Made by a program: the position numbers and the translations under genes. 64,000 nt of DNA from an uncultured delta proteobacterium (GTDB taxonomy: Bacteria; Desulfobacterota; Desulfuromonadia; Desulfuromonadales; JACZKF01): contig CAWFKQ010000006.1 of NCBI GenBank assembly GCA_963816395.1, positions 68,324-132,323 of the forward strand, given 5' to 3'. The notes beneath the pieces are model-generated. The model was not told where the DNA came from, did no database searches, and saw only the letters and a program-made list of their open reading frames with translations. Shown here one piece after another: positions 1-64,000 of the stretch; positions within the stretch are counted from its first letter, which is position 1; every line of letters starts with the position of its first letter.

Positions 1-1
1 A

Positions 2-340
2 CTGGAGGGGGATCGCGACGGCATCGTCAAGGGCTCGCTGGTCCGGGCGCTGACCGCGGTCGGGATGCGCCTGGCGCCGGCCGGCGAGAGCAACCTGACC
101 GTTCGCGGTGAGGTGACGGCCAGCCCTTACACCACCGGCGAGCCCTGGCAGTGGACGCTGGCCTCGGCCCAGATCGACCTGCTTGACGGCCGCGGCCGGG
201 AACTTCTCGATACCCTGCGCGCCACCATCCGGGAAGGCGCCCGGCAGGCGGATCGCTCGGACACTCTGGCCCGCGAGAAGCTCGGGGAGAAGCTGGCGGT
301 CCTGCTGGTCGGCCGCATCGGCACCCTGGACCACCCGTAG
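2..340 (+). CDS. 3' end of a hypothetical protein (starts upstream of window)
   Basis: Frame open from the window edge to TAG at 338-340. No family recognised in the visible 112 aa. Followed by a perfect 20-nt palindrome GGGCGCAGCATGCTGCGCCC (341-360). Confidence 0.4.
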
Positions 341-427
341 GGGCGCAGCATGCTGCGCCCGGCTTTGCCCACGGATGTGGGTGCGGCAAGCGGCGACCAT
401 ACGGGATTTTTCAGGCGCGTCCCGCCA

Positions 428-457
428 TTGACCCGGCGGGCGCTTTTGCGCTATTAT
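428..457 (+). promoter_or_regulatory. sigma70-like promoter candidate (TTGACC, 18 nt, TATTAT)
   Basis: Hexamers read directly. The spacer is 18 nt. Lies between the upstream stop and the terminator at 470-494. Confidence 0.3.
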
Positions 458-469
458 CGTCAGGCAGAC

Positions 470-494
470 GGGGCCTCGCGGCCCCCCTTTTTTT
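470..494 (+). terminator. intrinsic terminator hairpin GGGGCC-tcgc-GGCCCC followed by T7
   Basis: 6-bp GC stem, 4-nt loop and a run of 7 T, located 35 nt upstream of the prfC start. Confidence 0.55.
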
Positions 495-528
495 GTCTCC
501 GCCACCCTCCATTCGAGGTTTTTACCCA

Positions 529-2115
529 GTGAGCAATCAGCACCGCCAGGAAGTCGACCGCCGCCGCACCTTCGGCATCATCAGCCATCCCGATGCCGGC
601 AAAACCACCCTTACCGAGAAGCTGCTGCTGTTCGGCGGCGCCATCCAGATGGCCGGCGCGGTCAAATCGCGCAAGGCGGCGCGGCACGCCACCAGCGACT
701 GGATGGCGATGGAGCGCGAGCGCGGCATCTCGGTGACCACCTCGGTGATGCAGTTCGACTACCGGGATTACGAGGTGAATCTCCTCGATACCCCCGGTCA
801 CCAGGATTTCTCGGAAGACACCTACCGGGTGCTGACCGCCGTCGACAGCGCCCTGATGGTCATCGACAGCGCCAAGGGGGTGGAAACCCAGACCCGCAAG
901 CTGATGGAGGTCTGCCGCATGCGCAACACCCCCATCATCACCTTCATCAACAAGCTCGACCGCGAAGGGAGGGAGCCGCTGGAGCTGCTCTCCGACATCG
1001 AGGATACCCTGCAGATCGAGTGCGCGCCGCTGTCCTGGCCGATCGGCATGGGGAAGCGCTTCAAGGGGACCTACAATCTCTTCCGCAAGGAGCTGTTCCT
1101 GTTCACTCCCGGGCAGGACCGGGTCAGCCAGGACGGCGTGGTCATCAGGGATCTGAACGATCCGCAACTCGATAAACTGCTGGGGAGCCAGGCCGACGAG
1201 CTGCGGATGGATATCGAGCTGCTGGAAGGGGCGGCCAATCCCTTCGAGCTGGAGGAATACCTGAAGGGGAACCAGACGCCGGTCTTCTTCGGCAGCGCCA
1301 TCAACAACTTCGGGGTGCGCGAGCTGCTCGACGCCTTTGTCGAGCTGGCGCCGCCGCCGCGCCCGCGGCAGACCACCAGCCGCGAAGTTTCCCCCTACGA
1401 GGAGGGCTTCTCCGGCTTCGTCTTCAAGATCCAGGCGAACATGGACCCGGCGCACCGCGACCGGATCGCCTTCCTGCGCATCTGCTCCGGCAAGTTCACC
1501 CGCGGCATGAAGGTGAAGCATCACCGCATCGGCAAGGAGGTGGCGCTGGCCAACGCCACCATCTTCATGGCGCAGGACCGCAGCAATGTCGAGGAAGCCT
1601 GGCCCGGCGACATCATCGGCCTGCACAACCACGGCACGATCAAGATCGGCGACACCTTCACCGACCGGGAGCCGCTCAAGTTCACCGGCATCCCCAACTT
1701 CGCCCCCGAGCATTTCCGCCGGGTGCGGCTGAAGAATCCGCTCAAGGTCAAGCAGCTGGAAAAAGGATTGGTGCAGCTGGCGGAGGAGGGGGCGGTGCAG
1801 GTTTTTCGCCCGCTGATGGGGAGCGACTGGATTCTCGGGGCGGTGGGAGTGCTGCAGTTCGACGTGATCATCGCCCGGCTCAAGGACGAGTACGGGGTGG
1901 AAGCGGTTTACGAGGGGATCGAATACGCCACCGCCCGCTGGATCGACTGCACCGACCGCAAGCTGCTGGCCGAATTCGAGAAGAAGAACCAGGGCAATCT
2001 GGCCCACGATGCCGAGGGGAACCTCGCCTATCTCGCTCCGAGCGAATGGCGCCTCGGCCATACCATCGAGCAGTGGCCGGCGGTCATTTTCCACAAGACC
2101 AGGGAACATAACTGA
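529..2115 (+). CDS. prfC: peptide chain release factor 3
   Basis: ORF 493..2115. N-terminus [36 protein letters not shown] matches the RF3 GTPase G1 region. DTPGHQDF and NKLD motifs present. GTG at 529 chosen by alignment to the typical RF3 N-terminus. Confidence 0.93.
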
Positions 2116-2146
2116 AGCGGCAAGCTTCAAGCTTCGACTTCAAGAT
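2113..2146 (+). repeat. degenerate heptamer array starting at the prfC stop codon
   Basis: TGAAGCG GCAAGCT TCAAGCT TCGACT TCAAGAT read in 7-nt register. Confidence 0.7.
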
Positions 2147-2173
2147 AATCCAAATTTCCTTCGTATCTTTTCC

Positions 2174-2197
2174 CCTCCGCTTGCCGCTTGCCGCTAG
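2174..2197 (-). repeat. degenerate heptamer array abutting the kinase stop codon
   Basis: Plus strand reads CCTCCGC TTGCCGC TTGCCGC TAG. Minus strand reads TAG CGGCAAG CGGCAAG CGGAGG. Partly complementary to the array at 2113-2146. Confidence 0.7.
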
Positions 2198-4300
2198 GTT
2201 TCCGCCACCGGCAGCGTGAAATAAAACGTGCTCCCCTTCCCCAGGGTGCTCTCCGCCCAGATCCTGCCGCCGTGCGCCCGGATCACCTCCTGGACCAGGG
2301 CCAGGCCGAGGCCGATGCCGCCGGGAATGCGCCGGGCGCTGTCGTCCACCCGGTAGAAGCGGGTGAAGATCCTGCCCAGGGACTGGGGCGGAATGCCCAT
2401 CCCCTCGTCCTTCACCCAGATCCTGACCGTCTTCCCCTTCCGCTCCGCCCCGACCGTGACCGTCCCCCCTTCCGGCGAGTACTTGATGGCGTTTGACAGC
2501 AGGTTTTTCATGACCTGCTGCAGGCGCTTGGCATCTCCTGCGCACCGCCGGCAGGCCGGGCGGGCAGTCGAGCACCAGGCGATGCTTTTTCGAAGCGACG
2601 GCGAAAAGGTGCACCGCTTCCTGCAGCAGGTCATGAACCGAAAGGGCTTCGAACTGATAATTCTCCAACTGCGCCTGTAGCCGCTGCAGATCGAGGAAGT
2701 TGCTGATCAGTTCGTTCAGCCGCTCGGTTTCGCGGTGCACGGTTTGCAGGTATTCATGCTGCTGCTCCGGCGGCACCGGGTTTTCCAGGAGGAATTCGAC
2801 GAAGCCGAGCATGGCGGTCAGGGGGGTGCGCATCTCGTGGCTCACTGAGGAGATCATCTCGTCCTTCAGGTGCTCCATTCTCTTCTGCTCGGTAATGTCC
2901 TGGGCGATGTGCACGCCGCCCCACAGCTCTCCCGTCTCATCGAGGAGGGGATAGACCGAGAGGTGGTAATAGCGGTCGCTCTTCGGTTCATAGAGTTCCC
3001 CAACCTCCGGCAACCTGGATTTCAGCATCTGCGCAAACGGGCAGACCTCCTCCGACTTCCTCCAGGCCGAAATGAACCCGGCAATGCTTCCCGGTCAGCG
3101 GGCTCTGCGTTATGCTGTTCAGAAAGGAATGATTGGCCCGGTTCATTTTGAGGATCTTGCCCATTCCGGTCGAGAATGGCGACCGCGTCGGTGATCGCCT
3201 CGAAGGTCTGCGCCCATTCCTCTTCGCTGCGGCGCAGGTTCGCCTCCACCCGCCGCCGATCGGCAATCTCCTGCTGCAGATTGCGGTTGAGGTCCTCCAA
3301 CTCGGTCGAATAGACCAGGGCCTTGCCGGTCAGGGGGCGCAGCAGCAGAAAGATGCCGAAGCCGCCAAGGATCGAGAGGAACGCGGCGACCGCCAGCACC
3401 GAGGCGAACAGCCGATTGACATCGGCGTACAGGTCGGCCTGGTCCATGGTCACCAGCAGGCCCCAGCGGGTATGCCCGACCGGCGCATAGGCGACGATGT
3501 CCGGTTCCCCGTTCTGCTGCGCGCGCCCGCGCAGCAGCCCGGCTTTGCCCGCGGCTGCGGCCTGCAGGGCGGTGCCGTAAAGGGCGATCTCCGGGGCGGC
3601 GTTGTAGACCTCCCGTTCCCCGCGGCGGCCGGGAAAGAAAATTTCCGGTCGGCCGTCCCTGACCGTCCCCAGCAGGGAGTCGCCATTGTAGGGCATGTTC
3701 GTCGCTTCCCAGACGATCCGCTGCAGGTGCGCGATGGAGATAAGGATCAGTTCGAGTGCCGAGGAATTCTCCCTGCTCGCTACTGGATGGGGGCTGCGGC
3801 AAGCAGGTACGGCATGCCGGCGACGACCAGCGGGTCGGAAAGGGAGATCTGTCCAGTCGTCCGCGGGAATGGCTTCCTCCGGTACCCGGATCCCCACCTG
3901 CGTCACCCACTGTCCCTGGCGGTCACGGCAGGTGATCCCGGCGATTTCTCCAAAATCGGTGACGACCGGCAACAGGGCGTCCTGGAGGAGAGCCTGCAGC
4001 CTCTGCCGGGACAGTTTCCCCGCGTAATAGCCTGCCAGGGCGTCGCGGATCGGCTGCCTGTTCGCTACCAGCCGGGCGATGTCGAAGACTCGGGCGAGGT
4101 ATTCCTCGACCCCCAGCGTGCGCGCCCGCGCCAGATGGAGGAGGTTCGTTTTCCTCCGATTCCTTCAGCCGGTTGAAAAAAGGGAGAAGGGAAAGAAACG
4201 ATATGAGGATCAGGGCGGCCAGGGTATAGAGGACGGCATAGGCAACAGTTTTCCGCCGAAGGGATTCCAGCGGATTCTTGTTTCCTTTTGATTTCGGCAT
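2194..4300 (-). CDS. sensor histidine kinase (TM, periplasmic sensor, TM/HAMP, PAS, HisKA, HATPase_c); frame broken at least 5 times in this assembly
   Basis: ORF fragments 3923..4300, 3022..3972, 2988..3266, 2084..3028 and 2194..2634 join into one architecture. SHEMRTPLTAM H-box present. N/G boxes present: NLLSNAIKY, DEGMGIP, GGIGLGLALV. Confidence 0.8.
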
Positions 4301-4462
4301 GAAGACCGCCCAAGGGTAAATTTAAGGTCAATGATCAACTCTAGCAAACAGCGCCGGCGCGGCAATTTCCCAAATGGGGGGAATTGCCGCAGTTGCATCG
4401 GGGAGGAGGATAAAGGATAATAATAAATTCTTACCCATTTGTCTTCAGGAGAATGCATATCC

Positions 4463-5874
4463 ATGCCGCAATTCGCGCCAGGCACCCGCTACAGAATGCC
4501 CGTCCGGACGGTTCTGACCTCGGCCGGCCCGCTGCCGGAGGTGACCGTCCAGGGCTGGGCCCGTACCGTCCGGCGAAGCAAGGAAGTCACCTTTGTCGCC
4601 CTTAACGACGGCTCCTGCTTCGCCTCTCTCCAGGTCGTCCTGGAGCCTCGGCTGGCGAATTTCGAAGAGGTCTCGAAAGCCGGCACCGGCGCCTGCCTGG
4701 CGGTGACCGGCGAGCTGGTTCCCTCCCCGGCCGCCGGCCAGCAGTGGGAACTCCGGGCGCGGCAGGCCAGCCTGCTCGGCGACGCCGACCCCGACTATCC
4801 GCTGCAGAAAAAGCGCCATACCCTGGAATACCTGCGCACCATCGCCCACCTGCGCCCCCGCTCCAACACCTTCGGCGCCGTCTTCCGCCTGCGCAGCGCC
4901 CTTTCCTTCGCCGTGCACCGCTTTTTTCAGGAGCGCGGCTTTCTGCACGTCCATACCCCGATCATCACCGCCAACGACTGCGAGGGGGCCGGGGAGATGT
5001 TCCGGGTGACCACCCTGCCGCCCGCCGGCCCGCCGCAGACCGACAGCGGCGCGATCGACTGGGAGCAGGACTTCTTCGGCGAGAAGACCGGCCTGACGGT
5101 CAGCGGCCAGCTGCAGGGGGAGCTGTTCGCCACCGCCTTTTCCGACATCTACACCTTCGGCCCGACCTTCCGCGCCGAGAACTCCAACACCAGCCGGCAC
5201 GCCAGCGAATTCTGGATGATCGAGCCGGAGATGGCCTTCGCCGACCTGGCGGCCGACTGCGCCCTGGCCGAGGAGTTTCTGCGCTATCGTGGTCCTCTAC
5301 GCTCTGGAGCACTGCGGCGAGGATCTGGCCTTCTTCAACGAGCGCATCGAGCCGGGGCTGATCGGCAAGCTGGAGACGCTGGCCCGGGCCGAATTCCGCA
5401 CCATGACCTACACCGAGGCGGTGCAGCGGCTGCAGAAGGCGGGGCGCAGTTTCGAATTTCCCGTGGAATGGGGGCTCGACCTGCAGTCGGAGCACGAGCG
5501 TTATCTGACCGAAGAGGTGGTCGGCGGCCCGGTCTTCGTCATCGATTACCCGGCCGGCATCAAGGCCTTCTACATGCGCCTCAACGAGGACGGGCGGACG
5601 GTGGCGGCGATGGATCTGCTGGTGCCGCGGGTCGGGGAGATCATCGGCGGCAGCCAGCGCGAGGAACGCCACGACGTGCTGGTGCGCAAGATGCGGGAGA
5701 GCGGCATTCCCCCGGAGAGCCTGTGGTGGTACCTGGACATCCGCCGCTGGGGAACCTGCCCGCATGCCGGCTTCGGCCTCGGCTTCGAACGGCTGCTGAT
5801 GTATCTGACCGGCATGGAGAACATCCGCGACGTCATCCCTTTCCCGCGCACGCCGGGGAACGCCAAGATTCTGA
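4463..5874 (+). CDS. asnS: asparagine--tRNA ligase (two apparent frameshifts, near 5287 and 5865)
   Basis: ORFs 4439..5893 and 5289..5951 join. Class II motifs [21 protein letters not shown] and GFGLGFERL present. The canonical C-terminus PGNA-x-F-stop is recovered by a 1-nt shift, giving TGA at 5872-5874. Confidence 0.85.
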
Positions 5875-5994
5875 ACGGCCGGCACTTCAATAGATTTCGC
5901 CGGGTGGAGCGCATGAAGCACAGCAACTCTCCCGAAACGCAGAACGGGTGATGGCATCGCCACCACCCGTCAGTTTTAGCAGGGACTCCAGTTT

Positions 5995-6190
5995 TTATTT
6001 CCCCTCGGTCAGCTCAGCGCAGCTCCAGCCGCCCTGTCCCTTCTCAGGACGTAAATGCCGATGCCCCGCTCCAGCAGGTAATCGAGCGCCCGCACGGCGA
6101 CGGCAGACGACGACTACAGGTTCGGAGCCGGCACGGATCTTCTCCGCCAGTTGCTCTATCCTGGGCCGTTCGGCATCGACCGGGTAGGCA
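5995..6190 (-). pseudogene. possible rhodanese-like domain remnant (C-terminal half only)
   Basis: Minus-strand frames read PVVVVC...RALDYLLERGIGIYVL...GGW, resembling the active-site loop and C-terminal part of single-domain rhodaneses. No start codon or N-terminal half is present. Confidence 0.25.
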
Positions 6191-6216
6191 TAGGTTGGGA
6201 CAGCGCCGCGGATGCT

Positions 6217-7106
6217 TCAGGACGCCCGCAGATGCTCGAGGAAAGCCTGGGCGAGGGGGGTAAGCTGGCGGTTGCGGCGGCGGACCAGGTAGAAGGGGCG
6301 GCGGATTTCCACCCCCTGCACGGGGATGCTGACCAGGGTGCGGCGGCTGAGATCCTCGCGCAGGGCGAGGGTGGAGAGAAAGGCGATGCCCAGGCGTCCC
6401 TTGATGCACTCGCGCACCGCCTCGTTGCTGCCCATCTCCGCCACCACCGAGAGGGCGGACGGATCGAGGCCGGCCTGGCGCAACCCCTGCTCCATCGCCG
6501 TCCGGGTGCCGGAGCCGGGCTCGCGCAGGATGAAGGGCTGGGTCGGCAGTTCTGCCGCGGCGAATGATTTTCTTCTCTGCCCACGGATGGCCGGGCCAGA
6601 GGGCGAGACGGAGTTCGTCGCCGAAGATCGCCTCCGCCTCCAGCACGGCCTCCTTCGGCCTGGCCCCGATCAGGGCCAGTTCCAGCTGGCCGTCAAGGAT
6701 CTCCCGCACGATGCGGCCGGTGCCGGAAATGCGCAGGGCAACCCGGCAATCAGGGTGCCGGGTGTGAAAGGTTTCAAGATACGGCGGCAGGAGATAGGCG
6801 CCGGGGATGGTGCTGGCCCCCAGGACGAGACGGCCGGCGAGATTCCCCCGGAAGTTCGTCATGCGCCTGCACCGCCTCCTGGTGCAGGTGGATGATGCGG
6901 CGGGCATAATCGAACAGGATCAGACCGGCGGGGGTAGGGAGGACTTCCCGGGCATGGCGGTCGAGGAGCTTCTCACCGAAGGTCTCTTCCAGCAGACGGA
7001 CGTGCTCACTGACCGTCGGCTGCGACAGCAGCACCGCTGCCGCCGCCCGTGAAAAGCTTTTCAGCTCCACTACCTTACAGAAAACTTCCAGGCGCCGGAT
7101 ATCCAT
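6217..7106 (-). CDS. LysR-family transcriptional regulator (two apparent frameshifts)
   Basis: Fragments 6774..7106 (HTH: MDIRRLEVFCKVVELKSFSRAAAAVLLSQPTVSEHVRLLE), 6044..6907 and 6217..6495 (substrate-binding domain) join in order. Confidence 0.8.
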
Positions 7107-7148
7107 GGTTAGTCTGAAATCGCAACCGGGGGAGGTGTTTCCCCGGTC

Positions 7149-7418
7149 TCAGAGGGGGATTCTTCTTTTCTTGGCATAGGCGCGGATCACCACTTCCGCC
7201 TGGTTGAGGCGGGAGAGCTTCAGGTTTCTGGCTTTTGCGGCCATGACGTCCTCGGGGGAAATCTGCTGCTGGCGCAGTTCGCGGGCAACCATCCCCAGGT
7301 GGACCAGGACCGTCTTCAGGTCGACGGGGGTATACTGGCGCAGCAACGGGGGGGAGAGACTGAAGAAGCCGTCGGCAATATCCTGGCCCATCTTCTTCGG
7401 GCTGCCGGAGATAGACAT
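7149..7418 (-). CDS. hypothetical protein (89 aa)
   Basis: Internal ATG of ORF 7149..7538, preceded by GCAGGAGGGAAA (strong SD). No family recognised. Confidence 0.5.
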   Translation of the reverse strand: MSISGSPKKMGQDIADGFFSLSPPLLRQYTPVDLKTVLVHLGMVARELRQQQISPEDVMAAKARNLKLSRLNQAEVVIRAYAKKRRIPL

Positions 7419-7473
7419 TTTCCCTCCTGCAAAAAGCCGGACCCGAGATCCGGAGATTAAAGGGGAGCAGCAG

Positions 7474-7650
7474 ATGATCCGATACAAAGCAGTGGAAACC
7501 AGCACGGTAACCGACGAAGCTCTGGAGGCCATCCTCAACGAATGGACGGCTCGGGGCTGGCGTCTCGAATGGATTCAATTCGCCATGCGCGAGGCGAGCA
7601 AACGTCCGGCCATGGCCTTCGTCTTTTTTACCCGGGAGGAAACGGGCTGA
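7474..7650 (+). CDS. DUF4177-like small protein (58 aa)
   Basis: MIRYKAVETSTV...WRLEWIQFAM... matches the DUF4177 pattern. ATG preceded by AAAGGGGAG. Confidence 0.55.
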   Translation: MIRYKAVETSTVTDEALEAILNEWTARGWRLEWIQFAMREASKRPAMAFVFFTREETG

Positions 7651-7779
7651 TTCCATGCCATCCAGCGGGGAAACCGCAGTCTGATCCACGGCTGAGCAAA
7701 AATGTCCAGATGCAAGGCGCCAGAAATCCTGAGGAATAAGGCGTACCTGAAAGGTACGTCGTTGACGAAGGATGAGGGC

Positions 7780-7801
7780 AACGCCGCAGATGGGCGTTTT
7801 T
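7780..7801 (+). terminator. intrinsic terminator AACGCC-loop-GGCGTT followed by a T run
   Basis: 6-bp stem followed by TTTTT. Lies downstream of the DUF4177 gene. Confidence 0.45.
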
Positions 7802-7814
7802 CATCAGCCGTCTC

Positions 7815-7991
7815 TTAATCCTCCCAGTCGGGAATGTCCCTATACGTCACCGTCCGCCGGGGGTCGGAGGAAGGGCTGGCGCCGCAACGGGGGCAGACAG
7901 GTTCTGCGGGTTCCTCTTCCGGAGGTCCCTCAAAAGCGAGTTCGATCGGCTTGCCGGTGCAGGTGCAGTACCATTTTCGGAAAACGTCCAT
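7815..7991 (-). CDS. small zinc-ribbon-like protein (58 aa, below the ORF-track cutoff)
   Basis: Hand translation: MDVFRKWYCTCTGKPIELAFEGPPEEEPAEPVCPRCGASPSSDPRRTVTYRDIPDWED. Has CxC...CPRC cysteines. Preceded by GGGAGGGAGC. Confidence 0.4.
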   Translation of the reverse strand: MDVFRKWYCTCTGKPIELAFEGPPEEEPAEPVCPRCGASPSSDPRRTVTYRDIPDWED

Positions 7992-8056
7992 GCTCCCTCC
8001 CTACTGGCTCCAGCATCTCCCCTTCAGTATGACAAGGGATACGAATCAGGCAAGGG

Positions 8057-8098
8057 GTCCCTCTAGCCGCTTGCCTCTTGCCCCTCGTCCCTCGCCCC
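8057..8098 (-). repeat. six heptamers in perfect register abutting the trpS stop
   Basis: Minus strand after TAA reads GGGGCGA GGGACGA GGGGCAA GAGGCAA GCGGCTA GAGGGAC. Confidence 0.75.
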
Positions 8099-9073
8099 TT
8101 AATACGTCAATCCCGCCTTCTTGCGCACCTTGCGCATCGTCTTGACGGCAGTCTGCCGGGCTTTCTCGGCGCCGCGGGCGAGAACCGCGCGGATGGCGCC
8201 GGGATCGGCGAGCAGTTGCCGGCGATTTTCGGCGTAGGGGGCGAAGAAGTCCCGCACGGTTTCGAACAACTCCTGTTTCACTTCTCCGTAGGCCAGTCCC
8301 CCCGCGAGATAGCGCTGCCGCAGCGCCGCTTCCTGCTCCTTATCGAGAAACAGCCGATAGATCTGGAAGACATTGCACTTGTCGGGATCCTTCGGTTCCT
8401 CGACCGGCGTCGGGTCGGTCACGATCCGCATCACCTGCTTGCGCAGGGCGTTTTCCTCGAGGAAAAGGTCGATGGTGTTGCCGTAGCTCTTGCTCATCTT
8501 CTGGCCGTCCAGGCCGGGAACCGTCGCCACCTCCTCGTCGATTTCCGCCTCGGGGACGATGAACAGGTCGCCAAAATGGTTGTTGACCTTGATGGCGATA
8601 TCGCGCGCCACTTCCAGGTGCTGCTTCTGGTCCTTGCCTACCGGTACCCGCTCACTCTGAAACAGCAGAATGTCGGCGGTCATCAGCACCGGATAGGCGA
8701 ACAGCGCATGGTTGGCGGCAATCCCGCGTGAAACCTTATCCTTGTAGCTGTGGCAGCGCTCCAGCAGCCCCATCGGCGTGAAGGTGGAGAGAAACCAGGT
8801 CAGCTCCTGCACCTCCGGCAAGTCCGACTGCACCCAGAAGGTGCTCTTCTCCGGGTCCATTCCCAGGGCCAGGAAATTCGCCGCCGCCTCAATCGTCCCC
8901 CTCGCCAGCGCCTTGCCATCGGCAACCGAAGTCATGGCGTGGTAATTGGCGATAAAGCAGAACAGGTCCTCCTGGTCCTGATAGCCGATCATCTTCTTCA
9001 TCATGCCAAAATAGTTGCCCAGGTGGAGGGAGCCCGACGGCTGTATGCCGGAAAGAATGCGCATTTTCGTCAC
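8099..9073 (-). CDS. trpS: tryptophan--tRNA ligase
   Basis: Intact ORF. GIQPSGSLHLGNYFG (HIGH region) and KMSKS present. Start is GTG at 9073 or ATG at 9064; the latter has a GAAGGTGA SD. Confidence 0.93.
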   Translation of the reverse strand: MTKMRILSGIQPSGSLHLGNYFGMMKKMIGYQDQEDLFCFIANYHAMTSVADGKALARGTIEAAANFLALGMDPEKSTFWVQSDLPEVQELTWFLSTFTPMGLLERCHSYKDKVSRGIAANHALFAYPVLMTADILLFQSERVPVGKDQKQHLEVARDIAIKVNNHFGDLFIVPEAEIDEEVATVPGLDGQKMSKSYGNTIDLFLEENALRKQVMRIVTDPTPVEEPKDPDKCNVFQIYRLFLDKEQEAALRQRYLAGGLAYGEVKQELFETVRDFFAPYAENRRQLLADPGAIRAVLARGAEKARQTAVKTMRKVRKKAGLTY

Positions 9074-9102
9074 CTTCTATGAAAGAATTGTCGGTTCAAT
9101 GG

Positions 9103-9167
9103 AAAAGCCGCGGTACTTGGACCGCGGCTTTTTGATTGTCCTCCGGGCCGCGGAAATCGGCCGCGGC
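9103..9167 (-). promoter_or_regulatory. attenuator-like pair of mutually exclusive hairpins in the trpS leader
   Basis: On the minus strand, GCCGCGG/CCGCGGC (9167-9147) is followed by GCCGCGGT/ACCGCGGC plus UUUU (9128-9103). Arm 2 is the exact complement of arm 3, so an antiterminator alternative exists. Confidence 0.45.
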
Positions 9168-9397
9168 AGAAGTTCAAGATAGGGAAGGCGCGGACCGGAC
9201 AGAAAGAGCCGGGCGCCACCAACCCTTTTCCCATATTGGAGTGCGGGATCTGTTGACTCATGGCCGGATAAGCTAGCAGTTCCAGGCTCTTTCGTCAAGC
9301 AGGGAAAATGGTCCGGGAGTTGCGGAGAGGGGATTTTCGCGCTGACAGAAATTCAGAGTTGGAAAATGGGACGATTTGCCCCCTCCGGCTCGACCGC

Positions 9398-9413
9398 TGG
9401 CATGCACATTGCT
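9398..9413 (+). promoter_or_regulatory. sigma54 (RpoN) promoter candidate TGGCAT-N5-TTGCT
   Basis: GG and GC elements have canonical spacing. Located about 40 nt upstream of the diguanylate cyclase ATG. Confidence 0.5.
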
Positions 9414-9453
9414 CCTGCTGTTATTCGAACTATTTCCCGGTGCCGAGGGTGCC

Positions 9454-10674
9454 ATGCGCAAGATCTTTTTGTCTCTTCTCTTCCCCGGCGGCCTGATTGC
9501 CGGTCTGGCGGCGGCTCTTTTCTCCGCCGTCAACCTTCCTCCGGCCGCCCGCTCCTTTCTTCCCTTCTATCCGGTGGTGGTACTGGCCGCCGGCCTGTTG
9601 CTCGGCTGGCGTTTCAACCGCAGCCGGCTGATTTTTGCCCTCCTGCTGTTAGCTCTGGCCGATCGGGGCCTGGTCCACTGGCCCACGGCGCCGGTGCTGA
9701 CGCAGGCCCTGCAGGTGCTGCTGCCGTTGAACCTGGCGCTCATCGCCTCCTATGCCGAAAGGGGGCTGCTCACCTGGGTGGGATTGGTGCGGCTGGGATT
9801 GCTCGGCGGTCAAGCCGCGGTCATGGCCTTTTTTTGCGAATACCGGCCAGCCGAATCGCTGGCAGCCCTGGGTCATCCTCTGTTACCCTCGTTGCCGCCC
9901 TTCCTGCTGTCGGGTGTGGCCGTCCAATTTCTGGTTCTGGTATTTTTACTGGGGCGTTTTCTGCGACAGCCGACTCCCCTCGCCGGCGGGTTCGTCTGGG
10001 CTCTTTTCGCTGCCTGTCTGCCGCTGTTTCTCGGTTTGCAGGACTTTGGCCTGACCCTCGGTTTCGCCACCGCCGGTCTGATACTGCTGGCGGCGGTGAT
10101 CGAGACCTCGCACGGCATGGCTTTCTGCGACGAACTGACCGGTCTGCCGGCGCGTCGGGCCTTGAACGAAAGCCTGCTCAAGGTCGGCAGGCGCTATACC
10201 GTGGCGATGGTCGACATCGATCACTTCAAGAAGGTCAACGACCGCTTCGGCCATGATACCGGCGACCAGGTGCTCAGGATGGTGGCCGCCAAGTTGGGCC
10301 GGGTGGGCGGCGGCGGCCGGCCGTTCCGTTACGGAGGAGAAGAATTCACCATTCTTTTCCCCGGCAAGGCCTTGGCCGAGGCGCTGCCCTACCTGGAAGC
10401 GGTGCGGGAGGCGGTGCAGGCGACAGGATTTACCGTCCGCCATCCCGCTCGCCCCAGGAAACCTCCGGAAAAGCTTCCGAAACGGGTCGGCACGCAGCGG
10501 CTTGGCGTCACCGTCAGCATCGGGGTCGCCGGCCGGCAGGAGGATGCGAATCGCCCGGCTCAAGTGATCAAGGCTGCCGACCAGGCCCTTTATCGCGCCA
10601 AGAAAACCGGGCGCAACCGGGTCTGCAGCGCCTCGGACGGGGAACCGGTGCGGCGCTCAAGCAGGGGAAACTGA
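9454..10674 (+). CDS. membrane-anchored diguanylate cyclase (multi-TM N-terminus plus GGDEF)
   Basis: ORF 9376..10674. C-terminus has DELTGLPARRAL, DIDHFKKVND, RYGGEEF and YRAKKTGRNRV. ATG at 9454 gives MRKIFLSLLFPGG. Confidence 0.85.
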   Translation: MRKIFLSLLFPGGLIAGLAAALFSAVNLPPAARSFLPFYPVVVLAAGLLLGWRFNRSRLIFALLLLALADRGLVHWPTAPVLTQALQVLLPLNLALIASYAERGLLTWVGLVRLGLLGGQAAVMAFFCEYRPAESLAALGHPLLPSLPPFLLSGVAVQFLVLVFLLGRFLRQPTPLAGGFVWALFAACLPLFLGLQDFGLTLGFATAGLILLAAVIETSHGMAFCDELTGLPARRALNESLLKVGRRYTVAMVDIDHFKKVNDRFGHDTGDQVLRMVAAKLGRVGGGGRPFRYGGEEFTILFPGKALAEALPYLEAVREAVQATGFTVRHPARPRKPPEKLPKRVGTQRLGVTVSIGVAGRQEDANRPAQVIKAADQALYRAKKTGRNRVCSASDGEPVRRSSRGN

Positions 10675-10683
10675 AAAGCAGAA

Positions 10684-10710
10684 CCGCCCGGCCTCGAGGG
10701 CGCCGGGCGG
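10684..10710. terminator. GC-rich hairpin between convergent genes
   Basis: CCGCCCGGC / GCCGGGCGG 9-bp stem. U-tracts are weak on both strands. Confidence 0.4.
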
Positions 10711-10739
10711 TTTGCCGGTGATTTTATTTTTCTGCAAGA

Positions 10740-10970
10740 TCAGTCGTTTGCAGCGGGGACTCCGCCGAACATGGCGGCAAGCTGTACGATCTGCTGCAGG
10801 TCCAGCCCGCTTTCCTTGACGATGCCGAGAAAAACCGGAAAGAGCTGCATCAGAAAGGTCGGGTCCTGCATGGCTTCTTTTGCCATCGGCGGCAGGGTTT
10901 CAAGAATGAAGGCCTTCTTCTCCTCGGGAGAGAGGGCGAGAACGGCGGATTTCAATGCGGCGACGGACAT
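10740..10970 (-). CDS. hypothetical small protein (76 aa)
   Basis: Internal ATG of ORF 10740..11090 (MSVAALKSAVLALSPEEKKAF...). No family recognised. Confidence 0.4.
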   Translation of the reverse strand: MSVAALKSAVLALSPEEKKAFILETLPPMAKEAMQDPTFLMQLFPVFLGIVKESGLDLQQIVQLAAMFGGVPAAND

Positions 10971-11040
10971 GGATACTCCTGGAAAAAAGCCACAGCCCGA
11001 GATCTGCGGCCGAGGTGATGGAAAGATCCGGCATTTCAGC

Positions 11041-13474
<2,434 letters not shown>

Positions 13475-13559
13475 GCAAATCTCCTCATCGGTTCCCGGGG
13501 TCATCAGGGAAAACTAAGCATCCGGCCGATGGATGTCAACTGTGAAACTCCCCCGAGGG

Positions 13560-14543
13560 TCAGAAAGTGCTGCGTAAAGCGAGGTGGAAAACAACATCCG
13601 GGGCGGTGTCGACGTCGATATCTTCGCTGACGCCGAGGTCGAGGGCGGTTTCGGCCCAGGACAGGGTGCCGCCGAGGGTGAGCTGCAGCGATTCCCCCAG
13701 CTGGGGGAGGTCGCTGTCGAAGAAGGGGGTATGGCCGTCGGCCTGCAGCTTGAAGGCAAGCCAGGCAAGGGGTTGCCAGCCGCCGCCCAGGGTGCCGAAG
13801 CCGACCACGTTCCGCTGCCGGTCGGGGAGAATATCGCCGTCGGTAAGCAGCATGGCGCCGCCGGCGCCGAACACGGCATATTTCCCGCCGGCGGCGATGA
13901 AGCCATGATCGCCGGCCAGCCACAGCGCCAGGTCGGTGCTGCCGCTGCCGAGCAGGCGGTCGCTGTCGCCGGTCGGCAGCTTCAGGCTGGCGCGCAGGGC
14001 GAGCGCCGAGCGCTCCTGCCGCCAGATCTGCCAGCCGCCGGTCAGGCGGAGATCGCCGATCCCCTCAGCATTTCTCTGCAGGTGCAGGCGTTCTTTGCCG
14101 TCATCGGTATAGGAGAAGAGCAGGCGGTTATTGGGTGCCTGATCGCGGCCGTTCTGGGGGAACCCGAAGAAATCGTGCCAGTGGATGATGAAGCTGTCGA
14201 GAAAGCCGCCGCGATACATGAGGTAGGGGAGTTCCGCGCCGACCTCGAAACGCTCCCCCAGACCGTGGCGCAGCGCCAGGGTAAAACGATAGCTTTCCCC
14301 GTCGAAAAGGAGGCTTTCGTTCCCTGCGGCGCTGTGGGTGAAGTGGCTGGCCAGATCCGTGGCGAGCAGGCCGACGGTGCGCCCCGGCGCTGCCAGGCGC
14401 CCGCCGGTGGCCGGCGGCAAGCCGAAGATCTGCACCAGGGGGCTCTGATTGCGGACGTAGAAGGGAGCGAGTTCGAGAGCCCGGCCGGAAACGGGAAAAG
14501 CCAGGCACACCAGGAGGACGAGGAAAACAGCGGTTTTTTGCAT
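13560..14543 (-). CDS. DUF3187-like outer-membrane beta-barrel protein
   Basis: Internal ATG of ORF 13560..15167, preceded by AAGGAGG. Signal peptide MQKTAVFLVLLVCLAFPVSG. Alternating beta-strand pattern and C-terminal F. Confidence 0.65.
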   Translation of the reverse strand: MQKTAVFLVLLVCLAFPVSGRALELAPFYVRNQSPLVQIFGLPPATGGRLAAPGRTVGLLATDLASHFTHSAAGNESLLFDGESYRFTLALRHGLGERFEVGAELPYLMYRGGFLDSFIIHWHDFFGFPQNGRDQAPNNRLLFSYTDDGKERLHLQRNAEGIGDLRLTGGWQIWRQERSALALRASLKLPTGDSDRLLGSGSTDLALWLAGDHGFIAAGGKYAVFGAGGAMLLTDGDILPDRQRNVVGFGTLGGGWQPLAWLAFKLQADGHTPFFDSDLPQLGESLQLTLGGTLSWAETALDLGVSEDIDVDTAPDVVFHLALRSTF

Positions 14544-14587
14544 GCGTCGATCCTCCTTGGAGCAGCCCTGGGGCGGAATGGTTACTG

Positions 14588-15490
14588 TTACTTGGCCAGA
14601 ATCGGCTGGGACAGGGTGCCGGTGAGCCGCAGGTGGTAGGCGCCGTCGCTGCCGGCTTTGGCGAACAGGTCGAGGAGATCCCGCAGGTTGCGGTCGAAAT
14701 TCGCTCCCGGCCGCAGCACCAGATTGAGATTGAGCCGGCTGCGCTGCAGCGGCTGGTTGAGCAGCACGGAGCCGCTGCCGGAGGCCTGCATTTCGCCGCC
14801 GGTCGCCTCCAGTTGCTCGATGCGGAAGGTGTTCCCCCGTCCCGACCCTTTGAGGGAAATTCGTCCCAGGTTCAGATTGCCGTCGGCGACCCCGAGAGAA
14901 TCCAGCCCCTTGAGCTGCAGGCTGTCGAAAGTGAGCGCGAATTGGCTTTCGCTGCCGGCCGGCGGAGGAATGATGCCGGTAAAGGTGCCCTCGCCGAGAG
15001 TGCCGGCCAGTTCCATGTCGGAGCCGGCGGTAAGATGCTCGGCAAATGCGAGCTGCCGCACCTGTGCCTCCAGGGCACCGTTCCGGCGCGCCCGGCCGGA
15101 GATATTCCCGCCCAGCAGGCTGGCCTGGAAAGCGACTCCGGGGTTGCTGCCGAGGAGGGAGAGCCAAAGCGGCTGCAGGGTGGCGGCGGCGATATCGACC
15201 GTCGGCCGCTCGGGCAGCCCGGTATTTACTCTCACCTGCTGCGCCCGCAGCCCCGGCGGAAAGAGGAGGGAAAGCTGGCCGATATTCAGGCTGCCGGTGG
15301 TTCTCTGGGAAAAGTCCTGCTCGATTCGTTCCTTCAGTGCCGAGGCAGGGAAGAACAGGTAGAGGCTGACCAGAAAGGAGAGGAGCATCAGCCCCAGGCC
15401 GAGCAGGTAGAATTTGAGCCGAGCCCGGGTGAACAGGCGGGGGGCGCCCGGCGAGCGGGCCGGCAGGCGGGGGAGGCGGAACGATTTCAT
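14588..15490 (-). CDS. gspN: type II secretion system protein GspN
   Basis: Single N-terminal TM. Last gene of the gsp operon. ATGA overlap with the gspM stop. Confidence 0.6.
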   Translation of the reverse strand: MKSFRLPRLPARSPGAPRLFTRARLKFYLLGLGLMLLSFLVSLYLFFPASALKERIEQDFSQRTTGSLNIGQLSLLFPPGLRAQQVRVNTGLPERPTVDIAAATLQPLWLSLLGSNPGVAFQASLLGGNISGRARRNGALEAQVRQLAFAEHLTAGSDMELAGTLGEGTFTGIIPPPAGSESQFALTFDSLQLKGLDSLGVADGNLNLGRISLKGSGRGNTFRIEQLEATGGEMQASGSGSVLLNQPLQRSRLNLNLVLRPGANFDRNLRDLLDLFAKAGSDGAYHLRLTGTLSQPILAK

Positions 15491-16017
15491 GCGCTCCTCC
15501 CGAACATGGAGACGGTCATCACCGCATCGAGCTGGGAATGGTCGTCAAAACGGGTGCGGATGCGCAGGCTCTTCACCTGCAGGGCGGCATCGGCGGACTC
15601 AAAGGAATAGAGAAAGCGCACCAGTTGGTCGAGGTGGAGTTTCTCCAGCTTGATTTCCACTGATTCCTCGCGGAAGCCTTCCTGCGCGGAGCCGGTCTGC
15701 GGGCGCATGTAGACCAGGTTTTCCTTGCTGGCCACGCGCGCGGCGGTCGCCTCGACAAAGGAAAAAAGGGAAAAATTGCGTGCCTTGTCCAGGCGGCCCT
15801 CCGCCTTCGAGAGCTGCTGCTGCAGCAGCAGATACTCCTGGCGCAGCTCCTGAATCTGCTGCACCTGCTTCTGGCGGGAAGCGATCTTGCCGTCGAGACG
15901 GGTCATCGCGTTCCGGTAGGGGAGGACGACGCCGAGGAAGATTACCGTGGCCAGGACGACCAGGCCGCAGACGATCAAGGCCAGGCGTTCGCGCGGGGAT
16001 ATTTGCGGCAGTGTCAT
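15487..16017 (-). CDS. gspM: type II secretion system protein GspM
   Basis: 176 aa, N-terminal TM followed by a coiled-coil. ATGA overlap with the gspL stop. Confidence 0.7.
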   Translation of the reverse strand: MTLPQISPRERLALIVCGLVVLATVIFLGVVLPYRNAMTRLDGKIASRQKQVQQIQELRQEYLLLQQQLSKAEGRLDKARNFSLFSFVEATAARVASKENLVYMRPQTGSAQEGFREESVEIKLEKLHLDQLVRFLYSFESADAALQVKSLRIRTRFDDHSQLDAVMTVSMFGRSA

Positions 16018-17411
16018 GGTTTTTCCTTTGCTCCGCCGTAGGTGAGGTTCAGGCGGAAATCGACCCGGCTGTTATCAATGCTCATTTTAGCGTCGGCGAT
16101 CTGCGCCTCGGCAAACAGGGGGGACTGCTCCAGGCTGCGGGCGATCTGGTTGATGGCATCGAAAGAGGTGGTCACCCCCTCCAGCCGCACCGATTCCGGG
16201 GAAAAGCTGAAATCGCGGATATCGAGGGAAACCGAGGCCGGAATATTGCTGGAGATCTCCCGCAGAATGGCGAGGGGCGTGCTGCGCTGGCCGGCGCCGA
16301 TCAGTTTTCCTCGCTGGTGCAGCTCCTTGATCTTGCTCTGCATCTGCTGGGTGGGGTTGATCAGCCGCTGCGAACCGGGCAAGGTCTGGTGGAAGACCCG
16401 GGTAATCTCCTGGTTCAGCGCCTCGGCCCGGCTCGCCTGGTGGGCGTAGTTGAGGTAGCTGGAGCCGACGACCGCCAGCACGGCAAGGAGCAGCAGAACG
16501 CCGCCGGCGATCAACTCCCGCTTCAGGGCGGTCCACTCGTTTTTCAGGGCGAAGCGGCCGCGGCGGAAATTGAATTCCCGCTCCCTGGCAGACGTCCCGG
16601 CCCGCAGGGCGAGGGCGACCGCCGGCAGGAATTCCGGCTCGATATCCCGCCCGTCGACGAAACAGCTCGGGATCTGGGCCGGGCGACCCGCCTGCTGCAG
16701 CGCCTGCAGCAGTTCCGGGGTGGCGCCGGCGCCGATCAGGTACAGCGGCAGATCGCGCCGCCCTGCTTCCCGCTGCAGGGTGGCGCTCTCCCGCAGGAGC
16801 AGGCGGGCGAGATCCGCCGGTTCGGTGCCGCTGGCGGCCGGCAGGAGACGATAGTCGACCACCCGTCCATCGGCCATCAGGGAGAGGGTGATCTCCTGCT
16901 CGGCCAGATGCGCCAGCAGGCCCTCGTGGCAGTGTTCGCGCAGGCCGCGCACCAGGGCGAAGGGGGCCAGGTCGAGGATGTGCAGGGGGATGCCGGTGGC
17001 ATCGAAGGTCTGCAGGAAGGAGTCCAGATAAGCGGTGCGCACGGCCGCCGCGCTGACCCGGTGCTGCCCCTCGGCATCGGCGGTGGGGGCCTGGAAATCG
17101 GTGGTGAATTCCTCGATCGTCACTGGCAGCTGGGCGGCCAGTTCGAAGCGCAGGGCCGGCTCGATCTTGCGCGGATCGTCAAAGGGGAAGGTCAGACGAC
17201 GGACGAAGCTCTCCAGCGCCGGCACCGCCGCCGCCACCCGGTCGCTGAAGATCCGGGTCTCGCCGATCAGCTCCTGCAGGGCGGCGCCGAGTTCCTCCGG
17301 GCCGGCGTAGGCCCGTTTGCCGACGGCGATCAGCGCCTGCCGGGTCTGGGAAATGATCGCCACCCGGATGTGGCTGCCGTCGATGTCGATCCCGATCTGT
17401 CGTTTTTCCAT
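16014..17411 (-). CDS. gspL: type II secretion system protein GspL (PilM-like plus PilN-like halves)
   Basis: MEKRQIGIDIDGSHIRVA actin-like N-terminus, a central TM and a C-terminal periplasmic domain. Confidence 0.75.
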   Translation of the reverse strand: MEKRQIGIDIDGSHIRVAIISQTRQALIAVGKRAYAGPEELGAALQELIGETRIFSDRVAAAVPALESFVRRLTFPFDDPRKIEPALRFELAAQLPVTIEEFTTDFQAPTADAEGQHRVSAAAVRTAYLDSFLQTFDATGIPLHILDLAPFALVRGLREHCHEGLLAHLAEQEITLSLMADGRVVDYRLLPAASGTEPADLARLLLRESATLQREAGRRDLPLYLIGAGATPELLQALQQAGRPAQIPSCFVDGRDIEPEFLPAVALALRAGTSAREREFNFRRGRFALKNEWTALKRELIAGGVLLLLAVLAVVGSSYLNYAHQASRAEALNQEITRVFHQTLPGSQRLINPTQQMQSKIKELHQRGKLIGAGQRSTPLAILREISSNIPASVSLDIRDFSFSPESVRLEGVTTSFDAINQIARSLEQSPLFAEAQIADAKMSIDNSRVDFRLNLTYGGAKEKP

Positions 17412-17415
17412 ATGG

Positions 17416-18412
17416 CTAGTCAACTTTCATCGAATAGATTCTGCTGCCGGAGTGGTCCACGAAGGCCGTGACCGTCCGTTTGCCGCCGCCGGCGCCTTCC
17501 TTGGTTCCGCTGTCGCCGACCTGACCGGTGGCGATGATCAGGAAGGTGGAGCTTTTCACCGTCACATGCACCAGCTGCATGGCTTTCAGGGCCATGTAGG
17601 TGGGGTTCTGCACCCCGAGCAGCTGCCCGAGATCGTTGATGCTCTCGAACGGCTGATCCTGGCGGTAGTTTACCAGCTTCTCCACATCGGTCGGATCCAC
17701 CTGCGGATCGAGGGACTTCAGCACCTCGGGAGAGGCGGTGTTGATGTTGACGCTGGCGTCGCCGTGCACGGTCAGGTATCTGGCCACCTTGCTGTAGATC
17801 TCGGGGGTGAAGCCGCGGATCATGAGCAGCTCGTCCAGGCTGTCCAGGGGACCGTTCTTGACCGGATAGGGATGATCCAGCCGCTCGTAGTATTCGCTCT
17901 CGGCGCCGCTGCCGTTGAAGGTGCCGCTGCCGGCGCCGGGCCTGGTGATGGTGTCGTCGGTGTCGATCCAGTCGATCAGGGCGGCCACCAGGTCATCCGG
18001 GGAGGTGTTGAGATCCAGGCTGTTGAACAGCCGGACCAGCGCGTCGCGCATGACCGGATTGACGTTCACTCCCTGGGTGACCAGGCTGTTGACGTCCAGG
18101 CGGCTCTGCATGTCCTCGATGCGGATCGAAACCGTCCCGTCTTCCCCCACCGGAAAGGCCGGAACGCCCTGCCCCCACAGCTCGCTCGGATGATCGTAGC
18201 CCGGATGCTGGTCCATCTTCAGGATCATCCGCCCCGCGTCGATCCCCCCCTTTGGCCAGGTACCAGGCCTGGGTGCTGTCGCGGAAGGTCTCGGTGAGCC
18301 GCAGGTCGACCAGGGTGGAAAAGGCGAATTCGGTCAGCAGGGAGGCGAGCAGGGCGACGATGACCAGCACCAGCAGCAGCACCATCCCTTTTTCATTCCG
18401 AGCCGGGCTCAT
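17416..18412 (-). CDS. gspK: type II secretion minor pseudopilin GspK (frameshift in a G/C homopolymer near 18245)
   Basis: ORFs 17993..18571 (MSPARNEKGMVLLLVLVIVALL) and 17416..18228 (GspK crown domain, NINTASPEVL) join. Confidence 0.8.
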
Positions 18413-19056
18413 GAGCCGCCCGGGATGGTGAGGGTCGGCAGCTGGCCGCCGCCGGGGATGTCGTAGGCGGTGCGGAACACCACCTGCTTTCCTTCCACCG
18501 GCAGGGAAAGGGTCACCTCCACCAGCTCGGGCAGGCCGCCGTCGGTGCGGGCGTTCCATTCCTCCACCCATTGGCCTTTGCGGTAAAAACGCACCTTCAT
18601 TTCGCCGATCCCGTCGGCCAGCCGGTACCCCTCGCGCTTTTCCCCTTCCGGGTCGAAGTAGGAATACTCGTTGCGCATCAGCACCCGGGTGTCTGCCCCC
18701 TTGTCGGCCTCCGGGTCGCGGCGCAGCTCGTAGCGGATTCTCGAAATCCCCCCTTGCCGGCCGCCGTAAGGGGTGCCGGCGGTGGTGGTCAGCTCCAGGT
18801 ACGGATCCTTGTCGAGGGTGGTCGCCCCGCCGAGGAAAAGGGTGTCCTTTTTCGCCTGGTCGAAATAGGTCCCCCGCAGCTCCCGGCCGATGCGGTCGAA
18901 GAGGACCCGGGCCTGGTGATATCCCTCGCTTTCGGCTTCCAGCCGCTCCTTGGCGGCGCTGACCGAATTGAAGACCCCGTAGACGGTGGTGAGCAGGAGG
19001 GCGACCAGGGCCACCGCCACCAGGATCTCCACCAGAGTGAAACCTTTTTCGCGCAT
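18409..19056 (-). CDS. gspJ: type II secretion minor pseudopilin GspJ
   Basis: MREKGFTLVEILVAVALVALL prepilin N-terminus inside ORF 18409..19524. Confidence 0.75.
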   Translation of the reverse strand: MREKGFTLVEILVAVALVALLLTTVYGVFNSVSAAKERLEAESEGYHQARVLFDRIGRELRGTYFDQAKKDTLFLGGATTLDKDPYLELTTTAGTPYGGRQGGISRIRYELRRDPEADKGADTRVLMRNEYSYFDPEGEKREGYRLADGIGEMKVRFYRKGQWVEEWNARTDGGLPELVEVTLSLPVEGKQVVFRTAYDIPGGGQLPTLTIPGGS

Positions 19057-19058
19057 GG

Positions 19059-19524
19059 TCAGTGGAATACGAAAGAGTTGAGTTCGACCATCTCGTTTTT
19101 CTTCTCGTCCCCCCAGGCGACGGTGACCGTCACGATTTTCAGCTGCGGCAACGGGCTGTCCTCGAAACGCACCCGCCAGCGATACTCTTCGAAAGGTTCC
19201 TCGAAAGGCTTTTCCTCCGCCGCGCTGAAAGCGAAGCCGGGCTGAGACGCCTCGCTCTCGATCTCGCTCAGCCGCTGCTGCGCCAGCAGGGTGGCCTGGG
19301 TGATCTTCTGCAGCCGCTGGTTGATCGCGATGCTGCGGTTGCTCAGGCCGAGCAGGACGACCAGGGCGATGGCGACGATCGCCAGGGCGATCATGACTTC
19401 CAGCAGGGTGAAGCCCTGCTGGCGGGACGCGGAGCGCGGATTGCGGAACGCGGAAAAGGGCTTGGAAACGCTTTTCCCGCGTCCCGCGTCCCTCGTCCCT
19501 CGTCCCTTTGCCAGTCTGTTTCAT
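19059..19524 (-). CDS. gspI: type II secretion minor pseudopilin GspI (5' end carries a heptamer element and one frame change)
   Basis: QQGFTLLEVMIALAIVAIAL prepilin motif. The only coupled start is ATG 19524, which overlaps the gspH stop but lies in the +1 frame relative to the motif. Confidence 0.65.
19422..19512 (-). repeat. two-armed heptamer element inside the gspI 5' region
   Basis: Plus strand reads (GCGGGAC GCGGAGC GCGGATT GCGGAAC GCGGAAA), a spacer, then (CTTTTCC CGCGTCC CGCGTCC CTCGTCC CTCGTCC CTTTGCC). Each arm is in perfect 7-nt register and the arms are partly complementary. Confidence 0.8.
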
Positions 19525-20048
19525 TTCTGCGCTTCGAATTCCCGGTACCCCTGGTAGATCTTGGTGGCGCCGGTAAAAGGCATCAGCCGCAGGGTCAACA
19601 CCCGGTCGCCGCCATCGTCGAGATGGATCACCGTCTCATCCAGCCAGCCGACCGGATGAATATCGGCGGTCACCTCGCCGGAAGTGGATTTGCCCTTGCC
19701 CACCACCTCCACGTCGCGGAAGCGGACCGCCTTCTTCAGATGCTGCTGCCGCCCGGTGCCGGTGACCTCGACCAACTCGCCGTTTTCCTCCTGCCGCTTG
19801 GCCGCGAAGGTTTCCTCATCCAGGTCAAAGACCAGCCGGTAAGGACGGCCGGTGAGGGCGGACTCGTTGTAGAGGTATTTGACCGTGCCGGCCAGCCGGC
19901 GGGCCGAGGCATCGAGGCCATCCTCGCCGATGCCGGTCAGCATCGGCAGCGTCAGGGCCGAGAAGAGGCCGATCAGCAGGAGAACGACTGCCAGTTCGAT
20001 GAGGGTGAAGCCGGAGTTACTGGATTTCCCAGCTGTTGATATCGGCAT
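19521..20048 (-). CDS. gspH: type II secretion pseudopilin GspH
   Basis: SGFTLIELAVVLLLIGL prepilin motif. The start (ATG 20048 or 20057) overlaps the gspG 3' end. Confidence 0.65.
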   Translation of the reverse strand: MPISTAGKSSNSGFTLIELAVVLLLIGLFSALTLPMLTGIGEDGLDASARRLAGTVKYLYNESALTGRPYRLVFDLDEETFAAKRQEENGELVEVTGTGRQQHLKKAVRFRDVEVVGKGKSTSGEVTADIHPVGWLDETVIHLDDGGDRVLTLRLMPFTGATKIYQGYREFEAQK

Positions 20049-20466
20049 TATTCCCATCGCCGCCCGGCTCGCCGTCGGCTCCCAACGAAGAGATGTCCAC
20101 ATCCCCCTGGCTGCCGGGGGAGAGAAAGACATACTCGCTCCCCCAGGGGTCTACCGGCAGCCGTTTCAGGTAACCGCCGTCCCGGTAGCGGGCCGGGATG
20201 CGGCCGATTTCCGGTTTGCTGACCAGGGACTGCAGACCCTGATCGGTGGTGGGATAAAAGCCGTTGTCCAGCTTGTACATGGCCAGCGCCTGTTCGATCC
20301 CTTTGATGTCGACGGCGGCCTTGGTGCGTTTGGCCTCCTCCGGGCGATCGAGGATGCGCGGCACCACGACGGCCGCCAGAATCCCCAGAATGACCACCAC
20401 GACCATGAGCTCGATGAGGGTGAAGCCCCGCTGGCTGCGCAGGAGAGATTGACGCTCGGTTTTCAT
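20017..20466 (-). CDS. gspG: type II secretion major pseudopilin GspG
   Basis: MKTERQSLLRSQRGFTLIELMVVVVILGILAAVVVPR. AAGGAG lies 5 nt upstream of ATG 20466. Confidence 0.9.
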   Translation of the reverse strand: MKTERQSLLRSQRGFTLIELMVVVVILGILAAVVVPRILDRPEEAKRTKAAVDIKGIEQALAMYKLDNGFYPTTDQGLQSLVSKPEIGRIPARYRDGGYLKRLPVDPWGSEYVFLSPGSQGDVDISSLGADGEPGGDGNNADINSWEIQ

Positions 20467-20539
20467 TGTCACTCCTTGTTGTCTCCAATCGATAGTTCTT
20501 TTCCAAGTTACAAGGCTTGAGGCCCAAGGGGGTGCCTGC

Positions 20540-20563
20540 TAGCCTCTAGCCTCTTAGCCTGCC
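20540..20563 (-). repeat. short heptamer array right after the gspF stop
   Basis: Plus strand reads TAGCCTC TAGCCTC TTAGCCTG. Minus strand after TAA reads AGGCAGG CTAAGAG GCTAGAG GCTAGCA. Confidence 0.6.
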
Positions 20564-20564
20564 T

Positions 20565-21781
20565 TTATCCCACCCCCTGGCTGGCCTGGAAAATCGGCAG
20601 CAGGATGGAGAGGACGATGAAGCCGACGACGCCGCCCATGAACAGTATCATGAACGGTTCGAGCAGGGAAAGCATGCCGGTGATGGCCAGATCCACCTGG
20701 TGGTCGTAGGCATCCGCTACCCGGAACAGCATCTCTTCCAGCTCGCCGCTGCGCTCGCCGACCGCCGCCATCTGCGCCACCATCGGCGGGAAAGACTCCC
20801 GAGCGGCGGATCGGAGCGGCCAGGCCCTCCCCTTCCCGGACGGCGACCGCCGTATCCTCCAGGGCCTGCCGCAGCACCCGGTTCTGCATCAGGTTGCAGA
20901 CGATCTCCAGCGATTTCAGCAGAGGCACCCCGCTGTGCTGCAGGGTCGCCAGGGTGCGGGTGAAGCGGGAGGTGGCGAGCAGCAGGTTGAGGCGGCCGAA
21001 GAGCGGCATGGTGAGCGCCAGCCGGTCCAGCCGCAGGCGGCCGTCCTCGGTGCGGGCATAGCGGCGCACGGCGACCAGCCGCCGCCAGCAGCAGCAGGAG
21101 CAGCAGCCACCACCAGGCGCTGAAAAAATCGCTGGTGCGGATCAGCATCAGGGTCGGCAGGGGCAGGGTTTGCCCCAGATCCTGGATCATCCGGACGACC
21201 TTCGGCACGACGAAGGCGAAGAGGAAAAAGAGCACGCCCGTGCCGATCACCCCCATCAGCAGCGGATAGGCCATGGCGGCCTGGATGCGGCTTTTCATCC
21301 GCGCCTGCGCTTCGAGGAAATCGGCGAGGCGCTGCAGGACCTTGTCGAGGGTGCCGCTGCTCTCCCCGACCTGCACCATGTTCACATACAGCACCGGGAA
21401 GATGCGCGGATGCCGGCCGAGGGCCGCATGCAGGGACTCTCCCTGGACGATCTCCTCGCGCACGGCGTTGAAGGTGCGGGCGAGCTGATCATGCTCCAGC
21501 TGACTGCCGATGGTGGCCAGGGCTTCATCCAGCGGCAGGCCGGCGCCGAGCAGGGTAGCCAGCTGGCGGGTGGCGGCGGCCAGTTCGGTGGACGGCACCC
21601 GCCGCGCCAGGCGCAGGCGGGCGAAGGCCGGGGCGGCGGCGGCGCTTTCCTCCTGCAGGGTGGTGGGATAGATCCCCTGGCCGCGCAGCTTCTGCAGCAC
21701 GGCCCGGCGGCCGCTCGCCTCGACCGTCCCCGAAAGCTTTTTGCCGGCGGCGTTGAAGCCGGAATACTCAAAGATCGGCAA
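20565..21781 (-). CDS. gspF: type II secretion inner-membrane platform GspF (two apparent frameshifts)
   Basis: Fragments 20717..21781, 20554..21069 and 20565..20783 join in order. MPIFEYSGFNAAGKK N-terminus with a TTG start. Confidence 0.85.
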
Positions 21782-21782
21782 C

Positions 21783-23480
21783 TCAGACCTCCTCCTGGGT
21801 CACCCGCAGTACCTCCTCGATGGAGGTCTCGCCGGCCAGGGCCAGGGCCAGTCCCGAATCGCGCAGGGTCTTCATCCCCTTTTTCACGGCGGCGGATTTG
21901 ATGCTGCCGGCATCCTTGTTCTGCAGCAGCAGGTCGCGCACCTGTTCATCCACCGGCAGCAGTTCGTAAATCCCGGTACGGCCGCGGTAGCCGATCCCCA
22001 GGCACTGCGGGCAGCCGGCGCCGCGGTAGAAGGCGGCATCGGCGGGGACGACTCCGGCCAGCCCCATCTCGCGGATCGTCTCCGGGCTCGGGCGGTAGGC
22101 TTCCCGGCAGTTCGGGCAGATCTGGCGCACCAGGCGCTGGGCGAGGATGCCGACGATGGAGGAGGCGGCGAGGAACGGCTCCACCCCCATCTCCACCAGG
22201 CGGGTCAGGGCGCCGGCGGCATCGTTGGTATGCAGGGTGGAGAAGACCATGTGACCGGTGAGGGCCGACTGCACGGCGATCTCCGCCGTCTCCCCGTCGC
22301 GGATCTCGCCGACCATGATGATGTCCGGGTCCTGGCGCAGGATGGAGCGCAGCCCGGCGGCGAAGGTCAGGTTGATCTTCGAATTGACCTGGATCTGCCC
22401 TACTCCGGAGAGCTGGTATTCGATCGGGTCCTCGACGGTGATGATGTTCTTCTCCCGGCTGTTGAGGCGGGTCAGGGCCGCATAGAGGGTGGTGGTCTTG
22501 CCCGAGCCGGTGGGGCCGGTGACCAGGAAGATGCCGTGGCTCTTGCCGATCATCTGGCTGACCAGACGCAGCATCTCCGGGTTCATCCCCACGTCTTCCA
22601 GGGAGAGGACGCTGGAGGCCTTGTCGAGCAGTCGCATCACCACCCGCTCGCCGAAAGCGGTGGGAAGGGTGGAGACGCGCACATCGACGTCTTTGCCGGC
22701 GATGCGCACCCGGAAGCGGCCGTCCTGCGGCAGCCGCTTCTCGGCGATATTCAGGTTGGCCATGATCTTGATGCGCGAAGTGATGCTCGCCTGCGCTTTT
22801 GCCGGCGGCCGCAGAACCTCATAGAGGATGCCGTCGATGCGGTAGCGGGCGATCAGCTCCGACTCGAACGGTTCGATATGAATGTCGCTGGCCCGCTGCT
22901 TGTAGGCCTGGGTGATCAGACTGTTGACGAAGCGGATGATCGGCGCTTCGTCGGCGGCGTCGATCAGGTCGGCCGGCTCCAGGCTGCTGGCGAGTGGGTC
23001 GCCGCCGGCCTCGATGTCCTCGACGAAATCCTCGGTTTGGCCGGCCTGCCGTTCATAGCTGCGGTTGATGGCCCGCAGGATCTCCTCGGGGGTGGCCACG
23101 GCGATATCGAGACGGGTGCGGGTGAGGGCGGCCAGGTCATTGAGCGGCCGGGTATCGAGGGGATCGGAAACCGCCACCTGGATCCGCCCGTCGCTGCGGG
23201 CGATGGGGAAGATGCGGTATTCCTTGGCAAAGGAAATGGGGATAAGCTCGAGCAGTTCCCCGTTCGCCGCCTCGTCCGGGATGATCTGCAGGTATTGCAG
23301 CCCCTGCTGGTCCGCCAGGGCGCTGGCCAGCATGTCGGGGGTGATGGCCTTCATGCCCAGCAGGATCTCCCCCAGCAGCCTGCCGCTCGTTTCCTGGTTC
23401 TGCAGGGCCTCCTCGAGTTTGGCGTCGGCGAGGCCGTGGCCGGTCTGGAGGATTTCCCCCAGCAGTCTGCGTTCGGTCAT
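21783..23480 (-). CDS. gspE: type II secretion ATPase GspE
   Basis: Intact 565 aa. Walker A GPTGSGKTT, Asp box, Walker B and CPxC...CxxC zinc motif. Confidence 0.93.
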   Translation of the reverse strand: MTERRLLGEILQTGHGLADAKLEEALQNQETSGRLLGEILLGMKAITPDMLASALADQQGLQYLQIIPDEAANGELLELIPISFAKEYRIFPIARSDGRIQVAVSDPLDTRPLNDLAALTRTRLDIAVATPEEILRAINRSYERQAGQTEDFVEDIEAGGDPLASSLEPADLIDAADEAPIIRFVNSLITQAYKQRASDIHIEPFESELIARYRIDGILYEVLRPPAKAQASITSRIKIMANLNIAEKRLPQDGRFRVRIAGKDVDVRVSTLPTAFGERVVMRLLDKASSVLSLEDVGMNPEMLRLVSQMIGKSHGIFLVTGPTGSGKTTTLYAALTRLNSREKNIITVEDPIEYQLSGVGQIQVNSKINLTFAAGLRSILRQDPDIIMVGEIRDGETAEIAVQSALTGHMVFSTLHTNDAAGALTRLVEMGVEPFLAASSIVGILAQRLVRQICPNCREAYRPSPETIREMGLAGVVPADAAFYRGAGCPQCLGIGYRGRTGIYELLPVDEQVRDLLLQNKDAGSIKSAAVKKGMKTLRDSGLALALAGETSIEEVLRVTQEEV

Positions 23481-23486
23481 GCGCTC

Positions 23487-25669
23487 CTATTTCTCCACGG
23501 CCGGCTGCTCCGGGGTCTCTTCCGGGGGGGTAACGCCCGGTACTAGCAGCGGTCTTGGTTGCTCTATGTTGGTCTGCGGGACGTAAAGGCCCTTTTTGAA
23601 CTGTTCCATATCGGCGCGGCTGCGGTTGGTGACCGTCGCCAGATCACCGGGACTGCGCACAACCCGCGGGGTGATGAAGACCAGCAGGTTGGTCTTGCGG
23701 TTGGTGGTGCTCGTGTGCTTGAACAGCCAGCCGAGAACCGGGATATCGCCCAGCAGCGGCACCTTGGAGACGCTCTCCTGCTGGTTGTTGCTGATCAGGC
23801 CGCCGAGCACGACCGTCCTGCCGTTCTCGGCGAGGACGGTGTTGCGGATCGAGCGCTTGGTCAGGGTCGGGCCGACCTGGTTGACATCGCCGACGCTGGT
23901 TGGTGGCGATATCGGTGATCTCCTGCAGGACGTTCAGCCGCACCAGGTTCCCCTCGGTGATCTGGGGGGTGAAGCGCAGGGTCAGGGCGACGTCCTGGCG
24001 CTCGACGGTGACGCTCTGGGCCAGGCCGGTCGAGGCGCCGGTGTCGGTGAGGCGCTGGGTGATGATCGGCACGTTCTGACCGACGATGATCTCCGCCTCC
24101 TCATTGTCCGAGGTCAGCAGGCGCGGGGCGGAGAGGATGTTGACGTCCGAATCGGTCTTGGAGATATCGATCAGGGCCGAGAGGGCCGGGACGGTGATTT
24201 CCTTGCCGTCCGGACCGGTGACGGTGATCGGGTTGAAGATGCCGCCGAGCAGGATGCCGTTGAGCGTCTGGGTCAGCAGGCTGGGGACGGAGGACTCGCC
24301 GGACGGGGCGAGACTGGTCAGCCCGGCCTGCGTCTGGTTCAGGTTGCTGGTGCCGATGACGGCCCCGTCGGAACCGACGCTGAGCGCTCCCTGCAGGGAG
24401 GCGCCGAGCCTTTTGGTGGCGTCCATGGACAGCTCGAGGATCAGCGCCTCGACGAACACCTGCTTGCCGTTTGACGTCAAGCTGGGCGATGATCCCCTTG
24501 ATGGTGTCGTAATCCTCCGGCGTGGAGTTGACGATTAGGGAATTGGTCGGCTTGTCGGCGGTGATGGCCACCGACCCCAGTGCCTGCGGCTGCTGCCCGG
24601 CCGCCGCCGGTGTTCTGGCCGGAGCCGGCTGCCCCGGACGGGTGGCGGCGCCGCGTGGCTGGGCCTTGATGCCGGTAACGATCTGGTTGAGGGTGGTGGC
24701 CAGCGTCTCGGCGTCGGCGTTCTCCAGGTAGTAGACGTAGATGCCGGCGTGCTCCTGGGCCGGTTTCTTGTCGAGTTCCGCGACCAGGTGCCGGATCAGG
24801 TTCATATCTTCGGCAGTGGCCAGCACCACCACCGTGTTCGTGCGGGGGTAGGGAAGGACTTTGCTGGTTTCCGGCTGTCCCCCGGCGGTCTGCACATTGC
24901 GGGTCGCGCGCCGGCGCACCGGTGCAGCTGGCGTCCCCTGGGTAAGGATCTGGTTGAGCAGCGTCGCCAGTTCGGTGGCATCGGCGTACTGCAGGGGAAT
25001 GATTTCCATCAGGTCCGGGCCGTTGGAAACGTCCAGTTCCTTGATGATCTTCACCAGGCGGTCGATATTGGAGGCGTTATCGGTGATGATCAGGGTATTG
25101 GCCGGCGGATAGGCGACGATGCTGCTGGTCTTCGATACCAACGGCGCGATGGTGGTCGCAACCGTCGCGGCATCGGTGTTCACCAGGGGAATCAGGCGGG
25201 TGATGTATTCTTCCGCCGGGTGCGGCAGCGCCTTGGTGAAGGTCGGCAGATTGCTTTCTTTCGCGTCCCGGACGGGGATGACCTTGTTCACCTTGCCGGA
25301 GGGAACCACGGTATATCCCTTGACGGCGAGCACAGTGAGGAAGACATTATAGGCCTGGTCGAGACTCATCGGCTCGGGGGAGATGACGGTCGCCTTGCCC
25401 CTGACCGTTTCATCGTAGATGAAATTTTTTCCGGTCAGTTCGCTGATGGTTTGGATCAGATCAGTCAGCTCAATATCCTTGAAATTGAGTGATACCTTGC
25501 CGCCCTTGGGCAACTTGGCCGGTCTGGCCTCGACCGGTTTTGTCGGCGGCTTTTCCGCCTCTGGTGCCGATGGTGGTGCTGGGGCCGTCGGTTGCTGAGC
25601 GAAACCGGGGCCGGCAATGAACAGGCTCAGACAGACCAGGAGCCATACGCCAGGGAATTTTCCGCACAC
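23487..25669 (-). CDS. gspD: type II secretion secretin GspD (two apparent frameshifts near 24466 and 23895)
   Basis: Fragments 24101..25669 (signal peptide, N0-N3 domains), 23644..24480 and 23487..23810 (secretin domain VPLLGDIPVLGWLFK) join. Confidence 0.9.
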
Positions 25670-25681
25670 AGGAGAGTCCTC

Positions 25682-26587
25682 CTAATTGATTTCATACTCA
25701 AAACTGAAACTGCTGCCGTTGCGCAGCAGGCCGATCGAAATATTTTTTGCTTCCCGCAATTGCTGGAAGACCTGCAGGGCCTTCTCGGGGCTGTCGAGCG
25801 CTACTCCGTTGATCTGCATGAGAACATCTCCCCGCTGAATGCCGAGGCCGGCCAGCAGGGAACGCGGCTGTATCATCCGTACGACGAAGCCCTCGGTCTT
25901 GCCGTTGACGATGTTCGGCTCCACCCGGGCCTGCTTGAGCAGCTCATTGATGTTGCCGCGCGCCTCTTCCGCCACTGACTGCGGAATAACCCAGCGGTTC
26001 TCGCCGACCGGCCGGATTTCCCCGGCGACCGGGTTGCCGGCGGGCGCCGCGGGCGCGGCGGGCGACCTCGCGGCGGCCCGTTTGTCCGGCGGGGCGGGCT
26101 CGGCAAAAAGGGAGAGCACCTGCAGCGACCCGTCGGGGCCGCGGATCTGCACCGACAGCCGGCTGATCTCCTCGAGTTGGCCGCCGCCTGGGACCTTGTC
26201 CCCCAGTCGATAGGTTTTCACCTCCTGGCCCGATTTGATGACGGCCAATGATCCTGGTCCCCGGGTGACGGTACCGAACAGGGTCAGATCGGTGCGGACC
26301 ACCGGTGTCGCCGCTGCTGTCGCTGCGCTGCCTTCCTCGGCGGTCAATGAGGCTGTCTGGCGAGCGGTGGAATCGAAGATGTTGCGCTCGAGGACCACCT
26401 GGAAATCGACCAGAGCGGAAGGCTTGGCCGCCTCCGGGCGTTCGCGGTCCAGGCCGCCGGCGGGCAGGATGGGGGGGCTGAGATAGATCCCGAGGGCGGT
26501 GGCGGCCAGGTGTCCCAGGGCAACGCCAAGCAATAGGGGGAGCAGAAGGTAAAACCCCCGGTAGTGTTTCTGAAGAAAGGAAGACAT
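25682..26587 (-). CDS. gspC: type II secretion protein GspC (TM plus C-terminal PDZ)
   Basis: N-terminal TM. PDZ-like GLGIQRGDVLMQINGVAL. First gene of the cluster. Confidence 0.75.
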   Translation of the reverse strand: MSSFLQKHYRGFYLLLPLLLGVALGHLAATALGIYLSPPILPAGGLDRERPEAAKPSALVDFQVVLERNIFDSTARQTASLTAEEGSAATAAATPVVRTDLTLFGTVTRGPGSLAVIKSGQEVKTYRLGDKVPGGGQLEEISRLSVQIRGPDGSLQVLSLFAEPAPPDKRAAARSPAAPAAPAGNPVAGEIRPVGENRWVIPQSVAEEARGNINELLKQARVEPNIVNGKTEGFVVRMIQPRSLLAGLGIQRGDVLMQINGVALDSPEKALQVFQQLREAKNISIGLLRNGSSFSFEYEIN

Positions 26588-26753
26588 CGGATTCTCGGCG
26601 GAAGGTACCGACTGTCGGTAAACGACAGTTGGAAAATGTTACCTGAACTTAATGCCTTTGTCAAAAGATGGAAAGGGCTAATTGCCAGTTTTTCCTGGCA
26701 AATGGAAGGTAATCCCGAAAGGCCGGCAAACCGGCATGACATGTTGGGATCGG

Positions 26754-26783
26754 AGTATAGCGCAGGGGGGGATCTTTATGCAA
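26754..26783 (-). promoter_or_regulatory. sigma70-like promoter for the gsp operon (TTGCAT, 18 nt, TATACT) with a C7 tract in the spacer
   Basis: Minus strand reads TTGCAT AAAGATCCCCCCCTGCGC TATACT. This would give a 5' UTR of about 160 nt. Confidence 0.4.
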
Positions 26784-26805
26784 GGGGGGGGCCTGGTGGG
26801 GGGGG
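26765..26805 (+). repeat. three long G homopolymers (G7, G8, G8) in the gspC/polA divergent region
   Basis: G runs at 26765-26771, 26784-26791 and 26798-26805, read directly. Confidence 0.8.
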
Positions 26806-26894
26806 CGGCCGCCTCGCGGAGTGAAGCTCTGCTTTGTATTTTCCCCCTCTTGTGAAATAATGGCGCCTTTGGAAAAACCTCAGCGAGGCAGTTC

Positions 26895-29570
26895 ATGACC
26901 GCTCAACCCAAGCGCCTGTATCTCATCGACGGCTCCGGCTACATCTACCGGGCCTATTTCGCCATCCGCCATCTTTCCAACTCCAAGGGGCTGGCGACCA
27001 ACGCCATCTATGGCTTCACCAACATGCTGCTCAAGGTGGTGCGGGAGGAAAAGCCCGATCATCTGGCGGTGATCTTCGATGCCAAGGGGCCTTCCTTTCG
27101 CAAAGAGATCTATCCCGCATACAAGGCCAACCGGGTGGCGATGCCGGACGACCTGGTGCCGCAGATTCCGCTGATCAAGGAGGTGGTGCGCGGTTTCCGC
27201 ATGCCGGCCATCGAGCTGGCGGGCTACGAGGCGGACGATATCATCGCCACCCTGGCCCGCCGCTTCACCGCCGAAGGGATGGAGATCACCGTGGTCACCG
27301 GCGACAAGGACCTGATGCAGATCGTCGGCGAGCGGGTGCGCCTGTACGACACCATGCGCGAGAAGTTCTCCGGCCTGCCGGAGGTGGCGGAGCGCTTCGG
27401 CGGCCCGCCGGAGAAGGTGGCGGACGTGCTCGCCCTGGCCGGCGACACCTCGGACAACATTCCCGGGGTGCCGGGAATCGGCGAGAAGACGGCGCGGGAG
27501 TTGATCGCCGAATTCGGCTCGCTGGAGGACCTGCTGGCCAATATCGACAAGGTGAAGGGGGCCAAACGGCAGGAGAACCTGCGCACCTTCGCCGACCAGG
27601 CCCGGCTTTCGCGGCAACTGGTCCTGCTGCGCGAGGACCTCCCCCTGGAAGTCGACTATGACGACTTCGCCCTCTCGGCGCCGGATCGGGAGGCGCTGAC
27701 CGCCCTGTTCAAGGAGATGGAGTTCCACAAGCTGCTGCAGGAGTTCTCGGCCGACACCCGCACCACCGGCGAAGGCTATCACTGCGTCTTCACGCCCGAG
27801 GCCTTTGCGGCGATGGTCGTGGAACTGGAGCAGGCCGGGCGCTTCTGCCTGGACACCGAGACGACCAGCCTCGATCCGCTGCGGGCCGAGGTGGTCGGAC
27901 TCTCTTTCGCCGTGCGACCGCACGAGGCCTGGTATGTCCCCCTGGCGCACCGCTACCTGGGAGTGCCGCAGCAGCTCGACCGGCAGACGGTGCTGGAGCG
28001 GCTGCGGCCGCTGCTGGAAGATCCCGCCGTGCCGAAATGCGGCCAGAACCTCAAGTACGACGTCCTGGTGCTGCGCCGGGCCGGCATTCGCCTGGCGGGG
28101 CTCGGCTTCGACACCATGATCGCCTCCTACCTGGCGCAGCCGGCGGCCAAGTCGCACTCCCTCGATACCATGGCCGCCGAGCTTCTCGGGCATCAGATGA
28201 TCACCTACGGCGAATTGACCGGCAGCGGCAAGAAGCAGATCGGTTTCGAGGAAGTCGAATGCGACCGGGCGGCCATCTACTCGGCCGAGGACGCCGACAT
28301 CACCTTGCGCCTGATGGAGAAGCTGGCGCCGAGACTGGCCGAGACCGGCCAGGACAAACTCTTCCGCGAGGTGGAGATGGCGCTGCTGCCGGTGCTCATC
28401 GACATGGAATGGGCGGGGGTGCGCATCGACCCGGTCTTCCTGCGGCAGCTCAGCGGCGAACTGGCGGCGAAGCTGACGGCCCTGGAGACGAAGATCCACG
28501 AGATGTGCGGCGGACCGTTCAATATCGGCTCGCCCAAGCAGCTCGGGGAGGTTCTTTTCGGCCGGCTGAAGCTGGCCCGCGGCAAGCGCACCAAGACCGG
28601 CTGGTCCACCGATGTCGAGGTCCTCACCAAACTGGCCGAGGAGCACGAGGTCTGCGCCCGCATCCTCGACTACCGCTCCCTGGCCAAGCTGACCAGCACC
28701 TACACGGACAACCTGCCCAGGCTGATTCATCCCGGAAACCGGGCGCATCCACACCTCCTTCAACCAGACGGTGACCGCCACGGGACGGCTCTCCTCCAGC
28801 GACCCCAACCTGCAGAACATCCCCATCCGCACCGAGGAGGGGAGCCGCATCCGCGAGGCCTTCATCCCGGCCGAGGGGAACCTCCTGCTCTCCGCCGACT
28901 ACTCACAGGTGGAACTGCGCATCCTCGGCCACCTGGCCGCCGAGCCGGCGCTGGAGGAGAGTTTCGCCCGCGGCGAGGATATTCACCGGCGTACCGCCAG
29001 CGAGATCTTCGGCGTCTTTCCCGACCTGGTCACCGCCGAGATGCGCCGGCAGGCGAAGACGATCAACTTCGGCGTTATCTACGGGATGAGCGCCTTCGGC
29101 CTGGCCAAGGAACTGGGGATCGGCCGCCGCGAGGCGCAGGACTACATCGACAGCTACTTCGCCCGCTACCCGAAAGTCAAGGAATTCATGGACCGCAAGG
29201 TCGCCGAGGCGCGGGAGAAGCAGTTTGTCACCACCCTGCTCGGCCGGCGCTGCGCCATCCCGGAAATCCTCAGCCGGAACGGCGCGGTGCGCGCCTTTGC
29301 CGAGCGCAACGCCATCAATTACCCGATCCAGGGCTCGGCCGCCGACATCATCAAGGTAGCGATGGTCAACGTCCACCGGCGCCTGCAGCGGGAAGGGCTG
29401 GGCGCCCGCATGGTCCTGCAGGTGCATGACGAACTGGTCTTCGACGTTCCCGAGGCGGAACTGGCGGCGGTCACCGCCCTGGTCCGCGAGGAGATGGAAG
29501 GAGCCGTGCGGCTCGATGTCCCCCTGGTGGTCGACATCGGCACGGCCGCAACTGGCGCGAGGCGCATTGA
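26895..29570 (+). CDS. polA: DNA polymerase I (apparent frameshifts near 28733 and 29544)
   Basis: ORFs 26895..29429 and 28771..29586. 5'-3' exonuclease, 3'-5' exonuclease and polymerase motifs present (RRQAKTINFGVIYG, QVHDELVF). The canonical end GRNWREAH-TGA is recovered by a 1-nt shift (TGA 29568-29570). Confidence 0.9.
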
Positions 29571-29640
29571 AGCAGTGAGGCAGTAAGTAGTGTAGATAGT
29601 GAGGTAGTAAAAACTATCGCACTACCTCGCTATCTCGCTT
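29571..29640 (+). repeat. GTAG-rich periodic repeat/hairpin element right after the polA stop
   Basis: AGCAGTGAGGCAGTAAGTAGTGTAGATAGTGAGGTAGT ... ACTACCTCGCTATCT. Has a 15-bp inverted repeat, 29594-29608 / 29621-29635 (one G-U pair). Confidence 0.75.
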
Positions 29641-29659
29641 GTTTTCACCACGTGAAAAC
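29641..29659. promoter_or_regulatory. perfect inverted repeat GTTTTCAC-cac-GTGAAAAC (possible operator)
   Basis: 8-bp arms read directly. Located about 50 nt upstream of the oxidoreductase ATG, next to AT-rich sequence. Confidence 0.3.
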
Positions 29660-29706
29660 GATAGAATTATTCTAATTATTTTCATTGCGATCTTCTGGAG
29701 GAGAGA

Positions 29707-30573
29707 ATGATCAAGGACATCGGATTCATCGGCCTGGGGACGGTCGGCCGGCACATGGCGGCCCATCTGGCCCGGGGGGATTACCGGCTGACGGTATACG
29801 ACCGCCATCCGGCGGAGGTGGGGGAACTGGAACAGCTGGGTGCGAAGCCGGCGGCCACCCCCCGGGATGCGTCCCGGGGAAATGACCTGGTGGTCGTCAT
29901 CCTGCCCGAGAAAGAGGAAATGGAGGCGGCCCGGGGCGGCGAAGAGGGATTTCTGGCCGGTCTTGTCCCCGGAACCATTCTGGTCGACATGGGTACCCAC
30001 TCCCTGGAGGCCACCCAGGGGCTGGCCGCCGAAGCCGTTGCCCGCCGGGTACTGTTCCTCGATGCGCCGGTCTGGGGGACCAAGGAGCACGCGGCCAACG
30101 GCCTGCTGACCCTCCTGGTCGGCGGCGACCCGGCCCTGCTCAGCCGCTGCCGGGAAGCTTTTTCCCGCTTCTGCCTGAACATCATCCATGTCGGGCAGGT
30201 TGGGGACGCGACCCGGATGAAGTTCGTCGTCAACCTGATGCAGGCCGAACTCATGCAGGCCCTGGCGGAGGGGCTGGTCCTGGGGGAGAAACTCGGCTTC
30301 TCTGCTGAAAAAGTCCTCGAGGTTCTTGATTCCGGAGGGGTGGCTTCGCCGCTCTTCCATGCCAAGGGGCGCGCCATCGCCCGCGGCGATTTCAGCCGCA
30401 ACCTGGCCCTGAAGTACGTGCATGAGGGATTGCTGCTGGTCATGGAGGCCATTGCCAAGGACAACCTCAAGCTTCCCGCTGCCGAGGCCGTGTGCCGTAC
30501 CTTCGAACAGGCGGTGTGCGACGGCCGCGGCGAGGAGGACTTCTCGGCGGTTATAAAGACGCTGTGGTCGTAG
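29707..30573 (+). CDS. NAD(P)-dependent oxidoreductase, 3-hydroxyisobutyrate/beta-hydroxyacid dehydrogenase family
   Basis: IGFIGLGTVGRHMAAHL Rossmann motif. 288 aa, typical length. GGAGGAGAGA SD. Confidence 0.8.
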   Translation: MIKDIGFIGLGTVGRHMAAHLARGDYRLTVYDRHPAEVGELEQLGAKPAATPRDASRGNDLVVVILPEKEEMEAARGGEEGFLAGLVPGTILVDMGTHSLEATQGLAAEAVARRVLFLDAPVWGTKEHAANGLLTLLVGGDPALLSRCREAFSRFCLNIIHVGQVGDATRMKFVVNLMQAELMQALAEGLVLGEKLGFSAEKVLEVLDSGGVASPLFHAKGRAIARGDFSRNLALKYVHEGLLLVMEAIAKDNLKLPAAEAVCRTFEQAVCDGRGEEDFSAVIKTLWS

Positions 30574-30639
30574 TAGAGGCCTGATACGGCGGTAAGGCAG
30601 GGGGCGCCCGGACGGAGGCGCCTCTGCCGCCTTCGCATT

Positions 30640-31558
30640 TTGCTCACGGTGTTTATGCTGAATTTCCTGCCGCCGCTGTTCCGGGGCGGGCTGACCTTCT
30701 GCCTGCTGTTTCTCAATAGCGTGTTCTGGTGTCTGCCCTTTATTCCCGGCGCCCTGCTCAAGCTCCCGCCGCATGCCGGCTGGCGGACCGGCTGCACCGC
30801 TCTGCTGCGGCGGCTGGGTGATGGCTGGATCGCCGGCGTCAACCTGATCGTTCGCCGGACCCTGCCGACCACCTGGGATATCAGAGGCGCCGGTTGACCT
30901 GAGCCGGTCGGAAAGTTACCTCCTGCTGGCCAATCATCAGTCTTGGGTCGATATTTTCGTCCTGCTGCGACTCTTCGACCGGCGCATCCCCTTTCCTGTC
31001 TTCTTCGTCAAGAAGGAGCTGCGCTGGCTGCCGCTGCTCGGCGTGGCCATGTGGGCACTCGATTTTCCCTTTGTCGAGCGCTATCCGCAGGCGATGGTCG
31101 AGCGTCGGCCGCAACTGCGCGGCCGGGATCTGGAGACCGCCCGGCGGGCCTGCGAGAGCTATCGGGAGTTGCCGGTGACGCTGGTCAACTTTGCGGAGGG
31201 AACGCGTTTTACCCTCGACAAGTATCGCCGCCAGGGATCGCCCTATCGGCACCTGCTGCGCCCCCGGCCGGGCGGCGCCGGCGTGGTCCTGACCACCCTC
31301 GGCGAGCGCCTGGCGGCCATTCTCGACGTCACCATCGCCTATCCGGATGGCCCCCCCCGTTTTCGGGATTTTCTTGCCGGGCGCGTGCCTCGGGTGATTG
31401 CCCGAGTGCGGCGGCGGAGAGTGCCGGCGGACCTCGCCGGCGACTATCAGGGGGATGCCGTCCTCCGCCAGCGGTACCGTGCCTGGCTGGAAAATATCTG
31501 GCTCGACAAGGACCGGCAGATTGACCATCTTTTGCGCGAAGAGGTCGCTGGCGGCTAA
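30640..31558 (+). CDS. YihG/PlsC-family acyltransferase (apparent frameshift near 30890)
   Basis: ORFs 30640..30897 (TM N-terminus) and 31043..31558. The joining frame reads LLANHQSWVDIFVL (HX4D motif). NFAEGTRF also present. Confidence 0.75.
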
Positions 31559-31633
31559 GCGAACTCGCCAGTTCCCACCCGGAGTTTCCGAGCTGGCAAC
31601 CAAGCTGGCGCTGTTCTTTTCCCTCGGAATCCC

Positions 31634-34600
31634 ATGCGGAATTCCTTCCTGAGATATGCCTTGGCCCTGCTGGCGGTGCTGCTGCTGGTTCTCGGTGCCG
31701 TCCTGCTCTATCCCGATCGCGTGCTGGAGTCGATCCGGCCATGGCTGGAGCGGGTGGCGGCTGACCGCCTGGACGCCCGCGTCGACTTCAGCCGGATCAC
31801 CGGTTCCCTCGCCGGGGGCCGGCTCAGTGTGGAAAATCTGCGGATCGAGAGGGAAGGGGAGCTGCAGATCGAGGTGCGGCGACTGGAGGGTGGCTTCACG
31901 CTGCCCGGCCTGCTCGCCGGCCGCCTGGAATCGCTGCGTCTGCTGGAACCTTCGGTAAGAATCACGGCTGCGGCGCCGGCCGCCGGTGCGCGGCCACTCC
32001 CCGCGCAGCCGCCGCTCACGGTCCGCCATCTGGAGGTCAGCGGCGGCCGATTGCAGCTGCAGGCCGCCGGCCGCATCTATCGGGCGGGAGAGATAGAGGG
32101 TGCCGGCGCCCTGGGGAAATCCGCTCCGTTTCATCTTGTCGCCCGGATAGGGGCAGGGAATGGGTTGCCCCTGGCCGCTCGCGGGGAGCTTGCCTGGGAG
32201 CGGCCGCTCACCATTACCCTGGAGGCGTTCCAATGGGGAGAGCGGGAACTGCTTGCCTCTCCCCTGACCATCACCTTCCCGGAGACCGGCGCCGCCGCCA
32301 GCGGCGCCTTCCGCCTCGACCGTTTCGACAGCGATCAACTCGCCATCGTGTCGGCCGCCTTCGGTCTGGAGCAGCCCCTGCCGGCCGGCTGGCGTTTCAC
32401 CCTGGAAAACCCGGAATTCCGTTTCCGTCTGGCGGATGGGCTGAAGACCGCATTAAAGGTGCCCGGAGGTTCGATCGAGGGCGGCGGCATCAGCTTTCCC
32501 CTGGCGCAGGTGGAGATTGGGAGCTCACCGGCCGGGATGGGGAATGGAGGGGGGAGGGAAGCTTCCGTCTGGCCGGCGCCGTCGGCCGGGCGCAGGGGCG
32601 GTTCGCCGGGGGGCGGACTGCCGGCTCCTTGCAGCTGCGGGTGACCGATCCCGTCGGACTTTCCTCCGGCGGCTGTTCGCCGGATCCTTCCTGACTCTGG
32701 CCGGGGGCATGGATCTGGCGGCGGAATTTTCCCTGGCCGGGGAGGAGGAGCACCTGCATGCCACTCTGAGCGGCCGCCAAGGCGTCCGACCGGCGGACTT
32801 CATGGCCGACCTTTCGCCCCTGAGCGCCGAGCTGGAGCTTGCCCGGCAGCGGGCAGGCTTCAGCGGCAGCGGGCGACTGCGGCTGCGGCGGCGGGAGATT
32901 GCCCGTCTCAAGGGGACGCCGGAGCGCCTGCAGATCGAACTCCTCTCCGTTGCCGGCTCCGAGCTGGCCGACCTGCTGCCGCCGGCCAGGCGCCCGGCGC
33001 TGCTTGCCGGGGCTACCGGGATTGGCGGGACGGTCACGGCTGACCGGCGATCGGGACGGCCGATGGAGCGGCCCGGTGCGGTTGCGGGCGGCATCCGTAT
33101 CCCTGCCCCGCGGCAGGCTGCAGCAACTTCAGTTGGGCGGCCGGGCCGGGTGGAGCGGGCACGGGTCTGAGTATGGCAGATGGCGACCTTCAGCGCCCGG
33201 CTGGCGGGGGAAGATATGCCGTCGGGAGAGATCTCCGCTGCCGGCGCCGGGGAATATTCCGGCCGGGGATACCGGCTGCGTCTCGACCGGCTGCGGTTGA
33301 AGGGGGTGGAGTACCTCTCTCCCGACGGCCTGAGCGGCCTGAATGGCGGGCGCCTGGAGGGACAAGGAAGCCTCACCGGACGACCAGGGGCGGGGAATGT
33401 CCGCCTGGAGCTGACGGCGGCTTTCGGCGCCGGCGAGGTCCTGCGCGGCGCCTTCTACGCCAATCTCGCCTCTCTGAGCGGTAAATTGACCCTGCTCTGC
33501 AGCGTCGATCCGGGCACCGGGCGGCTGCAGGCGCAGCGCCTGGAGATAACGGTGCCGGGAGTCGGTTCAGCGGCCCTGCACGGGAGCCTGGGGGGAAAGG
33601 CCTCGGCGGTGAAGGGGGAGCTGTCCCTGCCGGACCTGAAAACGCTGCTGGCCGGGCCACTCGGACCCGCCCTGGCCGGCGTCCATCCGGCTCTGTCGGG
33701 GCTGCAGCTGGGCGGCGGGATGAAAGCCGGTCTGGTTGCGCAGCAGGAGGACGGCGGCTGGCGCCTGGCCGGGGAATTGCGGCCGCAGGGGCTGGACCTG
33801 TCCTGGCCGGGAATCCAGCTGACCCTGCGCGGCGGCAGCGGCCGATTCCCCTTCGACCTGCGTCCCGGCACCGGGGCGGCTGCCGAATCGGGAGAGGGCA
33901 GCAAGGCAGAGCTGACCTTTCCAGGAGCTGCACCTCGGCCCGGCGGTCCTGGCCGGCCGCTCAATCTCCCTCACTGCCGCTCCCAACCGGTTCAGCATCG
34001 ACTCACCCCTGGTATTTGCCCTGGCCGGCGGCGAATTGCGCCTCCCGGAGGCAGCCGTGGCCATCGGCGCCGCCGGTCTCGAAATCACCGCTCGGCTGCG
34101 GCTGCAGGGAGTTCACCTGGGAGAGCTGACCCGCGCCCTGGGGATGACGGAGATGTCCGGCCGGCTGTCCGCCGACCTGGGACGGATCCGTTATGCCGGC
34201 GGCACCGTCACCTCAGACGGCAATCTTGGGATCAATGCCTTCGGCGGCGCCATCCTGGTGCGCAACCTGCGCCTGGAATCCCTCTTCTCCAGTTACGCCA
34301 CCTATCTCGCCGACCTCGATTTCACCGGCGTCGACCTGCACCAATTGACCCGCACCTTCGCCTTCGGCGAGATCAACGGCGTGGCCGACGGCTATATCCA
34401 CGGCCTGCGCCTGTTCGGCAAAGTCCCCTCCGCTTTCGAAGCGGTGCTGGAGACGCGCGAGCGCGGACGGCGCAACATCAGCGTCAAGGCGTTGAACAAC
34501 CTGACGGTGATCAGCCAGGGGGGGCTTTCCGGGGTACTCTCCAAGGGGCTTTACCGCTTCATCGATTTCTACCGCTATCGCAAGATCGGTATCCGCTGCG

Positions 34601-34788
34601 CATTGAAAAACGACGTCTTCACCCTGGAGGGGACCGCCCGCCCGGGCTCCGACCGCTACCTGGTCTACGGCGGCTGGCTGCCGCCCAAAATCGATATCAT
34701 CGCCCCGGCGCATGCCATTTCCTTCAAGGAGATGCTCAAACGTCTGCAGCGCATCGAGCGGACCGAGGGAGGGGCGGTAAAGGATTGA
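31634..34788 (+). CDS. YdbH-like (AsmA-superfamily) large envelope protein, several apparent frameshifts
   Basis: N-terminal TM (MRNSFLRYALALLAVLLLVLGAV). C-terminal region (ORF 34036..34788) matches the YdbH C-terminal pattern. Fragments 31634..32644, 32517..33170 and 33180..34811 join. Confidence 0.65.
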
Positions 34789-34814
34789 TTTCCGTAGGCA
34801 GGGGCGGATAGAAT

Positions 34815-34870
34815 GCAAGCCGCAAGCCGCAAGCCGCTAGCTGATAGCTGATAGCTGATAGCTGATTCCT
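34815..34870 (+). repeat. eight heptamers in perfect register between ydbH-like and the next gene
   Basis: GCAAGCC GCAAGCC GCAAGCC GCTAGCT GATAGCT GATAGCT GATAGCT GATTCCT, immediately followed by AGGAGG and ATG 34883. Confidence 0.9.
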
Positions 34871-34882
34871 AGGAGGTTCTCC

Positions 34883-35455
34883 ATGCGACAATTCACCCGT
34901 TTGCTGCCGATTCTGTCCGTTCTCACCGTGCTTTCCTGCGTCACCATCAACATTTACTTCCCAGCCGACGAGGTGCGCGGCGCCGCCGACCGCATCGTCA
35001 ACGAGGTGTGGGGTGAGCGGGCGCAGGAGAGCCCGCCGGCCAAACCCGAGAAGTCGCCCGGCAGCTCCATGCTGCAGTGGGTGCAGCCGCAATCGGCTTA
35101 CGCCGCCCAGGACATCAACGTCAGCACGCCGGAGATCCGCGCCCTGCGCGAGGCGATGAAAGCGCGCTCGGCCGCTCTCTTCCCGTATCTCGATGCGGGC
35201 AACGTCGGGATCGGTAGCGACGGGCTGCTCAAGGTGCGCAGCACCGACGGCCTCGACCTGCGGGCGCGCGGCGAAGTCTCGCGCCTGGTGCAGGCGGAGA
35301 ACGCCGACCGGCTGCGTCTGTACCGGGAGATCGCCCGCGCCAACGGCTTTCCCGAAAAATCCGACGAGGTTCGCGACATCTTCGCCCAGACCTGGCGGGA
35401 GAAGGCGGCGCCCGGCTGGTACCTGGAGAAAAACGGCGGCTGGGTGCGGAAATAA
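34883..35455 (+). CDS. YnbE-like lipoprotein fused to YdbL (DUF1318)-like domain
   Basis: Lipobox LSC followed by VTINIYFPADEV (YnbE-like). C-terminal LDAGNVGIGSDGLL...ENADRLRLYREIARANG (DUF1318-like). Confidence 0.65.
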   Translation: MRQFTRLLPILSVLTVLSCVTINIYFPADEVRGAADRIVNEVWGERAQESPPAKPEKSPGSSMLQWVQPQSAYAAQDINVSTPEIRALREAMKARSAALFPYLDAGNVGIGSDGLLKVRSTDGLDLRARGEVSRLVQAENADRLRLYREIARANGFPEKSDEVRDIFAQTWREKAAPGWYLEKNGGWVRK

Positions 35456-35486
35456 GGGTCATAAGCAATCTGCGGGAGGATGAACA

Positions 35487-36090
35487 ATGCGTTCAGTGAT
35501 AAGGGGGATGTGTACTCTCTTGGCCTTGTCAATTGTCGCGGCGGGCACTGCCGGCGCCGGCGAGATCAAGCCCTACCAGGCGCAAGGGATTGAACCGTAC
35601 CGATGCCCAGGAGATCCAACCCACTCAGGCCCAGGGCATCCAGCCCGCTCAGGCCCAGGGCATCCAGCCCTATCAGGCACCGGAGGTTCAGCCCGGCAAG
35701 GCAGGGGAAGTCGGGTCGCAGCGTTCCATGAACCGCCGGCCGAAAGAAAAAAACGAAAGGATAAAGCTGAGTTACTTTTTCCGCGTCTGGCATACCGGGG
35801 TACCGGGGGCGGTATGGCAGACGCCGAGCGAGGTGCCGGGTTACAACCGCCTGCACATCGCCCCGGCGTTGACTGCCGGCGACCTGACCATCTCACCGGA
35901 GGGGCTTTACGCCTGGAATTCCTACGGCGGCAAGACGGGGAAGTGGGTCCGGGGCAACTGCGCCTATCCGGTCGTTCTCATCGACACCGTCGAGAACAAG
36001 CGCTGGCAGGTCGGGTACGACCCCAGGCACACCGGCGGGCGGGACATCATCATCTGGGACGGATCGATCTGGTACGACGGCAGGAAATAG
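35487..36090 (+). CDS. secreted protein with six octapeptide repeats (I/V-x-P-x-x-A-x-G/E) and an uncharacterised C-terminal domain (frameshift near 35598)
   Basis: Signal peptide in ORF 35487.. joins frame 35533..36090. Has 24-nt tandem repeats at about 35566-35710, one unit being 25 nt. Confidence 0.55.
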
Positions 36091-36200
36091 GCGCTCCCGC
36101 CGCAATCCGGCGATCCTGGAGGAGCGCAATCAGGTTTCCTCTTGCCGCATGGGAAACAGATTTCCGTTCCACCCAGTGGCGGGTACCGCATCTGAGAAGT

Positions 36201-36599
36201 TCAGGAGGGGTGGTCATCCCCGCCCACCTCCCCGGTCGCAGTCTCCTTCATCTGCCGGGCCAGATTGAGAACCGTGCCGACGATAAAGGGCTTGGCCAGG
36301 ATCCGGGAGATACCCACGGCGGCCTGGCTGTCGATTTCCGGCGGCTCCCCCGCCGTGGTCAGGACGATCTGCAGGTCCGGGACGATCTCCCTGGCCCGGC
36401 TGGCCAGCTCCAGGCCATCCATCCCCGGCATCCGGTAATCGGTGACCAGCAGGCGAAAGCGTCTTTTGCCCAACTCAGCCAAGGCCTTGGCGCCGTTTTC
36501 AGAGCAATGGACTTTCAGCCCGGCCGCGGTGAAAATCCGCTCCAGCAAATCCAGCGTCACTTCGTCATCATCGACCAGTAGAATGCCCGGATCTTCCAT
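36201..36599 (-). CDS. single-domain response regulator (CheY-like receiver)
   Basis: ILLVDDDEVTLDLL...LLVTDYRMPGMDG...AKPF. AGGAGG SD before ATG 36599. Confidence 0.8.
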   Translation of the reverse strand: MEDPGILLVDDDEVTLDLLERIFTAAGLKVHCSENGAKALAELGKRRFRLLVTDYRMPGMDGLELASRAREIVPDLQIVLTTAGEPPEIDSQAAVGISRILAKPFIVGTVLNLARQMKETATGEVGGDDHPS

Positions 36600-36921
36600 C
36601 GTCCCCTCCTGTTGAGTTCCCGTCCCCAATTTCCCCGAGCGGCAGCAGCCGGTAAACCAGGGTGGCGCCGCGCCCCGCAGCCGTTTCCAGGTTGAAAAAT
36701 TCGATCAGCCCATGCTCGGCCAGAAGCCTGCCCGCGGCCCTCAGCGCCGCCTGGGAAAGGTCCTCTCCCAAAGCACTGCGCAGAGAGGAGTGAGGCACCT
36801 TTCCGTGCCCGGTTTCGCTGCAGCCGGCGAGCAGGAGCAGGTAGAGTCTGACCGCGTCGATGTCCAGGGATTTCCTCCCCGCTTTTTTCCCGAATTCCTG
36901 CAAAAGCCGGAACCTGTCCAT
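36568..36921 (-). CDS. hypothetical protein, possibly winged-helix (117 aa)
   Basis: Strong [11 protein letters not shown] and its own promoter. Overlaps the receiver gene start by 32 nt. Confidence 0.55.
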   Translation of the reverse strand: MDRFRLLQEFGKKAGRKSLDIDAVRLYLLLLAGCSETGHGKVPHSSLRSALGEDLSQAALRAAGRLLAEHGLIEFFNLETAAGRGATLVYRLLPLGEIGDGNSTGGDDGRSGHSTGR

Positions 36922-36957
36922 TTCCCCTCCTTGAGAAAATGGAAAAAATTCGTCGCA

Positions 36958-36986
36958 TAGATAAGATATATATACATCATTGTCAA
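36958..36986 (-). promoter_or_regulatory. sigma70 promoter TTGACA, 17 nt, TATCTA for the hypothetical/receiver operon
   Basis: Read on the minus strand within the AT-rich block 36940-37040. Confidence 0.5.
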
Positions 36987-37005
36987 CAATAAAAATGAAT
37001 ATATA

Positions 37006-37020
37006 TCCTATCGAATAGGA
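37006..37020. promoter_or_regulatory. inverted repeat TCCTAT-cga-ATAGGA (candidate operator)
   Basis: Perfect 6-bp arms abutting the -35 element of the XRE promoter. Confidence 0.35.
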
Positions 37021-37021
37021 A

Positions 37022-37050
37022 TTGACTTCCGGGAGAATTACCGATATACA
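37022..37050 (+). promoter_or_regulatory. sigma70 promoter TTGACT, 17 nt, TATACA for the XRE operon
   Basis: Hexamers and spacing read directly. Confidence 0.5.
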
Positions 37051-37094
37051 GGTGGCATCTTCCCCCGGAATGCCTGTTCCGCCAAGGAGTTAGC

Positions 37095-37532
37095 TTGAGA
37101 AGCGAGATCGGTCGACGATTGAAGGACCTGCGGGTGGCGAAAGGTCTCACCCAGAAGGGGTTGGCATCCCGCGTCAGCGGAGGGCTGGACTACACCTACA
37201 TCGGCAAGATCGAAAGGGGAGAGCAACTGCCTTCCCTGAAAATCCTGCTCGGAATCAGCCAGGCTCTCGGCGTGCCTGTCGGTCACTTCTTCCGGGAGGA
37301 GGCGGCGGCCGCCGGTGAAATTCTGCCCGCCGACCTGCGTGCTCTGCTGGTGCAGGAGAAAGGGCGCGAGCTGATTCAGGCCCTGCGGCTGCTGCATCCG
37401 GCCGATCTGCCGCTGATCACCGAAATCGCCCAGGTGCTCAACCGCCACCGGGCCGGCGCCCGGGATCCCAGGCGGACCCCAGGCGACCTGCTGCGGGCTG
37501 CCGAGGAAGAGCCCCCGTACGAAAAGAGCTGA
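37095..37532 (+). CDS. XRE-family HTH transcriptional regulator
   Basis: LKDLRVAKGLTQKGLASRV...YIGKIERGEQLPSLKILLGISQALGV. TTG start. Confidence 0.8.
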   Translation: MRSEIGRRLKDLRVAKGLTQKGLASRVSGGLDYTYIGKIERGEQLPSLKILLGISQALGVPVGHFFREEAAAAGEILPADLRALLVQEKGRELIQALRLLHPADLPLITEIAQVLNRHRAGARDPRRTPGDLLRAAEEEPPYEKS

Positions 37533-37553
37533 TCCCCACCTGCGAAAACGGGC

Positions 37554-38180
37554 ATGGCAGAAGGGCTTTCAATTCCAGCAGCTATTCCCCCGGCAAGCAA
37601 CGACATGAGTTTTCCCGAGTTTCTCTTGCGTCTGCCCGAATGGATCGAGGAGGAAATCCCCGATCCGAACCGCCCCTATCCGGACCTCGATCAACGCATG
37701 GAACTGGCGATCCGACTGGCTCGGCGCAACATCCGGGAAGGCGCGGGCGGTCCGTTCGGCGCGGCCGTTTTCGAAATTTCCGCCGGCCGGCTGATCTCTC
37801 CGGGGGTCAACCTGGTCATCCCGGCCTCCTGCTCGGTGGCGCACGCCGAGATCGTCGCCATCATTCTCGCTCAGCAGCGGCTCGGCACCTTTTCTCTCCG
37901 CGGCGAAGGCGGCATCCGCTACCAACTGGTGAGCTCCACCGAGCCATGCGCCATGTGCCTGGGCGCCGTGCCCTGGTCGGGGGTCAGCAGCCTGGTCTGC
38001 GGGGCCCGCGACGAGGATGCCCGGAGTGTCGGCTTCACGGAGGGCGACAAACCTTTGCTGTGGGAAGGGTATCTCGCATCCCGGGGCATCGAAGTGATCC
38101 GCGATATCCGGCGCGATGAAGCCACGGCGGTGCTGCGAAATTATGCCGAAAGCGGAGGCTTTATCTACAACGGCAGATGA
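37554..38180 (+). CDS. CMP/dCMP-type zinc deaminase (nucleoside/guanine/tRNA-adenosine deaminase family)
   Basis: HAEIVAI and PCAMCLGAV zinc-binding motifs. The start could instead be ATG 37605. Confidence 0.75.
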   Translation: MAEGLSIPAAIPPASNDMSFPEFLLRLPEWIEEEIPDPNRPYPDLDQRMELAIRLARRNIREGAGGPFGAAVFEISAGRLISPGVNLVIPASCSVAHAEIVAIILAQQRLGTFSLRGEGGIRYQLVSSTEPCAMCLGAVPWSGVSSLVCGARDEDARSVGFTEGDKPLLWEGYLASRGIEVIRDIRRDEATAVLRNYAESGGFIYNGR

Positions 38181-39571
38181 GCAGGAAGCGACTGAAAACT
38201 ATTTTTATGCCGGCTCTTGTGGCCCTCCTGCTGCTGACGGCAGGTTGTCTGCCCGACCTGGCGCACCGGGAGCCTTCGGATCTGAAACGGATGCCGCAGG
38301 AGCCGCTGGCCTACCTCGATCCGGCCACCGCCCGGCAGCCGCTCCTGGCGCTCGAGCAGCAGCAGGCAAGGGCCGCCGAATTTCTGGAGCGGTTCTTTCT
38401 TGCCTGGCACACCGAGGCGCCGCTGGAGAGCACCCGCCATCCCTTCTGGGCCATCGACTGGCTCGGCGAAAATACGGCGTTCGGTGAAAACCTCCGCCCG
38501 GTGGGACCCGCGCGGCTCCAGGAGCTGATCCGTCTGGCTGGCCGGGAACTCTACCCGAGCCTTAATCGACGGGCCATTACCGTGCGCCGTTGCGACCTGC
38601 GGGCGCTGCCCACCAATCGCCCATTCTTTAACGACCCCCACGAGGCGGGAGAGGGTTTCCCGTTTGACCTCCTGCAGCATGCCGCCCTGGCTGCCAATAC
38701 CCCGGTGCATGTGACGCACCAGAGCGCGGACGGCACCTGGGTCTTCGTCGAAACTTCCCTGGCCTACGGCTGGATCCCGGTGACGGACCTTGCCTGGGTG
38801 GATGATACATTTGTCCGGGCCTTCCAATCCGGCCACTACCTGGCCCTCACCCGCGATCAGGTGCCGGTTGACGATACGGGGGGAATTTACCGTTTCCGCG
38901 CCGGAATCGGGACGCTCCTCCCTGTGCGCGGCACTGCGGCCGGGGGATACCAGGTTCTGCTCGCCGTTGCGGACAAGGACCGACAGGCGCTCCTGACCGA
39001 GGGGACGATCCCCTTCGAGCGCGGGGAGATCTTTCCCCTGCCTTTGACCCGCCGGCGCCTCGCGGACCTGGCGGAGCGCATGGTGGGCCAGCCTTACGGT
39101 TGGGGCGAGAGTTTTGCCGACCGGGACTGCTCGGCCACGATACGTGATCTGTTCGCTCCCTTCGGCCTCTGGCTGCCGCGCAATTCTTCCCAACAGGCCC
39201 GCGTCGGGTTGGTGATCCCCCTCTCCGACCTGAGTCCCCGCCAGCGGGAGCAGCGTCTGCTCGCGGAGGGGATCCCGTTTTTGACGCTGGTACGGCTCCC
39301 CGGTCACATCATGCTTTACCTGGGAGAGCACGAGGGACGTGCCGCGGTGCTGCACACCCTATGGGGACTGCGCACCCGAACTCCCTGGGGCCGGGAAGGG
39401 CGCTGGATCGTCGGCAAGACAGTGATTACCACCTTGGAACCCGGTCTGGAGCGGACCGGTCTCCTGGTCAGGATCGGCAATCTGCGCGATCGTATTGAAA
39501 GCATGAATATCCTGGCTGTTTCGAACAATGCTGTGGATCATGACCATGAAGATCATGCAGCAAATCATTGA
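38177..39571 (+). CDS. NlpC/P60 (C40) peptidase lipoprotein with SH3-like domains
   Basis: Lipobox LLTAGC. C-terminal DCSATIRDLF...GHIMLYLG catalytic Cys/His pattern. ATGA overlap with the deaminase stop. Confidence 0.8.
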   Translation: MSRKRLKTIFMPALVALLLLTAGCLPDLAHREPSDLKRMPQEPLAYLDPATARQPLLALEQQQARAAEFLERFFLAWHTEAPLESTRHPFWAIDWLGENTAFGENLRPVGPARLQELIRLAGRELYPSLNRRAITVRRCDLRALPTNRPFFNDPHEAGEGFPFDLLQHAALAANTPVHVTHQSADGTWVFVETSLAYGWIPVTDLAWVDDTFVRAFQSGHYLALTRDQVPVDDTGGIYRFRAGIGTLLPVRGTAAGGYQVLLAVADKDRQALLTEGTIPFERGEIFPLPLTRRRLADLAERMVGQPYGWGESFADRDCSATIRDLFAPFGLWLPRNSSQQARVGLVIPLSDLSPRQREQRLLAEGIPFLTLVRLPGHIMLYLGEHEGRAAVLHTLWGLRTRTPWGREGRWIVGKTVITTLEPGLERTGLLVRIGNLRDRIESMNILAVSNNAVDHDHEDHAANH

Positions 39572-39696
39572 TATTCAACGTTCCGGGCTACCCTCTCCAT
39601 TTTCTCACCACCGACCGCACAGCCGACGGTCACGCCCTCGGTTTCATAGTCGACCAAGCGATCCTAAAGATCGGGGAATAAAAGGGGGAATAAAAG

Positions 39697-39745
39697 GGTC
39701 AAGCTTGACAAAAGGAATAAAAGGGGTCAAGCTTGACAAAAGGAG
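39697..39745 (+). repeat. two direct copies of the palindrome-containing repeat GGTCAAGCTTGACAAAAGGA (left flank of the Y1 transposase)
   Basis: Copies at 39697-39716 and 39725-39744, embedded in GGAATAAAAGGG reiterations. Confidence 0.85.
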
Positions 39746-39766
39746 ATTTCATCCTATTCTTGTCCC

Positions 39767-40723
39767 ATGCCACGTAAACCTCGACTTCATTACCCCGGAG
39801 CCGTTTACCACGTAATTCTTCGCGGCAATAGCGGGCAGGATATATTCTTCGATGCGGGCGACCGCACACGTTTTTTCCTGCTGCTGCAGGAAAGCGTTGA
39901 ACGTTTCGGGCACCGTGTCCATGCCTTTTGCCTGATGACGACACACCTCCATCTGGCAATCCAGGTGGGGGATATCCCCCTCTCCCGCATCATGCAGAAC
40001 ATCGGATTTCGTTATACGCAGTTCATCAACAGGAAATATCGGCGAACCGGCCATCTATTTCAAGGGAGGTACAAACCGCTACTGATCGATGCCGACACCT
40101 ACCTGTTGGAGTTGATCCGCTACATCCACCTTAACCCTGTCAGGGCCGGAATGGTATCTCAGCCGGAAGAGTATCCCTGGTCCAGCCATTGCAGCTACTT
40201 AGGGGCTGCCCCCAGGCCGCCATGGTTGACTTTTGAATGGGCGCTGGCACAGTTCGCAGAACAGAAAGGCCTGGCTGCCGAGCGATTCAAGACGTTTGTA
40301 GATGGCGGGATGGGAGAGGGACACAGGAAGGATTTCCACCGGGGCTCCTTCGAAGGTCGTGCCCTCGGGAATGATACATTTATCGATCAGGCATTACTAA
40401 AGGCCGAAGAAAATAAACGTGCCGGCATCACCCTGCCTCAGGTCATTGAAGCTGTCTGCTCGACATATCAACTGAGTACTGCGGAATTGTGCGCTCCGGG
40501 AAAAGCGCAGCCGGCCGCTGAGGCAAGAGCTGTCACCGCCTTCTTTGTAAGGAATGCCGAGTCTCTACTCCTGCGCGATCTGGCGAGTTTTCTAAACAGG
40601 GATCTTTCAGGCCTAAGCCAGGCAGCACTTCGGATCAGGCGGCGATCTGGCGAGGATGATCAATTGCGGATTACACTGGAGAGGGTATCTGAAAAGGTAA
40701 GAATCTCCTTTTGTCAAGCTTGA
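39767..40723 (+). CDS. IS200/RayT-like Y1 (HUH) transposase with a DnaA-C-like HTH tail
   Basis: AVYHVILRGN, CLMTTHLHLAI (HUH), RTGHLFQGRYK and YIHLNPVRAG. C-terminal 90 aa resemble DnaA domain IV. Confidence 0.8.
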   Translation: MPRKPRLHYPGAVYHVILRGNSGQDIFFDAGDRTRFFLLLQESVERFGHRVHAFCLMTTHLHLAIQVGDIPLSRIMQNIGFRYTQFINRKYRRTGHLFQGRYKPLLIDADTYLLELIRYIHLNPVRAGMVSQPEEYPWSSHCSYLGAAPRPPWLTFEWALAQFAEQKGLAAERFKTFVDGGMGEGHRKDFHRGSFEGRALGNDTFIDQALLKAEENKRAGITLPQVIEAVCSTYQLSTAELCAPGKAQPAAEARAVTAFFVRNAESLLLRDLASFLNRDLSGLSQAALRIRRRSGEDDQLRITLERVSEKVRISFCQA

Positions 40724-40725
40724 CC
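40705..40725 (+). repeat. inverted copy of the flank repeat (CTCCTTTTGTCAAGCTTGACC), right flank, interrupted by the intron
   Basis: Reverse complement of 39725-39745. Overlaps the last codons and stop of the transposase gene. The match continues at 42638-42642. Confidence 0.85.
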
Positions 40726-41201
40726 GTACGCAGTAACAGTTGAATATCTAACGGGTTTAAGTCCCGTCCGAGGAGTTGTCCGTTCGCCTCGGTAGCTCAA
40801 GGGAGCGGCGCTCTGGCAACAGGGGGTCGTAAGTTCCCAATTGGCAAAGCAACAGGCCGTAACGCAAGTGAACCTAGACGTAGCCTCGTAATTGTGATGA
40901 AGATGCCGACCCTGTGGTCAGAAGGGGAAGGCCGTCGTTACAGACTCTGAAAACGGAAACAGTCTGTGTAATCTTCCGGGGTAGCAGGGGCGGCATGTTG
41001 TGGAAGATATTTCAGCCCAGTGCTGGAGACCCGTTGCGGCGATGTTGAGGAACATCAACCGGCGCGTATAAGGCAACGAAATCGCGTTGGGCCGTATCGG
41101 GAGTCGGAGGGGTCCATAGTACCGTTTGAGGAGCTGGGACAACATAACCCGCTTCGAGGGAAGGGACCCTGCTTTGTTCACGCAACCGAAGTGCAGAGGA
41201 G

Positions 41202-42554
41202 ATGGGGATTGCAGCGATGCTAACAACCCCGGAAACAATCAGGACGCTACAGAGGAAGCTCTATCGCAAGGCCAAGCAGGAGCCGGCCTGCCGCTTCCAC
41301 GCCTTGTACGACAAGGTCTACCGGGCTGATATCCTCAGTCACGCCTATGCCCTTGTCCGCGCCAAGAAGGGTAGCGCCGGCATTGACGGCGTCACCTTCG
41401 AAGTCATCGAGGCAAACGAAGGGGTCACCGCATTCATTGCGGAGCTGGAAGAAGCACTGAGAAACAAGACGTACAAACCCGATCCCGTCAAACGGGTCAT
41501 GATACCAAAGAGCGACGGCAGTCAACGTCCTCTCGGTATTCCGACTATCCGGGACCGGGTGGCGCAGATGGCCACAAAGTTGGTCATCGAGCCGATCTTC
41601 GAAGCGGATTTCTGCAAAACATCCTACGGATTCAGACCGAGGAAGTCAGCCCATGACGCAGTCGATGATGTTTCCAAGGCCATGAACACCGGCTACACCG
41701 AAGTCATCGATGCCGATCTTTCTAAATACTTCGACACCATTCCTCACGCCAATCTCATGACCGTGGTCGCCGAACGCATCTGCGACGGCGCGATCCTGCA
41801 CTTGATCCAGATGTGGCTCAAGGCGCCGGTTATGGAGGAGGACAAGGACGGGACGAAGCGGAATATCGGCGGCGGCAAGGGTAACTGCAGAGGGACGCCG
41901 CAGGGCGGGGTCATCTCACCGTTGCTGTCCAATCTCTACCTGCACCTACTGGACAGGATATGGGAGCGGAAGAACCTGCAACAACGGCTGGGCGCCCGCA
42001 TCGTCAGATATGCGGACGATATTGTCATTCTCTGCCGGCGAAGTAAGTCCGAGCAGGCCATGGCGGTTTTGCGGCAAATACTGGAGCGATTGGAACTAAC
42101 CCTGAACGAGGCAAAGACCAAAATAGTCAATGCTTACAAGGGACAGTTCGACTTTCTCGGATTCACGATGTGGATGGGAAAAAGCAGAAGGACGGGCAAT
42201 TACTACTCGCACGTCCAGCCGTCGAAAAAGTCCCTGAAGGCGATCGCGGGCCGCGTAACTGAACTCACAAAGAGAGTGAAAGCGCCCGTGCCGATTGAGA
42301 GGATTGTGAAGGAAGTAAATGCAGCCGTTCGCGGTTGGGTCGGTTACTTTCATTTCAAAAATTGTAGCAAGACGCTATCTCATGTGCGACAGCACGTGGA
42401 AGAGCGGCTACGAACACACCTTCGCAAGCGGCACAAGATCAAAGGCAGGGGGGCCGGGTTTGCCCGGTTCGGCAGCCGAATCCTCTACGAGAATTACGGG
42501 TTGTATAAGGTGCCGACAACAGCGGGTTGGACAAGGGCGCATGCCCTGCGGTGA
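41202..42554 (+). CDS. group II intron reverse transcriptase/maturase (no endonuclease domain)
   Basis: RT blocks GIDGVTFE, RPLGIPTIRDRV, FRPRKSAHDA and YADDIVILC. Maturase RGWVGYFHF. 450 aa. Confidence 0.92.
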   Translation: MGIAAMLTTPETIRTLQRKLYRKAKQEPACRFHALYDKVYRADILSHAYALVRAKKGSAGIDGVTFEVIEANEGVTAFIAELEEALRNKTYKPDPVKRVMIPKSDGSQRPLGIPTIRDRVAQMATKLVIEPIFEADFCKTSYGFRPRKSAHDAVDDVSKAMNTGYTEVIDADLSKYFDTIPHANLMTVVAERICDGAILHLIQMWLKAPVMEEDKDGTKRNIGGGKGNCRGTPQGGVISPLLSNLYLHLLDRIWERKNLQQRLGARIVRYADDIVILCRRSKSEQAMAVLRQILERLELTLNEAKTKIVNAYKGQFDFLGFTMWMGKSRRTGNYYSHVQPSKKSLKAIAGRVTELTKRVKAPVPIERIVKEVNAAVRGWVGYFHFKNCSKTLSHVRQHVEERLRTHLRKRHKIKGRGAGFARFGSRILYENYGLYKVPTTAGWTRAHALR

Positions 42555-42566
42555 AGAACATCGGAA

Positions 42567-42637
42567 AGCCGTGTGCGGGAGAACCGCATGCACGGTTTGA
42601 TGAGGGGGGGCAGGGTGACACCTGTTCTCTACTCTAC
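42567..42637 (+). ncRNA. group II intron ribozyme domains V and VI
   Basis: Domain V: AGCCGUGUGCGG-GAGAA-CCGCAUGCACGGUU with the AGC triad and a 2-nt bulge. Domain VI: GAGGGGGGGCAGG-GUGACA-CCUGUUCUCU-A-CUC. Confidence 0.7.
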
Positions 42638-42753
42638 CCTTTGGGCCCATGCAGAATTGACACAATTTCCGTGCTTCGGATAGTATTCAAGTCAGTAATA
42701 CAAAAAGGAGCACCGGTCAGCGAGGTGCTCGGGATGGAGGGAAAAACCTGCCG

Positions 42754-43405
42754 ATGATTCTTCGCCCGTCTTGAAAACCAACGCGGCTTCACCCTGCTGA
42801 TGGTGCTGGTGATGATCGTCATTCTCGGCCTGGCCGCCGGCATGGCCGGCTCCACCTGGAAGACGATCATGCAGCGGGAGCGGGAGGCGGAACTGCTCTT
42901 CCGCGGCGACCAGTACCGCCGGGCGCTCGAGAGCTATTTTCGCCAGGGTCACGGCAATGTGTCCTCCGGACCGGTCGTCACCGGTACCCCGGGGCGGATC
43001 GGGTCCGGGCCGGGCGGGGGGAATTATCCCGCTGCCCTGGAGGATCTGGTACGCGACCCCCGTTCGGCAACTGTTGTGCGGCACCTCCGTAAACTTTACC
43101 CGGATCCGTTTACCGGCGAGAACTTCGTGCTGATCAAAGATCCGGCCGGGCGGATTAAGGGGGTGAAGAGCGCCAGCACCCTGACGCCGTTCAAGGAGGA
43201 TGGCTTCGCCAAGGAATACATCGACTTCAAAGGCGCGGCCAGCTACGGCGGCTGGCAGTTCGTCTACGAGCCGGGGCGGAACCGCTCTCAGAACACCACC
43301 GGCGGCACCACCATTCAGGGCCTGCCAGGCCGCAATCCGGCAGGGCAGATGCAGCTTTCCAATCCCTTCCCGGCCATCCCCGGCGACGGCAACCCCTCCC
43401 AGTAA
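42754..43405 (+). CDS. orphan prepilin-type (GspG/H-like) N-terminal cleavage/methylation-domain protein; start displaced by one frame
   Basis: RGFTLLMVLVMIVILGLAAG motif just upstream of ORF 42800..43405. The only nearby ATG (42754) is in the +1 frame. Confidence 0.55.
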
Positions 43406-43514
43406 GACGCATTCCACCGCACGCTTCCGGTTTTTTTCATTTTTTGACCTGCATCATGTTTTAATCGTCGCCCAGCGGTTATCCTGCGGTCACGATTGAG
43501 AAAGGAGAAGCGCC

Positions 43515-43742
43515 ATGAACCTCAAGCATGATCTCGGAAGCCAGGCGATCCAGGATGTCCTGAAAGCCCATCCCCCCATCGGGGAGATCCTGTCCAGATT
43601 TGAAATCGGTTGCGTCACCTGCGGCGTCGGCATCTGTCTGCTGAAGGACGTGGTTGCCATCCATGCCCTCGGCCAGGAAGCCGAAGAGAAGATCGAGCAG
43701 GAGATCAACGCGTACCTGGAAAGCCTGGAAGAAACCGTTTAA
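43515..43742 (+). CDS. DUF1858 / redox-disulfide-type small protein
   Basis: 75 aa with CVTCGVGIC. AAAGGAGAAG SD. Confidence 0.55.
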   Translation: MNLKHDLGSQAIQDVLKAHPPIGEILSRFEIGCVTCGVGICLLKDVVAIHALGQEAEEKIEQEINAYLESLEETV

Positions 43743-43782
43743 CGATAAAAAACCATTAGAAACCAACAGAAGGAGATACGTT

Positions 43783-44241
43783 ATGAAAGATCACGCCTGC
43801 GCCTGCCCCGGTGCCCAAGTGCGAATCATCGAGAAGAAGGAAAACACCGAAACAGCCGCGACCGGCCGGATCGAGTCCGAACTGCGCCAGTGGCCGACCC
43901 AGCTGCAGCTGGTCCCTCCCTTCGCCCCCTGGCTGAAGAATGCGCACCTGCTGGTCGCCGCCGACTGCACCCCGTTTGCCTATGCCGAGTTCCACCGCGA
44001 TTTCATCAAGGGGCGGGTGCTGGTCAATGCCTGCCCGAAACTGGACGACACCACCCCGTATGTCGAGAAGCTGACCCAGATCCTGCAGCAGAACGAGATT
44101 CAATCGCTGACGGTGGCGATCATGGAGGTCCCTTGCTGCCGCGGCTTGGCGATGATGGCCCAGCGGGCCTTCGAGGCCTCGGGGAAGGAGATCCCCTTCG
44201 AGATCGCCGTGATCGGCGTCGATGGGGCGCGGAGAAGCTGA
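43783..44241 (+). CDS. uncharacterised Cys-rich protein (possible Fe-S or redox protein)
   Basis: Internal ATG of ORF 43654..44241, preceded by AAGGAGA. Cysteines at CAC, ADC, NACP and VPCC. Confidence 0.5.
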   Translation: MKDHACACPGAQVRIIEKKENTETAATGRIESELRQWPTQLQLVPPFAPWLKNAHLLVAADCTPFAYAEFHRDFIKGRVLVNACPKLDDTTPYVEKLTQILQQNEIQSLTVAIMEVPCCRGLAMMAQRAFEASGKEIPFEIAVIGVDGARRS

Positions 44242-44283
44242 TCACGCGTAACTGTTCAGTTCAGAGGAACGGGAAGGCTTCTT

Positions 44284-44372
44284 AACGCAAAGGGCGCAAA
44301 GAAGAACGAAGGCGCAAAGAAACCGAAGCCGAATTCTGATGTTCTTGATTTCAACCTTTGCGCCTTTGCGTT
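44284..44372 (+). repeat. purine-rich reiterated element with a 17-nt inverted repeat
   Basis: AACGCAAAGGGCGCAAAG (44284-44301), a third GGCGCAAAG copy, then CTTTGCGCCTTTGCGTT (44356-44372). Confidence 0.75.
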
Positions 44373-44402
44373 GAAGATTTAAGCCTTTGAAAGGAGCGAA
44401 AA

Positions 44403-44958
44403 ATGAAAACGGACGTCACCGCCCTGATGGTGGAGGAACACAAGCTGATTCTGCGCATGATCGCCGTGCTGGAAAAGAATACTGCCCTGATGGAGGCGGG
44501 ACGCTTTCGCGACTGGGGCTTTTTCCTCGATGCGGTCGATTTCATCCGCAACTACGCAGACCACTTCCATCACGCCAAGGAGGAGGACGTCCTGTTCAAG
44601 GCGCTGGTGGCGAATGGGATGCCGGAGCAGAACTCCCCGGTTGCGGCGATGCTGATGGCGCATGACCAGGGACGGGCTTTTGTCTGGGGGATGGAGGAAG
44701 CGGCCCAGAAGGCCGCTGGACGGCGAACCCGGGCAGGCGGCGGCAATCGCCGAAAACGCCCGCGGCTACATCAACCTGCTGCGCGATCATATCGACAAGG
44801 AAGACAATATTCTGTACAAGCTGGCCGAACGGGTTCTGCCCGAGGAAGTGCGCCCGGCAATGGTTGAGGCCTATCGGGCGGCCGAGGCGAAAACCTCGGA
44901 ATTGGGGGAGAAATACCATCGGCTGGTCGAGGCCTACGAGGCGAAGACGGCGGCCTAG
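44403..44958 (+). CDS. hemerythrin-domain protein (apparent frameshift near 44700)
   Basis: ORFs 44403..44867 and 44662..44958 join. HFHHAKEEDVLF and HIDKEDNILY metal-binding motifs. Confidence 0.75.
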
Positions 44959-44986
44959 GCGGCTCGTCCTCATTCAGGCAAGATGC

Positions 44987-45019
44987 AAAAAACCCCCGGT
45001 GACCGGCCGGGGGTTTTTT
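44987..45019. terminator. bidirectional intrinsic terminator AAAAAA-CCCCCGG-loop-CCGGGGG-TTTTTT
   Basis: 7-bp GC stem flanked by A6 and T6. Lies between the convergent hemerythrin and encapsulin genes. Confidence 0.8.
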
Positions 45020-45039
45020 GCATCTTTGCCGGCGGGGGT

Positions 45040-45876
45040 TTACTCGATGGTGCAGATCGCGTCCGCCCGGCGCACCAGCAGGGCGACCGTCTCGAAGACG
45101 CGGAAGATATGGTTCATGTTTTCCGAGGCGGTGTAGGATGTCACCAGATCCTGTCCCACCGCCAGGTTGAGGTTCTGCATGCCGGTGGCGACTACCACCG
45201 CCTTGTTGTCCCGGATGGCGGCCGAGGGATAGATCGGGCCGCGCAGCAGCGCCTTGACCTGGTCGAGTTCCAGCATGCCGGTGTTGCCGTAGACGCGTAC
45301 CGTCTGCCCGTACAGGAAAGGGCTGACCGCCATGGCGTAGGGACCGTAATGGCCGGCGGTGGTCAGGGCGTTCACCGCCTTGACGGCGTCCGCGAGCGGC
45401 CCCCCGCCTTCCTGCCAATCGCCGATCCCCACGGTCAGCCGCCCCTCGACGGTCAGCAGCCCTTTCTGCCCCAGATCGCCGTGGCCGTTGAAGACAAGCT
45501 CGTCCTCCTTGACCGCTACGTCGGCGGCGGCTACCGCCGCGGTGCTGACGTCGAGTGGGATGCCCAGGTGCCGGTCGGCTTCGACGTCCCGCCAGAAGAT
45601 TTTAAAATCCTTGAAGATAATCGGCATGTTGACGGTGATGCGGCGGTCCGCCTGAACGACCAGGTCGTCCCGGTCACCGATCATGTCGATCCCGACCTCC
45701 TTGCGCCCGCTGAAGACGGCATGCGGCATGCTGTAGACCCCGGGTCCGAGAGGACCGAGGACCTCAATCATCTTGCGCCCCACCAGCATGGTGCGGGCGG
45801 TCTTCACCACCGCCTCGTCGATACGCTCCCATTCCTCTCCGGTCAGCGGGGCCGATTTCCTGTCGAGTATATCCAT
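45040..45876 (-). CDS. family 1 encapsulin nanocompartment shell protein
   Basis: MDILDRKSAPLTGEEWERIDEAVVKTAR... 278 aa, linocin M18/encapsulin pattern. Internal ATG of ORF 45040..46008. Confidence 0.88.
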   Translation of the reverse strand: MDILDRKSAPLTGEEWERIDEAVVKTARTMLVGRKMIEVLGPLGPGVYSMPHAVFSGRKEVGIDMIGDRDDLVVQADRRITVNMPIIFKDFKIFWRDVEADRHLGIPLDVSTAAVAAADVAVKEDELVFNGHGDLGQKGLLTVEGRLTVGIGDWQEGGGPLADAVKAVNALTTAGHYGPYAMAVSPFLYGQTVRVYGNTGMLELDQVKALLRGPIYPSAAIRDNKAVVVATGMQNLNLAVGQDLVTSYTASENMNHIFRVFETVALLVRRADAICTIE

Positions 45877-45899
45877 AAACCCTCCTTCGTGCAGGTTGT

Positions 45900-46307
45900 T
45901 CAAACCTCCTGATCGCGGCGGAACAGATCGCCCACCGTTGGTGCCGAGGCTGGCTCTCCGGTTTCCCCGGCCTCGCCGGCTCCGTTTCCGATTCGGCAGA
46001 CCCTCCACCGAGTTTGGCCATCATCTCCCGCACTTCTTGTTCCCCCTCGGCGTAAAAAGCGTTCTCCTCGGGAGCCAGTGTCTTGAGCAGGGTCAGGAAT
46101 TCGCCGGCATGCACCAGTTCCTCGTCGGCGATGTCCTTGAGCACCGACCTGGGCGATCTCATTGTCGATCGACTCCGCCAACTGCATGTAAAGCTGGACC
46201 GCCTCGTATTCGGCCGCAACCATGTAGCGGATGGCCCGGACCAGCTCTCCCTGCGTCAGCTTGCGGGAAGCAGCCAGCCCGGAAAAGGCGTTTGCGAATT
46301 CAGGCAT
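45900..46307 (-). CDS. encapsulated ferritin-like cargo protein (EncFtn/Flp) with a C-terminal targeting peptide; two apparent frameshifts
   Basis: AAEYEAVQLYMQLAE and DIADEELVHAGEF ferritin-like EXXH pattern across frames 45900..46484 and 45764..46219. Tail PTVGDLFRR resembles known LTVGSLRR-type targeting peptides. AAGGAGGAG SD. Confidence 0.72.
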   Translation of the reverse strand: MPEFANAFSGLAASRKLTQGELVRAIRYMVAAEYEAVQLYMQLAESIDNEIAQVGAQGHRRRGTGACRRIPDPAQDTGSRGERFLRRGGTRSAGDDGQTRWRVCRIGNGAGEAGETGEPASAPTVGDLFRRDQEV

Positions 46308-46500
46308 AAAATCTCCTCCTTTGCAACATGTCACCGGAAGTTGTTCTCCGGCGCGTTCCTTCCATTGGTGGCTCACGTACAAAAAGATATCAGCCATTTG
46401 CAGGGATACAACCGGTGGCGGGAGGAATTGGGTGGTTTGCGGAGGGTATTTCAATCTCCAGCCTGGAATTTGTCCGGCTGGCATTTTTCGGCTAAACTCC

Positions 46501-46556
46501 AGTCAGGTAGTGAGTAGCCGGAATTACTACCTCACTATCTTACTACTCACTCGGGG
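46501..46556 (+). repeat. GTAG-rich periodic element related to the one after polA
   Basis: AGTCAGGTAGTGAGTAGCCGGAATTACTACCTCACTATCTTACTACTCACT. The 15-mer ACTACCTCACTATCT (46526-46540) differs at one base from 29621-29635. Confidence 0.75.
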
Positions 46557-46570
46557 TTACGGAGGTGTGA

Positions 46571-47071
46571 TTGGAACTCTATCTCATGCGGCATGGGCAG
46601 GCGATGCCCGGATCGGAGAATCCGGAGCAGCCGTTAAGTCGGGAGGGAGTGGCGCAGATCCAGGCTTCGGCGGCAGCGATGAAGCGGCTGGGAATAACTC
46701 TCGATGCGATCGTCTGCAGTCCGAAGCGGCGTTCGCACCAGACCGCGGCGCTGGTCTCGGAAGGGGTGAATTACCCCTACAGCGATATCATCCAGAGCGA
46801 GACGGTGCTGCCGACTGCCCCGGCCGGTGAAGCGATCGCTTTCCTGCGCCAGTTTCGGGAAAGCAGGGCGGTACTGATCGCCGGCCACCTGCCTTCGCTC
46901 GGCGAAATCGCTTCGGCCTTGCTTGCCGGCGGGGCGCCGGCGCAGGTCAAAATCCATTTCGACAACGGCAGCCTCTGTCGCCTTGATCTCCCTGATCCGT
47001 CAGTTCCAATGGCGGAGCTGCGCTATCATTTCCCGGCGGCGCAGATGCGCCTGATCGCAGAAAGGGGCTGA
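46571..47071 (+). CDS. sixA: phosphohistidine phosphatase SixA
   Basis: LYLMRHGQA catalytic RHG motif. 166 aa. TTG start 5 nt after GGAGG. Confidence 0.8.
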   Translation: MELYLMRHGQAMPGSENPEQPLSREGVAQIQASAAAMKRLGITLDAIVCSPKRRSHQTAALVSEGVNYPYSDIIQSETVLPTAPAGEAIAFLRQFRESRAVLIAGHLPSLGEIASALLAGGAPAQVKIHFDNGSLCRLDLPDPSVPMAELRYHFPAAQMRLIAERG

Positions 47072-47346
47072 CGGACAGCCGATAATCGGCGCGGGCGTCC
47101 GGCAGCGTTGACAGGTCACGATGGCCGGTGATAGGCTGCCAGGATTAAAACAATTCCGGGCCAAAGGAGGAACTCAGAGATGGACCAGCTGCGGATTCTC
47201 CTCGCTACGGCTCGGAAGCGCATCTGCCGCGGCGCCCTTTCCGATCGACCCAAGCCTCTTGCCACGTCCCCTGCCGGCCGACATTGCCCATCTTCCGCTC
47301 CACTTCGCCCAGGTAGTTTTCAATTTGCAGCGCACGATCTTGTGCC

Positions 47347-48103
47347 ATGAATGTCCACCTTTCCGACGCCATTATCCTGCGCCATTTCGATTATGGCGAG
47401 TCGGACCGCATCGTCACTTTCCTCACTCCGGATCAGGGGCGGCTGAAAGGGTTCGCCCGCGGCGCCCGCAACAGCCGGCGCCGATTCGGCCCGGCCCTTG
47501 AGCCTTTTGCCCGGGTGCGCCTGCACTGGAGCCTCGGCCGCGGTGAGCTGGTCACCCTCAAAGAGGCCGAACTGCTCGATCTGCGGGCCGGGCTGCGCGC
47601 CGACCTGGCGGCGATCGCCCTGGCCGGTTACGGCTGCGAACTGGTGGAGGAGCTTCTCGGGGAGGCGCACGGGCATCCGGGAGCCTTTGCCCTGCTGGAG
47701 GCCTTTCTCGACCATCTGACCGTGCACGGGGCAGCGCCCGAGGCCCGCCTGCTGTTCGAACTGCGCCTGTTGCAGGAGGCGGGCTACCTTCCGCACCTGC
47801 TGCACTGTGCCGAATGCGGGGTGACTCCTCCGCGACCCGGAAGCCGCTTTCGACCCGGTCCGCGGCGGCAGTCTCTGCCCCGCCTGCGCCGGCGTCGCCC
47901 GGCGCCTCTCCCTGGGCACCCTGGGGAGCCTGGCCCGACTGCTGCGGGCGCCGGCCACAGCCTTCGACGGGGTCCGATTGGGGGAACGCACGCTCGGGGA
48001 AGGCGGAACGGCCCTGTCGGCCGCCCTGCGCCAGCATCTGTCGCGCCCTCTGCGCAGCCTGCCGTTTCTCGATCAGGTGATGGAGAGAAGCTATAAGCTG
48101 TAA
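47347..48103 (+). CDS. recO: DNA repair protein RecO (apparent frameshift near 47825)
   Basis: MNVHLSDAIILRHFDYGESDRIVTFLTPDQGRLKGFARGARNSRRRF. After CAECG the third frame continues ...CPACAG...LPFLDQVMERSYKL to TAA 48101-48103. Confidence 0.8.
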
Positions 48104-48106
48104 GCG
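48086..48106 (+). repeat. three heptamers spanning the recO stop
   Basis: AGAAGCT ATAAGCT GTAAGCG. Confidence 0.55.
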
Positions 48107-48149
48107 GTTATCGGGGCTTTTGAACCACGCTTTTTAGTCGTGCAGAAGC

Positions 48150-48178
48150 TTGACAGTCAGGCCTCTGCAGGCTAAGAT
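48150..48178 (+). promoter_or_regulatory. sigma70 promoter TTGACA, 17 nt, TAAGAT for glyQS
   Basis: Near-consensus hexamers with 17-nt spacing. Confidence 0.55.
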
Positions 48179-48259
48179 CGAGACTTTTTATAATTGTATA
48201 CTGTATACTTTCGACCGGCTTCGGGCCGTGACGGAGGTTTACCCCCGGACGGAGGCACT

Positions 48260-49223
<964 letters not shown>

Positions 49224-49234
<11 letters not shown>

Positions 49235-51293
49235 ACTGTTCCTGGAAATTGGCACCGAAGAGATCCCCGCCGGTTTTCTGCCACCCGCCATGGCAGATCT
49301 GGAGCGGCTGCTGCGCCGCGAACTGGAGAACGCCCGCATCCGCTTCGAGAACGTGCGCACCTTCGCCACCCCGCGGCGGCTGGCGGCGGCGGTCAGCGGA
49401 GTTGCCGCCGAGCAGGAGCGGCAGGAGCTGACGACGGCCGGCCCCTCGGTCAAGGTCGCCTTCGATGCCCAGGGGAATCCGACCAAGGCCGCTCTCGGCT
49501 TTGCCCGCGCCAACGGCGTCGAGGTCGCCGACCTCTCCACCATGGAAACCGACAAGGGGGCCTATCTTTTCATCTCCAAGGTCCTGGAGGGGCGCCCCAC
49601 CGCCGATCTGCTGCCGGAGATCCTGCCCCGGGTGCTCGCCGCCATTCCCTTTCGCAAATCGATGCGCTGGAAGGACCTGGACGTCCGTTTCGCCCGCCCC
49701 ATCCACTGGCTCGTCGCCCTTTTCGACGGCATCGTCGTCCCCTTCTCCTTCGGCAACCTGCAGAGCGGCAATCTCTCCCGCGGCCATCGCTTCATGGCGC
49801 CGGCGCCTTTCCCGGTCCAGGGGGTGGAGAACTGGATCGAGGAGTGCGAGCGTCGCTTCGTCATCCCCGACCCGAAAAAGCGGCAGGAGATCATCGCCCG
49901 CGAAGTCGAGCGGGTGGCCCATGCCGCCGGCGGCAGGGTGAATGACGACCCGGAGCTGCTGGCGCAGGTCTCCTTCCTGGTCGAGGATCCAACCCCCCTG
50001 TGCGGCGCTTTCGAGGAGAAATACCTGGAGCTGCCACGGGAGCTGCTGATCACGACCATGCGCGAGCACCAGCGCTATTTTACCCTCGCCGGTCCGGATG
50101 GGAACCTGCTGCCGCGCTTCATCACCATCTCCAATACCCGCGCCGAAGATCCGGCGGTGGTGGTGCGGGGGAACGAGCGGGTACTGCGGGCGCGCCTGTC
50201 CGATGCCATGTTCTTCTGGGCCGAGGACCGCAAAATGAAGCTGGAGAGCCGCCTGGAGGCGTTGAAGCAGGTCGTCTACCAGGCGAAGCTGGGCACCAGC
50301 TACGAGAAGGTGATGCGCTTCCGCCAGCTCGCCGTCGGCCTGGCCGGGCAGCTCGACCCGTCGGTTCGGGACGTGGTCGACCGGGCGGCGCTCCTGGCCA
50401 AGTGCGATCTGGAGACCGGGATGGTTTACGAGTTTCCGGAACTGCAGGGGGTGATGGGGCGCGAATACGCCCGCCTGGAAGGGGAAGACGAGCGGGTGGC
50501 CAAGGCCATCTACGAACACTACCTGCCGACCCAGGCAGGCGGGGAACTGCCTTCCGACAACGTCGGCGCCTTCGTCTCCATTGCCGACAAGATCGACACC
50601 ATCTGCGGCTGCTTCGGGGTCGGCCTGATCCCCACCGGCACCGCCGATCCCTACGCCCTGCGCCGCAGCGCCATCGGCATCCTCAATATCCTCCTTGACC
50701 GCGGCTTGCGGCTCTCCCTGCCGGAGTTGGTCGACCGCAGCCTGTCCCTGCTGGCGGCCAAGCTCACCCGGCCGCTCGCCGAGGTGCGGGCGGAGGTGGT
50801 GGAGTTCTTCCGCGGCCGTTTCTTCCACATGCTCACCGCCCAGGAATGGCCGCAGGACGTGGTCGAAGCGGTGCTCGCCGCCGCCTTCAGCGATCCTCTC
50901 GATGCCCTGGCGCGGGTGCGGGCGCTGGCCGAGCTCAAGGGTCAGGAAAATTTCGAGCCGCTGGCGGTTGCATTTAAAAGGATAGTCAATATCATTAAGG
51001 ACGGCCTGGATCGGCCGGTCGACCCGACCCTCTTTCAGTCCCCATGCGAACAGGAACTGTACGGGGCGCTGCAGAAGGTGCAGGGCGAGGTCGAGGCGCA
51101 GGTTGGGCGCGGCGATTATGCGACGGCCCTGCAGGCCATCGCCACCTTGCGGGGGCCGGTGGACGCCTTTTTCGATGGGGTGATGGTGATGGCAAAGGAA
51201 GAGTCGGTGCGACAGAACCGCCTGGCCCTGCTGACCGCCGTTGCGCGGCTGTTCCGGGGGATCGCCGATTTCGCCCGGATCGCCGAAGTCTAG
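49224..51293 (+). CDS. glyS: glycine--tRNA ligase beta subunit
   Basis: Intact 689 aa. [20 protein letters not shown]-terminus typical of GlyS. Confidence 0.93.
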
Positions 51294-51295
51294 CC

Positions 51296-51311
51296 TGGCA
51301 CCGGGAAGGCA
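51296..51311 (+). promoter_or_regulatory. weak sigma54-like motif TGGCAC-N-GGCA
   Basis: GG/GC spacing is correct, but the -12 element is AGGC rather than TTGC. Located 170 nt upstream of ppdK. Confidence 0.2.
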
Positions 51312-51481
51312 GAGGACGCCTGTTCGCAGGTGTCCGCGAGGGGATTTCGGCCGGCCCGTTCGACGCCAGCCGGTAAATTTTGGGTGTTTTATTCACTTTA
51401 CTAAAAAAGCTGGAGGAAGATTTAATGGCAATCAAGGCAGAGAAGGAGAGGCTCAAGGTCGTCAAAGAGGAGGAGACCGCG

Positions 51482-54145
<2,664 letters not shown>

Positions 54146-54182
54146 GGCGCAGCACCCCCAAGCCCAACTGTGTGTGGCATGC

Positions 54183-54214
54183 AAGCCCCCGGGGTTTCCC
54201 CGGGGGCTTTTTTT
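54183..54214 (+). terminator. intrinsic terminator AAGCCCCCGGGG-ttt-CCCCGGGGGCTT followed by T7
   Basis: 12-bp stem and U-tract, 38 nt after the ppdK stop. Confidence 0.85.
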
Positions 54215-54221
54215 AATGAGA

Positions 54222-54250
54222 TTGACCGAGGCGTTGAAAGCAGGTAATCT
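54222..54250 (+). promoter_or_regulatory. sigma70 promoter TTGACC, 17 nt, TAATCT
   Basis: Read directly. Upstream of the PAS-GGDEF gene. Confidence 0.45.
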
Positions 54251-54285
54251 TTACTATAACGCTATTCAATTACGAAGGGCTGACC

Positions 54286-55179
54286 GTGAACCTCACTCCC
54301 CGCTTTTATAAACAGATTCTCGATCATTTAGGCGAGGCGGTCTATTTCGTTGATAAGGAGCGGAAAATTCTGTACTGGAATCGCGTCGCGGAGAAAATCA
54401 CCGGCTATTCCTCCGCCGAGGTGGTGAATTCCTACTGCTATAGCAACCTCCTTGATCATATCGACGAAAAGTCGTGCCCTCTCTGCCAGGAAAGATGCCC
54501 GCTGGCGCAGGCCATGGAAACGGGACAGGGATTGGAGAAAAGAATATTTCTTCGCCACAAGGACGGACACCGGGTGCCGGTCAATGTGAAGGTCGCCCCG
54601 ATTTTCAACGGGGGAAAAACCGTCGGGGCGGTGGAGGTTTTCACCGATGCCTCGGTTGTGGTGCAGGTGGAGCAGCTGAATGAAGAGTTGCGCCGGTTGA
54701 TTCATATCGATCCCCTCACCCAGATTCCCAACCGGCGCGCGCTCATGGCGGCTCTGGACCGGGAATATCAAAGATACAAAAGGTATCGAACCCCCTTTGC
54801 CCTTATTTTTGTCGATATCGACCATTTCAAACGGGTAAACGATACGCTTGGCCATGCCGTCGGCGACCGCACCCTGCAGTGGTTCTCCCGGCAGATAACC
54901 GAAAGCCTGCGCCGCTCCGACATGGTCGCCCGCTTCGGTGGGGAGGAGTTCATCATCCTCCTGACCGCCACCGAAGCGGCAGCCGTCGGTTCCATCGCCG
55001 AAAGCCTGCGACAGCGCATTGCCGACTCCCCCTGCCCGGAAACCGGCGCCATTCTCACGGCCAGCCTCGGTGCCACCGGCATTCTTCCGGGCGATTCCGT
55101 GGATTCGCTTCTGGAGAGGGCGGACGCCGCCCAGTACATTTCGAAGAAAGAAGGCCGCAACCGCACCACCGTGCTCTGA
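54286..55179 (+). CDS. PAS-domain diguanylate cyclase
   Basis: N-terminal PAS with a Cys-rich pocket. C-terminal DPLTQIPNRRAL, DIDHFKRVND, RFGGEEF and YISKKEGRNR. GTG start. Confidence 0.85.
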   Translation: MNLTPRFYKQILDHLGEAVYFVDKERKILYWNRVAEKITGYSSAEVVNSYCYSNLLDHIDEKSCPLCQERCPLAQAMETGQGLEKRIFLRHKDGHRVPVNVKVAPIFNGGKTVGAVEVFTDASVVVQVEQLNEELRRLIHIDPLTQIPNRRALMAALDREYQRYKRYRTPFALIFVDIDHFKRVNDTLGHAVGDRTLQWFSRQITESLRRSDMVARFGGEEFIILLTATEAAAVGSIAESLRQRIADSPCPETGAILTASLGATGILPGDSVDSLLERADAAQYISKKEGRNRTTVL

Positions 55180-55299
55180 TCCGGTTGTATTCCCCTCCGC
55201 CATGAACGAAAAGCGAGTGACGGCTTGAACGGTCCTGCCGCCGAACCGCCGGCGGCCGGGCACGACCCGGGCGTAACCCTGAGAGGCGGCGGAAGCGCC

Positions 55300-55328
55300 T
55301 TGACACACCCGGGGGCGGATGGTATAAA
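55300..55328 (+). promoter_or_regulatory. near-consensus sigma70 promoter TTGACA, 17 nt, TATAAA
   Basis: Hexamers and spacing read directly. Confidence 0.5.
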
Positions 55329-55362
55329 AGGTGCCCGTAGCATTCATCCCTGAACCGATGAA

Positions 55363-55387
55363 ACCACAGGTTTCCTGTGGTTTTTTT
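55363..55387 (+). terminator. intrinsic terminator ACCACAGG-ttt-CCTGTGGT followed by T7, only about 30 nt downstream of the predicted start site
   Basis: 8-bp stem and U-tract. The next ATG is at 55406. Confidence 0.6.
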
Positions 55388-55405
55388 CTTTGAGAAAGAA
55401 GAGAG

Positions 55406-55840
55406 ATGTCGAAGCGACCCCTGACTGCCGGAGACGATGTCGAGGCCCGCTGCACCCGCTGCCGGGAGGTGACCAACCATACCGTGGTCGCCCTGGTGGA
55501 AGGGCGGGTGGCGCGCGTCCAGTGTCATATCTGCGACGGAGTGCACAACTATCACGCGCCCGCTGCCACCCGCACCCCTCGTCCCCCTGCACCCAAACCC
55601 GTGGCCCGGGCGCCTCGCCCCCGCCGCAATTCCGCAGCCGCCGAACTGGCCGAGTGGGAAGAGGTTACCGGCCCTGCCGAGAAGGACACCGCGCTTCCTT
55701 ATGCCATGAACCTCCGGTGCCGGGCCGGCGACCTGCTGCGGCACCCGGTCTTCGGCCTCGGGGTGGTCAAGGTTCTGGTTCCTCCGGGAAAAATGGAAGT
55801 CCTCTTTCAGATGGGGAAAAAGCTCCTGCGGTGTGGGTAG
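55406..55840 (+). CDS. zinc-ribbon-containing hypothetical protein (144 aa)
   Basis: CTRC...CHIC pairs, a Pro/Arg-rich linker and a small C-terminal domain. Confidence 0.55.
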   Translation: MSKRPLTAGDDVEARCTRCREVTNHTVVALVEGRVARVQCHICDGVHNYHAPAATRTPRPPAPKPVARAPRPRRNSAAAELAEWEEVTGPAEKDTALPYAMNLRCRAGDLLRHPVFGLGVVKVLVPPGKMEVLFQMGKKLLRCG

Positions 55841-55880
55841 CGGTCGCGAGGGCCGGGGAGTAGGGGGGTGCGAGAAGCGG

Positions 55881-56615
55881 ATGGATTTTCCCTTTTTGCA
55901 TGACTGGCAGATGGATTACCGGCAGGCGGTGGCGCTGCAACGAATACTGGCCGAGCGCCTCGTTTGCCGCAACTGCCTGCCCCGGCCGGTACGCACGGTG
56001 GCCGGAGTGGACGTCTCCTACGAGAAGCACGGCCAGCTGTTTTTCGCCGGCATCGTCGTGCTGTCGCTGCCCGCCCTGGAAGTGCTGGAGGAGGCATCCG
56101 CCGTGGGGCGGGTTTCCTTCCCCTACATCCCCGGCCTCCTGTCCTTCCGCGAACTGCCTATTCTCCTCGAGGCCTTCCGCTCTTTGCGCACCGTTCCCGA
56201 CGCCATTCTGGTCGACGGCCAGGGGATGGCCCATCCGCGGCGCCTCGGCCTGGCGAGCCATCTCGGGCTATGGCTGGAGCTGCCGACGGTCGGTTGCGCC
56301 AAGAGCCGGCTGTGCGGCGAGCACCCGGAGCCGGGCGAGCGGCGGGGAGACCAGGTTCCGCTGCGGCTGGCAGGGGAGGATGTCGGGGTGGTGCTCACCA
56401 CCCGCGACCGGATCAAGCCCCTCTATATTTCTCCCGGGCACAAGATCGATATCGCCGCCGCCGCCGATCTGGTTCTCGCCTGCGGCCGCCGCTACCGCCT
56501 GCCGGAACCGACCCGCCTGGCGCACCACCTGACCAACCGCCTGCGGCGGGAAGAGCAAAGCTGCAAGCTCTCAGCTATAAGCTCCAAGCTAGAAGCAAGC
56601 TCCGCCAAAAAATAA
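55881..56615 (+). CDS. nfi: endonuclease V
   Basis: VAGVDVSY, YIPGLLSFRELP, DGQGMAHPRRLGLASHLG and ISPGH motifs. The last 15 or so codons are encoded by the heptamer array. Confidence 0.85.
   Translation: MDFPFLHDWQMDYRQAVALQRILAERLVCRNCLPRPVRTVAGVDVSYEKHGQLFFAGIVVLSLPALEVLEEASAVGRVSFPYIPGLLSFRELPILLEAFRSLRTVPDAILVDGQGMAHPRRLGLASHLGLWLELPTVGCAKSRLCGEHPEPGERRGDQVPLRLAGEDVGVVLTTRDRIKPLYISPGHKIDIAAAADLVLACGRRYRLPEPTRLAHHLTNRLRREEQSCKLSAISSKLEASSAKK
56555..56601 (+). repeat. heptamer array (NNAAGCT type) at the nfi 3' end
   Basis: AGCT recurs at exact 7-nt spacing five times (ending at 56562, 56569, 56576, 56583 and 56590): GCAAGCT CTCAGCT ATAAGCT CCAAGCT AGAAGCA. Confidence 0.85.
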
Positions 56616-56646
56616 AGCGGAAGGCGACATTCTCTCCGCCTTCCGC
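56606..56646 (-). terminator. hairpin GCGGAAGGCG / CGCCTTCCGC with a U-tract in the minus orientation
   Basis: 10-bp stem. The A-rich tract on the plus side becomes TTTATTTTTT on the minus strand. Confidence 0.5.
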
Positions 56647-56658
56647 CGCCTAGCTGTT

Positions 56659-56693
56659 TGCCGCCTGCCTCCTGCCGCCTGCCGCTTGCCTAG
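56659..56693 (-). repeat. five heptamers abutting the stop of the DUF2520 gene
   Basis: Plus strand reads TGCCGCC TGCCTCC TGCCGCC TGCCGCT TGCCTAG. Minus strand after TAG reads GCAAGCG GCAGGCG GCAGGAG GCAGGCG GCA. Confidence 0.85.
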
Positions 56694-57566
56694 GTTTTTC
56701 CCAACACCTCCAGCAGCTCTTTCGCCCTCTCCTCCGGCAGATTTCCCTGCCGTTCGGCGACTTCGACCGTCTTTCTCCCCAGTACCCGGTAAATCTCCGC
56801 CAGCTCCGGCGGTTGCGCCGCCAGGGCCTGCAGGTGATTTTTTACCGTATTTACGTCCCCGCGGGCGATCGGGCCGGTCAGCGCCCCTTCTGGCCCGAGG
56901 GCGGCCAGGTTGTTGACCGTTGTCCGCAGCAAGGGGGTCAGCAGGCGGTAGCTCTTCTCCCGCTCGAAGCCGCTGGCGGTCAGCAGATCGCCGGCGGCGG
57001 CGACCAGGGCCACCAGATAGTTGGCGGCCAGGCAGGCTGCCGCGTGATAGAGGACTTTCTGCTCGCCGTTGATGCGGAACGGCACTCCGCCCATGTCGGT
57101 GACCAGCCGCTCCCCCAGGGGCAGGGCAGCTTCCGTACCCTCGACGGCGAAGGGACTCCCCTGCAGGGCCCGGACGCCTATCGCCGGGTCGGCGAAGCTC
57201 TGCAGGGGATGCAGAGACAGGGCCGGCCGCTCCGGCTCTTCCTCCCCGAGAAGGATGGTCGCCCGGTGCAGTCCACTGAAATGGACCAGCACCGCTCCGG
57301 GCGCCAGGTAACCCCGGTGCCGGAGCAGGGCGGCGGCCTCGGCGAGACGGTCGTCCGGCAGCGCCAGCAATACGATCTCCCCCTCCCGCGCCCTGCTCGA
57401 GGTCGGTGGTGGCCGCCTTCCGGCTGCCGGCGAAGCGGGCGGCGGCGAGGGTGCGGGCCGGATCGCGGCCAATGATGGCGCGCAGGTCATAACCCGCCTC
57501 ATGCAGCAGGTTGGCTACCGCCTGCCCCAGTCGGCCGGGACCGATGAGGACGACCCTTTCTTTCAT
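56690..57566 (-). CDS. Rossmann-fold / DUF2520 oxidoreductase-like protein (apparent frameshift near 57400)
   Basis: MKERVVLIGPGRLGQAVANLL N-terminus (frame of ORF 56589..57893) joins ORF 56690..57502 (DUF2520-like C-terminus). Confidence 0.7.
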
Positions 57567-58216
57567 GCGACGGAAACCTCCAGCCTCCCCACCGTCTCGA
57601 TCGCCGCCTCCAGTCGATCGCCGCTGGCGATGGCGCTGACCCCGGCCGGGGTGCCGGTGAGCACGACATCTCCCTCCTCGAGGGTGAAAATGGCCGAAAT
57701 CTCCCGCAGGATCTGCGGGATGCGGCGCATCATCAGGCCGGTGGAGGCGTCCTGGCGGATTTCTCCATTGACCCGCATGGTGATCCGCAGCGCGTGCGGG
57801 TCGGGGATCCGGTCTGCCGGCACGAAGTCGGAAAGGGGACAGGCGGTATCGAACCCCTTGGCGATCTCCCAGGGAAGTCCCTTCTTTTTGCACTCATCCT
57901 GAATATCGCGCAGGGTGAGGTCGATCGCCACCCCATAGCCGGCGACGTAGTCGAAGGCCGACTCCTCGGAGATGCTTTTCGCCCGGCGGCCGATGAGGAT
58001 GGCCAACTCCGCCTCGTGATGGCAGTCCTGCGACCAGGAAGGGATGCGTACCGTTCCACCCGGGCCGATGAGGCTGGTGGCCGGCTTGATGAAAAGCACG
58101 GGGCGGTCCGGTATCGCATTACCCAGCTCGCGGATGTGATCGACATAATTGCGCCCCAGGCAGACCACTTTCCCCACCCGGAAAGATTTTCCGGTTCCGA
58201 TCAGTTGTACGTCCAT
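57563..58216 (-). CDS. fumarylacetoacetate hydrolase (FAH) family protein
   Basis: KVVCLGRNYVDH, EAELAILIG and GDVVLTGTPAGV. 217 aa. ATGA overlap with the downstream gene. Confidence 0.85.
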   Translation of the reverse strand: MDVQLIGTGKSFRVGKVVCLGRNYVDHIRELGNAIPDRPVLFIKPATSLIGPGGTVRIPSWSQDCHHEAELAILIGRRAKSISEESAFDYVAGYGVAIDLTLRDIQDECKKKGLPWEIAKGFDTACPLSDFVPADRIPDPHALRITMRVNGEIRQDASTGLMMRRIPQILREISAIFTLEEGDVVLTGTPAGVSAIASGDRLEAAIETVGRLEVSVA

Positions 58217-58364
58217 GCCATCCTCCTGCAGTTGCAGAATTGTGAATGGAATTCAGGGAGAATACCGGCTGCCCGGGGAAAATGCAAGTATGCCGGAGGC
58301 AAAAACCTGTGTTATATTGAAAGCCTCAACGGCCCCCGGCCGCCAGCCCCGGACAGGGAGACCC

Positions 58365-59502
58365 ATGTTCCTTCCCATCGGCGATACCCCCAATCCCCGC
58401 GGCACGCCCTACGTCAACTACTCCCTGATCGGCATCAATGTCGCCGTTTTCCTGTTTATTTCACTTCCTCTCATCCTGACGCCGCCGAATCTTTCCGATC
58501 CCCTCCTGCTCGACTATCTGCGGGCGTTGGGGGCGCACGGCCGGATTACCGCCGAGCAGGTGCTGCGGCACGTCACGGCTTACGACCTGTTCGTTTTCCG
58601 TTACGGTTTTCGCCCCGACCATTTTTCCGTGCTCGACATGTTCACCGCCATGTTCCTGCACGGCAGCTGGTTGCATCTGGCCGGCAACATGCTCTTTCTG
58701 TGGATTTTCGGCGACAATGTCGAGGCCCGCCTGGGTCATTTCCGCTATCTGCTGGTTTACCTGGGGACCGGCATCGCCGCCACCCTGTTTTTCGCCGTTT
58801 TCGTCGCCGGGGCGTCGGTGCCGATGATCGGCGCCTCGGGCGCGATTTCCGGGGTACTCGGCTGCTATTTTCTCTGGTTTCCCCGCAACCAGGTAAAGAT
58901 CATCTTCTTTCCCTTTATTCTGTTCCCCTTTCTCATCCCGGCCCGCTGGGTCCTCGGTGTTTTTCTGCTCATTGACAACCTTCTCCCTTTTCTGGTCCAG
59001 CCGGGAGCGGCCGGCGGCGTCGCCCATGGCGCTCACATCGGCGGCTTTTTGGCCGGCCTGGCGGTGGCGCTGGTGACCCAGCGGCTGCCCCTGGGCAGGG
59101 CTGCGGGAACTGGCCGGGAGGCACCGGAAAGTGCGGCCGAGCGGGTCTCTCTCAGCCTGCGCCTGGGCAATATTTCCCAGGGCGTGATGCGGTATCTCTC
59201 CCTGCCTGAGCGGGAACAGCGGCAGGTGCCCACGGCCGACCTGCTGACTATGGGCGATTTTCTCCTCGACCGGCGGGATGTCCATGGCGCTCTCGCTCTC
59301 TACCGGCGGATCATCGCCGAGCGGCCGAACGATCCTTTCCTCGACCGGGCTTACCTCGGGCGCCGGCAAGGCGCTGTACCGGCTGCCGCGCTACCGCACC
59401 AGCGCCTACCAGCATTTTCTGTCGGCCATCGACGTCACCCATAACGAGGCGCTCGCCGAGGAGGCTCGGCGCTTTCTGCGGGTCATCGAGCAGGGCGCCT
59501 GA
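58365..59502 (+). CDS. rhomboid-family intramembrane serine protease with a TPR-like tail (apparent frameshift near 59355)
   Basis: HGSWLHLAGNMLFLWIFG and GASGAISGVLG catalytic motifs. The tail continues in frame 59278..59502. Confidence 0.8.
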
Positions 59503-59561
59503 GCGGAGAATCGCCAGCGGCAGCTTGCGACCCGGCGACACGAGGGACATTACGGTATGGA

Positions 59562-61335
59562 TCAGAAGGGAAAAACCACCGGGATCAGCAGGGTGGCGAT
59601 GAGCCAGACGCCGATGTTGAGCGGCGTCCCCACCCGGGTGTAGTCGAGGAAGCGGTAGCCGCCCGGTCCCATCACCAGGGCATTGGACTGGTGGCTGATC
59701 GGGGTCATGAAGCAGGAGGAGGCGGCGATCGCCACCGCCATGAAGAAGGGTTTGGGGCTGACCGCCAGATCGAGGGCGGTATTGAAGGCGATGGGGGCGA
59801 TCAGCACGGCGGCGGCGGCGTGGCTCATGACCTCGGTGAGGGTGAAAGTCAGCAGGAAAATCGCTCCCAGCACCACCCAGGGACCGAACGGACCGACCCC
59901 GCGGATGATCTGCTCGGCCAGAAAACGGGCGGCGCCGCTGTTCTCCAGGGCCAGGCCAAGGGGCAGGGTGCCGGCTATGAGAACGATGATCATCCAGTCG
60001 ATGCTTTCATAGGCTTCCTTGGGAGTAAGGCAGCGGGAGAGCACCATCACCAGCGCCCCGAGGGTGGCGGAAAGCATGATCGGCAAGATGCCGGTGGCGG
60101 TCAGCACCACCACCGCCAATAGCGTGAGGAGCGCCACCGGCGCCTTGCGCGGCCGGTAGGAGACCGGCGGCACCCCGCCCAGCAGAAGAAAACCGTGTTC
60201 CTTGCCGAGATGAATCACCCGCTCCTCCGGCCCCTGCAGGAGCAGTACATCGCCGAACTGCAGAGTCACATGATCGACCTTCTTCACCACCGGCGCCCCC
60301 CGGCGCCAGATGGCCAGGACGGTCAGTCCATGGGTATCGGCGAAGCGCACCTCGCGCAGGGTCCTGCCGACCATTTCGCTGGTGGGGGTCAGGGAGACCT
60401 CCACCACCACCAGATCTTCCTGCCGTTCCGATTCGGCCACCGGATTGCGCTTCTCCGGCACCACCGCCAGCCCTTTTTTCTCCCGCACCCGGAGAATCGC
60501 TTCCGGGTTCCCCTCGAGAAAAAGGATGTCCCCCGGCTGAATCTTGCGGTTGCGATGCGGGAAGGGAATTTTCAGGTTGCCGCGCAGGATGGCCCGCACC
60601 TTCAGCGGGAATTCCTCCTCCAGGCCGCTCTTGGCGATGGTCGCACCGGCCAGTGGCGACTGCGGCAGGATCTCCACCTCGGTGATGTATTCCTTTACCT
60701 GATAGACCTCGGTCAGGCTCCCCGCCCTTCGCTGCGGCAGCAGGTGCCGGCCGACCAGGGACATGTACAGAACCCCCGCTGCCAACACCACCACGCCCAC
60801 CGGAGTGAAATCGAACATGGCGAAACTCTGCCCGGCGTATCCCTGCAGCAGGGCATTCATCAGGATGTTCGGCGGGGTGCCGATAAGGGTGCAGACGCCG
60901 CCGAGCAGGGAGCCGAAGGCGAGCGGGATGAGGAGCTTGGAAGGGGCTGATCCGGCTCTTCCGCGACATGGACATGACGATCGGCATGAGCATGGCCGTG
61001 GCGCCTATGTTGTTGATGAAGGAAGAAAAGAAGGCGCTGGTGAGCATGATGGTCGCCACCAGCCGGGGTTCGCTGTTGCCGGCGATGCGCATCAGGCGTT
61101 CCCCCAGCGGGCCGAGGGCGCCGGTATTGTTGAGGGCGGCACTGATCACGAACATGGCGGCGACGGTGATCACCGCCGGATTGGCGAAGCCGGAGAACGC
61201 CTGCTCGGCGGTAACCAGGCCGGTAAAGGCGAGGGTCAGCAGCACCATCAGGCTGACCAGATCCATGCGGACCCAGTCGGTTGCGAACAAGACGATGGCC
61301 GCCAGCAGAATGAGCAGGACCAGGACGATTTCCAT
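59562..61335 (-). CDS. SLC13/DASS-family permease with TrkA-C domains (apparent frameshift near 60940)
   Basis: ORFs 60007..61335 (N-terminal TMs) and 59562..60860 (TrkA-C domains plus C-terminal TMs) join. Confidence 0.8.
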
Positions 61336-61413
61336 GGCGCTCCCGAGTCAGCCCGGCAAAAGGGTGTGCAGCCGTCTTTTGCCTTTTTGATAGTTTAATC
61401 GAGTCGGAATGGG

Positions 61414-62061
61414 TTACAAGGGCCGGAAATTACAGGCCTTGAGAGCGGAGAGAAGATCGGCGGCGGCAACCGCCGGGTCGGCGGCGCCGAGGATGGCCGA
61501 GATGCAGGCGATGCCGGCGGCGCCGGCGGCGAGGGTTGCGGGGAGATTCTCCGCCTTCACCCCGCCCAGGGCGAAGACCGGCAGCGGCGCGGCGGCGCAG
61601 GCGCGGCGCAGGGCCTCCAGGCCGACCGGATTGCCGTAGGCGGCCTTGGCGGGGGTGAAATAAACCGGGCCGAAGGTGACGAAGTCGGCGCCGGCCGTGC
61701 GCGCCGCCGGCACCTCCGGCGGCGCATGCGTGGAAACGCCGATCAGGCGGTCGGGGCCGAGGAGGTGCCGAACTGCCGCGACCGGCAGCGAGCCGCCCCC
61801 CAGGTGCACCCCGTCGGCCTCGACCGCCAGCGCCACATCGATCCGCTCGTTGATCAGCAGCCGGGCAGCGAAGCGACGGGTGAGGGCGCGCAGTTCCCGG
61901 GCCAGGTCGAAGAGCTCGCCGGCCGGCAGATCCTTCTCGCGCAGCTGCACCGCCCGTACCCCGCCCTCCAGCGCGCGGGCCACCGCCCGCGGCAGGTCGC
62001 CGTCCGGCACCTGCCGGCGGTCGGTGATGAGATAGAGAGCGAAGTCGATGGGGGCGGACAT
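61414..62061 (-). CDS. thiE: thiamine-phosphate synthase
   Basis: LYLITDR, VQLREKD and ADGVHLG motifs. 215 aa. Confidence 0.9.
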   Translation of the reverse strand: MSAPIDFALYLITDRRQVPDGDLPRAVARALEGGVRAVQLREKDLPAGELFDLARELRALTRRFAARLLINERIDVALAVEADGVHLGGGSLPVAAVRHLLGPDRLIGVSTHAPPEVPAARTAGADFVTFGPVYFTPAKAAYGNPVGLEALRRACAAAPLPVFALGGVKAENLPATLAAGAAGIACISAILGAADPAVAAADLLSALKACNFRPL

Positions 62062-62141
62062 GGTCTTTCAAGGGGTAGGGACGTGATTCATCACCCCGGG
62101 GCAGGAAACGTCCGGGACACGGAAAACGTCTGGTCCGCGGA

Positions 62142-63296
62142 TCAGGGCAATGAATTTCGCCCTACGAATTTATGCGCCGTCCGGTCGAGGAACGCCCCGT
62201 CCCAGTCCTTCCAGACCGCTTCATACCCCTTGGCGCGAATCATCCGGCTGACTTCCGCCGGGGTGCGGTCGTCGTCGATGGCGAACTGGCGGGTGCTCTG
62301 CTCGCCGGTGGCATAACCGCCGGGGGCGGTGCAGGAGCCGGCGCTCATCTGGGTGATCCCCAGGGGGAGCAGATGGTCGCGCAGGCGGGCGCTTTCGCGG
62401 GTGGAGAGAACCAGCCCGGCATCGGGCAGGAGCAGGCGCAGAGCACAGATGAGCTGCACGAACTGGGGGTCGGGGACGGGGTTCAGGGGGGCGAAACCGC
62501 CATCGGCGGGGCGGATGCGCGGGAAGGAGACGGAGACCAGGGAGCGCCAGAAATGCCGCGAGAGAAAAAGAGCGTGCAGGCCGACGAAAAAGGCTTCGGC
62601 GCGAAACTGCCCCAGGCCGAGCAGGGCGCCCAGGCCGATCCGGCGCAGCCCTGCCGCCCCGCCCCGTTCGGGGGTGAGCAGGCGCCAGTCGAAGTCCCGC
62701 TTGCGGCCGAAGGGATGCATCTCAGCATACAGGCGGCGGTCGTAGGTCTCCTGATAGATGGTCAGCCCGTCCACTCCGGCGTCCACCATCAGCCGGTAGC
62801 CGGCCTCGTCCATCGGGTAGACTTCGATGCCGACCGAGCTGAACAGCGGTCGAATGCGCCGCACCGCCGCCGCCAGGGCCTCGTTGTCCACCGCCCGCGG
62901 CAGCTCGCCGGTGACCAGCAGGACATGGCGGAATCCCTGCCGGTGCAGCACCAGCGCCTCCGCCTCGATCTCGTCCAGGGTCAGGGTGCGCCGCGGCACC
63001 TGGTTGCCGGCGTTGAAGCCGCAGTAGCGGCAGCCGTTGCTGCATTCGTTGGAGAGGTAGATGGGAGCATACATCAGGATGGTGCGCCCGAAGCGCTGCA
63101 CGCTCAGACGGTGCGCCTGCTGGGCCATCGGCTCCAGGAACGCTTCCGCCGCCGGCGAGAGCAGGGCCATGAGATCCTCCGGCCGCCGCCGCTCGGCGCC
63201 TAAGGCCCGCTCCACGTCGCGGGGCGTTTTCCCCGCGATCTGCTCCAGGACGGTGTCGTAGTCGTAATTGCCGATTTCGTCGAGAAAGGTTGTCAT
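62142..63296 (-). CDS. thiH: 2-iminoacetate synthase (radical SAM)
   Basis: CSNGCRYCGF radical-SAM cluster motif. 384 aa. Located between thiG and thiE. Confidence 0.9.
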   Translation of the reverse strand: MTTFLDEIGNYDYDTVLEQIAGKTPRDVERALGAERRRPEDLMALLSPAAEAFLEPMAQQAHRLSVQRFGRTILMYAPIYLSNECSNGCRYCGFNAGNQVPRRTLTLDEIEAEALVLHRQGFRHVLLVTGELPRAVDNEALAAAVRRIRPLFSSVGIEVYPMDEAGYRLMVDAGVDGLTIYQETYDRRLYAEMHPFGRKRDFDWRLLTPERGGAAGLRRIGLGALLGLGQFRAEAFFVGLHALFLSRHFWRSLVSVSFPRIRPADGGFAPLNPVPDPQFVQLICALRLLLPDAGLVLSTRESARLRDHLLPLGITQMSAGSCTAPGGYATGEQSTRQFAIDDDRTPAEVSRMIRAKGYEAVWKDWDGAFLDRTAHKFVGRNSLP

Positions 63297-63371
63297 AGCT
63301 GTACCTGCCTGCTGGTGAAAAATTCATCGGGCCGAAATCGGTCCGATCCGACTGATCGGTCGGATCGATTT

Positions 63372-64000
63372 TCAGCTTCGCAAAAACCCCGTCAGCGGGC
63401 TCGAGGCCGCGGCCTGCCGGCGCTCCTCCCCCAAACCGGCGAGATAGGCTTCGCGGCCGGCCTCTACCCCCTTGCGGAAAGCGGCGGCCATGCGCGCCGG
63501 GTCGGGGGAGACGGCCAGGGCGGTGTTGACCAGCACGGCGTCGGCGCCCATCTCCATCGCTTCGGCGGCGTGCGAGGGGGCGCCCAGACCGGCGTCGACC
63601 ACCACCGGCACAGTGGCCTGCTCGATGATGATGGCGATCTGTTCACGGGTGCGCAGCCCCCGGTTGGTGCCGATGGGCGCGCCCAGCGGCATCACCGTGG
63701 CGGTGCCGACCTCCTGCAGGCGCTTGGCCAGCACCGGGTCGGCATTGATGTAGGGAAGGACGGTAAACCCTTCCTTGACCAGGATCTGCGCCGCCTTGAG
63801 GGTCTCCACCGGGTCGGGCAGCAGGTAGTAGGGGTCGGGGGTGACTTCCAGCTTTACCCACGGCTCACAGCCGGCGGCCCGCGCCAGGCGCGCCAGGCGC
63901 ACCGCCTCCTCGGCGTCGCGGGCACCGCTGGTGTTGGGCAGCAGCAGGTACTTATCCCGGTCGATATGCGCCAGCATATCGTCGCCGCGATTTTCGATAT
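63372..64000 (-). CDS. thiG: thiazole synthase (5' end beyond window)
   Basis: [34 protein letters not shown] and [14 protein letters not shown]. The frame is open to the window edge. Confidence 0.9.

Follow-up and report, generated by a model that had tools for sequence, protein, structure and literature searches.

Why should tandem repeats with a common period of 7 nt, but no common sequence, lie directly behind stop codons across one stretch of bacterial DNA? An initial annotation of the 64-kb stretch analysed here (hereafter the window) listed twelve loci with such heptamer arrays and could name no established family for them. The observation is real but overstated, and the arrays are part of a wider surplus of 7-base repeats in bacterial intergenic DNA that is already on record but still lacks an explanation. 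We regard it as about an even chance that they are slippage-built arrays retained as transcribed 3′ or intercistronic stem-loops, a role that we infer from their position. The host genome is Desulfuromonas-like.

Seven-nucleotide periodicity

Enrichment of 7-nt periodicity over shuffled sequence is seen within the window, where six regions have a lag-7 self-match of at least 17/21 compared with 0.00 in 50 block shuffles; at the same threshold, periods of 4, 5, 8, 10, 11 and 13, which are not multiples of three, return no region in the window. A drop-off segment score for period 7 gives five regions against 0.05 expected. A per-locus lag test finds the 7-nt period significant at nine of the twelve listed loci. 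Lag 7 is best (P<0.0005) at 2113-2146, 2174-2197, 8057-8098, 19422-19460, 19467-19512, 34815-34870, 48086-48106, 49131-49155, 49160-49209, 56555-56601 and 56659-56693, and the signal is weaker at 20540-20563 (P=0.0185). The remaining three loci, 29571-29645, 44284-44372 and 46501-46556, are not heptameric in this test (lag-7 P 0.22-0.97); their best lags are 4 or 8, with 11 for 44284-44330, and they are real hairpins that have 4/8-nt repeats as building blocks. Among the arrays of these 64 kb are at least five unrelated unit sequences, most without G tracts. Because the assembly carries several frameshifts, in polA and a histidine kinase, units that depart from the pattern by a single base may reflect sequence errors.

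Arrays at gene ends

At seven gene ends (prfC, histidine kinase, trpS, gspF, polA, recO and DUF2520), the stop codon is contained in the array or the array begins at the next base; these are counted as 7/13 arrays, with the polA stop (TGA 29568) assigned after frameshift correction. A start at the stop codon had been described as typical, which describes these ends but not the gspH array, which starts ~8 nt past its stop, or the arrays at 34815 and 44284, which lie ~26 and ~41 nt past the likely stop, respectively. In glyQ and nfi, the ORF lacks a stop where the conserved C-terminus ends and continues into the array. For 60 gene ends, 21 lag-7 comparisons past the stop give a mean of 6.92 matches versus 5.3-5.75 at other lags, and 12 or more matches occur at 4/60 ends at lag 7 versus 0-1 at other lags. 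Two further array roles were tested and found no support: backup stops in each of the three frames, and Shine-Dalgarno decoys.

The convergent spacer between prfC and the histidine-kinase gene is filled by a hairpin whose 5′ arm is an nnAAGCn array (2116-2146, plus strand; lag-7 0.56, P<0.0005) that begins one base past the prfC stop (TGA 2113-2115). Its 3′ arm is an AAGCGGC array (2170-2193, minus strand; lag-7 0.76) that begins one base past the histidine-kinase stop (TAG 2194-2196, minus), with the HATPase_c domain in the frame that ends at 2194. Each gene of such a convergent pair owns one arm, as had been noted. A six-unit purine-rich CnAGnGG array (8055-8098, minus; lag-7 0.71) lies directly past the trpS stop (TAA 8099-8101, minus), a short CTAGAGG/GAGGCTA array (20528-20556, minus) includes the gspF stop (20554-20556, minus), and a three-unit nAAGCTn array in the recO-glyQ spacer (48080-48108, plus; lag-7 0.79) includes the recO stop (TAA 48094-48096). 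Two abutting near-perfect blocks, (GCAAGCC)x3-4 then (TAGCTGA)x4 (34812-34872, plus; TRF 95-100% matches; lag-7 0.90), extend up to the Shine-Dalgarno sequence of a DUF1318 gene. A seven-unit GCTnnAA array (56553-56603, plus; lag-7 0.62) supplies the final ~16 codons of the endonuclease V (nfi) ORF, which has 260 residues with the end of the Pfam domain at 232. Lastly, a six-unit purine-rich GnGGCAG array (56648-56689, minus; lag-7 0.79) is bordered by the DUF2520 stop (TAG 56690-56692, minus) on one side and by a canonical intrinsic terminator (56647-56616, minus; 12-bp stem, TTATTTTTT tail) on the other. Because this array precedes a proper terminator and several others lie inside operons, the arrays are probably not terminators themselves, in keeping with the earlier view that they are mostly not canonical intrinsic terminators; they are also neither CRISPRs nor, in origin, coding repeats.

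Hairpin folding

Long hairpins had been described for many loci. Fold z-scores of -3.4 to -4.6 at 2105-2205, 19410-19525, 29560-29650, 44270-44385 and 49115-49225 agree with this, but no significant fold was found at 8057, 20540, 34815, 48086 and 56550; five arrays have neither a partner arm nor a significant fold, and the z-score of the 34812-34872 blocks is +1.35. The prfC/histidine-kinase hairpin (z -4.6) has a 10-bp perfect stem, AGCGGCAAGC/GCTTGCCGCT. Inside the gspI leader, past the gspH stop and ahead of the gspI GFTLLE motif, a hairpin (19418-19514, minus; dG -57.8, z -4.1) combines a purine-rich (R) arm, (A/C)GGGACG x5 + GGGAAAAG (19467-19514), with a pyrimidine-rich (Y) arm, TCCGCGn x5 (19418-19460). 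The glyQ-glyS spacer hairpin (49124-49215, plus; z -4.3) has an R arm (AATCAGG/TTTCAGG)x3 and a Y arm (TACCTGA/AACCGGA...)x6, and the glyQ ORF reads through it with a 36-aa tail past the conserved LLKK. The polA hairpin (29571-29645, plus; z -3.7) was correctly placed directly past the stop (TGA 29568-29570), although its AGTGAGGT-like repeats have a period of 4/8 nt rather than 7. It shares an exact 15-mer, ACTACCTCACTATCT, at 29594(-) and 46526(+), with the AGTGAGG/ACTACCTC hairpin of period 4/8 that lies 5′ of a histidine-phosphatase gene (46499-46556, plus); these two hairpins are one dispersed family. An intergenic hairpin 5′ of a hemerythrin gene (44282-44376, plus; z -3.4; TRF period 8) is made of 8-9-nt repeats, GCGCAAAG/CCTTTGCG.

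As previously annotated, the gene-adjacent arm is purine-rich on the mRNA strand, and in paired arrays the purine arm always comes first on that strand. The sense fold and the antisense fold have about the same stability; therefore, selection at the RNA level is not demonstrated.

Comparison with relatives

Comparison with relatives shows orthologous arrays that keep their position while unit sequence and copy number change. Past the gspF stop, lag-7 periodicity occurs in four of five lineages (P 0.0007-0.008) with three different units; L097, L099 and L100 have the window's periodicity with other units. In the gspI leader, some lineages have H4-type arrays like that of the window (see below for Gmet_H4) and others have TCAGG-type arrays, with arm complementarity of 0.68-0.76 in 5/5 orthologues (P 0.003-0.043) and arm-specific homogenised units in all five. 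Persistence in this leader could reflect only the need for a precise in-frame deletion to remove the element. Heptad hairpins also occupy the glyQ-glyS spacer in L017 and L033. Elsewhere, the comparison shows arrays gained, lost or swapped for ordinary hairpins or terminators: congeners lack the trpS and prfC/histidine-kinase arrays, the prfC/histidine-kinase position in D. carbonis is taken by a canonical bidirectional terminator, and relatives have other palindromes 3′ of trpS. The TrpS C-terminus is conserved among relatives, and the flank from the stop to a conserved TGTCATACTG is hypervariable; in this comparison L092 has a (CTTCATC)x10 block. The lack of the trpS and prfC arrays in congeners is a pattern that neutrality fits as well as function.

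It is possible, if less than probable, that the arrays are neutral or selfish by-products, made at a high rate by the replication machinery of these lineages and of no function to the host, which in a compact genome would survive only where nothing is disrupted, that is, a few bases past stops or in cleavable leader peptides. Gain and loss between congeners at trpS and prfC/histidine kinase, independent homogenisation of arms with decaying outer stem pairing, the glyQ and nfi ORFs that simply run into arrays, and the negative outcome of every specific functional test all suit such an origin, as does the finding of no regulatory role for similar Xanthomonas repeats (PMC4692102). It accounts less readily for the exact start at the stop in 7/13 arrays, the consistent purine-first order of hairpins, the gspF-stop periodicity that survives three unit replacements, and the retention of both arms and their complementarity in five gspI-leader orthologues. 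Specific units also recur across species, with three exact matches at non-orthologous sites versus 0.38 expected (P=0.0065).

The gspI leader bears as well on the suggestion that the arrays are slippage-prone contingency tracts, in which unit gain or loss would shift frame or spacing and toggle neighbouring genes. Seven is not a multiple of three, and the window leader is out of frame, with a truncated GspI (111 aa) in the source annotation; this frame break is the sole hint of toggling. It comes, however, from a length difference of 1 nt rather than 7 (103 nt in the window versus 102 nt in L096), in an assembly with several frameshifts in polA and the kinase. The element is translated in frame as a long leader in L096, L097, L099 and L100, the leader stays in frame in five relatives, and the majority of arrays are degenerate and follow housekeeping genes. 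We consider contingency scarcely credible.

Relation to known repeats

Judged by sequence, the window arrays fall in repeat families catalogued for Geobacter in 2009 (PMC2700814), so that the comparison with Geobacter repeats suggested by the initial annotation yields two matches, Gmet_H4 and class 3, and its view that no established family fits is not sustained. Gmet_H4 comprises 49 “regulatory RNA elements” of G. metallireducens with four heptanucleotide repeats of GGGACCG (Aklujkar et al. 2009, PMC2700814); the consensus is (GGGACCG)x4 + GGGAAAA, and TAA, TAG or TGA fall in one alignment column in 15 of the 39 listed copies. Most of the Table S4 entries examined lie within genes or separate genes of a single operon; the paper gives no function for them and, in the portion considered here, does not mention anchoring at stop codons (PMC2700814). 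The gspH-gspI hairpin resembles these elements in its R arm, in being rich in G when read in the direction of the upstream gene, in the stop codon just upstream of many copies, in plus/minus pairs 60-100 nt apart, and in location in intra-operon spacers or in frame within genes. It differs in the last unit position (GGGACG[A/C] versus GGGACCG), and only two such loci occur in the 64-kb window. The same catalogue includes class-3 “predicted global regulator binding sites”, which are paired arrays of five heptads, MTYCTGA, with IHF/HU proposed as putative binders (PMC2700814). The glyQ-glyS hairpin (49124-49215) and L091 11021-11099, which have an identical unit, likewise use TCAGG/CCTGA in a purine-then-pyrimidine layout 3′ of one gene and 5′ of the next, but Y-arm units in the window are degenerate (TACCTGA, AACCGGA, TACCGGT).

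A further reading, in line with the class-3 proposal and with the 3′-UTR platforms suggested in the initial annotation, is that the arrays bind a protein in steps of 7 nt or 7 bp, either on DNA (IHF/HU, or a ribbon-helix-helix protein) or as a single-strand binder of 3′-UTR RNA. A fixed period, preferred units common to several species and about four to five units per arm would suit such a reader. The omega repressor of pSM19035, a ribbon-helix-helix protein, binds heptad arrays and is an established precedent. With at least five unrelated units in the 64 kb, and with one unit substituted for another at a fixed position, a single sequence-specific reader is nonetheless unlikely. No protein emerged as a candidate, and the arrays lie at gene ends rather than promoters. 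We consider protein platforms unlikely overall.

The whole set also fits the intergenic heptameric repeats of Xanthomonas, Nostoc and Beggiatoaceae. A general heptanucleotide excess was reported by Mrazek et al. 2007, and intergenic heptameric simple-sequence repeats are GGGAATC in Xanthomonas and GGGGAYT in Nostoc (Rehm et al. 2015, PMC4692102). The Xanthomonas repeats are 89-93% intergenic, start on average 28 nt past the upstream ORF, mostly have four units and include 70 convergent pairs; those of both genera are transcribed, have no function found and form quadruplexes in vitro (PMC4692102). Like them, window arrays have about four 7-nt units, lie nearer the upstream ORF than the next one, often make convergent inverted pairs that could form stem-loops and are conserved between species in position, with variable length and sequence. 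Unlike them, the window has at least five unit types, not one dominant G-rich unit, and arrays that abut the stop codon. G-quadruplexes in mRNA or the non-template DNA strand, as proposed for the Xanthomonas and Nostoc repeats, are a very improbable reading of the GGG arrays (8055-8098 and 19467-19514): five G3 tracts separated by 4-nt loops occur in the window R arm and four in G. metallireducens H4 (PMC2700814), but orthologous leaders in L096, L099 and L100 hold only 2-3, so that conserved quadruplexes were not supported, and most window arrays have no G3 tract at all. TAACTGA direct repeats of marine Beggiatoaceae, cyanobacteria and Bacteroidetes (MacGregor 2015, PMC4679880) and cyanobacterial STRR heptamers are also abundant intergenic arrays, with 2-6 copies and an unexplained phylogenetic distribution. 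The CTGA core of the former is common to the window TCAGG/CCTGA family; however, TAACTGA repeats lie just 5′ of start codons and are almost only direct, whereas window arrays lie past stops and are often paired.

REP, BIME and REPIN elements are likewise extragenic, hairpin-forming, genome-specific multi-copy families at gene 3′ ends or between cistrons, and REP elements can stabilise upstream mRNA. The annotated likeness to them extends to position and hairpin form but not to membership: each REP family has one conserved palindrome, whereas in the window the period is common and the sequence is not. It seems improbable that the hairpin pairs are mobile elements copied by a tyrosine transposase of RAYT type, for example the product of 39767-40723. 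Inverted pairs and different families at one gspI-leader site across lineages would be compatible with it, and the window Y1_Tnp protein aligns along its whole length with the model for REP-associated tyrosine transposases, although at 69.6 bits, under the NCBIfam cutoff of 80. REPs flank their RAYT gene, but the gene here is flanked by copies of a different 18-mer, GTCAAGCTTGACAAAAGG, found nowhere else in the window, so that heptad arrays as its cognate REPs were not supported. The trpS and glyQ comparisons reveal no target-site duplications or sharp element boundaries, and unit-number variation points to slippage in situ.

Formation and retention

At the level of sequence, the arrays arise from unit-wise slippage and keep being remodelled by it: near-perfect blocks exist ((GCAAGCC)x3 and (TAGCTGA)x4 at 34815; (CTTCATC)x10 in L092), each arm homogenises its own variant unit, and orthologues keep position and change units. 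The 7-nt ruler has been proposed in the literature to be a property of the replicative polymerase. Slippage alone would not predict that an array abuts the stop codon exactly. In the favoured explanation, of slippage followed by retention as stem-loops, an array, of a kind annotated in G. metallireducens and also known from several other phyla, consists of 3-8 degenerate units, purine-rich on the mRNA, in the transcribed spacer immediately 3′ of the stop, often followed by a complementary pyrimidine-rich run to give a long imperfect hairpin with the purine arm first. Arrays would take places where relatives have ordinary hairpins or terminators and would persist as harmless or mildly useful 3′-UTR or intercistronic stem-loops or spacers. 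With the purine-first order, C-rich RNA, which would invite Rho, would not emerge unpaired behind the terminating ribosome. Among relatives, two arrays, at L092 3412 and L094 4412, run counter to the purine-rich rule; the unit of the gspF array is also present at the latter site.

Seven-base periodicity

The initial annotation listed twelve loci of imperfect tandem heptamers, and its core regularity stands. Scanning the 64-kb window (G+C content 63.6%) for bases identical to the base 7 nt further on (lag-7 matches) gives six regions with at least 17 of 21 matches versus 0.00 in shuffles, and none at periods 4, 5, 8, 10, 11 or 13 at the same cut-off. A period-7 segment score likewise identifies 5 regions in the window versus 0.05 expected. 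When each locus is taken separately, lag 7 ranks first (P<0.0005) at 2113, 2174, 8057, 19422, 19467, 34815, 48086, 49131, 49160, 56555 and 56659, with a weaker signal at 20540 (P=0.0185). Three of the listed loci (29571-29645, 44284-44372 and 46501-46556) do not belong with them: they are hairpins with 4/8-nt periodicity and are not heptameric. The anatomy of the arrays was otherwise well described. Written in rows of seven, they are visibly in register; copies are near-perfect at 34815-34870 (95-100% matches), and most remaining arrays have 56-80% self-matching. The window contains runs of 7-nt units that exceed their chance length, as in the long heptanucleotide simple-sequence repeats of Mrazek (2007). 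The assembly carries several frameshifts, in polA and the histidine kinase gene, so single-base irregularities within units may be errors. The polA frame changes near 28.74 kb (~28740-28760) and again at 29.54 kb (~29544), and the frameshift near the polA C-terminus resembles a missing G in a G run; the histidine kinase frame changes at least twice (~2540 and ~3100-3160). Such frameshifts in genes expected to be intact suggest an error-prone assembly.

Anchoring at stop codons

Arrays are anchored at stop codons and oriented relative to transcription. As first noted, they start at or beside the stop: at prfC, the histidine kinase gene, trpS, gspF, polA, recO and the DUF2520 gene, they either begin at the first base past it or include it. 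The C-termini of RF3 and TrpS are conserved in relatives, which makes the prfC and trpS stops ancestral, with the arrays directly against them. Two genes lack a stop at the conserved C-terminus, and their ORFs enter the array for 36 codons (glyQ) or about 16-19 codons (nfi). Over 60 gene ends, 21 post-stop lag-7 comparisons yield a mean of 6.92 matches versus 5.3-5.75 at other lags, and at least 12 matches occur at lag 7 at 4 gene ends versus 0-1 at other lags.

Several simple accounts of the arrays were weighed and discarded. One is a backup of stops in every reading frame; in the 42 nt past eight stops, 10 frames are closed versus 8.7 expected (P=0.32), with 16 stop triplets versus 11.8 expected (P=0.066). 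Units are enriched in AGG (15/25 versus 8.5, P=0.0055), as Shine-Dalgarno decoys might be; the mean anti-Shine-Dalgarno duplex energy of the purine arms is nevertheless the same as in composition-matched shuffles (-2.51 versus -2.53), and their strongest sites are weaker than those of the shuffles. Nor does the stop codon appear to be part of the unit: by hand count, 9/21 stop bases equal the base seven positions further on, no clear excess over background.

Hairpins, orientation and terminators

Five regions fold with z = -3.4 to -4.6 relative to shuffles, and five arrays have no partner arm. The purine-rich arm precedes the pyrimidine-rich arm in every window hairpin, and lone arms, read in the sense of the upstream gene, are rich in purines, with two exceptions, both in relatives. 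Sense and antisense folds are similar, so G-U pairs are uninformative about strand selection at the RNA level.

The arrays are neither canonical Rho-independent terminators nor CRISPRs, in agreement with the initial annotation. They do not combine a GC-rich stem-loop with a directly attached U tract, and several lie within operons, including those at gspH-gspI and recO-glyQ-glyS; the polA hairpin likewise yields no terminator-like call. The only clean intrinsic terminator near an array (56647-56616, minus strand) is downstream of, and separate from, the DUF2520 array (56648-56689, minus strand). This array lies between the stop codon and that terminator and is therefore 3'-UTR sequence rather than a terminator. 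CRISPRs have 24-48-nt repeats with unique spacers of similar length, in contrast to these contiguous 7-nt units. No array matches an Rfam covariance model at the gathering score; the sole array match at E<=0.5 is a mir-17 miRNA-precursor model on the polA hairpin (25 bits versus 49.5, E 0.2), which we read as a generic-hairpin match. A perfect palindrome, GTTTTCACCACGTGAAAAC (29642-29660, plus strand), directly follows the polA hairpin upstream of the next gene and looks like a putative regulator binding site.

Relation to published heptad families

The statement that no established family fits does not survive comparison with Geobacter metallireducens, in which two relevant families are catalogued (Aklujkar et al. 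2009, PMC2700814). That source annotates 49 Gmet_H4 elements with four GGGACCG heptads each, which its alignments give as (GGGACCG)x4 followed by GGGAAAA, and a class 3 of paired arrays with about five MTYCTGA heptads each on opposite strands, separated by a variable distance. Its Table S4 has entries 3' of one gene and 5' of the next or within genes, for example as fused-protein linkers, and in 15 of the 39 listed Gmet_H4 copies TAA, TAG or TGA stands five bases ahead of the first unit in one alignment column.

The proposed check against published Geobacter multicopy intergenic sequences thus finds a near-match for the gspH-gspI arm in Gmet_H4 and a possible counterpart of the glyQ-glyS hairpin in class 3. 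At 19467-19514 (minus strand), the window has AGGGACG x3 and CGGGACG x2, with 6/7 identity to the GGGACCG unit; the arm as a whole, (A/C)GGGACG x5 plus GGGAAAAG, is almost the Gmet_H4 arrangement, ending in ...CGGGACGCGGGAAAAGCG compared with ...GGGGACCGGGAAAACC in G. metallireducens copies. Placement is also alike, with Gmet_H4 being operon-internal or in frame within genes and often in plus/minus pairs, and the window element occupying the gspH-gspI junction with its pyrimidine-rich arm at 19418-19460. A degenerate version (CGAGGGA, CGAGGGG) at 8055-8098 makes two Gmet_H4-type loci in the 64-kb window. The class-3 unit appears to be shared by the window glyQ-glyS hairpin and a hairpin past trpS in Desulfuromonas sp. 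TF. At 49124-49215, the purine-rich arm has 3 TCAGG units and the pyrimidine-rich arm has 2 clean CCTGA and 4 degenerate units, and L091, the locus of a relative, matches CTCCTGA exactly at 11021-11099.

Heptanucleotides are reported as the commonest long simple-sequence repeats in many prokaryotes (PMC4679880), and multicopy sequences occur in 12% of intergenic regions in G. bemidjiensis, some being 6-42-nt direct repeats. The GGGAATC repeats of Xanthomonas fall between genes in 89-93% of cases, have mostly four units, lie on average 28 nt past the upstream ORF with frequent convergent pairs, and are conserved in position and variable between species, with no function found (PMC4692102). Reports of excess intergenic 7-base repeats go back to 2007 and the Geobacter catalogue to 2009, without mechanism or function, and the window arrays belong to this known, functionally unexplained kind of repeat. 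The suggested REP-like membership was not borne out. REP/REPIN families each have one conserved imperfect palindrome, whereas window units differ between loci (an exact 15-mer common to 29594 and 46526 is the only such pair among them), and the RAYT-like gene of the window is flanked by a different 18-mer. G-quadruplexes are not a conserved feature either, with 2-5 G3 tracts among orthologues.

Turnover of units among relatives

TrpS is 89-91% identical to its counterparts in Desulfuromonas carbonis, Desulfuromonas sp. TF and several metagenomic Desulfuromonadales; with RecO as query, metagenomes gave distant relatives only (<=69% identity). Past trpS, the sequence is hypervariable from the stop up to a conserved TGTCATACTG. 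An array sits at the stop in the window, a different heptad hairpin lies 5 nt past it in L092 (a metagenomic relative), a TCAGG hairpin follows at a greater distance in L091, other palindromes are present in L094, and neither arrays nor palindromes occur in this flank in L089 and L093. The conserved TGTCATACTG lies at ~7960-7975 (minus strand) and past trpS in L089 and L091-L095; in all relatives it separates trpS from a small Cys-rich ORF (MDVFRKWYCTC...) and could serve as a promoter -10 region or as an operator. Where the window has its heptad-armed hairpin, at the prfC/kinase junction, D. carbonis carries a textbook bidirectional terminator. Past gspF, lag-7 periodicity is significant and starts within a few bases of the stop in 4/5 lineages, with three unrelated units.

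Units also recur at non-orthologous sites across species (3 exact matches versus 0.38 expected, P=0.0065). A perfect (CTTCATC)x10 lies behind a small gene in L092 (3412-3486), pyrimidine-rich on the sense strand unlike the window arrays. This tract and the near-perfect blocks at 34815 suggest that unit expansion is ongoing. In 80 glyQ loci from many phyla, used as controls, period 7 is the commonest of the tested periods that are not multiples of three, at about a tenth of its density in the window. The glyQ-glyS spacer is filled from the stop codon to the Shine-Dalgarno sequence by heptad hairpins also in L017 (Syntrophaceae) and L033 (Nitrospiria). Hairpin conservation across glyQ-glyS spacers is partial: z<-3 is reached in L009, L017, L028, L033 and the window, and folds are weak elsewhere.

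The gspI leader

The leaders of GspI homologues are of two sorts, short ones and long ones, the latter being heptad hairpins translated in frame. Five long leaders are H4-type, for example MKGTLKGRGSRDERRGK...FRVPRSASRQQG|FTLLE, and four are TCAGG-type. The gspH-gspI element is translated in frame in L096, L097, L099 and L100. In these four relatives and the window, periodicity persists in both arms (0.53-0.81) and arm complementarity is significant (0.68-0.76). Unit variants and numbers differ among the five elements, with arms homogenised separately. In the window (19394-19524, minus strand), a frame break in the hairpin-encoded leader parts gspI from its start codon, and the source annotation gives a 111-aa truncated GspI without the prepilin cleavage motif. 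An extra heptad is not the cause of this frameshift: ATG to CAGCAG spans 103 nt versus 102 nt in L096, a difference of 1 nt rather than 7.

Mechanism and significance

Arrays arise and are reshaped one unit at a time, and at some junctions (the gspF 3' end and the gspI leader) position, period and pairing are maintained through sequence turnover. They would persist as stem-loops or spacers at 3' ends or between cistrons, and the purine-first layout would keep C-rich RNA from exposure to Rho. It is also conceivable, though we think it improbable, that heptad arrays at the first post-stop base form a functional, sequence-independent RNA class in Desulfuromonadales, Syntrophales, Nitrospirota and others, with the period itself being selected. 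A selected period could be read by a factor with 7-nt steps or could instead provide register-tolerant hairpins; the latter would gate mRNA fate once the terminating ribosome leaves, through Rho access, re-initiation and 3'-end decay. Selection on the period would account for the survival of position and period through full replacement of units and for the repeated arrival of different families at the same junctions.

A Desulfuromonas-like genome is thus added to the list of those with heptad repeats, together with three handles on them: stop-codon anchoring, retention of position, period and arm pairing at some junctions while units are replaced, and in-frame carriage in a cleavable leader peptide. 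If anchoring reflects function, the arrays would be a layer of post-termination control that is widespread and has gone unrecognised; if it does not, they are a clean natural system for polymerase slippage in 7-nt steps. In both cases they give rise to annotation errors, among them extended C-termini, fused ORFs and truncated gspI calls. Anchoring and persistence of position despite turnover make the seven-base length and its placement experimentally approachable in type II secretion and glyQS operons.

The RAYT-like gene and its neighbours

An ORF at 39767-40723 (plus strand) has an IS200-like Y1 transposase domain and a DnaA-C-like helix-turn-helix domain, and its full-length match to the NCBIfam REP-associated tyrosine transposase model stays below the cutoff (69.6 versus 80 bits). 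The heptad arrays are not supported as the REPs of this gene, the flanks of which (39698-39743 and 40707-40724) carry no heptad arrays and instead have two direct copies and one inverted copy of the 18-mer GTCAAGCTTGACAAAAGG, which was not found elsewhere in the 64-kb window. Tandem repeats of 12 and 28 nt occur upstream of the gene. A 24-nt tandem repeat at 35605-35678 (plus strand; 3.1 copies, 88% matches), in an ORF without a Pfam match, is probably a coding 8-residue repeat. A group II intron (40758-42637, plus strand), with Rfam D1-D4 and domain V/VI matches and a reverse transcriptase/maturase ORF at 41202-42554, is inserted ~35 nt past the RAYT-like gene.

Follow-up and report, generated by a model that had tools for sequence, protein, structure and literature searches.

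We identified a complete group II intron of 1,912 nt on the plus strand (40726-42637), which sits inside the right-hand terminal inverted repeat of a RAYT-like transposase element and is present in a single copy in the window, i.e. the whole 64-kb stretch of DNA analysed here. Judging from its sequence, we consider it an apparently functional, class F-like intron that retrohomed into this repeat via RNA-DNA base pairing, a reading to which we assign a probability of roughly 85%. This is ordinary nesting of one mobile element in another, by a new member of a known intron type. The coordinates of the individual features are compiled in Table 1.

Table 1. Features of the transposase element and of the intron inserted into its right end (positions in the window).
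Feature	Position	Strand	Detail or basis
Short direct repeat, three copies, GGAATAAAAGGGG/T	39675-39726	+	Overlaps the outer side of the left repeats
Distal left terminal-repeat copy, GGTCAAGCTTGACAAAAGGA	39697-39716		Repeat search
Proximal left inverted repeat	39720-39759		39720-39748 is the perfect 29-nt partner of the right end
RAYT-like Y1 (HUH) transposase	39767-40723	+	318 aa, intact ORF
Inner right inverted repeat (5' exon)	40691-40725		Repeat and junction analysis
12-nt palindrome, GTCAAGCTTGAC	40713-40724		Intron starts 1 nt after it
IBS1 (TTGACC)	40720-40725		Last six bases of the 5' exon
Domain I	40731-41025	+	RNAalifold fold of 19 copies
Candidate alpha loop	40774-40786	+	UCCGUU
Sole EBS2 candidate, internal loop	40889-40898	+	Fold of domain I
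EBS1 (GGUCAG)	40916-40921	+	Terminal loop of hairpin 40905-40932
Candidate alpha'	40947-40960	+	AACGGA on terminal loop
Domain II	41026-41105	+	Fold of copies
Domain III	41109-41170	+	Fold of copies
Intron-encoded protein (domain IV)	41202-42554	+	450 aa, ORF intact
Domain V	42567-42597	+	AGCCGUGUGCGG-GAGAA-CCGCAUGCACGGUU
Domain VI	42601-42637	+	Rfam alignment; bulged branch-point A at 42631, ending CUAC
Outer right repeat (CCTTT)	42638-42642		Moved 1.9 kb away by the intron

Two Rfam models recognise the intron RNA. RF02005 (group-II-D1D4-6) matches its 5' part at 40758-40991 with 77.8 bits, and RF00029 (domains V-VI) matches 42564-42637 with 52.3 bits, its last position coinciding with the proposed 3' end. 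The intron termini, 5' GUACG and 3' CUAC, follow the boundary consensus GUGYG...AY with one departure (at the 5' end), and GUACG or GUUCG is kept at this end throughout the intron family. Among more than 25 related copies, blastn similarity starts at intron nt 1 in most loci and halts at nt 1912 in those that retain the 3' end. Removal of 40726-42637 fuses CTCCTTTTGTCAAGCTTGACC to CCTTT, which yields the exact reverse complement of 39720-39745. The 26-nt perfect match reported in the initial annotation is thus exact, but falls short of the full extent, as the restored inverted repeat is perfect over 29 nt (39720-39748) and continues imperfectly to ~40 nt. Sequence alone leaves a 1-nt ambiguity at the junction, with a C on both sides; since homology and the GU...AY consensus decide this ambiguity, the junction was set at 40726/42637. 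Natural empty sites in related loci (the second copy in L043, L044 and L045-L048), whose transposases are 75-82% identical to that of the window, match the reconstruction: L044 reads TTGTCAAGCTTGACC/CCTTTTG, L045 reads TTGTCAGGCTTGACC/CCTTTTA and the related elements in general ...TTGTCAAGCTTGACC/CCTTTT. The boundaries are therefore supported three ways, by the homology limits, the repaired inverted repeat and the uninterrupted site in related transposase elements. Together with both Rfam matches, domain V and the bulged A, this bears out the intron, its limits, its location in the right-hand repeat and the reconstructable empty site as initially proposed, and the suggested search for other copies of the repeat returned both filled and empty ones. 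A weak YrlA-like Rfam match at 40721-40832, with 19.7 bits (E = 0.61; gathering score 69), was put down to chance.

The host is a RAYT-like element. Its transposase matches Y1_Tnp (41.7 bits, cut-off 23), and inverted palindromic repeats flank the gene, a layout shared by L043-L048. The 318-aa protein carries the Tyr and HUH motifs (HLH, RYIHLNP), scores 69.6 bits with NCBIfam REP_Tyr_transpos against a cut-off of 80, has homologues at 75-82% identity, and bears at its C-terminus a DnaA-C-like helix-turn-helix (Bac_DnaA_C, 24.3 bits, under cut-off). Its left side bears two direct repeat copies (39697-39716 and 39725-39745); the proximal left repeat contains a -35-like TTGACA (39733-39738), and a -10-like TATTCT directly precedes the transposase ATG. 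On the right, the last transposase codons and the TGA lie within the repeat, the stop being located 2 nt before the intron, and the ORF is left untouched by the insertion; in the DNA, however, the terminal 5 nt on this side now lie 1.9 kb away. Terminal-repeat matches in the window number three, versus 0.01 expected, with no further copies in the other ~61 kb. When metagenome contigs were scanned for exact copies of the 19-nt repeat, six matches came up; none lay beside a transposase or an intron, none showed similarity outside the pattern, and all were taken as chance. Short tandem repeats of other sequence occupy, in L044 and L066, the place equivalent to that of the direct repeats left of the gene. 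Among public sequencing runs, at most 6% of the words were present, and so none contained this genome.

Regarding the intron RNA, RNAalifold on 19 copies predicted 139 pairs, 43 of them with compensatory changes, and folded domains I-III; with domains V and VI, this completes the six-domain structure that the initial annotation had suggested should be folded. The candidate alpha and alpha' elements are complementary (UCCGUU/AACGGA), but both are invariant across copies and hence give no covariation signal. Domain V displays an AGC triad (42567-42569), a 2-nt bulge (42588-42589) and a 5-nt terminal loop, GAGAA at 42579-42583 (GCGG-GAGAA-CCGC). In domain VI, the bulged A lies where group II introns have it, at 7-8 nt from the 3' end. 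Without the ORF, the RNA measures 559 nt.

The pairing of EBS1 with TTGACC, likewise proposed for inspection, was found and covaries across 20 copies, with 92.5% of cells paired as compared to 21-43% in slid controls, and none of 500 shuffles reaching the observed score. At position -3, the pair is A-U in 10 of the 20 copies and U-A in the other 10, and the covariant sets comprise TGACC with GGUCA, TGTCC with GGACA, and CGTCC with GGACG. Across copies the pairing spans 5-7 bp; in the window copy, the 6-nt loop GGUCAG faces UUGACC. Downstream of the intron, C42638, the first base of the 3' exon, is probably IBS3, paired with a single-base EBS3; this base is a C in 13 of 14 junctions of one set and in all junctions of two further sets. 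As for EBS2/IBS2, matched locus pairs scored 10.75 versus 10.2 +/- 2.4 for mismatched ones, a test that was not significant. The best such pairing in the window copy joins UGAUG to UGUCA (-14 to -10) by 5 bp, two of them G-U; some copies pair well, L008 over 8 bp and L004 and L007 over 6 bp. The exon stretch GTCAAG at -13 to -8 is conserved. The candidate loop at 40889-40898, the sole internal loop that varies, pairs with the upstream exon no better than mismatched locus pairs do. A conserved AAUUGGC that could pair with GUCAA was rejected as EBS2, as it forms a structural helix with compensatory changes of its own.

The 450-aa intron-encoded protein is a reverse transcriptase with a YADD motif and a maturase X domain (RVT_1, 137.9 bits; GIIM, 58 bits; TIGR04416, 406 bits against a cut-off of 300). 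A DNA-binding/endonuclease domain is absent: there is no HNH match, and the protein ends 32 aa past the GIIM match. More than 8,000 homologues were retrieved at E <= 1e-30; the matches listed at the top are 80-88% identical, and those with names belong to Desulfuromonadales. The reverse transcriptase is 49.6% identical to that of Ni.ha.I1, which has been placed in class F/g3 (PMC3552965), and 50.7% to a Mesorhizobium relative, versus 33.9% for a class D protein, 34.3% for g1 and, within class C, 32.9% (E.r.) and 35.1% (GsI-IIC). The classes were compared by pairwise identity, with one protein each from F/g3, class D and g1 and two from class C. By this measure, the nearest characterised relatives would be class F introns; the RNA is IIB-like and shows class E/F traits.

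We propose that the intron entered the right terminal inverted repeat by retrohoming, on the top strand, and that the target was chosen by the EBS1/IBS1 pairing (40916-40921 with 40720-40725), probably together with that of EBS3 and C42638. By analogy with other endonuclease-lacking introns, for which replication-fork priming is known (PMC4424553), reverse splicing might have proceeded into transiently single-stranded DNA at the replication fork, and the nascent strand may have primed cDNA synthesis. The GC skew of the plus strand across the window is slightly positive and weak (0.00-0.065), which we infer to fit insertion into the lagging-strand template, and both identical minus-strand targets in the left repeats are empty. 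Since the intron is in sense orientation, 2 nt past the stop, the transposase promoter could drive its transcription; splicing would then remove it from the 3' untranslated region and restore the repeat in the RNA.

The same type of repeat is filled by close relatives of the intron in at least three other loci. In L049 the same nucleotide is occupied, by an intron 87% identical at the nucleotide level; in L066 it is occupied within a gene-less inverted-repeat pair of ~170 bp, the repeats being ~125 nt apart; and in L012 within an inverted-repeat pair ~250 nt apart. In L025, a RAYT-like gene is fused at its 3' end to a domain V-VI remnant. Neither an inverted repeat nor a hairpin is present at the junction of most sister copies. 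The terminal repeat is thus a preferred homing site for this intron sub-lineage, and the family also enters many unrelated sites with a matching IBS1.

The initial annotation had likened the intron to class C, with a REP-like hairpin as the target; such targeting would recognise the folded stem-loop and use only a short IBS1. The intron does lie 1 nt past a palindrome (a 12-mer, not the 14-mer first described), its reverse transcriptase is small and lacks an endonuclease domain, and its total size is indeed ~1.9 kb; since small size and the missing endonuclease domain are common to classes C, D, E and F (PMC4424553), however, they do not point to class C. Further points in favour of the class C reading are that class C reverse transcriptases are the best solved structures by sequence (7uim, 190 bits; 6ar1, 185 bits; the PDB matches included no class D, E or F structure), that the L012 intron again abuts a hairpin, GGTCAA-N8-TTGACC, and that an intron-REP association was reported in Pseudomonas putida for two of nine copies (PMC1525189). 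Class C introns are characterised by a reduced domain I, no EBS2, an EBS1 of 3-4 bp and a ribozyme of ~400 nt (PMC3753933). Here, the protein is only 33-35% identical to class C as against ~50% to class F, EBS1/IBS1 is a covarying 6-bp pairing, and the AGC triad, the 5-nt domain V loop and the 559-nt non-coding RNA likewise speak against class C. Moreover, IBS1 constitutes the 3' arm of the stem, so that the pairing needs the stem melted and the latter cannot stay folded during recognition. The single-strand hairpin has only 4 bp, with a free energy of -1.7 to -2.3 kcal/mol (z-scores, -0.2 and -1.5), is no more stable than shuffled sequence, and terminator scans gave no support for reading the repeat as a terminator. 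Many sister copies in non-hairpin contexts, named in advance as evidence against the class C comparison, were found as well. By protein clade (as judged from pairwise identity), by the size of domain I and EBS1, and by the terminator or attC stem-loop upstream, the intron thus falls outside class C, and targeting of that kind, already largely refuted, seems to us extremely improbable.

The recurrence of filled repeats would not reflect a site preference if the intron had entered a RAYT-type repeat once and the composite had then spread by descent or transposition. In every empty copy the element retains its outer CCTTT, which implies that such a composite could in principle move as a unit, and the filled copies (the window, L049 and L066) hold related introns of 85-87% nucleotide identity. 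Yet the hosts differ: the window has a complete transposase gene, L066 a gene-less pair and L012 another repeat. None of the closest transposase relatives (82%, 77% and 75% identical) contains the intron; the EBS1 of each filled copy fits its own local IBS1; and the same intron protein (P0013) is also found at an unrelated site, L065. We therefore deem such passive spread unlikely. Little credence can also be given to the idea of a recent insertion that is now immobile or unable to splice and that leaves the transposase element with a non-functional right end. The single copy in the window, the non-canonical 5' GUACG and degenerate relatives such as L002, with its 250-nt internal deletion, and the remnant in L025 would be in line with a fossil. 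However, the 450-aa ORF is intact including YADD and X domain, every paired region and catalytic motif is kept in the window copy, and GUACG is the norm of the family. One might, tentatively, go further and envisage a class F-like sub-lineage that specialised on the outer end of the RAYT-type terminal repeat, at a fixed nucleotide beside the palindrome and possibly at or near the transposase cleavage boundary. It would then spread together with the transposase element and the derivatives that lack the gene, and might modulate them. If true, three layers would be nested here, the repeat family of a DNA transposon serving a retroelement as its dispersed homing sites.

In summary, the present work provides nucleotide-exact boundaries, a domain map and the exon-binding site for an intron family that is large and mostly lacks annotation; among the matches listed, those of its closest protein relatives that carry names belong to Desulfuromonadales and related Thermodesulfobacteriota. 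It cautions against taking small size and a missing endonuclease domain as a sign of class C. Besides, it adds a further case of group II introns with mobile elements as safe landing sites, the landing site here being a RAYT-like terminal repeat, a choice that recurs in independent loci. Should the repeat family be dispersed in these genomes, it would offer the intron many ready homing sites. The clean change from A-U to U-A at IBS1 position -3, which separates sub-lineages, represents a natural retargeting experiment.

The host element resembles REP/RAYT (REPIN) systems in its Y1 HUH gene between inverted short palindromic repeats and in the gene-less doublet of the same repeat type in L066. 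It differs from them in the extra DnaA-C-like helix-turn-helix, the NCBIfam score under the RAYT cut-off, and the absence of dispersed copies from the remainder of the window. The gene-less doublet in L066, for its part, hints at non-autonomous copies.

With class C (IIC) introns, the intron shares the lack of an endonuclease domain, the small size and an adjacent palindromic repeat, whereas it differs in its long, covarying EBS1 (versus 3-4 nt), larger domain I and other domain V loop, as well as in its insertion at the foot of the stem with IBS1 inside it and in having sister copies in unstructured sites. RmInt1 of Sinorhizobium meliloti (class D) is likewise an endonuclease-lacking intron of ~1.9 kb that homes into an insertion sequence, by replication-dependent priming according to the literature (PMC4424553); yet protein identity to class D is only ~34%, and class D RNA matches Rfam D1D4-2. 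The class E/F ribozymes Cl.be.I2, Pe.th.I2 and Ge.ur.I1 (Nagy et al. 2013), which range from 450 to 700 nt and have a 5-nt domain V loop and alpha' on the Id3 terminal loop (PMC3753933), are similar in their compact IIB-like organisation (the 559 nt here fall within their range), in the domain V loop and in a clear EBS1/IBS1. The candidate alpha' would occupy the equivalent position, and EBS2, dubious or dispensable in those ribozymes, may be so here as well.

The likeness is greatest to class F introns such as Ni.ha.I1 from Nitrobacter hamburgensis plasmid 1, which have an RT-X protein of ~440-450 aa, no endonuclease domain, a IIB-like RNA and residence in another mobile element; Ni.ha.I1 itself has nearly the same length (1,911 nt). 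Within groups g3/g4 (Toro & Martinez-Abarca 2013, PMC3552965), subgroup g4 is a candidate placement, suggested by its hosts Geobacter sp. M18 and Pelobacter carbinolicus. No intron of known class matched Rfam D1D4-6, a model named in the literature only in a table; class F/g3, with Ni.ha.I1 and its relatives from Mesorhizobium and an E. coli plasmid, matches D1D4-4, in contrast to the D1D4-6 match here. Ni.ha.I1 resides in an IS4 transposase, B.th.I3 and Ma.sp.I2 likewise interrupt transposases, and ISRm25 houses Sr.me.I2 (PMC3552965), whereas the present intron has a host of the Y1/RAYT type and occupies its terminal repeat rather than a coding region.

The group II intron of the initial annotation was borne out by Rfam, whose domain I model (RF02005, group-II-D1D4-6) matched at 40758-40991 with 77.8 bits and whose domain V-VI model (RF00029) matched at 42564-42637 with 52.3 bits, ending on the very base previously named as the last of the intron. 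No second intron copy was returned by the Rfam scan within the 64-kb window. Across 19 copies, RNAalifold recovered the standard group II fold for domains I-III (139 pairs, 43 with compensatory changes). The annotated size of about 1.9 kb and the small reverse transcriptase lacking an endonuclease domain likewise held: the encoded 450-aa protein scored 137.9 bits for RVT_1, 58 bits for GIIM and 406 bits for TIGR04416 (cut-off 300), and domain profile searches found no endonuclease or HNH region in it.

Features of the intron and its host element, in window coordinates
Feature	Position	Strand	Details
Y1/HUH transposase, RAYT type	39767-40723		318 aa; weak DnaA-C-like helix-turn-helix tail
12-mer palindrome GTCAAGCTTGAC	40713-40724		intron begins one base after
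Group II intron	40726-42637	+	5' GUACG, 3' CUAC
EBS1 GGUCAG	40916-40921		in terminal loop GUGGUCAGA (40914-40922); complements UUGACC, the final six bases of the exon
Intron-encoded protein, domain IV	41202-42554		450 aa; ORF intact
Domain V			AGCCGUGUGCGG-GAGAA-CCGCAUGCACGGUU; AGC triad, 2-nt bulge, 5-nt terminal loop
Domain VI			bulged A at 42631, seventh base counted from the intron 3' end

Three independent lines of evidence, namely homology, repeat restoration and natural empty sites, fix the boundaries and uphold the claim that the empty site can be reconstructed. In a homology set of 33 loci from a genome-collection scan, plus the contigs of close protein relatives, blastn similarity to the intron begins at nt 1 in most loci and ends at nt 1912 wherever a locus includes the 3' end, and the flanks are unrelated. 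Deletion of 40726-42637 joins CTCCTTTTGTCAAGCTTGACC to CCTTT, and the product is exactly reverse-complementary to 39720-39745; the 26-nt repeat described initially is hence an exact match, but the full perfect match spans 29 nt (39720-39748) within an imperfect inverted repeat of ~40 nt. Elsewhere, the repeat type has filled copies (L049, L066; L numbers denote comparison loci from other genomes) as well as empty ones, the latter in elements of the same architecture whose transposases are 75-82% identical to that of the window. Their uninterrupted right ends read ...AATCTCCGATTGTCAAGCTTGACC/CCTTTTGATCC in L044, ...TTGTCAGGCTTGACC/CCTTTTACT in L045-48 and, for one of the two right ends of L043, ...GTCAAGCTTGACC/CCTTTTTTT (slash, intron junction). 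The reconstructed empty site is therefore correct to the nucleotide, and the restored repeat together with these natural counterparts confirms insertion into the right-hand inverted repeat. Sequence alone would allow the junction to shift by one base, there being a C on both sides, yet 40726/42637 follows from homology together with the GU...AY rule. Once joined, the exons are predicted to read ...GTCAAGCTTGACC-CCTTTGGG.

The intron had been likened to class C introns and thought to home to a REP-like hairpin. Classes C, D, E and F all share the missing endonuclease domain and the length of ~1.9 kb (PMC4424553; PMC3552965). Class C reverse transcriptases top the PDB matches, which include no structure from class D, E or F. 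However, in an identity comparison whose references came from F/g3, D, g1 and C, with no class E or g4 member, the protein shares 32.9% and 35.1% identity with the class C enzymes (E.r. and GsI-IIC reverse transcriptase, respectively), 33.9% with a class D protein and 34.3% with Sr.me.I2 of group g1, versus 49.6% with Ni.ha.I1 (class F, group g3) from Nitrobacter hamburgensis plasmid 1 and 50.7% with a related Mesorhizobium protein. Besides, the RNA resembles class E and F introns, which are marked by a compact IIB-like ribozyme, a 5-nt domain V loop and an alpha' on the terminal loop of domain Id3 (PMC3753933): without its ORF, the intron is a IIB-like ribozyme of 559 nt with a 5-nt domain V loop and a candidate alpha' on the Id3 terminal loop. 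The Rfam model matched is D1D4-6 for the window intron, D1D4-4 for Ni.ha.I1 and D1D4-2 for a class D intron.

The expected pairing of EBS1 with IBS1, the TTGACC that ends the 5' exon, was found and covaries over 20 copies, with pairing kept in 92.5% of cells. Position -3 of IBS1 is A-U in half of the copies and U-A in the other 10 (TGACC with GGUCA, TGTCC with GGACA), and position -5 is C-G in a CGTCC/GGACG copy. None of 500 shuffles reached the observed score, and shifting the partner by 1-3 columns lowered pairing to 21-43%. Nearly every copy has C as its first 3' exon base, in keeping with an IBS3 of a single base. An EBS2, sought by comparison across the intron copies, was not established; Nagy et al. 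report that class E and F introns can splice without this element (PMC3753933). The proposed 14-mer stem, GGTCA-AGCT-TGACC, is present on neither arm, the palindrome being a 12-mer; folded as single-stranded DNA, the repeat yields a stem of 4 bp only (-1.7 to -2.3 kcal/mol; z-scores -0.2 and -1.5 versus shuffles), and a consensus scan called no terminator for it in the window or in the L044 empty site. Because IBS1 constitutes the 3' arm of the stem, the intron can bind only once the stem is unfolded, which is the reverse of how class C introns act. Many sister introns, moreover, occupy sites without an inverted partner or hairpin, a context the initial annotation had itself deemed incompatible with its proposal. 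We therefore reject the class C interpretation in favour of a class F-like intron that probably selects its target by base pairing. An E. coli IncY plasmid resembling P1 (L035; CP057937, 40609-44883) carries another class F-like intron, flanked by an ssb gene and a dGTPase gene; it matches Rfam D1D4-4 and shows 45.7% protein identity.

For the sub-lineage of the window intron, the terminal repeat is a preferred target, though not the sole one. This type of repeat recurs at L049, L066, L012 and L025. The closest relative (L049; 88% protein and 87% nt identity) follows ...AATCTCCGTTTGTCAAGCTTGACC, at the same nucleotide, with an upstream sequence unlike the transposase tail of the window. In L066, the intron sits between ...AATATCCGAAAGTCAAGCCTGACC and CCTTTTATT, in the right-hand one of two inverted copies of the repeat type that are separated by about 125 nt. 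With the inverted partner present and a transposase gene absent, this host (443-594 and 2507-2518) has the look of a miniature element without a gene, derived, in the manner of a MITE or REPIN, from the transposase element. The L012 intron abuts GGTCAAACGGAGACTTGACC, of which an inverted copy occurs ~250 nt upstream. Locus L025 (563-1556) holds a distant RAYT-like gene, 27.6% identical over aa 1-241, which a deletion has fused to 85 nt from the 3' end of a related intron. This remnant comprises domains V-VI and precedes CCTTGTTTG; another 3' intron fragment is found at 4001-4729 of the locus. As to other targets, copies encoding the intron protein P0013 lie in a repeat (L066) and also at an unrelated site whose 13-mer is similar (L065), and P0014 occurs at several different sites over seven contigs. 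The L002 copy (3767-5421) has lost 250 internal nucleotides (intron nt 167-416), including the EBS1 region and domains II-III, and is a dead copy that retains its ORF. L058 and L059 (junctions 1024 and 2935) share 5' exon and intron and differ in their 3' exons, a difference due either to intron copies having recombined or to a chimeric assembly over the repeated intron.

The host element carries two direct copies of the repeat on its left side. Just outside the left terminal repeat lie short tandem direct repeats (window 39675-39726, three of GGAATAAAAGGGG; L044 about 2900-2960, four of GGGGCACAA; L066 about 415-445, two of GGAGTCAAATA), conserved between genomes in position while differing in sequence. 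Within 39733-39760, the left palindrome provides a -35-like TTGACA, which is followed 16 nt downstream by a -10-like TATTCT directly before the transposase start codon (ATG, 39767). A second role of the terminal repeat, as transposase promoter or operator, is possible, and the DnaA-C-like helix-turn-helix of the transposase could bind the palindrome. At 49-57%, the G+C content of the transposase-plus-intron island (39500-42700) is below the 63-66% or so of most of the window, as expected for imported mobile DNA. L043 holds, on a 2.96-kb contig shared with a full copy, a second, truncated transposase 3' part (2337-2640; aa 223-318, 71% identity) with its own right repeat intact.

By analogy with endonuclease-lacking introns (PMC4424553), the intron RNA would reverse-splice into single-stranded DNA at the replication fork, with the nascent strand as primer. 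The GC skew of the + strand is slightly positive across the window, by which this strand would be the lagging-strand template, and two identical minus-strand targets, in the left repeats, are empty; both are weakly consistent with fork-based insertion. Given its sense orientation, 2 nt past the transposase stop codon, and the -35/-10-like boxes, the intron is likely expressed as part of the transposase transcript and spliced out of its 3' untranslated region. In the DNA, the intron shifts the outer CCTTT of the right end by 1.9 kb, which may impair this end of the element.

Our literature search found no paper that specifically connects group II introns with the terminal repeats of RAYT elements. 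Group II introns within other mobile elements are well known; in the nearest classes, IS4, ISRm25 and further transposases serve as hosts (PMC3552965, Table S2), and for Pseudomonas putida the association of an intron with REPs has been listed (PMC1525189). The nesting of the window intron in a RAYT terminal repeat represents an ordinary extension of these known concepts.
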